A DNA stretch of 64,000 bases from an uncultured cyanobacterium (GCA_963744145.1 CAVUSO010000001.1:4864001-4928000), one strand, 5' to 3'. Positions 1 through 64,000 are shown, numbered from the stretch's first letter. A program made the numbers and translations. Notes: generated by a model not told the origin, from the letters alone.

Positions 1-3000
1 AATGGTATTATCCCAATTAGCTGAAGCTAAAAGTTTACTATCCGGACTAAAACTAATACTCAAAATTGTATCACTAGCTTTAGGCAGAGACTTGAGCAAC
101 TTCCCATCAATACTCCACAGTTTAATCTCTCCATCAGCACTAGCAGTTGCAATCTTCTTCCCATCCGGACTAAAACTGAGACTATTAATTGAACCATTAG
201 CTGCTGGAGATGTTAACTTTGGCTTTTTTTTACTCAGATTAGATAGTTGTTCATCCCCAAGATTTTTGATAAATTGACCATCTTCATTCCACAGCTTAAC
301 GGTTTTATCACGACTAGCAGAAGCAAGGATTTTTCCATCCGGACTAAAATGAACATCTAGAACTGGTAAAGTATGTCCTCTCAAAGTTTTTAATAAAGTT
401 CCGTTGATATTCCATAATTTAATCGTATGATCAAAACTAGCCGAAACAATGATCTGACCATCCGGACTGAAATTAACACTAGAAACACTATCTGTATGTC
501 CGATGAAAGTTTGAGTAGGATTTGGATTAAATTCACTATTAACATCTTGGCGTTGCCAGAGTTTAATCGTCTTATCTGCACTAGCAACAGCAATAGTTTT
601 CCCATTCGGACTGAAACTCACACTATAAAAACCAGTCGCATTGTCCGGAGGATTTTTGCCCTTATTATTAGCTTGACTATCACTTAAACTTTGCACCCAC
701 TGTCCATTACTATGCCAAATTTGCACGGTGCCATCTTTACCAGCAGAAGCGATCGTTTTACCATCGGGTGAAAAGGTCACACTACTCACCCAATCGCTAT
801 GTTTTTCTAAGCGGTTGTATTCTTGCACTCCCAAGGTTACTTGCTGCAATTTATCAACTGTTTGAATTTGTAGATCAGCTGGTACTTGAGTATTTTGTAA
901 TTTTTGACCAGCATCAACACTAGCAACTAGCGATCCTAGTTGATCATTAGAAAGCAGCAGTGCATCTGACTTAGAATTAGTCATGGCAATTTCTGCCAAT
1001 TTCTTTTGTGCATCTGCATGCCATGCGAAGAATCCTGCAAATGCAGCCAAAACTGCTAGGGTTAATCCCGCAAAAACTGCGAACCGCAATCGCCAATGTA
1101 AAATTTTATTTAATCGCTGTTGGGTGATTTTTCGTTTCTCTTTTTCATCTGCTAATTCGGCTAAGATTTTTTTGTCCTGTTCCAGTTTTTCAATTTGATT
1201 CTGACTGCTTTTATATCGCTGTCGCAATTCCTCTACTTCATTTTTAACTTCAACTTCCTGTTGTTCGCGGATCAGTTCTGCTAAATAATCGTGAATTAGT
1301 TGATAGAGTTCGGTGGTATCTTCCCAGACGCGAAATAACAGCCCCGAACCTTCTAAGATTTTTAAAACTACATCTAATTTATCTGCTTCATTTAAGGATG
1401 TTAAACTTGATTCTAAATCCCCACGACTTTTGAGCGGACGGGTATCTTCCTCTGTAGTTAAAAAAGATAATACTAATTTGGCGGCACGTTTATTTTCTAA
1501 CCCACAGTCTTCAATGACTTTTTCTAAAAAACTTTCTACTAATTTTTCTTTAGGACCAATCCGTTGATATTCAGCTAGGGTAGTAATATTTTTAGATTGT
1601 AGTTGTGCTCCCACAATTTGTAATTCAATCGGACGTACTTCTCCTAAATCTCCAGCTAAATCTTGGACTAATTGATCAATTAATTCAGATTCTAAGTAAA
1701 ATTGAGCTGCTTGGGTTAAGCTTTTGATTACTTTTTTCGCATCTTCAGTAGTAAAATTGCCTAAAGGGTAGCGAATATTTTTGCTGAGAATATCGTTATT
1801 GATTGGTTCTAAATCTATGAATCGACTACTCTCTAATAAGTAATAAATATAATCTTCGCGCAGAGCTAAGATGATTTTTACATAAGCGGTATTTAAGCAG
1901 ATTTTTAAAAATTCAAAGAATTCACGTCGTTCTGATTGCTTTTTACAAACAAAGAAAAATTCTTCAAATTGATCAAAAATTAAAACTGTGAGTAGATTTT
2001 GTTCGGCATTTTGTTGGAGTTTTTCGGCGATCGCTTCCAGGGTATTGGTAGCAGCAATTATGGCTCGAGCTAGGGTGGTCATCCAATCTGTATAAACAGA
2101 AAGAACCACTGGGACTACATTCCGAGCGTTGATCTGCTGAAGTTTAAGTGTTGGTACTAATCCCGCGTTCACAATGGAGCTTTTACCTACTCCTGATTGA
2201 CCATGAATTATGGTTAGTTTATAATCAGCTCTTTCCATCCGTTCTAGTAAGCGATTAACATCTTGCTGACGACCAGAAACAGTAATTTCCGAGGGTAATG
2301 TGGTGGGGTAATTAACTGATTCTAAGGAAAGATTAATTGCTTGTCTTGATGGTTGAAGACGACCAGCACCAATGAATGCTCTATATCCATACTGAGCTTC
2401 AATTGTGCGTTGTTCTTGTTTAATTTCAAAAGCTTTTAAATATTCCCCTTGTTGATAGTACAGCGATCGCAATTCTCCTAAAATCCGAATATAAACTCGC
2501 GGACCATACTGGGGATCGTTTTCTTCTTTAGCGATTTCTAAATTCTTCACTGCTTCGGTAATATGACCTAATTCTCGTTGAGCTTTCGCGAGCAGTAATA
2601 AGCAACGACTTCGATGTTGGTAATAAATCGGTAAATTTAGAGGTACGCGATCGCTAATTGTCGCTAAAATCTCCAGGGATTTTTTGGCATTTTGTTGGGC
2701 TGATTCCCAATTTGAATTTTGTAAAGCTAGATCAGCTAAAAAACTATAATCTTGCGCTCGATTTATCTCTAATCCTGGATTTTTATGCAAACTCAAAGAT
2801 TTATATACTAATGCTTCTAAGGTTTCCCAATCTTTTAAAAGTTGTAAAACTTCTCCCAAATGATTAATTACTTTTGCTACGACATCTTCACGCTTTGCTT
2901 CGGTAAAAATATGAATACATTGCTCTAAATGTCTTCTGGCTTCTTCTAAGTAAATTCGATTTAATTTTCGCTCAGATTCGGCTAAATTACGATAACAAAT

Positions 3001-3789
3001 TGCACTCTTAAATAAGACTATCCCCCGACGTTCCAGATTGCCAATATTGGGTTCAAGACTGCGCCATAATTTCAGACTTTTTTCATAATGTTCTAAGGCG
3101 GTCTTATTTTGGTGTTTTTTATATTCATCTCGTCCTTCAATAAATTCTAAACTAGCTTCTAAAACTGGTTCTAAGGTTTCACCGCGATATTTTAATTCTT
3201 GTCGAGCTAATTTTAATTCTAATTCTAAAGCATGGTCAGCAATTGCTTTAACACCACTATTATTTTCGTAACCCTGCAAAATTGAATCAAATACCTGTTC
3301 AACATTGACCCGAATATAATCAATTAGTTCTTCTGTACTAAAGCTAAATTCATAGCTACTACTCCAACTATAAAAATCGCGAGCCAGATTTACCAGTTTT
3401 TGTTGAACTTGGTCATTAATCCATAACAATACGGGAAAGGGAAAACTTTTAGAAAATTCGTTCCGACTTAAATTAGTTGCTTGAAGCACTTGATCGATCG
3501 CTTTGACTGATTCTAACCCAAATACCATTAAAGCTGCTGGTTGCTCGTTTCCTAATTCAGCCAAAATGGTGGAATAGAGTTTAGTAACGGTATCAGACAG
3601 AACAATTTCGTGAATTTTGACCCGACATCTTTCCCGTAGTTGTTGAACAATGCGATCGCGGAGTACCCCATAATTACAGCGGACGACAATTAAGGAAAAT
3701 TCCTCAGCCCGAGCAATTGTTTTTGCTAAAATCTGTAAAGATTCCTCATTTTTGGTCACTATAGTTTGGGGTTGATCCGTTTTAAGCAT
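1..3789 (-). CDS. Large STAND-type (nSTAND1-like) P-loop NTPase with N-terminal helical/TPR-like region, one TM helix and C-terminal WD40 repeats; 3' end runs off the window
   Basis: Absent from the ORF track because no stop lies in the window. ATG at 3789 (MLKTDQPQTIVTKNEESL...). Walker A IHGQSGVGKSS at ~2175-2207, Walker B TVLIFDQFEEFF at ~1955-1990, hydrophobic FAVFAGLTLAVLAAFAGFFAW at ~1020-1085, WD40 units (e.g. SISFSPDSKLLASANWDNTI) from ~810 to 1 in the same frame. Confidence 0.88.
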   Translation of the reverse strand, partial: MLKTDQPQTIVTKNEESLQILAKTIARAEEFSLIVVRCNYGVLRDRIVQQLRERCRVKIHEIVLSDTVTKLYSTILAELGNEQPAALMVFGLESVKAIDQVLQATNLSRNEFSKSFPFPVLLWINDQVQQKLVNLARDFYSWSSSYEFSFSTEELIDYIRVNVEQVFDSILQGYENNSGVKAIADHALELELKLARQELKYRGETLEPVLEASLEFIEGRDEYKKHQNKTALEHYEKSLKLWRSLEPNIGNLERRGIVLFKSAICYRNLAESERKLNRIYLEEARRHLEQCIHIFTEAKREDVVAKVINHLGEVLQLLKDWETLEALVYKSLSLHKNPGLEINRAQDYSFLADLALQNSNWESAQQNAKKSLEILATISDRVPLNLPIYYQHRSRCLLLLAKAQRELGHITEAVKNLEIAKEENDPQYGPRVYIRILGELRSLYYQQGEYLKAFEIKQEQRTIEAQYGYRAFIGAGRLQPSRQAINLSLESVNYPTTLPSEITVSGRQQDVNRLLERMERADYKLTIIHGQSGVGKSSIVNAGLVPTLKLQQINARNVVPVVLSVYTDWMTTLARAIIAATNTLEAIAEKLQQNAEQNLLTVLIFDQFEEFFFVCKKQSERREFFEFLKICLNTAYVKIILALREDYIYYLLESSRFIDLEPINNDILSKNIRYPLGNFTTEDAKKVIKSLTQAAQFYLESELIDQLVQDLAGDLGEVRPIELQIVGAQLQSKNITTLAEYQRIGPKEKLVESFLEKVIEDCGLENKRAAKLVLSFLTTEEDTRPLKSRGDLESSLTSLNEADKLDVVLKILEGSGLLFRVWEDTTELYQLIHDYLAELIREQQEVEVKNEVEELRQRYKSSQNQIEKLEQDKKILAELADEKEKRKITQQRLNKILHWRLRFAVFAGLTLAVLAAFAGFFAWHADAQKKLAEIAMTNSKSDALLLSNDQLGSLVASVDAGQKLQNTQVPADLQIQTVDKLQQVTLGVQEYNRLEKHSDWVSSVTFSPDGKTIASAGKDGTVQIWHSNGQWVQSLSDSQANNKGKNPPDNATGFYSVSFSPNGKTIAVASADKTIKLWQRQDVNSEFNPNPTQTFIGHTDSVSSVNFSPDGQIIVSASFDHTIKLWNINGTLLKTLRGHTLPVLDVHFSPDGKILASASRDKTVKLWNEDGQFIKNLGDEQLSNLSKKKPKLTSPAANGSINSLSFSPDGKKIATASADGEIKLWSIDGKLLKSLPKASDTILSISFSPDSKLLASANWDNTI

Positions 3790-5092
3790 GATTTTGGTAT
3801 TCCTGAGCTTCGGTCAGAATTGGGTTAATATCAAACCAAGAATTATCCCGATCGCGATATTCAAAGACAAACATACTCCTTAATAGGGTTTCATACCCTA
3901 ATGACCCTCTCACATCTTTAGTTTTTGTGACTTGACGTAATGATTCCCACTGTTCAGCGGTGATCCCCCGATTTAAGTCATTACAATCTTGTTTAATCAC
4001 CATTTCTAAAGTATCCCGTGACAAGGGTGGATCTTCTCTTTGTAAACAACGATAAAGTAATCCTAACAAATTTCGCACATGACCACCACTAATTAAACAT
4101 AAACGATCTAAAGTTTCTGGAGCATCAAAAACTTCAGTAATTAATTGGAGTCTTTGTTCTGTATTTATGGTGGTAAATGCTCGTGCTAATACCATTTGTC
4201 GTAGTAGTTTCATCCCCGGTTCGTATATTTCACCCACCAGATGACGAACTGGGACCATCGGTAAGACTTTGGGGTTAACTCCCCCAAACCGAGTATTTAA
4301 TCTCCCTAAGTCATTGGAGAAAATTAATTCCAGGGGAATTGTATAAACCACATGGCAATTAAGCTGGTTTAACTGCTCACCTCGATCGACAAATAAGTAT
4401 TCCGATTGACTGCGTCCTGCTAAATTTTTCGAGGGATGAATCCGATCGAGGTTATCGACAATTACCACTAATCCTTTTTTATCTTGTTGTTTGAGTTTAG
4501 CGATCGCTGGCTCAAGTATTTCGTGATTAATTGCTTCAATAATTCCATTAGTCCGCGGTTCTAAATATTGCCTTAATAGTCCGCGAGTATCGGTACTATC
4601 TTTAGCTTTAGCCGTAATTTTGGCAATTCCGAAAGATAAGGAAAACTCTCCCTCTAAGTCATATACTTGCAACCGTTCAGATACACTTTTAATTAAGCCC
4701 TTGAATCCTTGAGGTTGGAGATGAATTTTGATTTTTTCTAAGCTTTCGCTCACCTGATGCGCGATCGCCAGTAATATATCTGTCACATCCACATCAGCCA
4801 TATCCATATCTTGACTGGATTCAAAATAGACTACATGAAACCCCTGTAATTCTAATTCATATTTGAGCCGGAGCAATTCGGTAGATTTTCCACAACCGAT
4901 ATGACCAGTAAATAATTGACAGGTTCGTTCATCCGGAGCAAGACGAGTAATTGTTCGTTCCAATTCCTCAATGATTTTTCCACCTCTAACACTAGAAAAA
5001 TCAATATAATATGCCCGATCCTCGGTATTCCCAACAATTATAGTTTTTGCAGGGTTACAAGCTTTATAAAATTTCTGCAAATCTAGTTTCAT
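3782..5092 (-). CDS. P-loop AAA-type ATPase, overlapping partner of the downstream STAND-WD40 gene
   Basis: Walker A FTGHIGCGKST, Walker B VVIVDNLDR, SGGHVRNL motif. The stop overlaps the next ATG by 8 bp. I prefer the ATG at 5092 to the upstream TTG. Confidence 0.85.
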   Translation of the reverse strand: MKLDLQKFYKACNPAKTIIVGNTEDRAYYIDFSSVRGGKIIEELERTITRLAPDERTCQLFTGHIGCGKSTELLRLKYELELQGFHVVYFESSQDMDMADVDVTDILLAIAHQVSESLEKIKIHLQPQGFKGLIKSVSERLQVYDLEGEFSLSFGIAKITAKAKDSTDTRGLLRQYLEPRTNGIIEAINHEILEPAIAKLKQQDKKGLVVIVDNLDRIHPSKNLAGRSQSEYLFVDRGEQLNQLNCHVVYTIPLELIFSNDLGRLNTRFGGVNPKVLPMVPVRHLVGEIYEPGMKLLRQMVLARAFTTINTEQRLQLITEVFDAPETLDRLCLISGGHVRNLLGLLYRCLQREDPPLSRDTLEMVIKQDCNDLNRGITAEQWESLRQVTKTKDVRGSLGYETLLRSMFVFEYRDRDNSWFDINPILTEAQEYQNHA

Positions 5093-5210
5093 AATGAGCA
5101 ACTTTTCCTCAGTAAGCGTGTTGCGTTGATCCTTAATATAGAAAGCGTAGCAACAAGAGCAATTATAACAGGGTTATTTTTCTTTAAGTAGGGGGAGATC
5201 CGTCTCCTAC

Positions 5211-5462
5211 TTACCCCAAACATTTTCCTAACCAGCGACATTTTTCATCATCATCATCACCTCGAGCAGCTAATACATAGTTTATCTGGTTTGGTTGAAG
5301 GTTGGCGATCGAAGTCAATCCGGGGATATTTACCCCCAAATTTACCGTGGGTGGGGTCAATTTAGGTGTAATCGGGTTCATGTCCCAATTAGCTAGACTG
5401 GAATGAACACTAACTGCTAATATGGGCACTAATAGGATTACATTCCAGATGCTATTTTTCAT
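5211..5462 (-). CDS. Small secreted hypothetical peptide (83 aa) with signal peptide and C-terminal two-Cys motif
   Basis: MKNSIWNVILLVPILAVSVHSSLA is signal-peptide-like; the protein ends in ARGDDDDEKCRWLGKCLG. Confidence 0.6.
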   Translation of the reverse strand: MKNSIWNVILLVPILAVSVHSSLANWDMNPITPKLTPPTVNLGVNIPGLTSIANLQPNQINYVLAARGDDDDEKCRWLGKCLG

Positions 5463-6016
5463 TTTTACCATCTCCTTGTCAGCAAGGGAGACATCCCAAT
5501 TGGATCGATGTTTGAGCATTTCTCTGTTGTAATTAAAGACAGTGTTTGGTTGACAATTGTTTCAATGCTTCGGGATGTTACTTTGGTAGCAAGTTAGCTA
5601 CCGAGTAGTCACATCGATCTAGCAATGAACCGCTAAGATAATCTTCACGTTGATTTTCCTTAATTTCGCTTATTTGGGCAATCAGCGCAAATATCTTGAT
5701 CTATCTTAATTATCCCCCGTTCCTAATCCAGGTGAGTAAAAACTAGGACACTATTGTCAATGGTTGGGAAAATCAAAAAAAAAATTGCCAATTATCGGGT
5801 TTCCCATGAAAATAGTCATGTGTCAGTTGCGTAGGTGACCCAAGTGGCATATCTTAGTACGATTAACTTATATTAGTGAACCTCACCAAACACTAATATA
5901 ATTATATGCTGAGTAATACCAATTTAATGTGAAGTTGCACAGTTCTAGATCCCCCTAAATCCCCCTTAACAAGGGGGACTTTGACTTTTAATTCTGGCTC
6001 CCCATTGTTAAGGGGT

Positions 6017-7121
6017 CTACGGTTTACACACAAGTTGAGATAGAGTAAGGAGGGAAGGGAAGTAAGGAGAAAAAAGTAGTGGAAAATCCAATTTTAATTC
6101 ATGTGCAACAATGTCAGGGAACAGCATTCCCAGACCCAAGACTGGGAAAAAGAGGGGCTTCATTGTATACAGCGATGGCACAACATCAATCAATAAATAT
6201 TCGGAAAATCAGTAAAAATAGAGCCGAGCAAGTTGGATATTACCGATTTTTAGGGAATAAGAATGTAAAAACTGTAAAATTAGTCGTAAGTTTAGGAGAG
6301 CATTGCGCCTTACAGGTAGATGGAAAACACCAGGTCTTAGCGATAGCGTGATAGTAGTGAAATTAACTTACAGTCTCACAAAGGAAGATTGAAATCCGAG
6401 GGAATTGGAGTAGTAGGAAACAATCAAGATGTCGGATTTTATCTGCATCCAACCCTGGTATTAGATGCAGAAAATGGATGCCCACTAGGAGAAGGGGCGT
6501 ATTGCAATACGCCCCTACAACGCAGTGGAAGCTGTAGAAATCAATCCCCCAAAAGGTCAACAACCGATTCACTGGCGATTACTCACTACACATAGAGTAG
6601 TTTGTATTGAACAAGCGCTACAAGTAATTGAATGGTACAAATGGCGCTGGCGGATTGAACAATTGTTTGCTACCCTGAAATCCGTTGGCTTAGATATCGA
6701 AGCAACTCAATTAGAGTCAATTAAATCTATTCAAAAATTGAGTGTTTTAGCTCTATCGGTAGCTGTCAGAATTTTGCAGTTAATTGTCGGGTGTGACCAG
6801 CCTGAATTACCTGCAACCTACGCATTCAATGATGAACAACAGCAATGTTTATCCCAGATTGCTCCGACGGTTTCCGGGCAAACTTTGGCACAGCAAAATT
6901 CTGCTCCACCTCATTCTTTACCTTGGGCAGTACGGGCGTATTGCAGTAGGGGCGTATTGCAATACGCCCCTACCGATTATTGCTCGACTGGGTGGTTGGC
7001 CTGGCTATCGGTCTCAAAAACCGCCGGGAATTACTACCTTAGTGCGCGGACGCGAGCCAATTTCAATCCTTTTTTTTATGGCTGGAAACTCGCTCTAGGT
7101 ATGGTTGTGTGTACACCGTAG
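6017..7121 (+). mobile_element. Decayed IS4-family (IS50/Tn5-like) insertion sequence
   Basis: Terminal inverted repeats CTACGGTTTACACACAA (6017) and TTGTGTGTACACCGTAG (ends 7121). Transposase fragments FPDPRLGKRG, GFYLHPTLV, IHWRLLTT, WYKWRWRIEQLFATLK and IARLGGW lie in several frames. Confidence 0.88.
6079..7098 (+). pseudogene. IS4-family transposase pseudogene (stop codon, internal deletion, palindrome insertions)
   Basis: Split over ORFs 6079-6351, 6389-6595, 6525-7121 and 6784-7098. The central part is missing at the palindrome at ~6493-6518. Confidence 0.85.
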
Positions 7122-7478
7122 CCCTTGCAGGGAAGGGGGTTGGGGGGTTAGGTCAGATCTTATGAGAATCGAGCATTAAACAGTCCTGCTTGATGGGGGG
7201 AAACTTTAATATTAGTAAAATCATTTCACTAGAAAAAATATTCTGCAAATTTAGATAACTTTTCTCTCAAAAAAAAACCTGATTATATGGAATTTTAACT
7301 GCATAAAGAAATCGTTTTCCGATTTTTTTTCTGAGATGAGTTTAGTGTGATGGAAGTTTAATCCCTTCTCACCATTTTCAATGATTGGAAAAAAATAAGT
7401 TTTAGTCGTTACTAAATAGAAATTTCGATCGCTAAAACGAAAAGGAAAAAAGCCGCAAATATTACCCGAGTAAAAAAT

Positions 7479-8292
7479 ATGGTTGGAAATAATCTACACA
7501 TCAAACGGTTGCTAGAAACTAAACAATGTCAGGGTGGTGACTTGAGAGAAGCACACCTAGCCCGACTTAATCTCAATGGTGCTAATTTAAGTGGGGCTAA
7601 ATTACTGTTAGCGAATATGAATGGGACTCTATTAAACAGAGCAAATTTAAGTGGAGCAGATTCTCAGTTTTGCTAATCTAGTCGGAGCAGAGTTAGGAGA
7701 AGCAATCCTGAGCGGAGCTGATGCTAAAGGAGTTAATCTCTTGGAAGCTCAATTAATTAAGGCTAATTTAAGTGGGGCAGACTTGGGGTTTGCCAATTTG
7801 GTCAAAACTAATCTCAACGAAACCAATCTTAGTGGTGCTATTTTAGACGGAGCAAATCTGATTGGGGCTCAGCTAAGTGGTGCTAATTTGACTGGTGCAG
7901 ATTTAGGTGGTGCGAATCTCGGCTATGCTCAATTAGCAATGGCCAACTTATCCAATGCTGATTTAAACGATACTCGGTTGGTTGGTGCAGATCTGCGAGA
8001 AGCAAATTTAAGTGGTGCTAATCTAAGTAGTGCTAATCTTTTACACGCTAATTTGATGGGAGCTAATTTAACTGGGGCTAATCTGCATGGTGCTAATCTA
8101 ACTAATGCCCAACTTGATGGTGTAATTGGGCTGGGAAGGGTAGAGCCAATCCCCAGTATGCCACAACCAGTGCCCAAAGCAACTATTGCGTCATCTAATT
8201 ATGGTGGTTTAAGTTTTTCAGAATCAACCTTAACCTCTAATGTTTTCCCGGCTGTGGTGTTACCAGATTTTAGTGCGATTGAGAAAAAATAA
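7479..8292 (+). pseudogene. Pentapeptide-repeat protein with a single frameshift (or sequencing error)
   Basis: A(D/N)LxG-type repeats in ORFs 7479-7676 and 7651-8292. Removing one T at ~7661 (GCAGATTCTCAGT to GCA GAT CTC AGT) restores a continuous GADLSFANL repeat. Confidence 0.8.
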
Positions 8293-8327
8293 AAAGTGAA
8301 AAGCTGGAATAGATACTTTTCACTTTT
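8292..8327 (+). terminator. Inverted-repeat hairpin after the pentapeptide gene
   Basis: AAAAGTGAAAAG-N12-CTTTTCACTTTT between convergent genes. Confidence 0.5.
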
Positions 8328-8484
8328 GGTGGAGAGTTCTAAGGACCTGGGAAATATCGCGATTTCTGATTACCTCCACTGTTTTCCAGGGACTACCACC
8401 CAGCACTCATAACTGATCAACTGCTTAAATTGAAGGCGATCGCTATCAAAATGAAAAATATAGATAATTTGGAAATAAATAATA

Positions 8485-9117
8485 TTAGACTTTCAGCTTA
8501 TTTTTTTGATATAATTCTACAGCAATCACATAAGGATAAAAAGGTTTTGGTCTTTTTGTTACTACTTCCCAATCAAGATTAGTAGGAGGATTTAAAAAAT
8601 TTTGATAAGCCAAAGCCATTTGTTGTGCTGCTTCAGAAAAAGACATTTTTCCAGTAGAGGTTCCCAATCCAGGACAAGCAATAATTTCGATCAATTTAGA
8701 ATTTTGTTGATTATGCTTTCTAACTGTTAATAACATCGCCCACATTGCCCAATAAACATTATCTGTATGAGCGATAGGTTGAGGTACACGCATGGTAGGA
8801 GTATGGGCAATAAAAGGATGTTTAATATGTCCAGTTTCTACTATTAAAGATGTTCCAATCGGTTGTTCTCCTAAATATTCTTCCAGTATTTGTTTTTGCA
8901 CTTTGTTAACTAAATCCTGACCGAAAAAATTAGCGATCGCTAAGTCAACCCCACCATCCATTAACCCAAAAGAGTTAGCAGCAGAAACCATACAATCAAA
9001 TTGGGACAATTTTTCAAACTTACCTTGGATAATTTCTACATTAGGCAAATGTTGGAAAGCTTTTTCCCAACATTGACATAATTCTAATTTTGGATCAACT
9101 AAAATTAATCTTTTCAT
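8485..9117 (-). CDS. Macro domain (Appr-1-p processing / ADP-ribose-binding) protein
   Basis: Motifs VSAANSFGLMDGGVD, HTPTMRVP and ACPGLGTSTG. Start uncertain (9117 or 9147). Confidence 0.85.
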   Translation of the reverse strand: MKRLILVDPKLELCQCWEKAFQHLPNVEIIQGKFEKLSQFDCMVSAANSFGLMDGGVDLAIANFFGQDLVNKVQKQILEEYLGEQPIGTSLIVETGHIKHPFIAHTPTMRVPQPIAHTDNVYWAMWAMLLTVRKHNQQNSKLIEIIACPGLGTSTGKMSFSEAAQQMALAYQNFLNPPTNLDWEVVTKRPKPFYPYVIAVELYQKNKLKV

Positions 9118-9190
9118 AACTAATTTTAAATACTTTTTTGTTATCATAATCGGACTGTGGGAATTCAATTTTGCCATCGAATCCACAATC

Positions 9191-9222
9191 TACAGGTAGG
9201 ATATTGATTTTTCCTACCTGTA
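9191..9222 (-). terminator. Hairpin downstream of argD
   Basis: TACAGGTAGGA-N10-TCCTACCTGTA, perfect 11-bp stem. Confidence 0.5.
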
Positions 9223-9236
9223 AGATAGTACAGTTA

Positions 9237-10517
9237 CTAATCAGTTACGGTAAGCATTGCTTGATCAACTGCTTGTAAAGCCAAATCGATTTCCTGGGCA
9301 GAAACTATTAATGGTGGCACAAATCGGATCACTTTTGGACCAGCAGGTACTAATAATAAACCTTGAGCGATCGCTGCTTTAACCACATCGGCTGAAGTTA
9401 ATTTCACTTCTTCTTTAATTTCCATTCCATTCATTAAGCCCCAACCGCGTACTTCCGCGATCAGCTCTGGATATTTAGCCGCGATCGCTTTTAATCCATT
9501 TCTCAATTGTTCTCCTCTTGCTAAAACATTAGCTAGCAAGTCTTCCTGTTCAATGGTTTGACAGACAGACAAACTTACTGCACAAGCAAAAGGATTACCA
9601 CCAAAAGTGCTAGCATGATCTCCTGGTTGAAAAATAGCACAGAAAGACTTAGCCAACATTGCACCAATGGGAATTCCACCAGCTAAACCTTTAGCACTGG
9701 TGAAAATATCTGGCTCAATCCCCAAATTTTCATAACCCCAATATTTACCAGTACGTCCCATTCCGACTTGCACTTCATCCAAAATTAATAAAATACCTGT
9801 TTGATCACAGATTTCCCGAATTCTTTGAAAATAAGCTTTATCTCCGGGTCGAACTCCACCTTCTCCTTGGAGAGCTTCTAACAGAATTCCACCAACCCGA
9901 CGTTTATCTTGATTTAGTGTAGCGATCGTTGTTTCGAGTGCAGCAATATCATTGTAAGGAACATAAGCAAATCCTGGCATTAAAGGATCAAAATTTTTCT
10001 GATATTTGGGTTGACCAGTTGCTGTAATCATGGCTAGAGTACGTCCGTGAAAACTAGCATGAGCGGTTAAAATTACTGGCTCATCTATATTTAATACTGT
10101 ATGAGCATATTTACGAGCTAACTTAACTGCTCCTTCGTTTGCTTCAGCACCCGAATTACAGAAAAAAACTTGGTCAGCACAGGAATGTTCTACTAACCAT
10201 TTGGCCAGATGATATTGTTCGGGAATATAATAAAGATTAGAAACGTGATGGAGTTTTTGAATTTGATGAGTTACTGCTGCAACTAAGGTAGGGTGCGCGT
10301 GACCCAAGGTACAAGTAGCAATTCCAGCTACAAAATCTAAGTATTCTTTTCCTTCCATATCCCAGACCCGACAACCTGCACCCCGTTCGAGGGTGATCGG
10401 ATATCGTCCGTAGGTTGACATGATATAATGGTCATAATCAGTTGGGTTAAATTGATCAGATTTTGGTGATGATGCGTCAGCGATCGCTGAGGATGGAGTT
10501 AAGGTTTCTGGACTCAC
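9237..10517 (-). CDS. argD: Acetylornithine/succinylornithine aminotransferase (class III PLP enzyme)
   Basis: FFCNSGAEANEGA, SFHGRT, QGEGGV, LILDEVQVGMGRTG, TSAKGLAGG, HASTFGGNP. Confidence 0.93.
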   Translation of the reverse strand: MSPETLTPSSAIADASSPKSDQFNPTDYDHYIMSTYGRYPITLERGAGCRVWDMEGKEYLDFVAGIATCTLGHAHPTLVAAVTHQIQKLHHVSNLYYIPEQYHLAKWLVEHSCADQVFFCNSGAEANEGAVKLARKYAHTVLNIDEPVILTAHASFHGRTLAMITATGQPKYQKNFDPLMPGFAYVPYNDIAALETTIATLNQDKRRVGGILLEALQGEGGVRPGDKAYFQRIREICDQTGILLILDEVQVGMGRTGKYWGYENLGIEPDIFTSAKGLAGGIPIGAMLAKSFCAIFQPGDHASTFGGNPFACAVSLSVCQTIEQEDLLANVLARGEQLRNGLKAIAAKYPELIAEVRGWGLMNGMEIKEEVKLTSADVVKAAIAQGLLLVPAGPKVIRFVPPLIVSAQEIDLALQAVDQAMLTVTD

Positions 10518-10688
10518 GATGTAGTTTCCTTTTAGGCTGAATGTTTCTAATTTTAGGTTAGCCCACTTCTAATTTGCTTAAACTTGGGAAAGTTAGAAGT
10601 TGTTGACATATATTGAGTCATAGTCCCGCTTCTATTCTTCAATTTGTAGCATAAAAGTTGCAGAAAATGAGTATAATTACTTAAAACA

Positions 10689-12953
10689 ATGCAAATGGTA
10701 AAAATTGTTACTATTCTGACGAAAATATTATTAAGATTTTGGCGGGGAATAAATTTCCAGGCATCTAGGCGATTAAAATTAATTTTGATTGTAGTTTTTT
10801 TATGTTTAACCTTGCGAACTATTCCCGAATTTGTCCCGATTCGAGCAGCAGATTTGGCTCAAGATGGACAAGCAGTTGAATTTAGCGATCGCGATGGATT
10901 ACCTTTAGGAACCTTACTTACTCGTGATCAAAACCATACCATATTTGTTCCATTAAGTCAAGTTTCACCTGATTTTATTCATGCAATTATCGCGGCTGAA
11001 GATCAAAGATTTTATCATCATGGGGCACTAGATTTATCAGCGATCGCTCGAGCAATTTTAGAAGCAATCCAAGCTAAAAAAATTATGTCTGGTGCTTCTA
11101 CTATTACTATGCAATTAGCACGTATTTTATCTCCCCATCCTAGCAATTTATTAGGCAAAATCCAAGAAATATGGCTAGCTTGGAGACTAACAGCAGGAAT
11201 GAGCAAAGATGAAATTCTTTTTGCTTATATTAATCGACTACCAATGGGTGGTAATATTTATGGAATAGAAGCAGCAGCTAGAACTTATTTTGGAATGTCC
11301 GCAGCGGAACTAAATCTAGCCCGATCAACTATCTTAGCAGCAATTCCTAATGATCCTAATTATTTTAATCCTAATTATATCTGGACTCCGCTAAAAAAAC
11401 GCCAAAAATATATCCTCGATCGCATGGTTCAGGATCAATATATTACCAAAGTTGCTGCTGAACAAGCAGAGAAAGAAACAATTTTAACCTTATCTCCCAA
11501 TCAGGGAATAATTGCTGCACCTCACTTTCTATTTTGGTTAGCAAATCAACTTCCCCAAGCACATTCAGCTCAAATTAGAACTACTATCGATCGTCCACTT
11601 CAGCAATTTATCGAAGCTCAAGTTAAGCAATTAGTGCAGAGTTTAACTCCTAATAATGTCCATCATGCTGCTGCTTTAGTAATTGATAATCATACCAGTG
11701 AAGTTTTAGCTTATGTTGGTTCTCCAGATTATTTTAATCAAACCGAAATGGGTCGGAATGATGGTGTACAAGCTTTACGTCAACCGGGATCTACTCTGAA
11801 ACCTTTTTTATATGAATTAGCTTTAGCAAATCATATTATTTATCCCCAAAGTATTCTCGCAGATATCCCCACATATTATGCAATTCCCGATGCTAAACTT
11901 TATACTCCGATCGATTATAATGAAACTTTTCAAGGTGCAGTCAGAGTCAGAATTGCCCTAGCTAATTCTCTGAATATTCCAGCGGTTAGACTGTTAGAAA
12001 AAGTCGGAGTAGAAACATTTTTAACTCGGTTACAGCAACTCGGATTTGAACACTTAAATTATCCTCCAGAATACTATGGTTTAGGTTTAACTTTGGGGAG
12101 TGGTGAAGTGAGCTTGTGGGAATTAGCTCATGCTTATTTAATTTTAGCTAAATTGGGAACTGTTACACCACTGGTAACTACTATAAATGAAAATCAACCA
12201 CAGCTAAAAATAACTCAAATTGATCCACCAACTAATTGGGCTTTAATTACAGATATTTTAAGCGATCGCTATGCTCGTTCTACAGCTTTTGGAGTTGATT
12301 CAGTATTAAGTTTACCATTTCCTACCGCAGTCAAAACTGGTACATCTTCAGATTTTCGCGATACTTGGACGGTGGGATTTACTACAGATTATACTGTTGC
12401 TACCTGGGTTGGTAATTTTAATGGTGAGCGGATGGAACAAGTCTCAGGAGTGATGGGAGCAGCACCATTATGGAATCGAATTATGTTACACTTACATGAA
12501 GATCACGAACCGGGAAAATTTCCCCCTCCTGAAGGTTTAATTAAATTACCAATTTGCGCTCAAACTGGTTTACCTCCACAAGCAGATTGTACTTCTCTTG
12601 TGCAAGAATATATTAATCCTGAAGATCAGAAAAATGTCAAGATCGAGCCGAAATTAGTAACCAGACGATCGCTAAAAATAGCTTTTCCGAAAAATGACGA
12701 TTATTTTCTTATTTATCCAAATGAATCACAAAAATTAGAATTTCAGCTATCCACAAAACCTCCCCAACCAGTAGAATGGCAATTAAATGGTAAAAAATTA
12801 GCACTCCAATCTACAAATTCTTTATTTTGGCAACTTCAACCGGGTGAATGGACATTACAAATCAAGATGGGAGATTTAATAGATCAGGTAAATTTTCAAG
12901 TCCAATTAGCTGAAAATAAACATATCCAACGAGGATTTTCTCTGGGAAATTAA
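10689..12953 (+). CDS. pbpC: Penicillin-binding protein 1C (transglycosylase/transpeptidase)
   Basis: EDQRFYHH, GASTITMQL, RQPGSTLKPF (SxxK), NSLN, KTGTS, and a C-terminal PBP1C-type beta domain. Confidence 0.9.
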   Translation: MQMVKIVTILTKILLRFWRGINFQASRRLKLILIVVFLCLTLRTIPEFVPIRAADLAQDGQAVEFSDRDGLPLGTLLTRDQNHTIFVPLSQVSPDFIHAIIAAEDQRFYHHGALDLSAIARAILEAIQAKKIMSGASTITMQLARILSPHPSNLLGKIQEIWLAWRLTAGMSKDEILFAYINRLPMGGNIYGIEAAARTYFGMSAAELNLARSTILAAIPNDPNYFNPNYIWTPLKKRQKYILDRMVQDQYITKVAAEQAEKETILTLSPNQGIIAAPHFLFWLANQLPQAHSAQIRTTIDRPLQQFIEAQVKQLVQSLTPNNVHHAAALVIDNHTSEVLAYVGSPDYFNQTEMGRNDGVQALRQPGSTLKPFLYELALANHIIYPQSILADIPTYYAIPDAKLYTPIDYNETFQGAVRVRIALANSLNIPAVRLLEKVGVETFLTRLQQLGFEHLNYPPEYYGLGLTLGSGEVSLWELAHAYLILAKLGTVTPLVTTINENQPQLKITQIDPPTNWALITDILSDRYARSTAFGVDSVLSLPFPTAVKTGTSSDFRDTWTVGFTTDYTVATWVGNFNGERMEQVSGVMGAAPLWNRIMLHLHEDHEPGKFPPPEGLIKLPICAQTGLPPQADCTSLVQEYINPEDQKNVKIEPKLVTRRSLKIAFPKNDDYFLIYPNESQKLEFQLSTKPPQPVEWQLNGKKLALQSTNSLFWQLQPGEWTLQIKMGDLIDQVNFQVQLAENKHIQRGFSLGN

Positions 12954-12956
12954 AAC

Positions 12957-13865
12957 ATGAAATTAATGATATTCTTGTTTCTATTGGTTAGTGTAATTAC
13001 TAGCTGTCAAGCAAATTATCCGATGCTCAAGGATACGGAAATTCCAAAAATGGCGCTTAATTCCCCGAAAGTAAGTCTGGATGACGATCGCGGTAACTTG
13101 ATCGATCAAGGACAAACAAGAACATACTATATATATACTCCTAAATCTTATCGACCTAATCATCCCTTACCTTTAGTATTAGCTTTTCATGGTTATGGTT
13201 CCCAAGGTAAAGATTTGGCAAAAAATACTGGTTTTAACGAGTTAGCAGAACAAAAAGGTTTTATTATTGTTTATCCCGATGGTATTGATAGAAGTTGGAA
13301 TTTAGGAGGAAGGTTTTTTAATCGACCTGATGATGTTGATTTTGTCAAGGGATTGATTACACATATTAGTCAGGTTCGGGCGATCGATCAACGCAAAATT
13401 TACGCAGTCGGGGTCTCAAATGGTGGGTTTTTGGTGCAAAGTTTAGCTTGTCAAATTAATAGTCCTATAGTTGCTTTTGCTTCTGTAGCTGCAACTTTGC
13501 CCGGTTATTTGCGATCGCAATGTCATCCCGAAAAACCCGTTTCTATCCTAATGATTAATGGTACAGAAGATCGGAAAGTTCCCTGGAGTGGTGGTCAACT
13601 TTCCTATGGGGAGATTGTCTCAGTTCCGGATACAATCAATGGGTGGATTGAGCATAATGCTTGTGCTAATACTTCCGGAATTAAGCAGGTGATTAATCCG
13701 CGGGTTGAGATTACTCATTATCCTCAATGTCGTCTTAATTCGGAGGTGGAATTAGTTACTTTAGTGGGAGCAGGTCATATTTGGCCCAGAGGTGGTTCTG
13801 GCCCGAATGCACTGATTAATGGTAGTCAGGAAATTTGGAATTTTTTTCAACGTCATAGTTTTTAA
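12957..13865 (+). CDS. LpqC/PHB-depolymerase-family esterase, probable lipoprotein
   Basis: AFHGYG, GVSNGG nucleophile elbow, GTED, GAGHIWP; N-terminal lipobox-like ITSC. Confidence 0.85.
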   Translation: MKLMIFLFLLVSVITSCQANYPMLKDTEIPKMALNSPKVSLDDDRGNLIDQGQTRTYYIYTPKSYRPNHPLPLVLAFHGYGSQGKDLAKNTGFNELAEQKGFIIVYPDGIDRSWNLGGRFFNRPDDVDFVKGLITHISQVRAIDQRKIYAVGVSNGGFLVQSLACQINSPIVAFASVAATLPGYLRSQCHPEKPVSILMINGTEDRKVPWSGGQLSYGEIVSVPDTINGWIEHNACANTSGIKQVINPRVEITHYPQCRLNSEVELVTLVGAGHIWPRGGSGPNALINGSQEIWNFFQRHSF

Positions 13866-13914
13866 GCCAAACTTGTGGTAAATATGATTAATGGCATAAC
13901 TCAGGTATTCCACT

Positions 13915-14673
13915 TTGCCAGCACCCCTACTACAACTAAAACAAGTTAATTTATCAGCTTTAGTCGGAGGGAAATTGACAGCAATACCCCTACTAAAGGA
14001 TATTTCATTTCAAGTTTTCCCAGGCGATCGCGTGGCGATCATTGGTCCATCTGGTGCCGGAAAAACTGCTCTCTTACGTTTATTAAATAAACTCAATTCT
14101 CCCCAGCAAGGATCGATTTATCTAGAAAATCAAGATTATCAGACAATTCCTGTGATCCAACTGCGTCAAATGGTAAGCTTAGTCTTACAAGAGTCTAAAC
14201 TTTTAGGGATGTCAGTCAGAGCAGCGATCGCTTATCCTTTAAAGTTGCGACGCTTATCAGAAAAAGTAATTAGCGATCGCCTTGATTTTTGGCTAGAAAA
14301 ATTGCATATTCCCTCCAAATGGTTAGAAAAAACCGAGTTAGAGCTTTCGGTCGGACAGCGTCAAATAGTAGCGATCGCGCGTGCTTTAGTGATCCAACCA
14401 AAACTTTTACTACTGGATGAACCTACTTCGGCTCTTGATGCGGGTAGAGGAGAACAAGTAATCGAAGTTTTAACTAATTTAGCCGATCAGGGTGAGACTA
14501 CGATTTTAATGGTTAACCACCAACTTGAGCTAGCGGAACAATTTTGTAATCGGATGCTCTACCTAGATAATGGGGAACTGAGAGAAGATACTCAAGCAAC
14601 CCAAGTAAATTGGGTTGCATTAAGAGAATCTTTAATCGCAGCAGAAGCAAAAGCCGCAGCTGAATGGGATTAA
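13915..14673 (+). CDS. ABC transporter ATP-binding protein
   Basis: GPSGAGKT, LSVGQRQ signature, LLLLDEPTSALD. Confidence 0.9.
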   Translation: MPAPLLQLKQVNLSALVGGKLTAIPLLKDISFQVFPGDRVAIIGPSGAGKTALLRLLNKLNSPQQGSIYLENQDYQTIPVIQLRQMVSLVLQESKLLGMSVRAAIAYPLKLRRLSEKVISDRLDFWLEKLHIPSKWLEKTELELSVGQRQIVAIARALVIQPKLLLLDEPTSALDAGRGEQVIEVLTNLADQGETTILMVNHQLELAEQFCNRMLYLDNGELREDTQATQVNWVALRESLIAAEAKAAAEWD

Positions 14674-14680
14674 ACAGAAT

Positions 14681-15892
14681 TTAAACGCTCTTATTCGCGG
14701 GAGAATCAGCAGCAGTAAATAAACGGAAATACATAGAATTGAAAAATTCTTTGGTGGGAAACATCAAATAAGTAATCGGATTAATGGTGACAATAATGTC
14801 ACGAAAATCACGCTTGGCTAAAGCTACGATCGCCCAAGATATCCAACCAGCAGACATGACACCGTAGGGATTTAGTTGACTATGAAACGGACCGAGTACC
14901 AACTTCCGGATCACACAGGGAGCATCTAAGCGACGCAGAGTAATTAAGTCTCCTAGAGTCCGCTTAGATAATTCATACAGCGGACTAAACGCTGGATTTA
15001 CTTCTGCTTCTGAGGTATTAATCCAGAGTTCTTTAATGGCTTTATGATCCGATTTGGTAATGGTATTGAGAAATAAATCAGTTAGTTTTAAAGTCGAGAA
15101 AGTGTTCACTTCATAGGAATTTTGGATGGCTAAAGAGGAGCGATCGTGATGAACATTAACCCCATGATTGAGGATTAAAATATCAACATTTTGCAAACGG
15201 GTGATCAAGTCTGATTCATTACCTAAGTGCCAGTGCCAAACTTCTATTTCTGGATTAAACTCCGCATCAGTGCTAGTAGTTAGTGCCACCACCTTAGCAC
15301 CTTGGCTAGACAATTCCTCAATCAAAGCACGTCCCAAAGTTCCTGATGCTCCAGTAATCGCCACCACTTTACCTTTGAGGGATAGACTTGTACCCAAAAT
15401 TTTATCGATTAGGGTAAAGTAACCACAAAAATAAGCATTACCCTGATCAAAATGATGACGCCAGTGATAGGTACGATTTACTGTCCACTGGGAGGGAATT
15501 TCGAGCAGATCACCTGGTTTATGAGTTAGATCAGTTTGGAGAAGACATCCCTGAGAACGAGCTAACGCTGGAATTAAAAAGTTAAGAGCATAAAGACAAC
15601 CAATCCACATCCCATAATTTTGGGTTACGATTGCGAGTAAAGCTGTTGCTCCGAGCATGAGGATCGATTCAGGGACATCATTATACAACTGTGCTTTCTG
15701 ATACATCTCTAAGCTGGTCATCGATAAATCACGTCGATAAGCTTTGTGGTGCAAAGTATGGAAACTCTGTAAGGGTTTACAGTAATGTCCAGCTAGGTGA
15801 TATATATCTCGCACAAATTCAGCCAAGAGGATGGAAAAGAGTCCCAACGGCAATTGGATGAGTAGTTGAGTAGATAGGAAATTGAAGTCCAT
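14681..15892 (-). CDS. Bifunctional sterol desaturase-like / short-chain dehydrogenase
   Basis: His boxes HTLHH and YHWRHH, followed by Rossmann motif TGASGTLG and YELSK. Confidence 0.85.
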   Translation of the reverse strand: MDFNFLSTQLLIQLPLGLFSILLAEFVRDIYHLAGHYCKPLQSFHTLHHKAYRRDLSMTSLEMYQKAQLYNDVPESILMLGATALLAIVTQNYGMWIGCLYALNFLIPALARSQGCLLQTDLTHKPGDLLEIPSQWTVNRTYHWRHHFDQGNAYFCGYFTLIDKILGTSLSLKGKVVAITGASGTLGRALIEELSSQGAKVVALTTSTDAEFNPEIEVWHWHLGNESDLITRLQNVDILILNHGVNVHHDRSSLAIQNSYEVNTFSTLKLTDLFLNTITKSDHKAIKELWINTSEAEVNPAFSPLYELSKRTLGDLITLRRLDAPCVIRKLVLGPFHSQLNPYGVMSAGWISWAIVALAKRDFRDIIVTINPITYLMFPTKEFFNSMYFRLFTAADSPANKSV

Positions 15893-16351
15893 CTGGTTTA
15901 GTAGCTTTTTTTTAAAAATATCCGTAAGTTTACCGTGTTATCAAGTTTTGTAGAAGATTTCACCATTTTTTTTTATTTTTTCATTGCCATTCCAGCTTGT
16001 GACTAAAAATTTGGCAATAACTCCGAGCTGGATCAGCCAGATGGTAAAATTTCGCCCATTACCATGATCAACCTGTCCTAGTCTAACGGATCAAACTCAG
16101 ATTAAGTGCAATTTCATGGGTTATTGGTATTATTCAAATTATTAGGGAAAATAGCAATCACTCCTAATTTATGCTAAATTTAGCCGAGAAAGTCGAAGAT
16201 AACTAGTTAATAAATATTCCAATAAATGTATCAGTAAATACTTGTTAATAACCTGGGTTCAACTTACATCATTTCCATGAAAAAAAATCTCTTTGTGGTG
16301 TTCAAACCCCAGAAAGAGATTTTGATTTGTGAGAGCAATTAAAATGGCTTA

Positions 16352-16777
16352 CTAGATTTGACAGACAAGCTTATTATTGGCATTACGGACGATAGTGCCT
16401 GGTTTGCCATTAAATTTCACTAGACTATTAGTGCTGGTTCTGACCAGTTTCGGCAATTGCTTCGTAAGACAGTAGTTGATTTTGTCTGACCAAGCGTTTA
16501 GGTGAGTATTATATGATTGTTGATTCAAGGCAAATTTTTCTAAGCTTTTGCCATCCGATGAGGAATCATTATTAAATGAATCCGTGATCGGGGTGTCAGT
16601 TGTGATCGAAGAATCTTGAGCAACAGATGTATCAATTGGATATTTAAAACTCGCTGGTAAAACGGATGGGGATGGGATAGTATTTTGGTCAACCTCTATG
16701 GTATCTTGAGACCAAGCAGGCCAAGGTAGACTAATGATAACTAGGGCAAATAATCCCAAGCAGATTTTTGATTTCAT
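16352..16777 (-). CDS. Hypothetical secreted protein
   Basis: 141-aa ORF with signal peptide (…PWPAWS-Q), Ser/Thr/Asp-rich linker and a two-Cys C-terminal region. Confidence 0.65.
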   Translation of the reverse strand: MKSKICLGLFALVIISLPWPAWSQDTIEVDQNTIPSPSVLPASFKYPIDTSVAQDSSITTDTPITDSFNNDSSSDGKSLEKFALNQQSYNTHLNAWSDKINYCLTKQLPKLVRTSTNSLVKFNGKPGTIVRNANNKLVCQI

Positions 16778-16939
16778 GTAGATACTTTCTCCGTGATCTT
16801 CTGCAATTTATAGATTAGGCGTAAAGAAACAGAAAGCTATTCCTTAGCGATCGCCACCAGGGAAAGAGGATTTCGGCTCATAAAATCATCAAGCTTACGA
16901 ATCCTCTACTCAGGTTTCACATTTATGATATCAGTTAAA

Positions 16940-19900
16940 TCATAAGCTTGATCGACGGTTGATATCATCGCAAATATGCCTCTCCCTCTCGCTCGCACCA
17001 GAATCCGGGTTGTGCAAATAAGCATTCAACCAATTGCAACCCTGTTTTAGTACATGGTTTAAATCAAAGTCTAAATTCCACAAGATTATAGTATTGTCCA
17101 TACTACCAGAAGCCAAGGTTTTCCCATCAGGGCTGAAACTCACGCTCAAGACCATATCCTTATGCCCACTCAGAGTCCGGAGTTCCTGACCTGTACTTAT
17201 ATCCCAGAGTTTGATAGTCCTGTCCTGACTAGCAGAAGCCAAGGTTTTCCCATCAGGGCTGAAACTCACACTCATAACTGACGCACTATGTCCTCCAGGT
17301 AGAGGCGATGCCTGACCTGTACTTATATCCCAGAGTATAATTGTTTTGTCATCACTAGCAGAAGCCAAGGTTTTCCCATCAGGGCTGAAACTGACGCTAA
17401 AGACGACCCCATTATGCCCAGTGAGGGTCTGGAGTTCCTGTCCTGTATTTACATCCCAGAGTTTGATGGTATGGTCAAAACTACCAGAAGCCAAGGTTTT
17501 CCCGTCAGGGCTGAATCTGACGCTCGTGACTATACCCTTATGTCCAGTGAGAGTCAATCCTGGCTGTCCTGTACTTATATCCCAGAGTTTGATGGTAGTG
17601 TCCTGGCTACTAGAAGCCAAGGTTTTCCCATCAGGGCTGAAACTGACGCTCAAGACCTCACCCTTATGCCCAGTCAGAGTCGGTCCTGGCTGTCCTGTAT
17701 TTACATCCCAGAGTTTGATGGTACTGTCCTGGCTACTAGAAGCCAAGGTTTTCCCATCAGGGCTGAAACTGACGCTCAAGACCTCACCCTTATGCCCAGT
17801 CAGAGTCGGTCCTAGCTGACCTGTAGTCGCATTCCAAAGTTTGATGGTATGGTCAAAACTAGCAGAAGCCAAAATTTTCCCATCAGGACTGAAACTGACT
17901 TTACTAACCCAACCACCATGCTTAGTGAGAGTAAGGAATTGCTGATCCGCACTTAAATCCCATAATTTAATAGTCTTGTCATTACTAGCAGAAGCCAAAG
18001 TTTTCCCATCAGGGCTGAAAAAAACGCTATTAACAAGACTACTATGCCCACTAAGAGTATCGAGTTCTTGACCTGTATTGACATCCCAAAGCTTGATAGT
18101 CTTGTCCAAACTACCAGAAGCCAAGGTTTTCCCATCAGGGCTGAAATTGACAATCAAGACCGAATTACTATGTCCATTAATAGTCTTCCTGATCTGACCT
18201 GTATTGACATTCCAGAGTTTGATAGTCTTGTCATTACTACCAGAAGCCAAGGTTTTTCCATCGGGGCTGAAATTCACACTATTGACCACATCCTCATGTC
18301 CAGTGAAAGTCAGTCCTGGCTGACCTGTATTGACATCCCAAAGTTTGATGGTATGGTCAAAACTACCAGAAGCCAAGGTTTTTCCATCAGGGCTGAATCT
18401 GACGCTCATGACCCAACCACTATGTCCATTGAGAGTATTGAGTAGCTGACCTGTATTGACATCCCAGAGTTTGATGGTATGGTCAAAACTACCAGAAGCT
18501 AAGGTTTGACCATTAGGGCTGAAAACGACGCTTAAGATCCCACCATTATGTCCAGTGAGAGTACGAATTTTCTTGCCTGTATTTACATCCCAGAGGTTGA
18601 TCTTGTTGTCCATATTACCAGAAGCCAAGGTTTGACCATCAGGGCTGAATCTGATGCTCATGACCGCACTAGTATTCTCAGTGAAAAGACGGATTTGCTC
18701 ACCTGTACTGACATTCCAAAGTATAATTCTTTTGTCAAAACTACTAGAAGCCAAGATTTTACCATCGGGACTAAAAGCAAGACCACGGACTCCAAGTTTA
18801 TGCTTGACTAAGCGATTGCGTTCTTTAACATCAAAAACTGATTGTTGCAAAGCTTCTTTCACTATTGAGTCAGCTTCTGGGTCATTCGTTTTGTTTTGCT
18901 GCAATTTATTTGCAGCCTGAATTGCGGGGATTAAAGCATCAAATGTTTGTCCATTATTCAGTAGTGATAAAGCTTCTTGCCCCTGAGCTTTGATCGAATT
19001 AACGTTAGCTTCTTCCCTCTTTTGTACAGCGTAGATAGTAGCCCCAATCGCGACGATCGCCACTACTGTCATCACTCCTAGCCCCAACCGTAACCGCACC
19101 AGGCGCATTTTTTCTTCTTTAGCAGCAGCCTCAATCCCATTGCGGCTAGACTGGATAAACTTAGTTTGCAGTTCCGTGACCGCAGGTTGCTTTTTGCCTT
19201 GATGTGCTTCTTGGAACCAGTTGTCTGCGATCGCAAATTCACTCCCCCGTAGCAGTAAATCATTGCTGTTACCGTAGTTTTTCCATTCAATCGCCCGACG
19301 CAGCCATTTAGTATGATTGCGGATATATTCCCGGTCTGTGTCTAGTGTTCTGAGTAATTGATTTAGATGGGCATAAAACTCCCCTTCCTTTTGCCTAAAA
19401 TCAATCCACTGCACCTTGGCCAACTCAGGATGTAACTGGGCCGTGTTTACTTCTTGATACAAGATCGTAATAAAACGCTTGTTGAGTTTGGCTGCATATT
19501 CCACTTCATCAGCACAATAGGGAGAATTAATTGATCTTGGTGAGATAATAAATAAAAAGTTGTCAGCACTCTCAATCCCCCGATTAATTTCTTGCTGAAA
19601 ATCTGCTCCTGAAGCGATACTCTCTTGGTCAAACCAAGTTGTCTTCCCTCGCATCTGCAATTCATCATTTAACTGACGGGCTAGATCAGAATCAGCTCTG
19701 GAGTAGGAGATAAAGACATCTAGAGAAGCGGCTGGTGGTTGGTGCAAACTTTCTGTAATAAATGCTTTCTGTAAAGGAGTCGGTTGATAGTGAGTTTTCT
19801 GTTCCGCCCCTTTTAACCAGACTTCCGCATGGCGCAAATTGTAGCCCCGTAATAAAATACTCGGGTTGCGGTTCTGTCGTTCCCACTTCAGTGCTTTACT

Positions 19901-21106
19901 CAACAACACCTTATGATCATCGTAATAGCTAGCTTCTTCTTGTAACGTATTGAGCAACTGAGCTAAATCGCGATGTAAGTCTGCCTCGGTCTGATTATTG
20001 GTCAAGTCGATAAATTGCAATGCTCGGATTACTGGCGGAATTTCCTCCAAATCTATTGTTCGGATTAACAGGGGAATAATCCGTTTATTGAGACTCAGCG
20101 CATAGTCAATCTCTTGCTGACAGTAATGTGATGTTAGTGCATCGGGAGAGATTAAGTAGACTATGTTATCTGCTTGTTCAATACCTCGATTTATTGCCTC
20201 CTCAAATACTTCCCCCGTTTGAATATCTGTTTTATTTGTCCAAACCGTGATCCCCGATCGCAACAATATCCCCCGCACTTGGTGCATCGTAGCAATATCC
20301 ACTTCCGAATAGGAGAAAAACGCCTGGGTCATCAAGTTATTGGCATTTTTGATGCTCTCGCAAATTAACTCACAATGCAACAAGATCGGTTCACAGGGTG
20401 GTTGTTCTTCCTGAAACCGATATTTTAGCCATGCTTCTGCGGTTTCCCGTTCTTCCCCAACTAATAAATAGCGAGTTTGTTTCTGCTGCTGTTCCCATTC
20501 GATCGCTCGATTTAATAAAACTGTATGTTGCCGCACATAGTCCTGATGACGATGAAATATTTCGATTAATCCGCTCAATCCTTTCTCAAAATCATCAATC
20601 CCTTCCTGAACATAGATCCAGTTGATTTTGCTGATGATGGGGTGCATATTCGGGAAACTGGAATGTAATCCCTTTTCCTGATAGATTTGCCATTCTACTT
20701 CTGATTTACCAGGGTGACGCTGGTGCCAAGTCTCCTGACTGATTTGTCCGACGTGCAGGAGTGGAATAATTCGTTTTTTTAGTTGGATGGCTAGTTCAAT
20801 TTCTTTGCGACAATAGGGAGAGTTAACCGAATGAGGCGAAATCAGAAACAGAAAGTTATCGGCTTTGGTGATCCCATCATCAATTTGATTTTGATAATCA
20901 ACCCCCAAGGGAATATCATTGAAATCAAACCACACTTTGAATCCAGCCTGATCAAGTCGGTTTTGGAGTTGAGCTGCAAAGGCTTTACTATCAGCTCGAC
21001 CATAGGAAATAAAAGCATCATAGAAACTGGTGTTGCCACTGGTGTTGGGCAGAGTCGAAACAGGAGTCTCAATATGGTTATTTAGAGATTGAGAGGTATC
21101 TATCAT
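16940..21106 (-). CDS. Triple-TIR-domain, single-TM, 14xWD40 protein
   Basis: Three TIR units (DAFISYGRAD...SPYCRKEIELA; AFFSYSEVD...SHYCQQEIDYA; DVFISYSRAD...SPYCADEVEYA), TM LGLGVMTVVAIVAIGATIYAV, and 14 GH...FSP(D/N)G...IKLW-type repeats. Start at 21106 or 21118. Confidence 0.92.
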   Translation of the reverse strand: MIDTSQSLNNHIETPVSTLPNTSGNTSFYDAFISYGRADSKAFAAQLQNRLDQAGFKVWFDFNDIPLGVDYQNQIDDGITKADNFLFLISPHSVNSPYCRKEIELAIQLKKRIIPLLHVGQISQETWHQRHPGKSEVEWQIYQEKGLHSSFPNMHPIISKINWIYVQEGIDDFEKGLSGLIEIFHRHQDYVRQHTVLLNRAIEWEQQQKQTRYLLVGEERETAEAWLKYRFQEEQPPCEPILLHCELICESIKNANNLMTQAFFSYSEVDIATMHQVRGILLRSGITVWTNKTDIQTGEVFEEAINRGIEQADNIVYLISPDALTSHYCQQEIDYALSLNKRIIPLLIRTIDLEEIPPVIRALQFIDLTNNQTEADLHRDLAQLLNTLQEEASYYDDHKVLLSKALKWERQNRNPSILLRGYNLRHAEVWLKGAEQKTHYQPTPLQKAFITESLHQPPAASLDVFISYSRADSDLARQLNDELQMRGKTTWFDQESIASGADFQQEINRGIESADNFLFIISPRSINSPYCADEVEYAAKLNKRFITILYQEVNTAQLHPELAKVQWIDFRQKEGEFYAHLNQLLRTLDTDREYIRNHTKWLRRAIEWKNYGNSNDLLLRGSEFAIADNWFQEAHQGKKQPAVTELQTKFIQSSRNGIEAAAKEEKMRLVRLRLGLGVMTVVAIVAIGATIYAVQKREEANVNSIKAQGQEALSLLNNGQTFDALIPAIQAANKLQQNKTNDPEADSIVKEALQQSVFDVKERNRLVKHKLGVRGLAFSPDGKILASSSFDKRIILWNVSTGEQIRLFTENTSAVMSIRFSPDGQTLASGNMDNKINLWDVNTGKKIRTLTGHNGGILSVVFSPNGQTLASGSFDHTIKLWDVNTGQLLNTLNGHSGWVMSVRFSPDGKTLASGSFDHTIKLWDVNTGQPGLTFTGHEDVVNSVNFSPDGKTLASGSNDKTIKLWNVNTGQIRKTINGHSNSVLIVNFSPDGKTLASGSLDKTIKLWDVNTGQELDTLSGHSSLVNSVFFSPDGKTLASASNDKTIKLWDLSADQQFLTLTKHGGWVSKVSFSPDGKILASASFDHTIKLWNATTGQLGPTLTGHKGEVLSVSFSPDGKTLASSSQDSTIKLWDVNTGQPGPTLTGHKGEVLSVSFSPDGKTLASSSQDTTIKLWDISTGQPGLTLTGHKGIVTSVRFSPDGKTLASGSFDHTIKLWDVNTGQELQTLTGHNGVVFSVSFSPDGKTLASASDDKTIILWDISTGQASPLPGGHSASVMSVSFSPDGKTLASASQDRTIKLWDISTGQELRTLSGHKDMVLSVSFSPDGKTLASGSMDNTIILWNLDFDLNHVLKQGCNWLNAYLHNPDSGASERERHICDDINRRSSL
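17075..18810 (-). repeat. 126-bp tandem repeats encoding the WD40 blades
   Basis: The period-126 units are highly similar at DNA level; 17565-17690 and 17691-17816 are nearly identical. Confidence 0.85.
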
Positions 21107-21338
21107 AAATTTTTCCAATGGCTAGAGAAATTCATTCTAAAATAGATTATGCCCCCTCAAACTAAAAATTAGAAAAATAGTGCGATTTTGATGATGGACA
21201 GATCCGAGATCCGGACAAAATTATCGCCAAGGTAAAGTTTTGTAAAAGGGTGGTAATAAACTCTTTCACAAATTTTGAGGATTGATATCACACTATTTCA
21301 GATGTTGATCAGCTAGAATCTTGATTAGATTCATATCT

Positions 21339-22298
21339 TTATGGTGAATTGGGATGAAAAGCAGTTTGGAAGTCCATATGTTTTAATGCCCACTGCCAAA
21401 TATTATAACCGCGAGAAGTAAGATGAATGCCATCTGTAGTTAAATCTGGACGTAAATTCCCATCCCGATCGCTTAAATAGGAATAAAGATCCAAATAGGT
21501 AACATTTTCTGTCCGAGCAATCCTGGCAATTTGTTGATTCAGAGCGCGAATTCTGCGGTTAGAGATAGCACTAAAATTAGTTGGCATAATTGATTGAACT
21601 ATGATAGTTGCTTCGGGGTGATAGTAACGTAAATCTTGCATAATTTCGCGGAGGTTATAGAGAATATGCTGATCGCTCATCCCACGACGAATATCGTTAA
21701 TCCCAGCCATAAGATAAATGTGATCTGGTCGAGTTTGATCTAGCGCAGACAAACGGTTTAAAATCCCATCAGTAGTATCTCCAGAAATTCCTTGATTTAG
21801 CCATAATTGACCCCCTGGAAGTGCCTGGGGAGGAAACCATAAACTGAGAGAATCACCAATTAAGACCGCCAGACGATTAGATCCTTGTCCAGTCGCGATC
21901 GCTCGAGCTTCCTGTTCTAAAAGCAATTTCCATTCCTGATAAGTCGGTTGATTAATTGCTCCCGACCAATCATCAAAAAAACTATCTGAAGGTAAACGAG
22001 TATAAATTTTTCCAGCTTTAATTGCTGCTAATCGTTGCTGATATAATTGAGATCCAGAAACTGGTTTGAGAGTTGTATTTCTAGAAAAAGCCTGTAAATT
22101 AGAGGTAAGTTTCAGATCTGGCTGATTAAATTCTGGCGGTGTTACTACTAAATGGGGTAAACTTTGATCAATGGTAGATGCTGGGGAATTAACTAATTTA
22201 GATAGCGTCTCCAATGTGGGCTCGAACTGAGGTGGAATTGACACCGAAATTTGTCCCTTAGTTAATAAACTAAGGGTTAATAGACAAGGATCACTCAT
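21339..22298 (-). CDS. SGNH/GDSL-family hydrolase
   Basis: IGDSL, NQGISGDTT, GINDI, TTDGIH. Confidence 0.9.
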   Translation of the reverse strand: MSDPCLLTLSLLTKGQISVSIPPQFEPTLETLSKLVNSPASTIDQSLPHLVVTPPEFNQPDLKLTSNLQAFSRNTTLKPVSGSQLYQQRLAAIKAGKIYTRLPSDSFFDDWSGAINQPTYQEWKLLLEQEARAIATGQGSNRLAVLIGDSLSLWFPPQALPGGQLWLNQGISGDTTDGILNRLSALDQTRPDHIYLMAGINDIRRGMSDQHILYNLREIMQDLRYYHPEATIIVQSIMPTNFSAISNRRIRALNQQIARIARTENVTYLDLYSYLSDRDGNLRPDLTTDGIHLTSRGYNIWQWALKHMDFQTAFHPNSP

Positions 22299-22522
22299 TC
22301 AGCATGACTCCGGAAAACTCTTCCTTACCTTTAACGGACAGAATTGCCAAATTCAGGAAAGTTTATCAATCAGCCACTCAAATTTGTCTATTGTTTGACT
22401 TATCCTATTTAATGATTAAATTTTCCTGGATTTAGTCCAGCCTAACTAACAATAGCAGAGATCAGGATGAATAGCTAGAATTCATCCCTTACCGCGATCG
22501 CTGATTTGAGTTGATTTAGAGA

Positions 22523-23104
22523 TTAGCTATGCAACTTTTTGAGAATCGTCGCTAACTTTTTGCCGAGATTTTCTACCGATTCCTGCTTTTGCGGATCTTC
22601 TAACTTACCATGAGCATTAAAAGCTGTCTGAGCATGGGGAATGGCAATCTGATCAGGTAGGACAGTCACCTTAATATTTCCCAGGATCGATCGCAAAGTA
22701 ACCAAACCACGTAAACCTCCTAATCCACCTGGAGAAGTGCTCATCAGTACAGCAACTTTATCAGCAAAACAAGCTAAAGGAGCTTCACCAGGAGCTGGAC
22801 GAGATGCCCAATCAATCGCATTTTTTAAAACTGGTGTCACCGAACTATTATATTCTGGAGAAGCAATTAAAAGACCTTGATGTCCATTCATCAGCTCTTT
22901 CAACTTGAGGACATTAGATGGAAGTCCATCTTTCGCTTCTAAATCTTCATCAAATAGAGGTAGAGGAATATTACGCAGATCTAGATATGTCACCTCAATA
23001 CCTGCTGATCTTGCTCCCCCAGCCGCAATTTGGACGAGCTTTTTGTTATAAGATTCAATGCGTGTGCTACCAGCAAAGGCTAGGATTCGGGGTGGAGTTG
23101 TCAT
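22523..23104 (-). CDS. NADPH-dependent FMN reductase (ChrR/AzoR-like)
   Basis: AGSTRIESYN, SPEYNSS, LKNAIDW, SPGGLGG. Confidence 0.9.
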   Translation of the reverse strand: MTTPPRILAFAGSTRIESYNKKLVQIAAGGARSAGIEVTYLDLRNIPLPLFDEDLEAKDGLPSNVLKLKELMNGHQGLLIASPEYNSSVTPVLKNAIDWASRPAPGEAPLACFADKVAVLMSTSPGGLGGLRGLVTLRSILGNIKVTVLPDQIAIPHAQTAFNAHGKLEDPQKQESVENLGKKLATILKKLHS

Positions 23105-23261
23105 AGGTTCTAGTGCGGAGCAAATTTGTAGGAATAGTTTTCATCAGTATGACACTAATGAGACATATTTTGGTATGGTTTTCCCCACCCAGCGGTATCC
23201 CTAGTCCTCAATCTGATTAGGGACTTATACCCAAACATCTCACTCAATCTAGATGATCATC

Positions 23262-24305
23262 TCAAATTGAAGTAGAATATTTTTTAGCTGATGTAATGAA
23301 GGCATATATATCTTCTACTTTGGTGTTAAAAGCTGTCACTAAACGGATGACGTTTTCACCGTTTTCTGGCCAGTTATAAAATTGAAATCCATCGGCTAAC
23401 AGACCTTGAATTATTTTTTCTGGCAATTGAACAAAAATTTCATTTGCTTCGACAGGATAACAAAGTTTTACCTCTGGTAATGATATTAATCCTGCGGCTA
23501 ATTGGGTGGCCATTTGATTAGCATGACTAGCATTGTTTAGCCATAAATTATCAGTAAGATAAGCTTCTAATTGAGCTGAGAAAAATCGCATTTTGGCAAA
23601 TAAATGTCCACCCCGCTTCCGACGATATTTAACAGTTTCGGTTAACGAACGATCAAAAAATACTATAGCTTCAGCAGCGATCGCCCCATTTTTGCTCGCT
23701 CCAAAAGATAGCACATCCACACCAGCTTTCCAGGTAAGATCTGCCGGAGTACAGCCTAAACTTACCACAGCATTAGCGAAACGAGCGCCATCAAGATGTA
23801 ATTTGAGATGATGAGCATGGGTGAGTTCAGCAATTTGGCGAATTTCTGCTAAGGTATAAACTGTTCCTGCTTCTGTTGCTTGAGTGATAGAAACCGCAGC
23901 TGGTTGAACGTGATGGGGAACACCTGACCCGGCTTGGTTTAACACTTCTGCTAAATCAGTTACTTGAATTTTCTGCTGTTCTCCAGGAATTGATACTAAT
24001 TTAGCCCCACCAGTATAAAATTCTGGGGCACCACATTCATCAAGATTAATATGGGATTTTGCATGACAATAAATGGCACCAAAGGAAGGAGAAATTACCG
24101 ATAAAGCGATCGCATTAGCTGCTGTACCAGTACCAACAGGAAAAACTGTCACCTGAGTTTCAAATAATTCTGATAATTTTGTTTCTAGTCTCTGGGTATA
24201 TTCATCATTACCATAGGGCATAGCTGTCCCATGATTTGCCGCTACTAGTGCAGCGATTATTTCTGGGGATGCTCCAGTCACATTATCACTAGAGAAATTG
24301 ATCAT
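23262..24305 (-). CDS. ltaE: Low-specificity L-threonine aldolase
   Basis: FSSDN, TGTAAN, HINLDECGA, HLDGARFANA, SFGASKNG. Confidence 0.88.
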   Translation of the reverse strand: MINFSSDNVTGASPEIIAALVAANHGTAMPYGNDEYTQRLETKLSELFETQVTVFPVGTGTAANAIALSVISPSFGAIYCHAKSHINLDECGAPEFYTGGAKLVSIPGEQQKIQVTDLAEVLNQAGSGVPHHVQPAAVSITQATEAGTVYTLAEIRQIAELTHAHHLKLHLDGARFANAVVSLGCTPADLTWKAGVDVLSFGASKNGAIAAEAIVFFDRSLTETVKYRRKRGGHLFAKMRFFSAQLEAYLTDNLWLNNASHANQMATQLAAGLISLPEVKLCYPVEANEIFVQLPEKIIQGLLADGFQFYNWPENGENVIRLVTAFNTKVEDIYAFITSAKKYSTSI

Positions 24306-24410
24306 TTGCTGATTATCAAAACCTACAGTTAAAATTATATGACGGAATCATGTAGGATTACTATAGTCATCTATACTTGAGAAATTATTAAACCAAAAGG
24401 AGTTAATCTA

Positions 24411-26081
24411 ATGAAGCAATGGCAACAATTTCTGGGGATATTTTCCTCAAGCAAGTTTCTGATCCTTGTGATAGTTTATACCTTGACAATCGGACTGTCA
24501 AGTTGTCAAGTTGCTTCCCACTCCAACAATACTCAAAATCCGAATAGTCCAGCAAACCCATCCACAGTGCTAGTTTACGGTTCCGGTGGGCAACCAGTCA
24601 ATCTCGAATCGGGCAATGTCGTAGATGGAAATTCTCTAACTGTCCAAGAGCAAATCTATGATCATTTGATTAGATTTAAGCCCGGTACGACGGAAATTGA
24701 ACCAAGTTTAGCTACATCTTGGGATGGTTCTGCTGATAGTAAAGTTTGGACGTTTAAATTACGTCAAGGGGTGAAGTTTCAAGACGGTAGTAATTTTGAT
24801 GCAGCAGCAGTTAAATTTAATGTTGACCGATGGTGGGATGCAACAGATCAGTACGGGTATCGCAATGCTGGGAAAACTTATGAAATTTGGCCAGAATTAT
24901 TTGGTGGTTATAAAGGTGATAAAAAATCTTTAGTTAAAGATGTCATAGTTGTCGATCAATATACTATTCAATTTGTGCTTAATCAATCTTTTGCTGTTTT
25001 TCCAATGGTGATTGGTTCGGGTAACTTTGGCATTGCTAGTCCTACGGCAATTAAACAAGCTGGTGCTAATTACGGAACTGGAAATTCTTTAGCAGTAGGA
25101 ACGGGACCTTTTATATTTAAAGAATGGCGTACTGGCGATCGAATTATTTTAGAAAAAAATCCAAATTATTGGCAAAAAGTCAACTCTCCAATTCAACAAT
25201 TAATCATTCGCTTTATTACCGATCCCGCAGCAAGACTTGCCCAACTCCGAGCTAATCAGATTGATCTGACCGTAGATTTAGCACCAGATCAAATGTCAGA
25301 AATTCAAAGCGATCGCAATTTAGAAGCACTGGCACGTCCTTCTTTGAATGTCGGTTATTTAAGCCTCAATCCTAGTTATAAACCCCTAACAAATATCAAA
25401 ATTAGACAAGCGATCGCCATGGCAATCAATAAAAAAGAGATCGTGAAAGCATTTTGGGGAAAATTAGGAATTAGTGATAGTCATTTTACTCCTCCTTCCT
25501 TAGCTTGGTCACAATCGCCAAAATTAACTGACTACGAATATAATCCCCAGCAAGCTAAACAACTATTAACTGAAGCTGGTTATCCCAATGGATTTGATTT
25601 AGACCTCTGGTATATGCCCGTTTCTCGTCCCTATTTTCCCACTCCCAAACCAATTGCAGAAGCTTTCGCAGCAGATTTAAGCAATATTGGGATTAGAGTT
25701 AAACTAAAAACCAAAGACTGGGCTGCATATTTAAGCGATCGGCAAAAATCACCTGGATATCAATCATTTATGCTAGGTTGGACTGCGGATTATGGAGATC
25801 CTGATAACTTCTATTATGCCCACTTCGGTCCAGGTTCTACCCAAGACTTAGGGGACTGGAAAAATGATCAAGTTATTCAGCTTTTACAGCAAGGAAGAGC
25901 AACAGTAGATCCAGCAATTAGAGCTAAAATTTACAGTGAAATTGACGAAATTCTCTTTAAAGAATTAGTCAGAATCCCAATTGTCCATTCCCAACCCCTT
26001 TTAGGAAAACGGAAAAATATTACTGGTTGGATTCCCAGTCCATCAGGTATAGAACCTTTGATCGGAATTGAAAAAAACTAA
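24411..26081 (+). CDS. Peptide ABC transporter substrate-binding lipoprotein (DppA/OppA family)
   Basis: Lipobox LSSC, WTFKLRQGVKFQDG, GTGPF, GWTADYGDPDNF. Confidence 0.9.
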   Translation: MKQWQQFLGIFSSSKFLILVIVYTLTIGLSSCQVASHSNNTQNPNSPANPSTVLVYGSGGQPVNLESGNVVDGNSLTVQEQIYDHLIRFKPGTTEIEPSLATSWDGSADSKVWTFKLRQGVKFQDGSNFDAAAVKFNVDRWWDATDQYGYRNAGKTYEIWPELFGGYKGDKKSLVKDVIVVDQYTIQFVLNQSFAVFPMVIGSGNFGIASPTAIKQAGANYGTGNSLAVGTGPFIFKEWRTGDRIILEKNPNYWQKVNSPIQQLIIRFITDPAARLAQLRANQIDLTVDLAPDQMSEIQSDRNLEALARPSLNVGYLSLNPSYKPLTNIKIRQAIAMAINKKEIVKAFWGKLGISDSHFTPPSLAWSQSPKLTDYEYNPQQAKQLLTEAGYPNGFDLDLWYMPVSRPYFPTPKPIAEAFAADLSNIGIRVKLKTKDWAAYLSDRQKSPGYQSFMLGWTADYGDPDNFYYAHFGPGSTQDLGDWKNDQVIQLLQQGRATVDPAIRAKIYSEIDEILFKELVRIPIVHSQPLLGKRKNITGWIPSPSGIEPLIGIEKN

Positions 26082-26113
26082 CCTACCCACCATCAACCAT
26101 TAATTAAAGAAGA

Positions 26114-27124
26114 ATGTGGAAATATATCACCAAAAGACTACTAACTTTATTACCCGTTCTAATTGGTATTACCCTATTAGTATTCAGCTTTTTGCATCTA
26201 ATTCCTGGAGATCCTGCTGTATTCCTCTTAGGAGAAAGAGCCACTCCAGAACAAACCGAATTTTTAAGAGAGCAACTAGGATTAAATCAACCGCTACCAT
26301 TACAGTATTTGACTTTTCTAAGTAACTTACTACAGGGAAACTTCGGAACTAGCATCATTAGTGGCAAAAGCATTGCTGAAGAAATTAGCTTTCGTTTTCC
26401 CGCTACCTTTGAATTATCAATTGCAGCCATATTAATCGCATTAATCCTAGGAATTCCCGCTGGAATTTTGGCAGCAGTTTGGAAAAATAGCTGGATCGAT
26501 AATTTATTAATGAGCGGCTCTTTAATCGGTGTTTCTCTACCAGTATATTGGCTAGGATTACTCCTGATTTATTTATTTGCAGTTAATTTACAATGGCTTC
26601 CTCCGAGTGGGAGAATTAGTATTGATGTCGGTTTGACTTTTAAATCAATAACTGGGTTTTATTTGCTTGATACCTTAGTAACATTCAACTTCAAAGGATT
26701 CAGTGATGCGATCGCCCATTTAATTTTACCAGCTTGTACATTAGGGACTATTCCCCTCGCGATCATTGCGAGAATTACCCGTAGTGCGATGTTAGAAGTG
26801 CTATCTCAAGACTATATTCGGACAGCTAGAGCCAAAGGACTATCTGAATATATCGTAATTTTCCATCATGCCTTAAAAAACGCTTTTTTACCAATCAGCA
26901 CAATCATTGGATTACAATTTGGTACACTTTTAGGTGGTGCAATTCTGACCGAAACTATTTTTTCATGGCCCGGAATCGGTTCATGGATCTATGAGGGAAT
27001 TTTAGCTAGAGATTATCCAGTCGTTCAAGGTGGAGTAGTTTTTGTATCGACAACTTTTGTAATCATTAATTTACTGGTTGATATTGGTTATGTTTTTATT
27101 GATCCGCGCATTGAGTATAAATAA
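26114..27124 (+). CDS. dppB: Peptide ABC transporter permease (DppB family)
   Basis: PGDPA, QDYIRTARAKGL EAA loop, ETIFSWPGIG, RDYPVVQG. Confidence 0.88.
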   Translation: MWKYITKRLLTLLPVLIGITLLVFSFLHLIPGDPAVFLLGERATPEQTEFLREQLGLNQPLPLQYLTFLSNLLQGNFGTSIISGKSIAEEISFRFPATFELSIAAILIALILGIPAGILAAVWKNSWIDNLLMSGSLIGVSLPVYWLGLLLIYLFAVNLQWLPPSGRISIDVGLTFKSITGFYLLDTLVTFNFKGFSDAIAHLILPACTLGTIPLAIIARITRSAMLEVLSQDYIRTARAKGLSEYIVIFHHALKNAFLPISTIIGLQFGTLLGGAILTETIFSWPGIGSWIYEGILARDYPVVQGGVVFVSTTFVIINLLVDIGYVFIDPRIEYK

Positions 27125-27129
27125 ACTTA

Positions 27130-27376
27130 TACCAATAACCCATGAAATTGCACTTAATCTGAGGTTGATCTGTTAGGCTAGGGCAGGTTTATAATGGTGA
27201 TCTGTTGGTGACAGAATTGATTGGTGAACCTGCCCCTACCAATTTTATCCTCTATTTGCAGGTTTTTGTAGGGGTGGGTTCACCGAGATTTTTGAGATTT
27301 ACCTACTAATCATAAAAACCCACCCTCACCCACAGATCAATCTTATCAACGTATCTTTAAGCGTAAATTGGTATTA
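27130..27376. repeat. Cyanobacterial REP/MITE-like element
   Basis: Ends ATACCAAT...ATTGGTAT, with internal palindromic pairs TAGGGCAGGTT...AACCTGCCCCTAC and GTAGGGGTGGGTT...AACCCACCC. Confidence 0.55.
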
Positions 27377-27686
27377 CTTAATTATAGTTATAAAATAAAA
27401 AACTAGGCTAAATGCCTAGTAATTTTCGGGTGTTTGTTAAATAGGATGTGTTTGAGCTGCTAAGATTAGTTCGGATATCACTTAGCAGTTTTTTGTCGAT
27501 TAGGTGTTTTAGACTAGCTTTATATATAATATTCATTAAATTTATTAATTAATAGATAAAAAAGTAATTCTTCTGAGTATGATAAATTTACTAACCTGAC
27601 TATGCTAAAAGTCATGGTAGGGCCACAAAATACCAAAAATAATCCTTAGAAATACCCTACCAATAAAAAACTGGTCTAGTTTTTCG

Positions 27687-27878
27687 TCACCTTTTTTCTA
27701 AAAACTGTGCAATCCATTGATAAAAAAAAGCCCCTAATGTTAAACCAGCAAGACCAACCAGTCCTAATGGGGGTGGTGCTGGGAGTGGCAATTTTAGCCA
27801 ACTAAAAATAATCCCAATGATCCAACCAGCAAATAGGGAAATTATGACTTCTTTCATAATGTTTTGATTCCATGACAT
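27687..27878 (-). CDS. XapX/DUF1427-family small membrane protein
   Basis: Two hydrophobic helices around LKLPLPAPP. Confidence 0.8.
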   Translation of the reverse strand: MSWNQNIMKEVIISLFAGWIIGIIFSWLKLPLPAPPPLGLVGLAGLTLGAFFYQWIAQFLEKR

Positions 27879-27927
27879 AAGGATATTATTAGTTAATTGA
27901 GGATGTTTAGTTTATTTCCTTGAGCAA

Positions 27928-30900
27928 TCACGTCATAATAATTCGAGAACCTTCTGGAAACTTCTCTATTTTGATTTGCGTTCCTAATTCTTCTCCCAAA
28001 GCTAGAACATGAGTGATTACACCCACTAATTTATCTTGCTGACCCAAAGATTGTAGGATATTTGAGACACTTTGCAGAGTTTCACTATCTAATGTCCCAA
28101 ATCCCTCATCGATAAACAGACTACCTAATTTAGCTCCTCTTGACAGCTTTTCTGAGAGTGCTAAAGCTAGGGATAAAGAAGTAGCAAAGGTTTCACCACC
28201 AGATAGAGTCTGTACCCGTCTTGGTTCACCACCATTCCAGTTATCTTCTACATAATATTCCTTATCGTCATATTTTAAAGCATATCGCTGTTCTGTAAGT
28301 TCTCGCAGAAACACTGTTGCTTGCGCTACTAACTCCTGCTCAAAATGCTTGAGAATATAAGCTTGAAAGCGATCGGATTTTAACTCTTTAGCTAAGATCC
28401 GATAAGTTTCTAAATCTTGTTCTTTGCTGGATAGTTGAGCTTGTAATTTTTGCGAGCGATCGCGATCATCTTTAGCTCTAGTAATCCAAAGTTTTAAATC
28501 GTTGGATTCTTTTTGTGCTTGCTGATATTTTTCTTCAGCAACAGCAACAGCATTTTGATACTGGATAATTATTTCTGCATTTGTACTTTTATCCCCAATT
28601 TCGCTAGTGTTTTGGGTGACAAGAGTTTCTAGTTTAAGTTTTTCATTATCGTGTTGTGTAATTTCCTGCTGCCATTTATTTTGTGATGCTGATGATGCTT
28701 TTCTTTCCTCAAATATTGCTTCTGTAAAATTTTCTGATGACAAACGAGTTTGCCATTCAGTTTCTACTTTTACTTTCTCAGTTGAAGCTAAATTAAAGTC
28801 TTCTCCTGCTTTTAAATTATTTTGATCAGCTTGGCGAAATTGATCACGAGCAGTTTGATAAAGCTGATTTGCTTGCTGAAGACAATCAGCTAAATTGCGT
28901 TTATCTTGCTCTAGCTTTTGGGATAAATTATCATAAGACTCCCCACCAGTAAGTTCTAATAATTTGTCTAATATTTCCTGACGTTGTGTTTTTTGGTGTT
29001 CTACTTCATCGATCGCATCTTGATGCTGGGATTGCATATCTGATAACTTATCTTTAGCAAATTGCAACTTTTGTTCACTTGCTTTTACTTCTCCATCTGC
29101 TTTTTCTTGCTGAATTAAAGCTTCTTTATGTTTACGATCACTTTCCTGTAGTGTTTGCAATTCCTGCTGAAGTTCCTGAACTTCCCATTTATCTATTGTT
29201 AATATAGCAATAATCTGTTGTTTCTCTATCTGAAGATCAGCTTCTTTTTGCGCTAATACTTGGTGGCTTTCATTTTCTTGATTTTTGAGATTATCCCTAT
29301 TTGCTTCAGCTTTAGTTTTGGCTTCAGCATCTTTTTGACGGTTTTTGTCAGCAGTATTAGCGCGTTTTTCCAGTGCTTTAAGATCGGAGGAAGATTCTAG
29401 TTGTGGTAATAAGTGAGCTTCGGGATAAACTCCACCACAAACTGAACAATTATCACCAGGATGTAGGAATGATCGTAAAGCTAACGCATGATTTTGTTTT
29501 CTGCTAGTATCTAATTCAACCTGAGCTTTTTCATACTGTTCTGTAGATTTTTGCCATTTTAAAATAGCAGAATTCAAATCATTTTCAGCGGTGATTAACT
29601 GTTGGGTAATTTTTTGTAACTTAGAACGTTCACTTTCAACTTGCTTGTGAATACCTTCCCATTTAATTAGGAGTGGACTAACTTGATTAAGCTGCTCTAG
29701 TCTGGGGCGATCGGGAGCATATTGAGAAACTTCATTCTTAGCTTTAGTCAAACTCTGATTTTTTTTGTTTAATTCAGTTTCAGCCGTTTTTACAGCTTGA
29801 TTGGATTCAGTGACAAGTTTAACTTTTTCTGCTAATATTTTCTCTAACCGCTCTACTTTATCATTAATTCTGCGTCTCTGCTCTTCATAGATTTTAGCAG
29901 CATTAAGAGCTTCTTCTTGCTGTTTTAGCTGTGGTGCAATTTGATCGTGATTAGCTTGTACTTGACTTAAATTGTCCTCCTGAATTTTCAAAGCTGATTT
30001 TTGAGCAATCAAAGTTTTAGCAGCTTTTTCAACAGCAATTTTGCTATTATTATAACGAGTACGAGCAGAATTTACTGATGTCCAAATAGCTGATAAGCGA
30101 TCGCAAACTCGCGCTTGTTCTAAATTCAGTCTTAACACACTTATGTTTGCAGATTTTTGATTTAATTGCTCAAGTTGCTGTTTCCACTCTGCTAAAGTTT
30201 TCAGACGCTGAAACAATTGATTTTCTGTAGCTAATGCTGTTTGTGCATTCGCTACTGCTTTACTTAAGTGAGGTAATTCTTGTTCGAGCAAATTAGAGCG
30301 ATCGCATCGAGAATTAAATTCTATATCTGAGATCACATCAATTATACTTAGCTCATGTTGAATAGCTTTATATTCACCTCCCAGAGAATTAGCTTTATTT
30401 TCAGCTTCTTGACGCATAGCTGGAAAGATTTTTTCATATCCAGCTAATTGACTTAATATCTTCCGGCGATCGACACCTTTACCTTTAAGGAACTCATCAA
30501 ACTGTCCTTGAGGTAAGAGGATAACCTTGGTAAAAGTCTCAAAATTCATCCTCAAAATATTCTCAATAGTCGCATTAATATCTGCTTCCTTCTGTTCTCC
30601 TAAAGTTTGCCAATCATCTTGAATCCGCTTTTCTAACTTGAAGTTATTCTGGGTTGTTTTAGTCCGGTATAACCACGATCGTAAAACTTGATACTCAATC
30701 TCATCTACCAAAAAACGTAACGATACCTGTAATTTTGAACTACCCTGACTCAATAATTCCTTGGGTTGCGTTTTACCACTAAATCTTGCTACCTTTCCAT
30801 AAAGTGCCAAAGTCATAGCATCAAGCAAAGATGATTTACCCGCACCAGTTGGACCAGTAATTGCAAATAACTCCAGTTTCTCAAAATTAATCTTGGTTTG

Positions 30901-30948
30901 ATTGCGAAAACTGGTAAAACCTTCTAGATTCAGTTCAAGTGGTCGCAT
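27928..30948 (-). CDS. sbcC: SbcC / Rad50-family SMC-like ATPase
   Basis: GPTGAGKSS, LPQGQFD Q-loop, long coiled coil with CSVC zinc hook, TLSGGE, FIDEGFGTLD, VITH. Confidence 0.95.
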   Translation of the reverse strand: MRPLELNLEGFTSFRNQTKINFEKLELFAITGPTGAGKSSLLDAMTLALYGKVARFSGKTQPKELLSQGSSKLQVSLRFLVDEIEYQVLRSWLYRTKTTQNNFKLEKRIQDDWQTLGEQKEADINATIENILRMNFETFTKVILLPQGQFDEFLKGKGVDRRKILSQLAGYEKIFPAMRQEAENKANSLGGEYKAIQHELSIIDVISDIEFNSRCDRSNLLEQELPHLSKAVANAQTALATENQLFQRLKTLAEWKQQLEQLNQKSANISVLRLNLEQARVCDRLSAIWTSVNSARTRYNNSKIAVEKAAKTLIAQKSALKIQEDNLSQVQANHDQIAPQLKQQEEALNAAKIYEEQRRRINDKVERLEKILAEKVKLVTESNQAVKTAETELNKKNQSLTKAKNEVSQYAPDRPRLEQLNQVSPLLIKWEGIHKQVESERSKLQKITQQLITAENDLNSAILKWQKSTEQYEKAQVELDTSRKQNHALALRSFLHPGDNCSVCGGVYPEAHLLPQLESSSDLKALEKRANTADKNRQKDAEAKTKAEANRDNLKNQENESHQVLAQKEADLQIEKQQIIAILTIDKWEVQELQQELQTLQESDRKHKEALIQQEKADGEVKASEQKLQFAKDKLSDMQSQHQDAIDEVEHQKTQRQEILDKLLELTGGESYDNLSQKLEQDKRNLADCLQQANQLYQTARDQFRQADQNNLKAGEDFNLASTEKVKVETEWQTRLSSENFTEAIFEERKASSASQNKWQQEITQHDNEKLKLETLVTQNTSEIGDKSTNAEIIIQYQNAVAVAEEKYQQAQKESNDLKLWITRAKDDRDRSQKLQAQLSSKEQDLETYRILAKELKSDRFQAYILKHFEQELVAQATVFLRELTEQRYALKYDDKEYYVEDNWNGGEPRRVQTLSGGETFATSLSLALALSEKLSRGAKLGSLFIDEGFGTLDSETLQSVSNILQSLGQQDKLVGVITHVLALGEELGTQIKIEKFPEGSRIIMT

Positions 30949-32116
30949 CTTGATTTTCCTTCATTTCATTGTATAGTTCTGCAAACTTCGTTACAACAGC
31001 AGGAGTTGGTGTTGTGTTTAATTCTTCTTGAAAATAGCGTTTAAATTCTTCTACTGGATCAAACTCCTCCCAATGCACAGATTTTTCTGGATTTGACTTA
31101 AATTCTGGATAACGCGGCTCAATTTGCAGCACTTTATCACCACAAATTTTGCGAATTTTGTCAGCTAATCCCATTTGAGGTGATTGCAGATTGATAATTA
31201 CCTTGAGATAACCAGAATAATCACGAAGAGGTTCTAGCTTTTCTTCATAATTGCTCAATTCACATTTAACGATCTGCAAAGGTTTTTGACAGGGAATAGG
31301 TTTAAACTCTGGTTTTTTTGCCGGAGAACCTGGTTCAACATCAATTAAATAAAACCCCTTATCTTCTCCGGATTCATCAAAGTCTATTTGAATCAAAGAA
31401 CCGGAATAGTAAGCAGGAGCAGCAACAGGAATTTGTTGAGGTTTATGGATATGCCCAAGAGCAATATACTGAGCTTCAGCAGGTAAACTTTGTCCAGCTA
31501 ATGCGTAGTTTTCTTGGCTGTGATGACGAGCTTCTGAATTGGCTAATCTAGCACCATTAATAGTAAGGTGAGCCATGAGGATATTTACACCGTCATCTTG
31601 AAAACCAGTGGCTAAGTCTTTGAGCAAGTAGCTTACTCTGTCTCTGTAGTGGTTGATTTGCTGTAATTCGTCCATTCTCCACAAATTCTCAACTGTAAAC
31701 AGTCGTCGTTCTGAAGCAAAAGGCATAGCTGCTACTAACAGTTTACCATTAGGCGTTTCAAGGGTGATTAAACCCCCTTGGTTAACCCGACGAGGTTTCC
31801 CTAAAATCTGCACACCAGCTAAAGATAAAAGATGAGCTATCCCATCAAAACGGACAGCAGAATCGTGATTACCAGCGATCGCTATAGCAGGAATTTTAGC
31901 AATTTGCAACCCTTCAAAAAATTTATAAGCTACTCTCTCAGCATCTGCGATCGGATTAGCAGTTTCAAAAATATCACCTGCAATTAACACCGCATCAACT
32001 TCTAATTCTTTAGCTTGTCGTAAAAGTTCCTTGAGCGCAAATTCAATTTCTGAGGTGCGCTCCTTACCTTTGAGATTACGTCCTAAATGCCAGTCAGATG
32101 TATGAATTAAACGCAC
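30935..32116 (-). CDS. sbcD: SbcD / Mre11-family nuclease
   Basis: HTSDWHLG, AGDIFE, AGNHD, LGHIHKPQ. GTG start with a GGAGG RBS; overlaps sbcC by 14 bp. Confidence 0.95.
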   Translation of the reverse strand: MRLIHTSDWHLGRNLKGKERTSEIEFALKELLRQAKELEVDAVLIAGDIFETANPIADAERVAYKFFEGLQIAKIPAIAIAGNHDSAVRFDGIAHLLSLAGVQILGKPRRVNQGGLITLETPNGKLLVAAMPFASERRLFTVENLWRMDELQQINHYRDRVSYLLKDLATGFQDDGVNILMAHLTINGARLANSEARHHSQENYALAGQSLPAEAQYIALGHIHKPQQIPVAAPAYYSGSLIQIDFDESGEDKGFYLIDVEPGSPAKKPEFKPIPCQKPLQIVKCELSNYEEKLEPLRDYSGYLKVIINLQSPQMGLADKIRKICGDKVLQIEPRYPEFKSNPEKSVHWEEFDPVEEFKRYFQEELNTTPTPAVVTKFAELYNEMKENQDATT

Positions 32117-32226
32117 GATTCCTCCTAAAAACGGTCAAGATCAGCTTCAATGCTGGCAATTTCTGCTTGGCTCAAAAACACTTCTTCTTTGCGTGTAGTA
32201 TATGCAGGGAAAGGGAAATTAACTAA
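32099..32226. repeat. 128-bp direct repeat, copy 1 (herA 3' end + spacer + first sbcD codons)
   Basis: Matches 44044-44171 with 4 mismatches by manual comparison; encodes LVNFPFPAYTTRKEEVFLSQAEIASIEADLDRF*. Confidence 0.95.
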
Positions 32227-32451
32227 TACCAGGTTCATAAATTGACAATACAGATCATACAGCCTATGACCTAATTTATGAAGTCCTGCACTGTGTGACC
32301 TCGGTTGGTCGGGCGGGTTCACTCATATAATCGGTGAGTGGCAAAATTGATCGGTGAACTCGCCCTTACAAATTCTGGTTGATTGTGAGCATAAATTCAC
32401 ATATTATACCTTTTTATGAGCTAACTTGATCTTGAATGTCAGATTTTTTAG

Positions 32452-33604
32452 TAGACATCTCCTAAAACTTATAAGCTAGTTATGGTAAGCATTTTAGCGT
32501 TTTTCCTGTTTAAATTTATCATCGCTGAAACGTATATTTTTCGTAGTTTTACTTCATTGATCCAATTTCAGGTTAAAACTATGACTCACTATGATCTCGA
32601 TTTCTTTATCTATTTCTGACGGATTAACTACTTTAATAAGTAAAGCATTTATTCTTAATCTTACTAACCCGCAAATCGTTAAAAATATTGATTTATATTT
32701 GATTTTACTTAATCTAAATCTCTCTTGCATTATCCTAAATATTTTGATAATTCTAATTAAATGTTCGACAAATATTCTCTCTGATGAGATCTCTTTATTT
32801 GTTTCTTTTTGTGATTGAGTTAATTCACCCCCTTTCGGTTTTTTGGCTGGTGTTTTAATTTGTTCTTCTCCTATGTAAGCTTTATCTCCACTAAATTTTT
32901 GGGTTTTTGAAAATTTACTTAAAGTTTCTCTACATATTTTTATGTCACTTGTAGGTCCTGGTTCTCCTGCTACTACATCGACAATATCTTTAGCTTTTGG
33001 TAGACTGATCACTTGGTTTTTAAAAGTATGATTTTTCTTTTTACCTGAGTAATATTTTTTCTGCTCCTCATAAGACAAAGCCCTTTCTATTGGCTGTTCT
33101 TCGCTGTCTACTATTAGTTCATAATCAGTAAGTTTTTCCAGGATTTCTGATGAATTTTCCTCAAACTTTTTTACTTGTTCTAATAGAGAACATGGCAAAG
33201 CTTCTCTTAATATTTGTTGCCAATAGTGAAAAATCTTATGAGCAGTTGATTCACTTACTTGAAACATCAATCCTAATAATTGAAAATTTAGATGATGTCT
33301 AAGATAGACTAAGGTTAAAATGATTTGCTCTTTTTTTTCTAGTTTTGATTCTCTCCCTCCTCCTGATTTAATTATTCTTACTTTCTGTTCTTCTTGTTCT
33401 TGTTCTTTTTGGTCATGCAAAATTAAAGCATATTCTATCAACTGTTCTAATTGGTTATAATTAATTCCCAATAATCGTTTAGTTTCCTTCTGGTTTTTTT
33501 GGATGTATTCCCAAGTATAATTACTCATTTTAGTAATTACTCCATTAATGTTCTAGATCATTATACCATATTTTTGGTTTTTCATTATATTATGGAGATG
33601 TCTA
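32452..33604 (-). mobile_element. IS5-family (ISL2-like) insertion sequence, apparently intact
   Basis: Terminal inverted repeats TAGACATCTCC...GGAGATGTCTA around a 324-aa transposase; markedly AT-rich and lacks HIP1. Confidence 0.85.
32554..33528 (-). CDS. DDE transposase (HTH_Tnp_4 + DDE_Tnp_4 type)
   Basis: LTLVYLRHH HTH region, IVDSEEQPIER, YYSGKKKNHTFK, GDKAYIG, RIFVEHLI. Confidence 0.9.
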   Translation of the reverse strand: MSNYTWEYIQKNQKETKRLLGINYNQLEQLIEYALILHDQKEQEQEEQKVRIIKSGGGRESKLEKKEQIILTLVYLRHHLNFQLLGLMFQVSESTAHKIFHYWQQILREALPCSLLEQVKKFEENSSEILEKLTDYELIVDSEEQPIERALSYEEQKKYYSGKKKNHTFKNQVISLPKAKDIVDVVAGEPGPTSDIKICRETLSKFSKTQKFSGDKAYIGEEQIKTPAKKPKGGELTQSQKETNKEISSERIFVEHLIRIIKIFRIMQERFRLSKIKYKSIFLTICGLVRLRINALLIKVVNPSEIDKEIEIIVSHSFNLKLDQ

Positions 33605-33636
33605 GTGAATCAGACCAAATCCGAACATATTTATCA

Positions 33637-33747
33637 CCTGTAGGGGCGGGTTCACCGACGAATTTACCACACACAAATAACCCTTGTGCCGAGCGTAGTC
33701 GAGGTATTGATGAACCCGCCCTGCCCCACAGATCACCTTGATGAACT
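33637..33747. repeat. 111-bp composite REP-like repeat; inverted copy at 43577-43687
   Basis: CCTGTAGGGGCGGGTTCACC...GATCACCTTGATGAACT; 5 mismatches to the reverse complement of 43577-43687. Confidence 0.85.
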
Positions 33748-33844
33748 CCTTTCCATTTAAACATTGTGGCACTAGGCATACAACTCATCATCTACAATTG
33801 ACTCAGGTAGATTATTATCTATTGAGCTTATACTGAGACTTTTT

Positions 33845-34129
33845 ATGTTAAGCGTAACAGTTGATGAAATTCAGCGCGATCCTTCAAAGTATCTGCGTCA
33901 AGTGGAGGCAGGTGAAACAATTTTGATTCTTCAAGCAGATCAAGCGATCGCTGAAATGAGGCCCATCTCGTCGAGCGGTAAGCAGCTACGACCATTCGGC
34001 TTGTGTACTGGTGAGTTCACCGTCCCTGCCGATTTTGATGCACCTCTGCCAGAAGAGATTTTGAGCGCATTCGAGGGTGATCGGTTAGGCGTGAATGTTA
34101 AACTTGACCCAGAAATGCAAGGAGAGTAA
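33845..34129 (+). CDS. Phd/YefM-family antitoxin (with DUF2281-like tail); C-terminus extended across a rearrangement junction
   Basis: YLRQVEAGETILI and RPFGLCTGEFTVPADFDAPLPEEIL. The last 16 residues come from the duplicated block starting at 34080. No toxin partner is present. Confidence 0.8.
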   Translation: MLSVTVDEIQRDPSKYLRQVEAGETILILQADQAIAEMRPISSSGKQLRPFGLCTGEFTVPADFDAPLPEEILSAFEGDRLGVNVKLDPEMQGE

Positions 34130-34134
34130 TCACA

Positions 34135-34332
34135 GTGGCTTCTATCACAATTGACCTTTCAGAGCGCCAATTTCAAAGGCTACAAGATTTAGCAACAGTG
34201 CATGGAATTGCACTTGAAGTTCTATTAAAGGCAAGTTTAGAGGATTGGCTCAATTCTCAAAAGAGTGAGTTTGTTGAGGCAGCTAATTATGTGCTGACGA
34301 AAAATGCTGAACTGTATCGACGTTTAGCATAA
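34135..34332 (+). CDS. Small RHH-like antitoxin / DNA-binding protein partnered with Doc toxin
   Basis: 65 aa ending KNAELYRRLA; the stop overlaps the doc start (TAATG). Confidence 0.8.
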   Translation: MASITIDLSERQFQRLQDLATVHGIALEVLLKASLEDWLNSQKSEFVEAANYVLTKNAELYRRLA

Positions 34333-34715
34333 TGCAGTTTCTAAGGTTAATTGAGGTGTTAGAACTGCATCGTCAAGTCATTGAGCAATCTGGCGGAGCA
34401 TTCGGTATCCGCGATGTAGGTTTATTGGAGTCAGCGATCGCTCAACCCCGAATGACGTTTGGTGGAGAAGAGCTATACCCAAGCTTGCTTGAGAAAGCAG
34501 CAGCATTAGGGTTTTCTATGATCATGAACCATCCATTTGTAGATGGAAACAAACGTACAGGTCATGCGGCGACAGAGACTTTTCTGTTTCTAAATGGAAT
34601 GGAAATCAGCGCCTCTGTGGATGAACAAGAGCGTGTGGTTTTAGAGATCGCATCGGGTGAGCTAGGGCGTGAGGCATTTGTAGAATGGTTGCAACAGAAT
34701 ACAGTCGCCAGCTAA
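34332..34715 (+). CDS. doc: Death-on-curing (Fic/Doc) family toxin
   Basis: Intact Fic motif HPFVDGNKRTG; also GIRDVGLLESAIAQP. Confidence 0.9.
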   Translation: MQFLRLIEVLELHRQVIEQSGGAFGIRDVGLLESAIAQPRMTFGGEELYPSLLEKAAALGFSMIMNHPFVDGNKRTGHAATETFLFLNGMEISASVDEQERVVLEIASGELGREAFVEWLQQNTVAS

Positions 34716-34734
34716 CAAGTCGCGGCAAATGAGG

Positions 34735-34789
34735 ATTTGGGTATGAGTTACCGATCCTTTGTACACCCTATGAACTTCTTAGAGATTGA
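34735..34789 (+). pseudogene. 3' remnant of a PIN/VapC-like toxin gene
   Basis: Reads GYELPILCTPYELLRD*, a typical C-terminal P-I-x-TP-x-E-L tail; the rest is missing. Confidence 0.5.
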
Positions 34790-34791
34790 TT

Positions 34792-34959
34792 ATGTATCAA
34801 GACGCAATTGTAGAAGAGATTCACAGAATTCGTGAGGAGTATTCACGGTCGTTCAACCACGACTTGAAAGCACTCTTCGCTGATCTGCAAAAGCAGCAAG
34901 CAGCAAGCGGTAGAAAAGTTGTGAGCTTGTCACGAAAGCGTGGTCTAACTACAGGTTAG
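34792..34959 (+). CDS. Small 55-aa antitoxin-like hypothetical protein
   Basis: MYQDAIVEEIHRIREEYSRSFNHDLKALFADLQKQQAASGRKVVSLSRKRGLTTG*; below the ORF-track cutoff. Confidence 0.65.
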   Translation: MYQDAIVEEIHRIREEYSRSFNHDLKALFADLQKQQAASGRKVVSLSRKRGLTTG

Positions 34960-35034
34960 AGTGGACGACCAAGAGATATTGGTGAGGATGCAAAGGCAGT
35001 CGAATAAATTGTTCTGCCGCGTGCGTTGTTAGAT
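34943..35034 (+). other. Degenerate integron attC-like site
   Basis: RYYYAAC-type GTCTAAC at the 3' end of a small gene and GTTRRRY-type GTTAGAT about 85 bp later; the two are near-complementary. Confidence 0.45.
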
Positions 35035-35167
35035 TCAATGGCCTAATCTGAGCAACGCCATCCAACATTTTGACCGATTATCACTTCTCAACGATATCCA
35101 TCTGGCATTACAGACTGCTATACTTCATAAACATGGAATAGGCTGTATCCTGCTAGGATGGCTAGAT

Positions 35168-35365
35168 ATGAAGAAAATTAGTTATAGCAAAGATGTTGAT
35201 GCGCTTTTAATTGAACTCTCCAACGAGCCAATTGCTTATGCCCAAGAAGAAGGAGAAGATATTATTTTGCATTATTCCCAGAATGCCAAACTCGTTTTAG
35301 TCGAAATTCTAGATTTTCGACGTTTTATGTCATAAGAAGCGATCGCCACACTTCTGGCATCTTAA
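35168..35365 (+). pseudogene. DUF2283-family antitoxin-like gene with a stop near the C-terminus
   Basis: MKKISYSKDVDALLIEL...LVLVEILDFRRFMS*EAIATLLAS*; in-frame TAA at 35333. Confidence 0.7.
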
Positions 35366-35560
35366 TAGAAGGCAAGCTACTTGATACTATCCAACATCCA
35401 AATCAGGAGAAGTACCCAAATCAAAGGATATTTATTGTTGAGATTGATCGCTATGTTGATCTCGTTCCTTTCGTAGAGAACGATACGGAATTTTTTCTCA
35501 AGACCATTATCCCCAGCCGCAAAATGACCAAGCAATATTTAGGAGAATCGGATGAATATC
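35365..35560 (+). pseudogene. 5'-truncated BrnT-like ribonuclease toxin
   Basis: IEGKLLDTIQHPNQEKYPNQRIFIVEI...VPFVE...FLKTIIPSRKMTKQYLGE, with no start codon or N-terminus. Confidence 0.7.
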
Positions 35561-35825
35561 CAACTTGATGCTGAAGAACAAGATATTTTAAATTCTGTAG
35601 AAAAAGGTGAATGGCAATCGGTCGCAAATCTACAGCAAGAAATTGAGCAATATCAACGCCACGCCCAAGCCTATATGCAATCCATCCAAAAAATTACTAT
35701 CGAGCTGCCTAGTAGGGATATTGCATCTGGAGCAAGAGCTTGCCACTAATTCAGGTGTATCTATACCTTTGCTCTTGTCTAGTATCATTCATCAATATAT
35801 CGGTTCTCAATCTATTCGCCATTAA
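35552..35825 (+). pseudogene. Frameshifted cognate antitoxin (BrnA/CopG-like)
   Basis: MNIQLDAEEQDILNSVEKGEWQSV... continues in another frame as LEQELATNSGVSIPLLLSSIIHQY. Confidence 0.65.
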
Positions 35826-35859
35826 TTACCGCGCCTCCCATCAGCTCCGCTCCGCATCT

Positions 35860-36222
35860 AGCTAATGGTATTCAACCTGAAGAAATTAGTGTGTTTGTTA
35901 GAGATACTCCTCAGATTGACAGAGCTATTGGTGCGATCGCAGTTATTAAGATAAATGGGACATCAGAAAGAAAACTGATGGAACTAAGCGATCGCGTATC
36001 CTTTGCTCATGGTTGTATTGCAGTTAGCACCATGCACTTGGCCAAGGGGTTTGAGAATTTCGTGTAGTAGTGGTCATGGCTTGTGATGATGAAGTTTTAC
36101 CACTCTCTTGAGCGTGTTTAAAGTGTTGGAGATTTGGATCTTGGGAGGTTTATAATACGGAAAGACATCTGCTTTATGTGGCTTGTACTCGGGCTAGAGA
36201 TTATTTGCTGATGTCAGGGTGA
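35860..36222 (+). pseudogene. C-terminal remnant of a UvrD-like superfamily 1 helicase
   Basis: Frameshifted motifs STMHLAKG..EFRVVVVMAC and ERHLLYVACTRARDYL. Confidence 0.7.
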
Positions 36223-36308
36223 CTTTAGAAGTGGCGGAAAGGCCAGCTACATCGGGATTTTGTACAATTTAATTTTGGTAGAATCTGTAGAGAAGCGTAA
36301 ATTTAGGG

Positions 36309-36734
36309 ATGTGCCTTAACGAAATTATGTTTTCAGAAATAGTTGTTACACCAGAACACATTGCTTTGTATCGGAAGCAATTAGTAGATAATCAAGAAGC
36401 ATTAGCCGCTCTTGATGTGATTGAAGAGTGGGATGGTGATTTAGCGGATGCTGCTGAATCTATCGCAAAACGAAATGGTATTCAGGGTGTAGAAACTAAT
36501 GCTGACTTGCGTTGGTTTCAACAAAAACTTCAAGAAAGCCAAAAAATTATTTGTCAGCCTGAACATGAAAAGTTGAGAGATAATTTTATATCTACATCAC
36601 TACCTGTTTTAACAGAGTTTCTAGCTACACTTTTGGGATGTCCTCCTGGAGTCGCAACAGTAATTGCCACTCCATTTGTCTTATCTATTGCTCAAGAAGG
36701 AATAGATAAATTTTGTCAATCTGTTGACTCATAA
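36309..36734 (+). CDS. Hypothetical protein
   Basis: Clean 141-aa ORF (possible start at 36327), convergent with the CHAT gene. Confidence 0.65.
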   Translation: MCLNEIMFSEIVVTPEHIALYRKQLVDNQEALAALDVIEEWDGDLADAAESIAKRNGIQGVETNADLRWFQQKLQESQKIICQPEHEKLRDNFISTSLPVLTEFLATLLGCPPGVATVIATPFVLSIAQEGIDKFCQSVDS

Positions 36735-36736
36735 TT

Positions 36737-39700
36737 TTAAATTCCAATAGCGACAAACGCTGACCAATAATATGGATTAGCAAAGGGTAATGGTTGACGA
36801 TTGAGGCTTAGACTTCCTGCTAAAGAGTCCTTAAATTTGTTGCGATCGCGTTTGGGTGAGTTTTCAAATGCTTCCTCAACTAAGTTTTGAAATTGTGGAT
36901 AACTTTGGATTCTTGCCCACTTTTTATAGGTTAATGTCCTTAACCATTTCTGAGCTTTATTGAGAGAAATTGCCACATCTCCTGTTTTAATTTTCGGTAG
37001 TCGTTGGAGGTTGTGGTAAAATTTGACCATCAATAAAGTTGTGGCGATCGGATCGACACTCCAAAGAGTGCTAACAACACTCAAACTACCTGCATACAAA
37101 AAGCCACTGGGTAAACCAATATATTCATCGCTGATGCTGTTGGGATCTGTCATCCCACTTTCACAAGCAGAAAAGGTGACAAGGCGACATTGATTCAAGT
37201 AAAATTTTTCAAATACTTCACCTAATGTTAGGTTAGCTTCTTCTCCTAATTTACCTTCTGGATCAGCAAGCAGTAAAGCTGATTTGAGAGGCGATTCAGG
37301 ATAAAATTTGCCGTGACAAGAGAAGTGAATGCAGTGAGAGGAACGCATTTGTTCCATACGCTGATAGACATTTGCCTCTGTTGCTTCTGCTTCTTTCAGA
37401 ATAATGGTTTGCTCTAAATCGAATTGTTGGCGAATTTTATCAATTTCCAGTTGAGAACCAAGTAAAGGTCTAGCAGGTTGTCTGGTAGGATTTTGAATAG
37501 CAAATAAGCGAGTAAAATCAGGTCGATTTTGTGCTTGGTCTTTTACTTGTTTCAGTAATTGACAACTGGGGGCATAACCCACACCTTTAGGGAACCGCTC
37601 AAACAACAATTTACCGTCAGCTAGGGGTAAAGCATGAAGGGGAAATAAATGTAAGTATCGATGGGGAATCAGAATGATGCGGTTACATTTAGCACCGCTT
37701 TCAGAAAAGCATTTATCTATAGAGGAAATAATTTCATCAATATGCAGAATTTTGGCAAGATTTTGAAGGCGATCGGCTAAATTTTTAATCCATTGAGTGT
37801 TTTGTTTATGATAGGAATCACGATACTCTTTATCCCAATTTTCTAAATCTGTCATATTTGCAAAAGCTACAACAATCGGCTGGGGATGATGGTGGTGAGT
37901 GCTAATGAAAGTAAAAATCTGACTGCTGGTGATGTACCATTCAAGAATAGCTGTGTTTTCATCGATGAGGTATTGGATATCGCTGAAGGAAATGGGTTGA
38001 ACTTTTTGGGTAAATGTAAAGCTAGAATCTATTTCGTTAATTTCTGCTAGCAGTTCATCTTGTTGTTGTTGCAATTGAGCTAATTCTTGTCGCAGTCGTT
38101 CTATTTGGTCGCGATTTTTTTCCTCAGATTCTCGGTTGCTGATGAGTATTTCTAATTCTCTCTGTTTAGCTGGAATTTGTCGCCGTTGTTGTTCTAGTTG
38201 ATGACAATGAGTTTGGTAAAGTTCAGTGTTGTGGTAAATGTCGCTTTTGGGGTAGATGTCTTTGTTAGCTAGGAGTTCAACTAAGTTACGGGCTTTACTG
38301 CGTTCCACATATTCAATTGCTTGAACATAATATTGCGGTTCTGTAGTAGCAAGTTCGAGGCAAACTTCCACCATATTTTGATAGAGCTTATTCCATTGTT
38401 CAGCTAATTTCCGCTTGTCTGCTGTGCCACCTTTAACTATCTCACTCCGTAACGACTCTACTGTATTGATCGCTTCAGCATAGGTATCAGCAGCTGGTTT
38501 GAATTTAGAATCAGTTTGGTAAGTCAGACCCAAATTAAATAAAGTTGCAGCATGAGCTTGAGGAAAAGCAGCGCGGGTTAGGACTTCTAGGGAGCTAGAG
38601 TAGGAGGCGATCGCCAGTTCGAGATTCTCAGCCCGCTCTCCCCTGATTCGGTATAAGTAGGCATTTCCCAGATTATTTTGCGTCCTCGCCCAATCTTGGG
38701 GAAAAGCAGCGCGGGTGCAAATTTCTAGGGCGCTAGAGTAGAAGGCGATGGCCAGTTCGAGATTCTCAGCCCGCTCTCCCCTGATTCGGTCAGAGTAGGC
38801 AAGTCCCAGATTATTTTGCGTCATTGCCGAATATTGAGGAAAAGCATCACGGGTTAGGACTTCTAGGGAGCTAGAGAAGGAGGCGATGGCCAGGTCGAGA
38901 TTCTTTGCCCGCTCTCCCTTGATTCGGTCAGAGTAGGCAGTTCCCAGATTATTTTGCGTCATTGCCCAATCTTGGGGAAAAGCAGCGCAGGTTCTGACTT
39001 CTAGGGAGCTAGAGTAGGAGGCGATGGCCAGGTCGAGATTCTCAGCCCACTCTCCCCTAATTCGTTTACCGTAGACAATTCCGAGATTATTTTGCGCCCT
39101 TGCCCATTGTTCGGGAAAAGCAGCGCGGGTATAAACTTCTAGGGAGCTAGAGTAGGAGGCGATGGCCAGGTCGAGATTCTCAGCCCGCTCTCCCCTAATT
39201 CGGTTACCATAGGCAATTCCGAGATTATTTTGCGTCCTTGCCCATTGTTCGGGAAAAGCAGCACGGGTGTAAACTTCTAGGGAGCTAGAGTATGAGGCGA
39301 TGGCCAGTTCGAGATTCTCTGCAAGCTTTCCCCTGATTCTGTATAAGTAGGCAGTTCCCAGATTATATTGCGTCATTGCCCATTGTTCGGGAAAAGCAGC
39401 GCGGGTTCGGACTTCTAGGGAGCTAGAAAAGAAGGCGATGGCCAGTTCGAGATTCTTTGCCCGCTCTCCCCTGATTCGGTCAAAGTAGGCAAGTCCCAGA
39501 TTATTTTGCGTCCTTGCCCAATCTTGGGGAAAAGCAGCGCGGGTTCGGACTTCTAGGGAGCTAGAAAAGAAGGCAATCGCGAGTTCGAGATTCTCCGCCC
39601 GCTCTCCCCTGATTCGGTCAGAGTAGGCATTTCCCAGATTATTTTGCGTCTTTGCCCATTGTTCGCTTCCTGGCTCCTGATTTCTTAAAACTATTTGATA

Positions 39701-40207
39701 ACCAGTAATTGCAATCTCTATATTATTTACTCTATTTCCATGCGAAAAGTTTTGAATATCGATGCTCAAATTCTCAATCGTGCCAATAATATTTCTAGTT
39801 TCTTCTGGATATTGGGCAATTAAATTTTCAGCCTCTTGTTGTAAAATTTTTGCGAAACGCCCATTCAAAAGATGTTTTTGTTGAACAAGAATTGGATAAA
39901 CTACCGCTCTATCGCTATTACTCTCATATTCTGCCTGCAATAATTGTTGAATAAACTCGACATACTGACGATTATCTTCATTCATACCCAAGAATTCTCC
40001 TAGCTGATTAGCAACGTTTCGCAAGAAATTAGCCCCATCATCCTCTCTTTGCTCTGTTAGCCTTACCGCTACTGTTTCGCAAGTTTGCAGAAACCCCGCA
40101 TCCAGCAATTTTGAATTCATCTGTAATATCTGCGGTTCCTCACCACTAGGACAGTCCAGCAGCGATTGAATGAGATTAAGATAAGCTTGAGTAAGGCTTT
40201 CATCCAT
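36737..40207 (-). CDS. TPR-repeat CHAT (caspase-like) protease
   Basis: Eight 46-aa TPR-like repeats, catalytic dyad motifs HFSCHG and FSACESG, C-terminal PYYWSAF. Confidence 0.92.
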   Translation of the reverse strand: MDESLTQAYLNLIQSLLDCPSGEEPQILQMNSKLLDAGFLQTCETVAVRLTEQREDDGANFLRNVANQLGEFLGMNEDNRQYVEFIQQLLQAEYESNSDRAVVYPILVQQKHLLNGRFAKILQQEAENLIAQYPEETRNIIGTIENLSIDIQNFSHGNRVNNIEIAITGYQIVLRNQEPGSEQWAKTQNNLGNAYSDRIRGERAENLELAIAFFSSSLEVRTRAAFPQDWARTQNNLGLAYFDRIRGERAKNLELAIAFFSSSLEVRTRAAFPEQWAMTQYNLGTAYLYRIRGKLAENLELAIASYSSSLEVYTRAAFPEQWARTQNNLGIAYGNRIRGERAENLDLAIASYSSSLEVYTRAAFPEQWARAQNNLGIVYGKRIRGEWAENLDLAIASYSSSLEVRTCAAFPQDWAMTQNNLGTAYSDRIKGERAKNLDLAIASFSSSLEVLTRDAFPQYSAMTQNNLGLAYSDRIRGERAENLELAIAFYSSALEICTRAAFPQDWARTQNNLGNAYLYRIRGERAENLELAIASYSSSLEVLTRAAFPQAHAATLFNLGLTYQTDSKFKPAADTYAEAINTVESLRSEIVKGGTADKRKLAEQWNKLYQNMVEVCLELATTEPQYYVQAIEYVERSKARNLVELLANKDIYPKSDIYHNTELYQTHCHQLEQQRRQIPAKQRELEILISNRESEEKNRDQIERLRQELAQLQQQQDELLAEINEIDSSFTFTQKVQPISFSDIQYLIDENTAILEWYITSSQIFTFISTHHHHPQPIVVAFANMTDLENWDKEYRDSYHKQNTQWIKNLADRLQNLAKILHIDEIISSIDKCFSESGAKCNRIILIPHRYLHLFPLHALPLADGKLLFERFPKGVGYAPSCQLLKQVKDQAQNRPDFTRLFAIQNPTRQPARPLLGSQLEIDKIRQQFDLEQTIILKEAEATEANVYQRMEQMRSSHCIHFSCHGKFYPESPLKSALLLADPEGKLGEEANLTLGEVFEKFYLNQCRLVTFSACESGMTDPNSISDEYIGLPSGFLYAGSLSVVSTLWSVDPIATTLLMVKFYHNLQRLPKIKTGDVAISLNKAQKWLRTLTYKKWARIQSYPQFQNLVEEAFENSPKRDRNKFKDSLAGSLSLNRQPLPFANPYYWSAFVAIGI
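38555..39658 (-). repeat. Eight tandem 138-bp coding repeats
   Basis: Unit WA(R/M/K)TQNNLGxAYxxRIRGERAENLELAIAxxSSSLEVxTRAAFP(E/Q)(Q/D); near-identical DNA. Confidence 0.9.
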
Positions 40208-40489
40208 TGGGTCAGCACTGATGTAGATTGAGTAATAATTATTGAGTTTTACAGCCTTTTTTTACCATATCAGAACTTATTGAGGTTGCCCAGTGAAGCT
40301 GGCTTTGTCCCGTTCCCAGGGTTGGAAGTTAGTAAAAGTCGCAGAAGTTGCAACTTGATGTTCACGCGAACAAATTTAACAATTGCTAGTCTCAACGAGG
40401 AATGCGATCGCACTCTCCATCAACTCCATCAGAAAGCGATCGCGCCCATCCAGACAAAACCCAAGTAATCAGGAAAATAGTGATCGCCC

Positions 40490-40646
40490 TCACCCACCGC
40501 CAACTCTATAAATTTACGCATATAAGGCGACCTATATCCTAACACGATATTAGACATTAGGCACTCCAACTGCAATTAACTCGTTAGCTATCCTCACCTC
40601 AGTTCCATCTCGCTGAATCCAAATTTTTCCTTCCCTAATCTTGAGG
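40490..40646 (-). pseudogene. XisI-family 3' remnant, copy 1
   Basis: Minus strand reads LKIREGKIWIQRDGTEVRIANELIAVGVP..NIVLGYRSPYMRKF; direct repeat of ~41147-41272. Confidence 0.7.
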
Positions 40647-40665
40647 GGCGATCGCACCTCCCTAT

Positions 40666-41097
40666 TCACCCTAATCCTAATTTCTTTCGCACCTCCTCAC
40701 TACTCATAACTTTACCCGCTTTTTGCTGTTGTCTGGAACGCTCGATCATCTCCAAAAACTGAGGATTGTTACTTAAAGAAACCGTTTCAATATCTGCGAT
40801 CGCTACTAAAACTGCTACAGGTTTACCGTCATAAGCTGCGATCGCAGGTTCTCTTCCCAAACTGCGGACATAATCGGCTAATGAGGCTACACAATCTGAC
40901 GATTGTCGCTGTAAAGACTTTTTGATTAATGTTAGTGAATCTAGATTCGTTTCTAGGGGTAAACTTTCTAAATCCGCAATCGGTGTCAGCACAGCTACAG
41001 GAGTTTTCTGGATTGTAACAAGCAACGGCTCTTTCCCCAAAGCTTGAATATATTTACCCAAAGATTCAGTTGCTTGTGTAAGTTCTATTGATTTCAT
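40666..41097 (-). CDS. Orphan antitoxin-like protein with an internally duplicated Phd-like unit
   Basis: Two similar halves (LGKEPLLVT..PVAVL / LGREPAIAA..PVAVL) and tail SLSNNPQFLEMIERSR...SSEEVRKKLG. Confidence 0.65.
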   Translation of the reverse strand: MKSIELTQATESLGKYIQALGKEPLLVTIQKTPVAVLTPIADLESLPLETNLDSLTLIKKSLQRQSSDCVASLADYVRSLGREPAIAAYDGKPVAVLVAIADIETVSLSNNPQFLEMIERSRQQQKAGKVMSSEEVRKKLGLG

Positions 41098-41146
41098 AGT
41101 TCAATTTCCTCCTGTCAGTCAATTATCCTCCTCTCTAACCTCATAA

Positions 41147-41272
41147 CTACCCCACCGCCAACTCGGTAAATTTACGCATATAAGGGGCGACCTATATCCT
41201 AACATGATATTAGACTTAGGCACTCCAACTACAATTAACTCTTAACTATCCCCACCTTAGTTCCATCTTGCT
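41147..41272 (-). pseudogene. XisI-family 3' remnant, copy 2
   Basis: Degenerate direct repeat of 40493-40613. Confidence 0.6.
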
Positions 41273-41285
41273 AATGCTATTCGGA

Positions 41286-42687
41286 TCAAGGCTTTCTGAG
41301 AAATATCAAGGTTTCATAATAATCGTCTAAGGAGCGAGGGCGAGCATTTTTATTCGATTTTTGTAACTGAACATCATGCAAAGATTCAACTATCAAACCT
41401 AGTAACTGTGCTTCTTCTGCCAGAATTTCTGCCGATTGAACAACATAAAGTTTCTCCCTAGTTGAGAACTGATAAAATGTACTTTGCTTACCACTTACTA
41501 TGACTGCTAAAGCACCTGGTCTCAGGTATTGATACATTTGTTTTAAGGCTTTACGCATATCCAGAAAATAGCAGGCTGTGGGAGAAGCCTTAATTTTCCT
41601 CAGATCATCGTGATTGAGCCACTCAACAATATCTTTTTCTCTATTTAAAAGCGAAGCTAAGTCAACTGACCTATGATACATAGAGCCGATCGAATCATCA
41701 GCAAGATCGTTGACATCTTCATGATTTTTGATGCCCAGCGCGATCAATGATGGCGCTCTTGCCTCAGTACGGGCGTATTGCAATACGCCCGTACCCGACC
41801 ACTAGCAGCAGGAAGATAAGGAGGAGAAGTTACCAGAATATCGAATAATCCTAAATTTTTATCTATACTACGCGCATCTGCACAAATAGATTGTGCCTTA
41901 GAAAATGTCAGCTTGATGGTTTCTTTTAGCCACTCAATAGTTGCCACAACACGAATATATTTCTGAGCTGAATCCCGAAAACTTTCCGTGGGGCAACGTT
42001 TCGTCAAAGTCAGTGAAAACCTACCTACACCTGTGCCCAAAAATCGCATCTTAATCTTGCGTGCGATCGCATCAGACATCAAAACCTGAAAAAAACCTTG
42101 TCGCTCTAGACTTCCACAAGAAACAGCATACCTTAACCTTTGAATTTGAGTTCCAATCTCATCCATAACCTCTTGAGTCATATTTCTATTCTTCATTAAC
42201 CAAACCGGAAACTGAACAGGATGATCACAGTATTGATCTTTCCTTAGATAGAATAAATTTAGCTGATTGCTCTGGGATGTCATTAAAGCTTCTCAAACTG
42301 AACTAACTTCTTCTTCAAGCTCTGCACTAGAGATGTTAAGGATATCGATCTTATTCTGAGCAATTAGAACAGACAGAGGATCAATGTCAGTACCAATACT
42401 TTCCATACCCAAGATTGCTGCTTCTAACATTGTAGTTCCACTACCTGAGAAACAATCAATGACCCGATGGCTACCATGACCTAAACGTTGACGACATATA
42501 TTCAAAGTTGAACGAACGAGTCTGGGAAAAAACTTGGCTTTGTAGTAATGAATATCGTGGGAAGGTTTTGAATACCTTCTATAGATTGTTCAGGAAGGAA
42601 AGCTTTTAGTTCCATCTCGGCCAGAATTACATCTCCTTCTAAAGAGATATTGTGACGTAGTTTAAATATAAAATGTGATGTACTCAT
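41286..42687 (-). pseudogene. Fragmented N4-cytosine/N6-adenine DNA methyltransferase
   Basis: Motif I VIDCFSGSGTT (42293-42505), motif IV LVTSPPY (41744-42283) and the C-terminal LRPGALAVIV...ETLIFLRK (41286-41783) lie in four broken ORFs. Confidence 0.82.
41767..41794. repeat. Perfect 28-bp palindrome inserted in the methyltransferase gene
   Basis: GTACGGGCGTATTGCAATACGCCCGTAC; same family as 6493-6518 and 6930-6973. Confidence 0.9.
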
Positions 42688-42888
42688 AGATAGAGATTAT
42701 TACTAATAATATCAAGACTGGTAATTAACTTTAGTCTATCATTCATGTATATAGATTCAGTGAAACATATAATTGCGTCGTAAAGATAGAAAAGGTCATT
42801 TCTTGAAAAGGTTAAAAAGTTCTCAGGAATAGCCAAATTTAAGGCTCTTGAGTATTTCTCCTTAGTCCAAATTACATCTGTCATCTCT

Positions 42889-43092
42889 CAATACGGTTCG
42901 TTTAAGGATATTTTGGGAGATATCGACGGAAGTTGGGCGAAGCATTCGGGTCTAATATTACTCCCCTTCGACTACGCCCTTCGACTTCGCTCAGGGTAAA
43001 CTCAGGGTAAAATTTGAGCGTTCAATTGTCGCCCGAATGCTATGCCTCCGGCACGCTACGCGAACGCCCCTACACTTAACCGAACCGTATTG
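42889..43092. mobile_element. MITE-like element with nested short repeats
   Basis: Terminal inverted repeats CAATACGGTTCGTTTAAG...CTTAACCGAACCGTATTG; a shorter inverted relative lies at 55243-55377. Confidence 0.7.
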
Positions 43093-43128
43093 TGTCATCG
43101 ACCATTCCTTGATCACAATTATAGGAAG

Positions 43129-43527
43129 ATGTTGAAGATGTCTGAAGTCCCATTTATTCAAGTTGAAGTAGCACCGATTTTCAATCACAATGCTAGGGCA
43201 CTAAAAAATATTGAAGTGCCAATGATTGAGATCATCCAATTTTGCGATCGCTGGCAGATTAGCGAATTTGCTCTATTTGGCTCTGTTTTGCGATCCGATT
43301 TCCGTCCTGATAGTGATATTGATGTGATGGTGCAATTTCTTATGGAAGCTCACCCAACTTTTTTAAGTTTGGAACAAATGGAAGAGGAGTTAAAAATAAT
43401 TTTTAATCGGGAAATTGATTTAATTACTCGATCGGGAATTGAAACCAGTCGAAATTACTTACGCCGCCAAGAAATACTTTCTTCTGCTCAGGTGATTTAT
43501 GCAGCGCGACCTTCAATTTTTGCTTGA
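43129..43527 (+). CDS. Minimal nucleotidyltransferase (MNT) antitoxin, copy 1
   Basis: ALFGSVLRSDFRPDSDIDV (GSx10DxD). Start uncertain. Confidence 0.85.
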   Translation: MLKMSEVPFIQVEVAPIFNHNARALKNIEVPMIEIIQFCDRWQISEFALFGSVLRSDFRPDSDIDVMVQFLMEAHPTFLSLEQMEEELKIIFNREIDLITRSGIETSRNYLRRQEILSSAQVIYAARPSIFA

Positions 43528-43560
43528 TATGTTGCAATCAGCAGAACTAATTATACAGCC
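43499..43560 (+). pseudogene. HEPN/DUF86 toxin, only the first ~20 codons remain
   Basis: MQRDLQFLLDMLQSAELIIQ overlaps the MNT 3' end and is then cut by a REP cluster. Confidence 0.7.
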
Positions 43561-43576
43561 TATTCCAGGTTTATGA

Positions 43577-43920
43577 AGTTCATCAAGGTGATCTGTGGGG
43601 CAGGGCGGGTTCATCAATACCTCGACTACGCTCGGCACAAGAGTTATTTGTGTGTGGCAAATTCAAGGGTGAACCCGCCCCTACAGGGATGCACCAAAAA
43701 ATCGATCAGGATTAGAGGATTACAAGATTAACAGGATTTGTAGGGGCAGGTGAATGAATTTATGATCACAATCAACCAGGATTTGTAGGGGCAGGTTCAC
43801 CAATCAATTCTGCTCCAAACAGATTACGACAGGTAAGATGCCTGTCCTACTCATAAACCTGCCCAACCAACACAGATCACTTACAATCTCTGACAGGCAA
43901 GATGCCTGTCCCACACCATT
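43577..43920. repeat. Cluster of REP-like palindromes
   Basis: Inverted copy of 33637-33747, two GGATTTGTAGGGGCAGGT units, and two GACAGG(C/T)AAGATGCCTGTC units. Confidence 0.75.
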
Positions 43921-44043
43921 CATGCCAAATCTTACTGTACTTCATCAACAGGTCATCCGCTGTAGACTACACAACTCAATGCTCAAAAGACCAGTTTATT
44001 GCCCAAGTTGCAGACTGATCAGATAGCGATCGCGATCGACATT

Positions 44044-44171
44044 TGTATGAATTAAACGCACGATTCCTCCTAAAAACGGTCAAGATCAGCTTCAATGCTG
44101 TCAATTTCTGCTTGGCTCACAAACACTTCTTCTTTGCGTGTAGCATAGGCAGGGAAAGGGAAATTAACTAA
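44044..44171. repeat. 128-bp direct repeat, copy 2 (true herA end + 6-codon sbcD stub)
   Basis: GTG CGT TTA ATT CAT ACA at 44061-44044 reproduces the sbcD start, then diverges. Confidence 0.95.
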
Positions 44172-45821
44172 AATCGGTGCGGGAACTTCTGGTTGATGTA
44201 TAAACATTGTGCCAGATTTTAGAAATAAAGCTCGCTTGCGACAAGAACCGGTCAAAAAGTTGTATTCAGGACGTTCTGCTTCTGCTGAATCTAATCTTCC
44301 CACCACACGAATAGCTGCTTGTCCAACCACACGACGTTCTACTTCTGAAGCGGTTTGTTGTGCCCCGATTAAAATAATTCCCAGGGAGCGTCCTCGTTCT
44401 GCAATGTCTACTAGCAAATCTTTAATCGGGCTACGTCCATCACGGGGGGCATATTTGTTTAACTCATCCAAAACGATAAAAACAACAGGTTCTCTACCCT
44501 GTTTTTCTTTTTGAAAAAATAGCTTTTGCAGTAATACACCCACAACAAATTTTTGAGCGCGGGCGGTAAGTTTATGGATATCAACTACAGTTAGTTGAGC
44601 ATCTGAGGAAAGGGGATTAAGTTGATATTTCGCAACTTCATTCGGTAATAAATCGCCCCGAATTAAATGACTAACTTCACTACTAATACCATATAAACGT
44701 CGAATCATGGCCTCGGCTGTAGCTGGGACATTTCGACCTAACCAACGTCTGTCTTCTTCATTCAGGAGTTTATGTTCTAAAAAGTCGATTAAATCTCTAA
44801 AAGTCTCGATTTTGGTTTTGGTTTTACCTTTTTCTCCAAACTCTTCTACTTCTAAATGCGCTTGAATTTTCTGCCGTTCCTTTTTATCATTATCTTCGGC
44901 TAGTCTTGCTAATTTTTCTTCTACTGTTGTGACTAGATAAGATAAATTACCTCGATCTAAATCTTCTCCAGTAAATAAGAAACGAAATAGCCGATCGCGA
45001 CATAGTTCTCGGATACTCCACAAATATACTGATATCCCCTCAGAACGCTGTTCTAAATCAGAGTCAACCGTTCTGGAATCTTTTTTTGGTGTAGCGCGAA
45101 AACTGGCACTTTTAAAAGGTTGTACAGGTAATTTCATCAATTCATATTTATTTTTATCCTTTTCTTTTTCTGCATTGCCATAACTTTGATTGAGCTTGTC
45201 TAAAAAGAATAAATCCTCACCTTTGACATTAAAAATTAATGCTTTTGTATTAGCTTTGTAAGCACCTAATATGTGAGAATTAAAAATAGAATAGAGTAAA
45301 AACAATGCGTAGGATGTTTTCGTCGCGACTCCAGAAACACCAGAAATATTGACATGAGCGCCTTTCTCACCATTAATAAATGAATAGTTAAAATATGCCG
45401 GATTGCCATTATTCATAATACCTGCTGGAATCGGGGTATCCATGCTATCAAAATATAAAGCAGATGCTAGTTGCTTATCTACAGCTAGCTTCACCGGATC
45501 ACCAGGTTGAGGAGGTAAATATTCTTCTGGTTCAATTCTGGTAACTTGAACGTGAGCAGTGTAAGAAATATTAACAGGCAAAGTTCCTTTTTTTGCGACT
45601 AATAAAGTATCAGTATCAAACTCTGCTCCTTCATATTGAGTACGAACGTAGTCAACCACACCATAAAAGTAAACAATTTCCCCATCATCAGGACGTTGAG
45701 TTTTCACTTCCACCACATCATCTAGACGCAATACTTTTCCCGAGTCAACTGCGATCCAAAATTCCAAAGGAGTAGCTTCTTTATTCCCTAGCACAAAACC
45801 AATTGGTTGAGAAATTGTCAT
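44070..45821 (-). CDS. herA: HerA-family (FtsK/HerA) DNA translocase ATPase
   Basis: N-terminal HAS-barrel-like region, variant Walker A ISGVSGVATKTS, Walker B IVLDELNKY, ERGRSLG arginine finger, GAQQTAS. Confidence 0.88.
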   Translation of the reverse strand: MTISQPIGFVLGNKEATPLEFWIAVDSGKVLRLDDVVEVKTQRPDDGEIVYFYGVVDYVRTQYEGAEFDTDTLLVAKKGTLPVNISYTAHVQVTRIEPEEYLPPQPGDPVKLAVDKQLASALYFDSMDTPIPAGIMNNGNPAYFNYSFINGEKGAHVNISGVSGVATKTSYALFLLYSIFNSHILGAYKANTKALIFNVKGEDLFFLDKLNQSYGNAEKEKDKNKYELMKLPVQPFKSASFRATPKKDSRTVDSDLEQRSEGISVYLWSIRELCRDRLFRFLFTGEDLDRGNLSYLVTTVEEKLARLAEDNDKKERQKIQAHLEVEEFGEKGKTKTKIETFRDLIDFLEHKLLNEEDRRWLGRNVPATAEAMIRRLYGISSEVSHLIRGDLLPNEVAKYQLNPLSSDAQLTVVDIHKLTARAQKFVVGVLLQKLFFQKEKQGREPVVFIVLDELNKYAPRDGRSPIKDLLVDIAERGRSLGIILIGAQQTASEVERRVVGQAAIRVVGRLDSAEAERPEYNFLTGSCRKRALFLKSGTMFIHQPEVPAPILVNFPFPAYATRKEEVFVSQAEIDSIEADLDRF

Positions 45822-46852
45822 TTATTGACTCCAAACGATGCTAAAAAGTTTTGCACTCGTCGCTTAATTAATGTAGCATCACCCATCCTTCTACCTAATT
45901 CTCGTTCCAAAGCACTCACAGGTGCAAGATTTTGGGGAGCGCGGGGATCTCTTGATGGATGAGAAGCATAATAGGGAATTAAATGACAAGTTTGATTGGC
46001 GATTTGTCTGGCTCTGTCTATCCCATTTTTTCGAGATAATTCCAGCCGGACAATACCATGCAAATCGTGATAGCCAAGCTGATTATTCAAATGTTGAGAA
46101 CTACCAGATTTCAAATACCATGAATACAGGGATCTATCTTGAATTTCAAAAATAGGTGTGCGCTGTCCTGGCAACAATTTCCATAGTAAAGTAGCATATT
46201 TTTCAGGTAGGTATTGCTTGTGCATGGTTTTAACATAGCCCAAGGTAAAAATAGGTGATTCATATCGTAATGAACCATCCCGAATTACCAAGGTATCTGT
46301 ATCTTTGATATTTAGTTTGCCTACTAGCTGTTCCTCTGCGGCTAACATAGCATTTTGGACAATTGCATTTCTGACTTCAGGGGTATTAGGTTGATTGCTT
46401 TTAACTGCTCGATAAAGTAATTTGGCTTTGCTTCCCAACGGACAATGAATGGGTGTAGATACAGCTTCTTGTTCACCACCAAAACCCACAATTCGATGGA
46501 TATCAATTTCCGGTTCTATGTAACTTGCTTTAGGAATAGTTCTGTCTACGATCACAGCACCCACAGCGATCGTACCAAATACACCATAGATGATTGTATT
46601 GCCATCACCACCGACCAGGGCAGCATCTAACCGTCGTCGTCCGTCTGTAAAGATCAGACGATTAGGTAAGGATGTGGGAGCTTGAGACTCAAAACTATCC
46701 CAATGATCAGTCTCTACTGTCGGGTTAATATCACTATCTGAAGGTGCAAGTTCTTCGCTGATTTGAATTGGTGGCTCGTAGTCGTTACTCCAAGATTCGA
46801 TGCGAAAATTATGCGATCGCCAGAAGTCACTTACATAATTATCCATAGGCAT
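45818..46852 (-). CDS. nurA: NurA-family 5'-3' nuclease
   Basis: FTDGRRR, VIRDGSL, GYVKT, RAPQNLAPVSALE; ATGA overlap with herA. Confidence 0.8.
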   Translation of the reverse strand: MPMDNYVSDFWRSHNFRIESWSNDYEPPIQISEELAPSDSDINPTVETDHWDSFESQAPTSLPNRLIFTDGRRRLDAALVGGDGNTIIYGVFGTIAVGAVIVDRTIPKASYIEPEIDIHRIVGFGGEQEAVSTPIHCPLGSKAKLLYRAVKSNQPNTPEVRNAIVQNAMLAAEEQLVGKLNIKDTDTLVIRDGSLRYESPIFTLGYVKTMHKQYLPEKYATLLWKLLPGQRTPIFEIQDRSLYSWYLKSGSSQHLNNQLGYHDLHGIVRLELSRKNGIDRARQIANQTCHLIPYYASHPSRDPRAPQNLAPVSALERELGRRMGDATLIKRRVQNFLASFGVNK

Positions 46853-47120
46853 TACTTTGGGTTTGGCTGAGTAAATAGGCTATTTTCAACATTATCATTA
46901 ATCAACTAATAATTACCAATTTACGTCTAATTTAAAATCGAGACTGATGGGCCTGATGGGCATGGTAGTAGAACCCCTGACGGTCAAAAAAGCATTGTGA
47001 ACTGTTTCAACAATTAAGATGCCAAAAGTGTGGTGAATCCCGTTGCACCGGAACGAATTTAGATTATCGGTTAGGCGTGAATGTTAAACTTGACCCAGAA
47101 ATGCAAGGGGAGTAATCACC

Positions 47121-47318
47121 GTGGCTTCTATCACAATTGACCTTTCAGATCGCCAATTTCAAAGGCTACAAGATTTAGCAACATTGCATGGAATTGCACT
47201 TGAAGTTCTATTAAAGGCAAGTTTAGAGGATTGGCTCAATTCTCAAAAGAGTGAGTTTGTTGAGGCAGCTAATTATGTGCTGACCAAAAATGCTGAACTA
47301 TATCGACGCTTAACATAA
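47121..47318 (+). CDS. RHH-like antitoxin, copy 2 (followed by only ~29 codons of doc)
   Basis: 62/65 aa identical to 34135-34332. Confidence 0.8.
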   Translation: MASITIDLSDRQFQRLQDLATLHGIALEVLLKASLEDWLNSQKSEFVEAANYVLTKNAELYRRLT

Positions 47319-47433
47319 TGCAGTTTCTCACGTTAATTGAGGTGTTAGAACTGCATCGTCAAGTTATTGAGCAATCTGGCGGAGCATTCGGTATCCGCGA
47401 TGTAGACCATTCCTTGATCACAATTATAGGAAG

Positions 47434-47832
47434 ATGTTGAAGATGTCTGAGATCCCATTTATTCAAGTTGAAGTAGCACCGATTTTCAATCACAATGCTA
47501 GGGCAATAAAAAATATTGAAGTGCCAATGATTGAGATCATCCAATTCTGCGATCGCTGGCAGATTAGCGAATTTGCTTTATTTGGCTCTGTTTTGCGATC
47601 CGATTTCCGTCCTGATAGTGATATTGATGTGATGGTGCAATTTCTTATGGAAGCTCACCCAACTTTTTTAAGTTTGGAACAAATGGAAGAGGAGTTAAAA
47701 ATAATTTTTAATCGGGAAATTGATTTAATTACTCGATCGGGAATTGAAACCAGTCGAAATTACTTACGCCGCCAAGAAATACTTTCTTCTGCTCAGGTGA
47801 TTTATGCAGCGCGACCTTCAATTTTTGCTTGA
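47434..47832 (+). CDS. MNT nucleotidyltransferase antitoxin, copy 2 (HEPN partner reduced to ~11 codons)
   Basis: Near-identical to 43129-43527. Confidence 0.85.
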   Translation: MLKMSEIPFIQVEVAPIFNHNARAIKNIEVPMIEIIQFCDRWQISEFALFGSVLRSDFRPDSDIDVMVQFLMEAHPTFLSLEQMEEELKIIFNREIDLITRSGIETSRNYLRRQEILSSAQVIYAARPSIFA

Positions 47833-47870
47833 TATGTGTGACCTATGGTGCGATCGCACCCAGTCCAAAA

Positions 47871-49259
47871 CTACCCCTCACCATTAACATTATGAACTTT
47901 TAAACTATCCAGCTTTCCTTTATGTTCAATCATATCTCTCACAGCTTTGTAAGCTTCACTGATAGTACGAAAAGATTCTTGGGAAATTTTTTCTTGAATT
48001 AGATATCTAGCAGCTTGGGCAAATATTTTATCCAAATCCTCTAAAGCTGCGATCGGTTTTTGATGATCAATTTGGACTGCTATCATCAACTGAATTATTG
48101 CTTCAATGAGGAGATCTGCTTCATCTTTATTCCGCTTATTTAGCCATGTTTTTAGTTGCCACAACCAGGAACCAACTAGCAAGATTAGTGTTAAAAGTAC
48201 CCCAAAAGCATCGGCATATTCTTGTACAAATGAAGGCTTATCGCGTTCAAAATAAGTAATCGCACCAGGATGGATGGGTATACCAGTACCTCCTGTAGTA
48301 GTGGGTTTGCTGATGAGAAAAACTAAAGGGCTAACATCGGCAAATTCCGCTGGGATTTTATTAGCAATTTCCTGACGGTGGCTGTCGATAATTTCAGTAA
48401 TTTGTTTAATTACATCACTATCAACGCGATCGCTGGCTACCAAAAGCCGATTTACTATCACCGTAGATAATTCGGTGGCAGGTACAATTGGGTTGCTACC
48501 ATGATATGCACCTCTAGGAATTACTGATGGTACAAAAGCCGGGTATTTAATTTGCATAGCCGCCCCCTGCTCAATTGAGATCAATCGACCTTGGTATTTT
48601 TCCACTAGATCGGCAATAGTTTTGTTACCCAAAGCTCGCACACGAAAAACTGCATCTACTTGATTTTTCTGAAAAGCTTCATTTGATTCTTTTTGGTTTT
48701 CTCCGACAAAAATAAAGTTTGATTCTTGCAAACCATAGTGGGCTGCAATCTTTAAAAAAGAATCATATTGCCCGCCGGCTTTCCACAAACTAATTCGCTT
48801 GCCTTTCAGATCGGTAAATTCCTTTATTGTTGACTGATTTTTCACAACTAATTGAAAAAAATCCGGATATAAAATTACCACTACGCGAGCTAGTAAGCCT
48901 GCTGGAATATCAGTTTGAGCTGTTGCTAATTGAGCTTGTCCCGATTCTAAAAGTTTGAGATTTTCTACGGTACCTTTAGTTTCTAATACCTCAATCTTAA
49001 TTCTGGGATTATTTTCTTCTATTACTTGCCTAATTGCTTGACTGAGAACGTAGCTTTCTCCATCTTTACTACCAGCTACCAGGGTTAACTTATAAATTCT
49101 CAAGCTTTGTAATAAATACCAAGTTATCGCTAGCAATATACTAACGCTGACACATCCCAATCCTACTAAAATTATTTTTCTAGCGAGGTCTAAACTATTA
49201 AAAAAAACCAGAAAATTTATATTTTTGTTTAGCGGTAGATTTGTTGACGTTTTTGTCAT
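47871..49259 (-). CDS. TAXI-family TRAP transporter solute receptor with N- and C-terminal TM helices
   Basis: AGSKDGESY, ETKGTVENLKLL, IPIHPGAITYF. Confidence 0.85.
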   Translation of the reverse strand: MTKTSTNLPLNKNINFLVFFNSLDLARKIILVGLGCVSVSILLAITWYLLQSLRIYKLTLVAGSKDGESYVLSQAIRQVIEENNPRIKIEVLETKGTVENLKLLESGQAQLATAQTDIPAGLLARVVVILYPDFFQLVVKNQSTIKEFTDLKGKRISLWKAGGQYDSFLKIAAHYGLQESNFIFVGENQKESNEAFQKNQVDAVFRVRALGNKTIADLVEKYQGRLISIEQGAAMQIKYPAFVPSVIPRGAYHGSNPIVPATELSTVIVNRLLVASDRVDSDVIKQITEIIDSHRQEIANKIPAEFADVSPLVFLISKPTTTGGTGIPIHPGAITYFERDKPSFVQEYADAFGVLLTLILLVGSWLWQLKTWLNKRNKDEADLLIEAIIQLMIAVQIDHQKPIAALEDLDKIFAQAARYLIQEKISQESFRTISEAYKAVRDMIEHKGKLDSLKVHNVNGEG

Positions 49260-49554
49260 AATTATATAACCATTAACAGCTATGTCTCCATGTCCAATCG
49301 ATACAGGATGTCATAATTCCGTGCGTGGATCTGATGTATCTTCTTCTTTATTGGCCATTATTATATCAAATTGTGGTAAAGGTTGGTAGTTGATATTTTA
49401 CTATTTTTAGGATCTTTGCGGGGCGATCGCATCCAACCCACATTAAAACTACCGCTCATAACCAACACCATCCTGATCCGGTAATATATTATTGAACTCA
49501 CCCTATCTAAATCAAATGGGTCATTGAAACTTTTTGCTGGATCAAGGTGGATTC

Positions 49555-49938
49555 ATGTTCCAAGACATTACTGCTCAGATTAATGATTTTTCTTTATTTT
49601 CATATTTAGTGACAGTCTCAGGAGTTACTAGCATAGCAGGAATACTTAGTTGGCGATGGTGGAAACACAAGAGCGCATACAAACCGCTAGAATTACTCCC
49701 TTCTCCTCCCAAACACTGGCTGTTAGGAAATTTGCCGCAAGTGTTACTAGCAGTAAAACAGAAGAAATTATTTCGGCAAGTATTTGATTGGAGTCAGCAG
49801 CTAGGCCCGATCTACGTGTTGTGGTATGGTAGTTCTCCAGGTGTGATTTTAAGTCAACCAAAAGTAATCGAAGATACTATCGTCAAGCTCTCAACAAACC
49901 TAAAGGTAACAATAGTGATCGCGCCTAATCTGTCTTAA
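49555..49938 (+). pseudogene. N-terminal fragment of a cytochrome P450
   Basis: TM anchor, LPSPPKHWLLGNL and LGPIYVLW; ends after ~110 codons of similarity with no heme-binding Cys motif. Confidence 0.7.
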
Positions 49939-49961
49939 AGTTCATGCTTGAGAATGCGATC

Positions 49962-50146
49962 GCCTAATCGGTTCAATAAATTCTATAATACCAGCATCAT
50001 CAAAATCGTCAGTAAACTCAATTAAATGATTAACAAAAGGTTTATATTGTGGGTTCAACTGCTCTAAACGATTAGCTTCATTTATTACCATATCCAGATC
50101 ACCAATTCTACTAGCTTGATAGATTTGTTCTAGTTCATCTCTAGGG
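49962..50146 (-). pseudogene. C-terminal remnant of a cyanobacterial hybrid sensor kinase/response regulator
   Basis: PRDELEQIYQASRIGDLDMVINEANRLEQLNPQYKPFVNHLIEFTDDFD..IIEFI, with no start. Confidence 0.5.
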
Positions 50147-50706
50147 GAATAAGTTTAAAATCTTTATCGGCTCAACAATAGAGTTAATTAGCAAAAAGAT
50201 ATGTCTACTATAATTAGCAATAAACCATCCTTGAAAAAAAAGTTAATTACAGGAGAGTGAGAGAAACTGGTGAGATTTTTTCCAAATTATGGATTGATTA
50301 AATAATGATTAAAAACACCTCCAGAAATAAATTAGATATTATCATTGATCTTTTTTTCATTTATAACTGAGTAGTATAACCGAGGAGTCAATATTAGTTG
50401 TAAGGGTAGAATTATGGCAAAGCTGCTTTGGAGCAATTGTTTAAATAGTTTGTATATGTGGACTGCCACATTATTGCTAGCCAACAGTGCGATCGCTACC
50501 GATTCAACCCTAATCAAAGGGAATATTTCGACGCAGATTAAGTACAGCGTTACCGAGAAATGGGATTAGCTTGCTGATTTTGATAAGCTGTACTTATCAC
50601 CACTGGGATGGAATAGCCGAAATCATATTTGGTTTAACATCTAATATAGATTATCATAGATATCGAGGATTTCTATTTTTGCTCATCTGCTCAAAAAGGA
50701 TTCAAT

Positions 50707-51471
50707 ATGTCCAACTATCAGAACTGCAATTTTCCCCCATTCCATGAAAAGCTAGAAATGTACTTTCCTGGTGCTTTACCTTTAGCTAAGTATATAGAGC
50801 AAACTTTTCAGGATATGAGCCAATATGGGTTTCAAACTGATAACACCCTGGGTGTGATTGCTACTTGTCGTGATGAAATTACTCTACCTTTCGTCAATGA
50901 AGCGATTAAATACTGGGGAAAAACTTTTGATTTTTCTAGCTTAGGTGGTTTTGTATTAGCGGGAAAAACAGGTATAGCTGCTCTTCTGAGTCATACTCCT
51001 ATGGTTAATAATATTGGACGTTTTGTGTTTTATGCTATGCCTCATATTGCTATTTCTAGACATGGACAAATTGGTAGTGTTCGACGAGCAGGAATCGAAA
51101 AATTGACCCATGCTTGTGGTTCACTTATGTCTATTATTCAAGAACTTGAGTCAGGTCATATCAATTTTCAGATTGATCCAGATGATGTTGAACAGGGTAA
51201 AATTCGGCAAAAAATTCTTTCTAATATTCACTATGGTGAGATTTTGGATCAAATTAAAATTACTAAGTTAGCTAGTCAAATTATCCAGGATGATCTCAAA
51301 CGGATCTTAACTGTGGTTGATTCTTCCATTTATCACTATGGAGTTTTTACAGGTATTTTAATTCACGGTCCTCTTGATACTGATTGGATTTACCCTCAAA
51401 ATCAGTATGTAGTAATGAATAATGTTTCTAGCTTATCAATGAATGTTGGTTTGTCTACACTATCCCGTTAG
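50707..51471 (+). CDS. LCIB/LCIC-like (theta-class carbonic anhydrase family) protein
   Basis: YFPGAL, ATCRDEI, LGGFVLAGKTG, AMPHIAI, HACGSL (candidate Cys-His-Cys zinc ligands), TGILIHGP. Confidence 0.8.
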   Translation: MSNYQNCNFPPFHEKLEMYFPGALPLAKYIEQTFQDMSQYGFQTDNTLGVIATCRDEITLPFVNEAIKYWGKTFDFSSLGGFVLAGKTGIAALLSHTPMVNNIGRFVFYAMPHIAISRHGQIGSVRRAGIEKLTHACGSLMSIIQELESGHINFQIDPDDVEQGKIRQKILSNIHYGEILDQIKITKLASQIIQDDLKRILTVVDSSIYHYGVFTGILIHGPLDTDWIYPQNQYVVMNNVSSLSMNVGLSTLSR

Positions 51472-51488
51472 AATAATTAGCTGGCTTC

Positions 51489-51875
51489 ATGGAAAATATC
51501 AATCTATTAGGCATAATCGCGATCGCGATCGGTGCTGTTCCGGGTGCATTGAGTCGTTATTATCTGACTGAATTCTGCAAGAGCAGGATGGGGACACAAT
51601 TCCCCTATGGCACATTTATTATTAATTTTACTGGTTGTCTATTCATGGGATTTTTCTTTACCTTATTTAGCCAGATCAAAGGATTTCCACCAGCAATAGA
51701 CTTATTAGTTAGAACTGGTTTTTTAGGTTCTTATACCACTTTTTCTACCTATGGCTATGATACATTAACCCTCTGGCGCAATGGCAAAGTAGGAGCTACG
51801 ATTGTTTACTGGGTAGGTAGTGCAATTTTAGCAGTGATTGGAATTGAATTAGGTCGCTCTTTAGTTCTAAAATAG
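51489..51875 (+). CDS. crcB: Fluoride channel CrcB/Fluc, subunit 1
   Basis: GALSRY, FPYGTFIINFTGC, TGFLGSYTTFST. Confidence 0.92.
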   Translation: MENINLLGIIAIAIGAVPGALSRYYLTEFCKSRMGTQFPYGTFIINFTGCLFMGFFFTLFSQIKGFPPAIDLLVRTGFLGSYTTFSTYGYDTLTLWRNGKVGATIVYWVGSAILAVIGIELGRSLVLK

Positions 51876-51916
51876 CATTAGACAAGAAAGCAAAAGTCCT
51901 TATTGATCTATTTATT

Positions 51917-51979
51917 GACAGGCAAGATGCCTGTCCCACCAGAAAAAATCACTTTTGTGGGACAGGCATCTTGCCTGTC
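51917..51979. repeat. REP-like inverted pair between the crcB genes
   Basis: GACAGGCAAGATGCCTGTCCCAC...GTGGGACAGGCATCTTGCCTGTC. Confidence 0.8.
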
Positions 51980-52048
51980 CTATTTATTTTTGCTTTCTTG
52001 TCTATTGACAATTCAGCCATCGCCAGTTTACCTCTAATAATTGTGACC

Positions 52049-52462
52049 ATGCAAAATCCTGTTATTCGGACTATGATTGCGATCGCTTTAGGTGCGATCC
52101 CCGGAGCAGTAGGACGTTACTTGCTTACGGAATTTGCCAAAACTATAATTGGTAAAGATTTTGCCTATTATGGTACGTTTTTTATTAACATCACTGGCTG
52201 TTTTATCATTGCTTTTTTTTATACTTTAAATGAACAAAAGTGGAGAAATATTACACCAGAAATTCGGTTAATGATTGCTACTGGTTTTTGTGGTGCTTAT
52301 ACGACTTTTTCAGCTTACGGATTAGAAACTTTTACCCAAATAGACAAAGGTTATACAACCCTAGCTCTCCTCTATTGGTTAGGTAGTATGTTAGTGGGTA
52401 TGGTTGGGATTCAATTAGGTGTAATTTTAGGTCGGCTCAGTTCTAAACTTAGGTCTAATTGA
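52049..52462 (+). CDS. crcB: Fluoride channel CrcB/Fluc, subunit 2
   Basis: GAVGRY, YGTFFINITGC, TGFCGAYTTFS. I prefer the ATG at 52049 because the ORF-track start lies inside the REP. Confidence 0.92.
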   Translation: MQNPVIRTMIAIALGAIPGAVGRYLLTEFAKTIIGKDFAYYGTFFINITGCFIIAFFYTLNEQKWRNITPEIRLMIATGFCGAYTTFSAYGLETFTQIDKGYTTLALLYWLGSMLVGMVGIQLGVILGRLSSKLRSN

Positions 52463-52516
52463 GTAAAGCGATCGCAATGAGAAAGTTAATTATTTCCCAT
52501 TGCTAATCAATCATAA

Positions 52517-53122
52517 CTAAGCGGGAATTACCATCCCTCTTGTCACTGCGGGACGTTGTTTAACTTGATCGATCCAGCGTTTGACATGGGGGTAGTCATC
52601 TAAAGTTAAACCTTGCATTTCATAAATAGCAACCCAAGGATAAATCGCCATATCTGCGATCGAATATTCTCCACTAATATATTCTTGCTCTGCTAATTGT
52701 CGCTCTAAAACACCATAAAGTCTCAGAGTTTCTTTTTCATAACGTTCGATCGCGTATGGAATTTTTTCCGGTGCAAAGCGTTTAAAATGATTAAGCTGAC
52801 CAAACATTGGTCCGATCCCACCCATTTGAAACATTAACCATTCAATCACTTGAAAGCGTTTCTTTGGTTCTGTGGGTAAGAATTTGCCAGTTTTTTCAGC
52901 TAGATAGAGTAAAATCGCACCAGATTCAAAGACATTCATTCCAGAATCTGAGTCAACGATCGCCGGAATCTTGCTATTAGGATTAATCGCTATATATTCG
53001 GGGGTAAATTGTTCTCCCTTAGTAATATCAATTTTGTGGACATTATAGGGAAGCCCAATTTCTTCTAGCATGATAGAGATTTTACGTCCATTGGGGGTAG
53101 TAAAGGTGTAAAAGTCGATCAT
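52517..53122 (-). CDS. Glutathione S-transferase, YfcG/Ure2-like
   Basis: TPNGRK, INPNSKIPAI, FESGAIL, SIADMAIYPW. Confidence 0.9.
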   Translation of the reverse strand: MIDFYTFTTPNGRKISIMLEEIGLPYNVHKIDITKGEQFTPEYIAINPNSKIPAIVDSDSGMNVFESGAILLYLAEKTGKFLPTEPKKRFQVIEWLMFQMGGIGPMFGQLNHFKRFAPEKIPYAIERYEKETLRLYGVLERQLAEQEYISGEYSIADMAIYPWVAIYEMQGLTLDDYPHVKRWIDQVKQRPAVTRGMVIPA

Positions 53123-53304
53123 TAGATGCCGCTCTCCAAAATTGCAATAAAACTATTCGTGATCAGTTGAGAGTTAATCTTAATTGAGCAATCAGTTATA
53201 ATATTGATCGACTGACTTAGCTGGAATTTACTCAAACAGATTAAGCTTAACTTTTCACGAATAGTAACCGACTGATTAATTATGGACTATTTCTAGAGAG
53301 AACT

Positions 53305-53661
53305 TTATCCCGTAATTGTTACTTGATCAGATTCAACCTCTGTCGCACCGTTCACAGCTTCAGCGATCGCGACTAAACTATCAAGGGTATCTTGGGAGGG
53401 AACTTCGCCCTTTAAGACGACTTTACCACCAGTTTGGGCGACCCAAATAGTTTCAATTGTGGATAGATCTGAGTCTTGCTCAAAAGCCAAAGCTACTCGC
53501 TTGATCAAACCGCTTTCATCATATTCACCATTTAGCCCCACCCGTTCAGCTGGAATCGATTGAGATTGAGCAGCCTGATCAACTGTTGCATTAACTGATT
53601 CGGTAGATTGATCCGCTGGGGCTTGTGTTTCTTGTCCAAATAATCTTTGTAGCCAACCCAT
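53305..53661 (-). CDS. BON-domain (phospholipid-binding) protein
   Basis: GEYDESGL...VAQTGGKVVLKGEVP...VNGATEV. Confidence 0.8.
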   Translation of the reverse strand: MGWLQRLFGQETQAPADQSTESVNATVDQAAQSQSIPAERVGLNGEYDESGLIKRVALAFEQDSDLSTIETIWVAQTGGKVVLKGEVPSQDTLDSLVAIAEAVNGATEVESDQVTITG

Positions 53662-53685
53662 AATGATAATTAAATGAACTCTGTT

Positions 53686-54174
53686 TTAAAGATTAGCATC
53701 TTTTCGCACTTGGCAATCTTTTTTTTGCTCAATTGGTTTTGTCATCATTTCACGATTATTAATTTTAAACCCAGCTTGTTGATAAAGAGAGCGAGCTATA
53801 GGATTATGATGATTAACTTCTAAGTGCAGAGCTTTAATTTGTAAAGATTGACAATAATCTTCCAAAAAGATCAAGGTTCTTTTGCCAATTCCTTGACCAC
53901 GATATTGATCTTGGATATATAACTCATCAACAAAAGCAGTAAGTCCCCCATATTCTAAACTGTAGTAAAAACATATAACTACATAACCGATCGCTTGTCC
54001 CGATTTTTGGATTAGCCAAACTAAACCTAGGGATTGCTGACTTAATAATGTGGACAAAGCAGTTCGGGTAATATGGGGATCAAAAGCAATCTGTTCTAAT
54101 TGATAAAAGTCTTCTGTAAATGCGATCAGGATATCGATGTCAGTAGTTTTAGCTAATTGAAAAGTGATTTCCAT
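53686..54174 (-). CDS. GNAT acetyltransferase
   Basis: VDELYIQDQYRGQGIG, LEVNHHNPIARSLYQQAGF. Confidence 0.88.
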   Translation of the reverse strand: MEITFQLAKTTDIDILIAFTEDFYQLEQIAFDPHITRTALSTLLSQQSLGLVWLIQKSGQAIGYVVICFYYSLEYGGLTAFVDELYIQDQYRGQGIGKRTLIFLEDYCQSLQIKALHLEVNHHNPIARSLYQQAGFKINNREMMTKPIEQKKDCQVRKDANL

Positions 54175-54299
54175 TACTGAGGAAGATCATCTAAACTCTT
54201 TAAATTTATTTTAGCAAAAATCATTAGCAAGAATCATCTTTTTTGCCAATTTTGGCGTAATTGACGAATTTGCACCATTTCAGCTAACGAGCCATCAAG

Positions 54300-54467
54300 A
54301 GACCAGAAAGCAAAAATAACTCGGACAGTCAAGATGACTGTCCCACAAATCAATTAGACCAGAAAGCAAAAATAACTCGGACAGTCAAGATGACTGTCCC
54401 ACAAATCAATTAGACCAGAAAGCAAAAATAACTCGGACAGTCAAGATGACTGTCCCACAAATCAATT
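54300..54467. repeat. Three perfect tandem copies of a 56-bp unit containing a REP-like palindrome
   Basis: AGACCAGAAAGCAAAAATAACTCGGACAGTCAAGATGACTGTCCCACAAATCAATT x3. Confidence 0.95.
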
Positions 54468-54565
54468 TTTCCACTTAACCATTTTTCCCAGATTATAATT
54501 ACCAAAAACAGACCCCGTTAGCTTGAGCGGACAGGGACTTATTCTTATTACCATGGGTAGTTCTG

Positions 54566-55177
54566 ATGTTCAAAATTTACAACACAGAGGAACTCATTCA
54601 AATTTTGACTGATGAGCGTCAAGCTTGTCTCAATGGTCAGCGTCTGAACCTGATTGCTCCTCCTTCTGGGATCAATCCTTTAATTGACAAATTCCTGAAG
54701 CTAGAAGGAATTCAAAAATTTACCGCTTATCACGATTTTCGAGCTACTGTTCATAATTACCAAAGGGAATTCCTGGTTTCAGGTATTATTTGGCGTTTAA
54801 TAACGCTTAAAGGTAAAACTTTTCTCTATCCCCAAGTCCATGACCAGTTAATTGCTCTGCCCAGTGATCGGTCGGTTCTCAAAGCTGCTAAAGATGATAT
54901 CTTAGCATTCTGGCAGGAAATGACCGCAGATATGGATTTTTATCTGAGTGTGAATCATGGTAAAGATTATCGCCCAATTGTACATTCTGATATTGATCGA
55001 GTTGTGGCTCGGACTGAATGGGCGAGTCTGTTTAAGCATCGCAATGAATCTTTCCTCGAAATTCTGTTACAATTAGGCTGGGGTAAACCAGAAGAAGCTG
55101 AATATAATCGAGGATGGCCCAATTCTGGCAGTGAATATATTCATGCTGTGTTACCTGGACAGAAACCAATTTGTTAG
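54566..55177 (+). CDS. Hypothetical protein
   Basis: Clean 203-aa ORF; no motif recognised. Confidence 0.7.
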   Translation: MFKIYNTEELIQILTDERQACLNGQRLNLIAPPSGINPLIDKFLKLEGIQKFTAYHDFRATVHNYQREFLVSGIIWRLITLKGKTFLYPQVHDQLIALPSDRSVLKAAKDDILAFWQEMTADMDFYLSVNHGKDYRPIVHSDIDRVVARTEWASLFKHRNESFLEILLQLGWGKPEEAEYNRGWPNSGSEYIHAVLPGQKPIC

Positions 55178-55242
55178 CTAGCCCAGTGCTAAAAAAGTAG
55201 GTTGCTATTGAGTTATACTAATTTCATTGGTTGGATATGTTT

Positions 55243-55377
55243 CAATACGGTTCGGTTAATTGTAGGGGTGAAGCATTCGGGCGATAATTTATCAGCTCAA
55301 ACGAGTAATATTAGATCCGAATGCTTCACCCAACTGCCGTCGATATCTCCCAAAACATCCTTAAACGAACCTGATTG
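55243..55377. mobile_element. MITE-like element (same family as 42889-43092, opposite orientation)
   Basis: CAATACGGTTCGGTTAA...TTAAACGAACCTGATTG with internal GGGTGAAGCATTCGG...CCGAATGCTTCACCC. Confidence 0.65.
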
Positions 55378-55449
55378 GGATGTGTTTAGCGAATAGCCTA
55401 AATCAACTCTTAATTTAACCAATAGAAAGATGGTTAAACACACCGATTG

Positions 55450-55974
55450 TTAGCGTCCTAAGAACTGAGTCGCCATTTGGACAACGCTAGTAATATTGAA
55501 ATCACCTTCTCCCTGACCTTGTAAGAAAGAGTTCAGAACTGGATTTTCCCCACCTTGGGGATTTTCAGCATTAGCTCCAAATTGTAATAGATGCAGTACC
55601 AAGGGAACTAATATTGGTAAGAATGCTTGAACTACACTAGCATCTAGCCCAGTCCGCTCTTGCACGACCTGACTCACTTCTTGTTGTATAAAAGGAGACA
55701 AAACCGAGTCAACCGCTTCACTACTAGGAGAAGTACCCCCAAATTGATTTACCACATTTTGGACTGCTTCATTACCTTCTGCAGCTTGCTTCTCTTGTAA
55801 AGCAGAACGTACATAGTTACCCACAATCCCTAAAGTAGAATGTATTGTTGAGGGGTCTGTCCCTGCACTATTACTCAGTTGTTGCACTGTATTGATAATA
55901 TTACCGATCTGCCCCACATTGCCTTGCTGATTGGGATTTTCAATTGCACCGAGAACTTGATCAAAAAGTCCCAT
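55450..55974 (-). CDS. DUF937-like conserved cyanobacterial protein
   Basis: MGLFDQVLGAIENPNQQG...LVPLVLHLLQ...NPVLNSFL. Confidence 0.7.
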   Translation of the reverse strand: MGLFDQVLGAIENPNQQGNVGQIGNIINTVQQLSNSAGTDPSTIHSTLGIVGNYVRSALQEKQAAEGNEAVQNVVNQFGGTSPSSEAVDSVLSPFIQQEVSQVVQERTGLDASVVQAFLPILVPLVLHLLQFGANAENPQGGENPVLNSFLQGQGEGDFNITSVVQMATQFLGR

Positions 55975-56120
55975 ATATTTTCCTCCTTGTATAACACAAT
56001 AGTCCGGACAGTTTTTAGGTCTTAGGCTGAAACCCTTGATCTATCGTTGGTAGATCGAGAACAATAGAGATGCGAAACACTTATTCTACCGTTAGCAATC
56101 AAAAAATATCCGAAGTATGG

Positions 56121-58688
56121 CTATTTACATTCTCCAATTAATCCAAATCCTGCCCAATCTCTCGGATTGGGATATTTTGTCATGGTCGCGATCGCTGCTT
56201 TTCTCAGTGCTTGGAGTTTATCCGGTTTTTGTTTGAGTTGTTGATAAAATTCGCCCATAAAAAATGTGATCGGTTGCTCTGGACTAGACCATAAAGGTAA
56301 AATTACTGTAGTTACTCCACTAGCTAAAAGAGCAGTAGATAAACCCATTATTCCTGTACCACTAATTTGTCCCTGGTTCAGATTACCGATCGGTGGCAAA
56401 ATTCCACCTCGACTAATCACCACTAACTCAGCTTGCAGGTGGGGAGGTTTTTCTTGAGTGTATAATTCTAAAATTTCCCGAGCTGTTAATAAACCGTTAT
56501 CAATTCCAAATGGAGCGATCGCGATCGCTCCTGGTAAACCCATCCATTCCCAATCATCTAATAATCCATAGGTGGCTAAATGAATACTTTGGGCTTTTGG
56601 TAATAATGGTAATAGAGCTGCTTTGGTGGCTTTATTCCCAATTAAAGGTGGTTTAGTATTAAATAATTTTGCTATTTCTAAAACTTCCTGTTCTGCATCT
56701 AAAATTGGTGGTAATAGTTGTGATGCTTCTCCCACTGCGATCGGTATACTAGGCATAGTCGGATTTCCTAATAATAGCATCTGTTTACCGGAAAAATTTC
56801 GCTTGTGGGTACGACTAAAATCTAAAAGTTTAATTGCTGGGGTGAAAGCAATCGGATATTTTTCAATTAAATATTTACCGTAAGTATCAATTAACGCTGG
56901 AAATGGGATGGTTAGTAATTCTGGTGATGGGACGAAGATTACTCTAGCACTAGAGTCGGTAGGTAATAATTCTTTAATCGGGTTAATTAATAATTGATAT
57001 AGTTGGAGTAGAGGTTTCTTTTGGATTTCTAGAGCTGGAGGTTTACTCACCACACCTTTGGAGGAATTAAGTGCTAGAGCTGTACTCATCGAAGTGACAA
57101 CTTCTTTAATAGTATTCACTGGATAAATTGTGTTTTCGGCTTTGATTTTGATTTCCCGAAAGGTGATTTTTCCATTTGGGTCTACAATCCAAGTGTAGAT
57201 ACTGTCATCATCAATAATACTATACTTAACTATGGTAGCTTTTTGTTCTCTGGCGATTTGCTGAATTTGCTTAATTGTGATAAAATCAAATTGCGGTCTA
57301 GCGGTTTTCCAACCAATTCGGACTGGTTCAGACTTGAGTCGGATTTTTAATAAATCTAACAAATTTCTCCATTGTTCCCGTTCAGCTATTTCTAAAGCTG
57401 CTTCTGGTTGTTGTTGAGCAATGAGAAGTTGCTGGAGTCGATGATAACTCAAATCTCGATCGCGAAAATAATTAGGATGATCCGGATTAGCTCTTAATGT
57501 TTCCCAAATATTTAGAGCTGAGTCAAGATTAGTTTGAGCTGCTGTAAAGTTACCAGATTTTAGCCAAATTAATCCGATATTGTTGAAAATTTTTCCTGCT
57601 CCTAAGAGATCGTTTTTTTGTTGAGCGATCGCGAGTTGTTTTTGATAAAATTCAATTGCTTGGCTATATTGTTTCTGGTTAATATAAGCTTGAGCAATCT
57701 GGTTAACTACAATCGTTTCTCCATCCGGATCACCAATTTTTCGCACTACTTCCAACTGTTGTTGATAAAAATCGATCACTTCTTGGTATTTCCCTTCGGA
57801 TTCATAAACTTTCCCAATCTGTGCTAAAGCTTTATTTTCTGCATTAATATCACCAATTTTTCTAGCTAATTCCAATTGCTGCTGATCAAATCCTAGAGCT
57901 TGAGAGTATTGTTTTAACTGCTGATAACCTAATCCTAATTGACTCAAAAAATATAGTTCACTTTTATGATCTCCATTAGCTCTCGCTCTAGTAAGTTGCT
58001 CCGTATAAAATACATTTGCTTGTTGATATTCCCCAGATTCCTGGTAAACTGCTTCTAATTGACTTAAAGCATACATCTCTTTCGGTGGATCACCTTCTTT
58101 TTGAGCTTTAGCTAGTTCCTGTTGATAAAGTTCGATCGCTTGTTTATATTTCCCTTCGGATTGGTAAGTAATACCTGTATTACCTAAAAAAGCTGCTTCT
58201 TGAGGTGGGTTACCAATTTCTTTTCGGAGTGCTTCTGCTTGTTGTCGTAACTGTTGAGCAAATTTATTTTTTCCCAAATATAAGTAATTATTCGCGATCG
58301 CATCAATCACATTAGCACGAGCATCGCGATCGTCACTTTTTTCTAAAATTGCTAAACTCTGATAATAAAAATCAATCGATTCTTGATATTCTCCCAGATT
58401 AAAATAAATTTCCCCGATCCGGGATAGAGAATTTGCTTCTCCCTGACGATCGGTAAGATTTTCATAAATAACTAAAGCAGCACGGACTGACTCTAAAGCT
58501 TGCGATAATTGACCCTTTTTCTGTTGACTAATTCCTAATTCTAACAACCGATCGGCTTCAGTTTGATTCTGATCTGGGTAATTTTGGGATAAGAAATTAG
58601 GTATAGCTAATAAAATCTTAACATTCCCCGTCACAACCATGAATGTAGTCACCAAGGAAATTAATCCTAATTTTACCAATTTGTTCAT
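56121..58688 (-). CDS. Signal-peptide TPR + CHAT-domain protein with degenerate catalytic dyad
   Basis: Multiple TPRs. CHAT hallmarks present (LLLGNP, EQEVLEIA, LTAREI, LW, P.DWAGF), but HLATYG and VISRGG replace HLATHG and LSAC. Confidence 0.85.
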   Translation of the reverse strand: MNKLVKLGLISLVTTFMVVTGNVKILLAIPNFLSQNYPDQNQTEADRLLELGISQQKKGQLSQALESVRAALVIYENLTDRQGEANSLSRIGEIYFNLGEYQESIDFYYQSLAILEKSDDRDARANVIDAIANNYLYLGKNKFAQQLRQQAEALRKEIGNPPQEAAFLGNTGITYQSEGKYKQAIELYQQELAKAQKEGDPPKEMYALSQLEAVYQESGEYQQANVFYTEQLTRARANGDHKSELYFLSQLGLGYQQLKQYSQALGFDQQQLELARKIGDINAENKALAQIGKVYESEGKYQEVIDFYQQQLEVVRKIGDPDGETIVVNQIAQAYINQKQYSQAIEFYQKQLAIAQQKNDLLGAGKIFNNIGLIWLKSGNFTAAQTNLDSALNIWETLRANPDHPNYFRDRDLSYHRLQQLLIAQQQPEAALEIAEREQWRNLLDLLKIRLKSEPVRIGWKTARPQFDFITIKQIQQIAREQKATIVKYSIIDDDSIYTWIVDPNGKITFREIKIKAENTIYPVNTIKEVVTSMSTALALNSSKGVVSKPPALEIQKKPLLQLYQLLINPIKELLPTDSSARVIFVPSPELLTIPFPALIDTYGKYLIEKYPIAFTPAIKLLDFSRTHKRNFSGKQMLLLGNPTMPSIPIAVGEASQLLPPILDAEQEVLEIAKLFNTKPPLIGNKATKAALLPLLPKAQSIHLATYGLLDDWEWMGLPGAIAIAPFGIDNGLLTAREILELYTQEKPPHLQAELVVISRGGILPPIGNLNQGQISGTGIMGLSTALLASGVTTVILPLWSSPEQPITFFMGEFYQQLKQKPDKLQALRKAAIATMTKYPNPRDWAGFGLIGECK

Positions 58689-58709
58689 AATCTTGTTCCA
58701 GCGATCGCT

Positions 58710-58871
58710 TTAACCATTACCATATTTTTTTAACTTCAACTTATCAATTTCCTCCACCCAATTGCGTCGCTCAATATGTTCTAACTGAATAATTTCCTCT
58801 AAAGACCAGTGGAAATGAAACGCGATTAAAGCTACCTCTTCCCTGAGCGATTCAGAAGGATAGCTAATCAT
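58710..58871 (-). CDS. DUF6760-like small eCIS protein (tail chaperone second-frame partner)
   Basis: MISYPSESLREEVALIAFHFHWSLEEIIQLEHIERRNWVEEIDKL... (53 aa); ATGA overlap with the upstream chaperone; not in the ORF track. Confidence 0.8.
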   Translation of the reverse strand: MISYPSESLREEVALIAFHFHWSLEEIIQLEHIERRNWVEEIDKLKLKKYGNG

Positions 58872-59245
58872 TCCCCCATCAAAGCAAGTTCCACATCAAA
58901 ACGACTATTACAACTCGGACATTGGACTGGAATATAAGCAGATCCCTGCTGATTTAGTCGGTTATAAAATTCACGCAAATAAGCTAAATCTAAAGTAAAA
59001 AGCTGCTCTAAAATCTCCGGTGTCACTATAGATAAACTCCCCAAACGAGTAATCACCTGAGAAAGCATCACCAAAACTGCATAAGCTGAATTTTTCTGCA
59101 CTCTGTAGTCTTTTTGTAAAGAAATTTCATCTTTAGCAGTAGCCATTCTCATTTTTCCTTCCCGATGTACTTGTCCTTGGGAATCGACCAAACCTTTCGG
59201 TAGGATAAAATCGAATTCGGTTGTAAATGTATTTTGATTTACCAT
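58868..59245 (-). CDS. eCIS/phage tail assembly chaperone-like protein with CxxC
   Basis: FTTEFDFILPKG...HREGKMRMATAKDE...LFTLDLAYLREFY...CPSC. Confidence 0.82.
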   Translation of the reverse strand: MVNQNTFTTEFDFILPKGLVDSQGQVHREGKMRMATAKDEISLQKDYRVQKNSAYAVLVMLSQVITRLGSLSIVTPEILEQLFTLDLAYLREFYNRLNQQGSAYIPVQCPSCNSRFDVELALMGE

Positions 59246-59254
59246 GAGCGCATT

Positions 59255-59587
59255 TTATTCTAAATTAGCAACAATATTGTTAGGCGTTACATTTTCTGGT
59301 TCTAGCTCATTAATTTGACGATAAAAATTTTGCAAGTAATTCAAATCGCAAGTAAACAAATTTTCAATCACTGCGGTCGTAATATCTTCCAAGGCACCTA
59401 AACGAGTAATTACCCGAGCTAAAATAATTACTGTCGCATAAGCTGGATTTGCTTTCACCCTTGGATCACGCATGGGGGAAATTTCATCGATCGCTTTGGA
59501 CAACCGCATTGTCCCTTTGCGATGCAAATTGCCATCAGCATCAAGATATCCTTTTGGTAAGGTAAATTCAAACTCACTCGGAAACAT
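59255..59587 (-). CDS. eCIS/phage tail assembly chaperone-like protein (paralog without CxxC)
   Basis: EFEFTLPKGY...HRKGTMRL...DEI...LFTCDLNYLQNFY. Confidence 0.82.
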   Translation of the reverse strand: MFPSEFEFTLPKGYLDADGNLHRKGTMRLSKAIDEISPMRDPRVKANPAYATVIILARVITRLGALEDITTAVIENLFTCDLNYLQNFYRQINELEPENVTPNNIVANLE

Positions 59588-59589
59588 AA

Positions 59590-60081
59590 TTATTTATTAG
59601 TTGGAGTAACTCGTTTAAACTCATTAACAGCCAATTCAATTTCTTCGATTTCTAATTCATTTGCAGAAACCTTCACATCAGCAATATTATAGCTAACGGG
59701 CCAAGCCCCTTTAAATTCAAATCTTGCTTGTGCTTCTGCTGCTTGATTATAAATAGTTAAAGAACCATCACGACGCTGTTGTCCCCAATTTCCTTCCTCT
59801 ACAGATTGCAACCAGTTCCACAATGTCATCGAGGAAGTCATACCGCGTCGTAAAACTAGATTACTACTTTTACTATTACCAGGAATTTGGGTAGAAACAA
59901 TGTAACCACTTTTAGCTTTACTCCAGACTTGAGGAGTTACTTCGGAAATTTGGATGGTATCTTGAGTACGTTTAAAACCCTGACACTCCATAAAATAACC
60001 ATCAATCGAATCTACACTCCCATCAAGCTGGAGTTCGATATAAAAACGACAACTTGTCAATAATTCTGGTATTTTTGCCAT
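59590..60081 (-). CDS. T4 gp19-like tail tube protein (canonical eCIS type)
   Basis: FMECQG, IPGN, LVLRRGM, LWNW, RRDGSL, FKGAWPVSY, IEEIEL. Confidence 0.9.
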   Translation of the reverse strand: MAKIPELLTSCRFYIELQLDGSVDSIDGYFMECQGFKRTQDTIQISEVTPQVWSKAKSGYIVSTQIPGNSKSSNLVLRRGMTSSMTLWNWLQSVEEGNWGQQRRDGSLTIYNQAAEAQARFEFKGAWPVSYNIADVKVSANELEIEEIELAVNEFKRVTPTNK

Positions 60082-60134
60082 AATTTTATCGCTCTTTATA
60101 AAATATTTGGGATAGGCTTAAAAAACCAAACAAT

Positions 60135-60183
60135 TATAGATAGTTCTGACTTCTTTCTTAAAAAAAGAATAGAACTATCTATA
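60135..60183 (-). terminator. Long hairpin between tube genes
   Basis: TATAGATAGTTCT-N23-AGAACTATCTATA, 13-bp stem. Confidence 0.45.
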
Positions 60184-60235
60184 TAATATAATCGCTTGCT
60201 AGAAATAGCTTCGGTCAGAGCAACTCAACCGAAAT

Positions 60236-60709
60236 CTATTTCTTTCGTTGCACATAAGTATAGGAAAAAGTAACAGTTTCAGTCAGCGGTTGGTTACCAC
60301 TTACATCAAGACCTGACATCTTATATGATAAAGGCATTACTCCTTCAAAGTGCCAATTTGCTGACTCTGAACCATCTTGCTTGAAAGTTTTGATATCAGC
60401 CGTTTTTAGCGCTCCTTTTGTTACTGTTGCTCCTCCTAAATCCCGATCGGGATGGGACTGATAAAACCAATCTGAGACAGCTTTTGGTTTGGCAGTATTG
60501 GTCACAAAAGTGATAGTAATATTTTCATTTTTCACAGCGGAAGCAGCTTGTTGCATAGTCACTTTACTACCAGCACTTGCTCCTAATGGTGCATCAGTAG
60601 AGGTAACTTGAATCGACATCTTCAATCCAGAAATTTTCTGAACAAATAAACCATCAGCTAGATCAGTTGAGGTAAACTCAAACCTGGATACTGCTATATA
60701 TTCTCCCAT
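60236..60709 (-). CDS. Divergent gp19-like tail tube protein
   Basis: 157 aa with the tube pattern: KISGL, ITITF, DWF, W.F.GV.P.SY..SGLD...ETVTF; located between sheath and tube genes. Confidence 0.72.
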   Translation of the reverse strand: MGEYIAVSRFEFTSTDLADGLFVQKISGLKMSIQVTSTDAPLGASAGSKVTMQQAASAVKNENITITFVTNTAKPKAVSDWFYQSHPDRDLGGATVTKGALKTADIKTFKQDGSESANWHFEGVMPLSYKMSGLDVSGNQPLTETVTFSYTYVQRKK

Positions 60710-60782
60710 CTTTTTGCTCTCCCTAAATTACTCAATTTTTTCTAAACAATTGCACTTGTACCTCTTTTTCGGATCAGATAAT

Positions 60783-61252
60783 TTATGTAGTGCGTTTGAC
60801 CATTTGCGCGTTAAACTCAAAGGATTCCATCGCCAAATTTTCCCCCCAACATCAAAATCAGAGACGGAATAACTCACGATTTGACATTGTTTTAGCTCAT
60901 AGACAACTACTGTCTTCGCGTCAGCATCAAGAATGGTGATTTTGCCATCTTTAAAACTCTCGTTCCATTTACCCCCACCACCTGAATAGGTTGCAGGTAA
61001 AGCAGTTTGCCACAAAGTGTAGAGTTTCATGTTCCCATCTTCTAGAGCAGCTTCAATGGTAAAGTTTTTATTTTCAGTGTAACCGCTAGAAGTTGTTTGG
61101 TAAGTCCATTGTCCTTTGTCACCTGAAGCTATGGGTAGTTCGCTAGCAGCAATTTTAGCTTCTACGTCTATACCGCTAAAGCTCTTAATTGGGTAAACAG
61201 TGCCGTCATATTCAAATATAAAATTACTAGAACCAATAACCTCTACTGGCAT
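60783..61252 (-). CDS. Divergent gp19-like tail tube protein with a frameshift in a G6 run near the 3' end
   Basis: KSFSGI, LW, KDGKITILD, YEL...SYSVSDFD. Adding one G at 60842-60847 gives GGENLAMESFEFNAQMVKRTT* (156 aa), matching the tube C-terminus. Confidence 0.7.
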
Positions 61253-61351
61253 TTTTTACTCCTTGTCATCAACCAACGATTTCAATTTCTTGTGATCGTA
61301 ATTGGTAATTAATAAAAAATTACTAATTACCAACTACTAACTAATTTCTAA

Positions 61352-63043
61352 TTATTGACCAGGTGCCCACTGACTGATGCGGAAAATGACAAATTCTGCT
61401 GGTCGTACTGGAGCAACTCCTACTTCAATGTATAAGCGACCTAACATCATGGTATCCGGAGTGTTAAGTTCAGCATCACATTTCACAAAGAAGGATTCTG
61501 ATGCACTAGCTCCAGCTAAAGCCCCTTCGCGCCACAGACGTTCTAAGAAGCTAGAAACTGTGTTAGTCACACGACCCCAGAGTCGCTGGTCGTTTGGCTC
61601 GAATACGACCCATTGTGTGCCAATTTCAATGGATTTTTCGATGTAGCTCATTAAACGACGCACGGGGATATAACGCCATTGAATATTATCAGGTTCAACC
61701 AGAGTCCGAGCACCCCAAATTTTAATTCCACGGTTAAAGTTAGCAAAGTTGCGAATGCAGTTGATTCCCAAGGGGTTTAATAGTTCTTGCTCGCGGAAAT
61801 TAGTTTCGTAAGCTAAACCAATCACACCTCTAGGAGTATCATTAGCAGGTGCTTTGTAGAGTCCCCGAGTTTCGTCAGTCCGACACCAAACTCCCAGCAT
61901 ATGTCCACAGGGAGGAATGGAAATTGGTCTTCCACCATTGCGCGGGTTAGCCACTTTAATCCAAGGATAGTAAAGTGCGGCAAATTGCGATCGCCGATTA
62001 AAAGCACTTAACCATTGAGCAACGTGCTGGGGTTTTACTTGTTCGGGTGCTACAGGAGTATCACTCCCTTTACAAGGAGGTGGATCAAGCACTACCATCC
62101 GATAGGGTGGGCTAGGCGAAGAGTTTTCGCACATACTCACCATCATTTCCATGATGCCATGTACTTGGTCTAAGTTTAGCAGCCCCTCTTGATATACTCG
62201 CATTAAATCGGGGCAAGCAATCATCGCTACATCGTCAATTTCAAAAATCCCTTGGACACCTGTACGATCGTTCCTTGTCCCTTGGAAATCGCGGGGAAAT
62301 TGATCGGGACTAGAAATTAGGGGTGGTGGGCTGACTTCAAAACTGCCATTCACTGGACGTCTAGAAAGAGCTTGTCCGCTTTGGGAAATATTTTCTATAC
62401 TAATAAAAGGAGATGCTTCTAAAGCTGTCAATACATAGTCAGCCACCTCGGTAGTCACATCCGAGTTCATGGTCAAGTGTTCGTAACGTTCTAGTTCTTG
62501 TCCATTACGAGTGACTACTACACTAAAGAATTCTCCGGTATCTAGGGGTGCTGCTGTATCTGGTGGAGCATCATCAGGTCGCGGTTTGGGTGTACTGGAG
62601 AGAATATTAATTGTTAGACGTTCGGTTGGTGGTATTTCTTCTCCTTCTGCTGCTTTAATCGAGAAACGTAAAGAAGGACGATTACCCGAAGTTAGTAATT
62701 TGGTAGCGGTTTCTTCGATCGGAGGAGGTTGGGAACCAGGTAGTTTAGTCCCGATGCTGGATACCCAACAACGACCACCACCATTCAGAAACCAACCATA
62801 AACAGCAAAGGGGAGATAAGCATTAAAATCGGTGAAGCCATCTGACCCCTGTTTGCCAAAATATTCTAAATATTGATCCCAACTGGTGACCATCATCGGT
62901 TGGAAGAGTTCTGCATCACCACGAACATCTTCTGTAAAACCAATAAAACCAGCGACACTGAGGCTAATCCCTTCTATGGGGCGATTACCCCGGTCTACTT
63001 CTTCAACGTAGACCCCAGGAGCAAAATAATCAAGTCTGGGCAT
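61352..63043 (-). CDS. Contractile tail sheath protein (eCIS)
   Basis: YFAPGVYVEEV, WFLNGGGRC, AALYYPWI, KAPAN, LNPLGINCIR, WGARTL, VFEPND, APVRPAEFVIFRI. Confidence 0.95.
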   Translation of the reverse strand: MPRLDYFAPGVYVEEVDRGNRPIEGISLSVAGFIGFTEDVRGDAELFQPMMVTSWDQYLEYFGKQGSDGFTDFNAYLPFAVYGWFLNGGGRCWVSSIGTKLPGSQPPPIEETATKLLTSGNRPSLRFSIKAAEGEEIPPTERLTINILSSTPKPRPDDAPPDTAAPLDTGEFFSVVVTRNGQELERYEHLTMNSDVTTEVADYVLTALEASPFISIENISQSGQALSRRPVNGSFEVSPPPLISSPDQFPRDFQGTRNDRTGVQGIFEIDDVAMIACPDLMRVYQEGLLNLDQVHGIMEMMVSMCENSSPSPPYRMVVLDPPPCKGSDTPVAPEQVKPQHVAQWLSAFNRRSQFAALYYPWIKVANPRNGGRPISIPPCGHMLGVWCRTDETRGLYKAPANDTPRGVIGLAYETNFREQELLNPLGINCIRNFANFNRGIKIWGARTLVEPDNIQWRYIPVRRLMSYIEKSIEIGTQWVVFEPNDQRLWGRVTNTVSSFLERLWREGALAGASASESFFVKCDAELNTPDTMMLGRLYIEVGVAPVRPAEFVIFRISQWAPGQ

Positions 63044-63433
63044 GGATATTTCCTATATTTCATAAGGTGTTGGCTATGTAGCATGGAAGCAATTTGCTGG
63101 TTTTAAGCCATGTATTTCCCGCCAATCCTAGCAGTATAAATTAGTCCTGGTATTCCATTTTCCCTGATGAGAGAGGATGATTGTCGTTTTTTAGTATACC
63201 AGCACGATTATTTATATACCTCCATTTTACCTACTTGAATTACAACTGTTATATTTCTTAGTATTTATGCTGTCAGGATCAATGCTTGATATCCTCCTGC
63301 TGGATGGTTTTACAATACTTAAAAAAGCAGGTAATCTCTTGATTGATTAGGTAGGTACTTTAACTCCCGATCATCTATATGGAAGATCCAACAAAAAAAA
63401 TCGTTATTAGACTTTGGTCAAAAAACCTAAAAA

Positions 63434-64000
63434 ATGAGTAATTATCTAGCGATCGCCACCGTAACTGCTACCTTACAAAGAATCTTACAGTCTGCGATCC
63501 AAGTAGACGTAGATGGGGCAAGAGTAACCACAGTTAAACCCGCGAATTTGGGAGGTGGAACTCCAGAAACGGGAGTAAACTTGTTTCTTTATCAGGTCAG
63601 TTCTAATCACATTTTGACCAATTCGATTAATTCCGATCATCAGCGACGAAAACTGGATGCTAAAAAATCGCGGATCGCTTTAGATTTAAACTATTTACTG
63701 ACTTTCTATGGTAATGAAGTCGAATTAGAACCACAACGTTTATTAGGAAGCGTTATGCGGACATTGCAAGACAAAAACGCGATCGCTGGTTCTCTGATTC
63801 AGGAAACTCTGGGTGATTCAACTTTTAGTTTTTTAACCGACTCTGATTTAGCCGATCAAATCGAATTAATTCAAGTCAAACTAATGGATTTATCTTTAGA
63901 TGATCTTTCCAAAATTTGGTCAGCTTTACAAAGTCCTTACAGTCTCTCGATCGCTTATAAAACTAGTGTCGTAATCATCGAAGGAGCAGCACCAGCAAAA
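63434..64000 (+). CDS. DUF4255 / Pvc16-Afp16-like eCIS cap protein, runs off the right edge
   Basis: ATG at 63434: MSNYLAIATVTATLQ...GVNLFLYQV...LDLNYLLTFYG...EPQRLLG...LSKIWSAL...SIAY; not in the ORF track. Confidence 0.85.
   Translation, partial: MSNYLAIATVTATLQRILQSAIQVDVDGARVTTVKPANLGGGTPETGVNLFLYQVSSNHILTNSINSDHQRRKLDAKKSRIALDLNYLLTFYGNEVELEPQRLLGSVMRTLQDKNAIAGSLIQETLGDSTFSFLTDSDLADQIELIQVKLMDLSLDDLSKIWSALQSPYSLSIAYKTSVVIIEGAAPAK

Follow-up and report, generated by a model that had tools for sequence, protein, structure and literature searches.

The genome of an uncultured cyanobacterium (GCA_963744145.1) encodes an accessory nurA-herA-sbcD-sbcC module, which on the phylogeny of its proteins was likely acquired horizontally from a Nostocales donor, and which has been separated into nurA-herA and sbcD-sbcC, likely by a duplication scar. 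The module lies within a window of 64,000 nucleotides (CAVUSO010000001.1:4864001-4928000, the whole stretch of DNA analysed; Table 1), and its products are predicted from homology to trim or destroy broken DNA ends. The reading we prefer, in which the products of a Nostocales-derived accessory module act jointly on DNA ends in recombination or repair and a neutral duplication split the operon, has in our estimate an even chance of being correct.

Table 1. Features of the split module and its surroundings, in window coordinates.
Feature	Position	Strand	Description
nurA	45818-46852	-	344 aa; bacterial-type NurA nuclease
herA	44070-45821	-	583 aa; Deinococcus-type HerA ATPase/translocase
sbcD	30935-32116	-	393 aa; GTG start; Mre11-family nuclease
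sbcC	27928-30948	-	1006 aa; Rad50-family ABC ATPase; accessory clade, apart from housekeeping sbcC
nurA upstream stretch	46853-46930	-	conserved with relatives; nearest are the NIES-73 plasmid and G107 copies
Direct-repeat copy 1, 128 bp	44044-44171	-	working herA 3' end, stop, RBS, dead 6-codon sbcD start
Direct-repeat copy 2, 128 bp	32099-32226	-	dead herA 3' end, RBS, working sbcD start
Interruption, 11,817 bp	32227-44043	.	toxin-antitoxin genes and remnants, broken methyltransferase, CHAT-TPR gene, IS5, multicopy short repeats
Block A	43100-43532	+	MNT nucleotidyltransferase antitoxin-like gene and start of a presumed HepT-like remnant; 98.8% identical to 47405-47837
Type II DNA methyltransferase-like gene, broken, fragments	41286-42687	-	
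Phd/YefM antitoxin-like gene	40666-41097	-	own flanking 124-bp direct repeat (40493-40614 / 41151-41272, 90%)
TPR-CHAT protease-like gene	36737-40207	-	1156 aa; 138-bp internal repeats
Block B	34080-34419	+	phd tail, small antitoxin-like ORF, doc start; 96.8% identical to 47066-47405
IS5-family element	32449-33604	-	transposase 32554-33528; 99.9-100% identical to four other genome copies
Collapsed copy B'+A'	47066-47837	+	the two interruption blocks joined at 47405, sharing 1 nt there; truncated doc and phd

All four open reading frames are intact, and homology and profile searches bore out the gene identities of the original prediction, as well as the minus-strand arrangement with its ATGA overlap of nurA and herA and its 14-bp overlap of sbcD and sbcC. 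In the PDB sequence comparison, HerA matched Deinococcus radiodurans HerA (drHerA) over residues 6-566 (E 8e-166) and retains Walker A K168/T169, Walker B D452/E453, the DNA-gripping R460 and the equivalent of R552. Among the mutationally essential sites of PMC9960219 that were mapped onto the two proteins, drHerA K175/T176 (which bind nucleotide and Mg; PMC9960219), D220, D487/E488, R495 and R552 are all conserved and invariant in the alignment, and D70, K208 and R304 of NurA correspond to D53, K201 and R309 of D. radiodurans NurA (drNurA) and are invariant in 21 of 21 alignment rows. The Walker A motif, initially regarded as non-canonical, is identical in drHerA and hence normal for that family, which rules out a dead or novel ATPase on this ground. 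The assignment of NurA held against drNurA (E 8e-21) and Thermotoga maritima TM1739 (2e-8) but not against the Pfam profile, where the score of 18.5 bits falls under the 21-bit cut-off. SbcD scored 177.5 bits on TIGR00619, above the cut-off of 77.65, with intact phosphoesterase motifs. SbcC aligned with TIGR00618 over its full length at 268 bits, under the cut-off of 478.5, and is a split ABC ATPase with a coiled coil in which the Walker A, CxxC hook, signature, Walker B/D-loop and H-loop motifs are intact. Pairwise dN/dS of the operon genes against eight relatives ranged from 0.055 to 0.38.

The description of the module as archaeal in style did not hold. SbcD and SbcC reached at most 74 and 68 bits on archaeal Mre11 and Rad50 models, compared with 177 and 268 bits on the bacterial ones (2-4 times higher), no archaeal HerA or NurA was present among the PDB matches of HerA and NurA, which are of the Deinococcus type, and the gene order corresponds to neither of the two archaeal gene orders (herA-mre11-rad50-nurA or nurA-rad50-mre11-herA; PMC13748450). 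Model scores, PDB matches and gene order rule out an archaeal import, and by sequence all four proteins are bacterial-type, with HerA and NurA orthologous to the solved Deinococcus complex.

As anticipated, the module is not a ubiquitous core locus: carriers amount to 12 of 401 genomes of the phylum and 16 of 401 genomes of the order. All 13 loci of the first scan contain contiguous nurA-herA-sbcD-sbcC (with nurA cut by a contig end in two), which upholds the proposal that the four genes formerly were one operon, and contiguity was further found for 10 of 12 operon loci (11 genomes) in one set and 8 of 11 in another; these synteny counts left out the G563, G097, Chlorohelix and Nonomuraea records. 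A 2026 review describes bacterial nurA as lacking four-gene synteny (PMC13748450), which the contiguous loci contradict. Operon copies are present on Nostocales plasmids beside type I restriction-modification (RM) or CRISPR-Cas genes, seven Nostoc loci share a chromosomal site located between metabolic genes, and housekeeping genes (petBD, pheT, plsY, aroE, pantothenate kinase) surround many of the sites. HerA-like representatives numbered 1,686 at E 0.001 and 331 at 1e-30, which indicates breadth only, apart from gene context. Phage carriage of the module was rejected, as NurA had no match in 50,697 phage records.

In the SbcC tree, the operon proteins form a clade apart from core cyanobacterial SbcC (support 100), in which the copy studied here is placed beside those of Umezakia and the NIES-73 plasmid, and the housekeeping SbcC of the same genome falls outside Nostocales. 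An AU test rejected a Nostocales clade without this genome (p-AU 0.0002), the clade having been named after an earlier tree was seen, though on taxonomic grounds, and a quick HerA tree left the position of this genome inside the Nostocales group open. The host tree relied on a single marker gene, the housekeeping SbcC (gyrB gave no match for this genome at 1e-200). We infer from these placements the direction of transfer. The operon tree partly tracks the host tree, with family f5 as sister to Nostocales, which suggests long residence.

The junction of herA stop, GGAGG ribosome-binding site (RBS) and sbcD start was confirmed on both sides of the interruption, and the duplicated part is larger than originally claimed: the 128-bp repeats (4 mismatches, 97% identity) take in the 3' end of herA (~33 codons) with its stop, the RBS and sbcD codons 1-6, and occur only in these two copies according to genome-wide blastn. 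The locus contains three colinear duplicated blocks; a full Doc/Fic gene (34332-34715) and a Phd gene (33845-34129) are present only in the block B copy inside the interruption. Local direct repeats present in two copies number 56 in the genome, spread over 38 sites, and at 13 of these only one copy contains a gene end. The split is like dozens of other duplication scars found here and is itself an ordinary event for this genome. HIP1 was found within 30 bp at the scar ends in 6 of 16 pairs hand-picked from the 56 (0.20 expected, p 0.064), which is not significant. With regard to an unsplit allele in close relatives, the only other genome of the family had no operon match.

The order of events would have been a neutral local duplication with later deletions. 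The doubled unit would have extended from the remnant in block A, which we take to be HepT-like, through nurA-herA to codon 6 of sbcD, and may have arisen by tandem duplication or by integration of a sister copy through a single crossover. Most of the toxin-antitoxin cluster would then have disappeared from copy 1, and nurA with the greater part of herA from copy 2, so that each gene now occurs once; sbcD-sbcC would need a new promoter.

Integrative elements can duplicate the 3' end of a gene, as e14 does in icd, and heterocyst excision elements are a further example. Like the att sites of such elements, the direct repeats would restore both target genes, herA and sbcD, and the 11.8-kb piece could be an integrative or developmentally excised element, removal of which at the 128-bp repeats switches the operon on. 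We consider this very improbable, however, as its cargo includes no tyrosine or serine recombinase among the ORFs scanned (only the IS5 DDE transposase), second copies of the cargo blocks stand beyond the repeats, a short way upstream of nurA, the repeats have drifted by 3% and like scars are numerous in this genome. Furthermore, contigs of a near-identical strain, which covered all 30 bins but drop rare forms, listed no herA-sbcD joint (run X2, consisting of small divergent pieces only, was left out of this comparison). Programmed excision was set aside, as no recombinase turned up among the ORFs scanned and no joint was listed in the contigs of 2 runs.

The split could also have left a decaying passenger, in which sbcD-sbcC were cut from their promoter and the genes have merely yet to gather stops. 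Promoter scans upstream of the operon genes gave chance-level counts, with 6 sites before sbcD compared with 6.9 expected, and the stretch upstream of nurA contains one weak sigma-70-like match. Within the repeat, the working herA copy carries two derived amino-acid changes and as many differences as the dead copy; these four differences are too few for a selection test. Private changes at otherwise invariant sites (9, 12, 13, 20) exceed those of most relatives and include P20S and G22S beside the NurA pin Trp, although most of them are conservative and a longer branch accounts for part of the number. Elsewhere, herA is truncated (G636) or occurs alone (G308, G405 and G019). Against this, all four frames and the mapped catalytic residues are intact while genes of the interruption are broken, and exactly one whole copy of each gene has been retained, which makes decay improbable, if less so than excision.

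Housekeeping sbcC and sbcD were found elsewhere in this genome, and a housekeeping-clade SbcC is present in 16 of 16 photosynthetic carriers checked; the operon copy is thus additional. Profile searches of this genome for RecBCD/AddAB gave no match for RecC and scores under the cut-off for RecB and AddA, with two RecJ and two RecQ over the cut-off. RecC is likewise absent from 17 of 17 photosynthetic genomes checked, and cyanobacteria with large genomes as a rule lack it (PMC5101192). Since non-carriers also lack RecC, its absence does not single out carriers, and as 4 of 4 carriers in family f36 have a RecC-like match, missing RecBCD was rejected as a reason for carriage.

By analogy with characterised homologues, SbcCD (Mre11-Rad50 type) would bind and clear a blocked or hairpin DNA end, on which the HerA ring would load, possibly docked on SbcD. 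HerA would then pump duplex DNA into the NurA dimer, which would unwind and cut it. In a host without RecBCD/AddAB, such a joint four-protein complex would add a RecBCD-like repair route beside RecJ/RecQ. Contact prediction for HerA and SbcD lends weak support to a contact between the two proteins, with a score of 0.42 against 0.00 for the best control; the runs share at least 92% of contacts, and the partner has a pLDDT of 81 or more. Among solved complexes, 18 of 157 passed with a score no higher than 0.60, as did the only 2 of 215 mismatched pairs to pass at all. Repair is further supported by the 12 of 19 genomes without a PADLOC match within 5 kb of the operon. Contrastingly, deletion of nurA-herA makes D. 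radiodurans and Thermus thermophilus more UV resistant, and Thermococcus kodakarensis HerA-NurA cuts both strands without producing 3' tails (PMC9960219, PMC12977600), both of which speak against a simple repair role. The absence of the operon from ~96% of sampled genomes of the order also counts against repair. No LexA-type box was present within 400 bp upstream in any of 13 copies.

Repair and defence were correctly identified at the outset as the rival readings. In the defence reading, SbcCD would detect the DNA ends of an invading phage or plasmid, whether free or capped by protein, and HerA-NurA would degrade both strands, standing in for RecBCD against linear foreign DNA in cyanobacteria that lack it. 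An antiviral role of HerA-NurA has been proposed (PMC12977600), and the patchy, transferred and partly plasmid-borne occurrence beside RM or CRISPR-Cas genes, always in addition to a housekeeping SbcC in carriers checked, is in agreement with it. Shango SngA/SngB genes are located immediately behind sbcC in G619, other defence genes occur within 5 kb (ZorC in G503, PsyrA/T in G677 of a divergent clade, and PDC-M28 in G059), and control loci around housekeeping sbcC yielded only kinase, Uma2-type and AAA matches. However, raw PADLOC matches are about as frequent at operon loci (12 of 116 proteins, from 7 of 19 genomes) as at control loci (5 of 90, from 5 of 13), and some excess of defence genes is expected for any mobile cargo. 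The four proteins match defence models weakly or via generic ATPase domains, with HerA at 30 bits at most and NurA without a PADLOC match; the many sites among housekeeping genes and the suggested long residence also speak against defence. The toxin-antitoxin, methyltransferase and CHAT neighbours, initially taken as a clue to defence, lie in the interruption and the upstream scar of this genome. Related loci searched with these genes had none of them next to the operon, and they speak for defence only weakly. We prefer repair or recombination, in an evenly poised judgement, over defence, which we regard as possible but rather unlikely. Slightly more doubtful still is a plasmid-spread machine in which HerA docks on its own SbcD, Rad50-Mre11 senses ends and HerA-NurA destroys both strands, conferring RecBCD-equivalent immunity.

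Findings on HerA-NurA point in different directions: the pair is essential in Sulfolobus, Deinococcus and Thermus become more UV resistant when they lose it, and a study of 2026 favours antiviral over resection activity. In contrast to the essential archaeal genes, a dispensable, mesophilic, plasmid-borne copy in a host whose housekeeping sbcCD is intact lends itself to a clean gain-of-function test. If the end-destroying immunity reading were true, the module would provide a mesophilic, tractable model for what HerA-NurA-Mre11-Rad50 does. Bacterial HerA neighbourhoods were reportedly discussed by Constantinesco in 2004, Iyer in 2004 and Krishnan in 2020, and these papers may already list the operon, perhaps in cyanobacteria.

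The module shares with the NurA-HerA system of D. radiodurans and T. thermophilus an orthologous protein pair, the Walker A variant, the essential residues, the nurA-herA tandem and a host with RecJ/RecQ but without RecBCD (PDB 7F6D, 7WRW, 7WRX; PMC9960219, PMC5448004). Thermus carries nurA-herA at a fixed site in all genomes analysed (PMC5448004), whereas the operon described here has its own sbcD-sbcC, is rare in the order, additional to housekeeping sbcCD and found on plasmids. The four-gene layout had been presented as an archaeal hallmark, but a bacterial version is already in print: Blesa et al. (2017; PMC5448004) give a nurA-hepA(herA)-sbcD-sbcC cluster in Oceanithermus profundus, likewise with a bacterial HerA followed by sbcD and sbcC, and propose an archaeal-like working. 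The present operon differs in forming a cyanobacterial clade of its own, in showing signs of transfer within the phylum, in being a second copy and in being split, and function is predicted in both cases. The archaeal operon of Sulfolobales and Thermococcales (PMC13748450, PMC2288612, PMC12977600) also unites the four families, and the HerA-Mre11/Rad50 interaction shown in Sulfolobus is weakly predicted here; by contrast, the cyanobacterial operon has bacterial-type proteins in the order nurA-herA-sbcD-sbcC, is accessory rather than essential and resides in a host with a second SbcCD. Anti-phage Sir2-HerA and DUF4297-HerA systems resemble the module in combining a HerA motor with an enzyme effector and in being patchy and mobile, but differ in that the partners of HerA, itself a low-scoring PADLOC match, are here NurA and SbcCD instead of Sir2 or DUF4297. 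The four-gene layout is thus known from other bacteria, and the particular features of this module are its rarity, its status as a second copy, its occurrence on plasmids and its nesting within Nostocales.

The window carries nurA, herA, sbcD and sbcC as minus-strand ORFs at the positions originally predicted, and the proposed gene junctions are likewise present: an ATGA overlap between nurA and herA, a 14-bp overlap between sbcD and sbcC, and a doubled herA stop/GGAGG/sbcD start on either side of the interruption. It corresponds to C1:4864001-4928000 of the host genome G000 (7.7 Mb, 96% complete). HerA matches D. radiodurans HerA (PDB 7F6D/7WRW/7WRX) with an E-value of 8e-166, and NurA matches D. 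radiodurans NurA (8e-21) and T. maritima TM1739 (2e-8). SbcD scores 177.5 bits on TIGR00619 (cut-off 77.65) and SbcC aligns at full length with TIGR00618 (268 bits, below the 478.5 cut-off), whereas the operon proteins score no higher than 74 and 68 bits on the archaeal Mre11 and Rad50 models. These matches and scores indicate that all four proteins are bacterial-type, and their order, nurA-herA-sbcD-sbcC, differs from both archaeal orders in section 7 of the review PMC13748450, available in part, so that the label "archaeal-style" does not apply. The supposedly non-canonical Walker A motif of HerA is identical in drHerA, where K175/T176 contact nucleotide and Mg. The excerpted text of PMC9960219 that reports this also lists HerA D487/E488, R495 and R552 and NurA D53, K201 and R309 as essential in D. 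radiodurans and describes HerA D220 as catalytic; in our alignment, the equivalents of all these residues are conserved in G000. ATPase, hook and phosphoesterase motifs are all present in SbcD/SbcC. NurA has private P20S and G22S substitutions flanking a conserved Trp near the pin motif, a region similarly variable in copies from genome family f36.

Coordinates of features in the window and in loci (L numbers) fetched from comparison genomes (G numbers) or plasmids
Feature	Location	Strand	Type
nurA	45818-46852	minus	ORF
herA	44070-45821	minus	ORF
sbcD	30935-32116	minus	ORF
sbcC	27928-30948	minus	ORF
Blocks A; A'	43100-43532; 47405-47837		
Blocks B; B'	34080-34419; 47066-47405		
Repeats R; R'	44044-44171; 32099-32226		128-bp direct repeat
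Palindromic-core repeats	27125-27380; 32296-32449; 33605-33747; 42880-43092; 43545-43964		short, multicopy
Phd-like antitoxin gene with flanking repeats	40493-41272		gene between own 124-bp direct repeats (90%)
WD40-tailed protein	16940-21118	minus	1392 aa
ORF preceding nurA	L001:8010-8726		~238 aa
Truncated herA, G636	L080:9076-10254		lacks final ~185 residues
Shango SngA + SngB, G619	L079:5843-9762		
Region with IrrE/CapP-like gene, G677	L081:9276-11310		
IrrE/CapP-like gene, Aulosira plasmid	L057:7945-8730		
IrrE/CapP-like gene, Streptomyces plasmid	L056:8150-9322		

The four genes are contiguous in all 13 loci recovered by a GTDB pattern scan (Nostoc, Amazonocrinis, Umezakia, Calothrix, one Coleofasciculaceae genome and one Dehalococcoidia), which bears out the proposed former single operon. 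Counting G000, HerA orthologues occur in 12/401 phylum genomes, 3/61 relatives and 16/401 order genomes. Among 12 operon loci fetched first (11 genomes), ten have all four genes and two herA alone; eight of 11 loci in a second set have four, one with a truncated herA, and the remaining three comprise one ending at a contig end, one herA alone and one, from a divergent clade, without a NurA match. Four of six matching PLSDB records were opened, and the whole module is plasmid-borne in Sphaerospermopsis NIES-73, Nostoc UHCC 0870, Aulosira NIES-50 (a divergent copy) and a Streptomyces (order herA-sbcD-sbcC-nurA). The operon also breaks up in other genomes, as herA is truncated and abuts sbcD in G636 and is solitary in G308 (L032), G405 (L076) and G019 (L039). 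At the Nostoc chromosomal site, nurA is preceded by a ~238-aa ORF (similar-sized in L003-L005, L008 and L009) without Pfam or PADLOC match.

In G000 the operon is split between copies of a 128-bp direct repeat (4 mismatches) lying 11,817 bp apart. In gene direction the layout is A'-B'-nurA-herA-R, then A-cargo-B-phd-IS5-R', then sbcD-sbcC. Given the identities of A/A' (98.8%), B/B' (96.8%) and R/R' (96.9%) and the fusion of A' to B' at one shared base, the interruption is a colinear second copy of the A-to-R stretch with complementary losses. The stretch would thus have been duplicated, or a sister copy integrated by single crossover, with deletions following; colinear duplicated blocks with complementary losses do not fit a foreign island. 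The interruption encodes a TPR-CHAT gene, toxin-antitoxin genes and a broken methyltransferase, and also carries an IS5, of which the genome has four other near-identical copies; no integrase was found among its ORFs. A smaller scar, the Phd-like gene between its own repeats, is nested within it. The palindromic-core repeats each have ~50-140 genome matches; one interrupts a HepT-like remnant and another hosts the IS5. Contig C1 has 56 local direct repeats present in two copies (length 80-600 bp, identity 90% or more, spacing 2-30 kb) at 38 sites. At 13 of these sites a gene end lies in just one of the copies, and at several sites one copy is a collapsed fusion of the other's two blocks at 1-9 nt of shared sequence. 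Duplication/integration and deletion is a recurrent process in this genome, for which the operon split is ordinary. An excision switch at the interruption is highly improbable: no joint between the 128-bp repeats occurs in run X1 contigs of a near-identical strain, with all 30 bins covered, although such contigs drop rare forms and are possibly not independent of the G000 assembly. A scan found no promoter above chance before sbcD. Decay of the operon in G000 appears unlikely. Pairwise dN/dS against eight relatives (0.055-0.38) points to long-term purifying selection, a measure that does not address the short time since the split.

Checks for other end-processing genes in G000 revealed housekeeping sbcC and sbcD apart from the operon, and two RecJ and two RecQ above cut-off; RecC had no match, and RecB and AddA stayed below cut-off. 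Housekeeping-clade SbcC is retained in 16/16 photosynthetic carriers checked. In an SbcC tree of 36 rows (two of 38 omitted as near-duplicates), operon copies form their own clade, in which the G000 copy groups (support 99) with the NIES-73 plasmid and Umezakia; the housekeeping copy of G000 is placed outside both Nostocales and family f5. A 13-row AU test rejected a group of seven Nostocales copies without G000, chosen on taxonomy after the first tree (p 0.0002). Transfer from a Nostocales donor to G000 is the simplest reading, with a single host marker behind it. At 1e-200, gyrB was matched in 16/16 other genomes vs none in G000, where it may be split by inteins.

A role in repair or recombination has roughly even chances. 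Defence is possible but less likely: the patchy, transferred and partly plasmid-borne module is redundant with housekeeping SbcCD and, in a few carriers, has named defence genes nearby, but PADLOC matches within 5 kb amount to 12/116 proteins in 7/19 genomes (housekeeping sbcC: 5/90 in 5/13), leaving 12/19 genomes with none, and many operon sites lie among core genes. The UV-resistant knock-outs and the cutting of two strands reported in the excerpted PMC9960219 and PMC12977600 favour defence, and a precedent for links to defence comes from the available part of PMC3973734, where HerA-NurA and SbcCD appear as accessories of archaeal CRISPR cassettes. A further point against defence is that the toxin-antitoxin/CHAT surroundings, read in the original prediction as a hint of it, are peculiar to G000. 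Repair/recombination and defence need not exclude each other, as in RecBCD. In G619, SngA and SngB matches follow sbcC directly, in the same orientation. In the divergent clade and in Streptomyces, an IrrE/CapP-like metallopeptidase gene, a possible sensor of DNA damage or infection, lies immediately upstream of the module; PsyrA/T also adjoins the module in G677, and a TGT-like gene follows the Aulosira plasmid copy. The 1392-aa protein of the window has a long WD40 tail and three repeated N-terminal segments that we take, by eye, to be TIR-like.

Homologues suggest a mechanism in which SbcCD would clear the DNA end and HerA would then pump DNA into NurA. In Sulfolobus, HerA and Mre11-Rad50 co-precipitate (PMC2288612, in part). 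The predicted HerA-SbcD pair scored 0.42 against 0.00 for the best control, with 92% or more of the contacts agreeing between runs and a partner pLDDT of 81 or higher, weakly supporting a contact; the mark was reached by 116/157 solved and 2/215 mismatched pairs, with only 18 solved pairs but both passing mismatches at 0.60 or below.

The literature searched, excluding supplements and some older comparative work, holds no cyanobacterial description of the operon, and the available main text of the cyanobacterial DNA-repair survey PMC5101192 does not mention nurA/herA. As an accessory module carried on plasmids, the cyanobacterial form lends itself well to testing. A 2026 review, in its available part, states that bacterial nurA lacks four-gene synteny (PMC13748450), which the loci described here contradict. 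The four-gene operon is real, and its layout already known in bacteria: Oceanithermus profundus has the same published arrangement (available text of PMC5448004).
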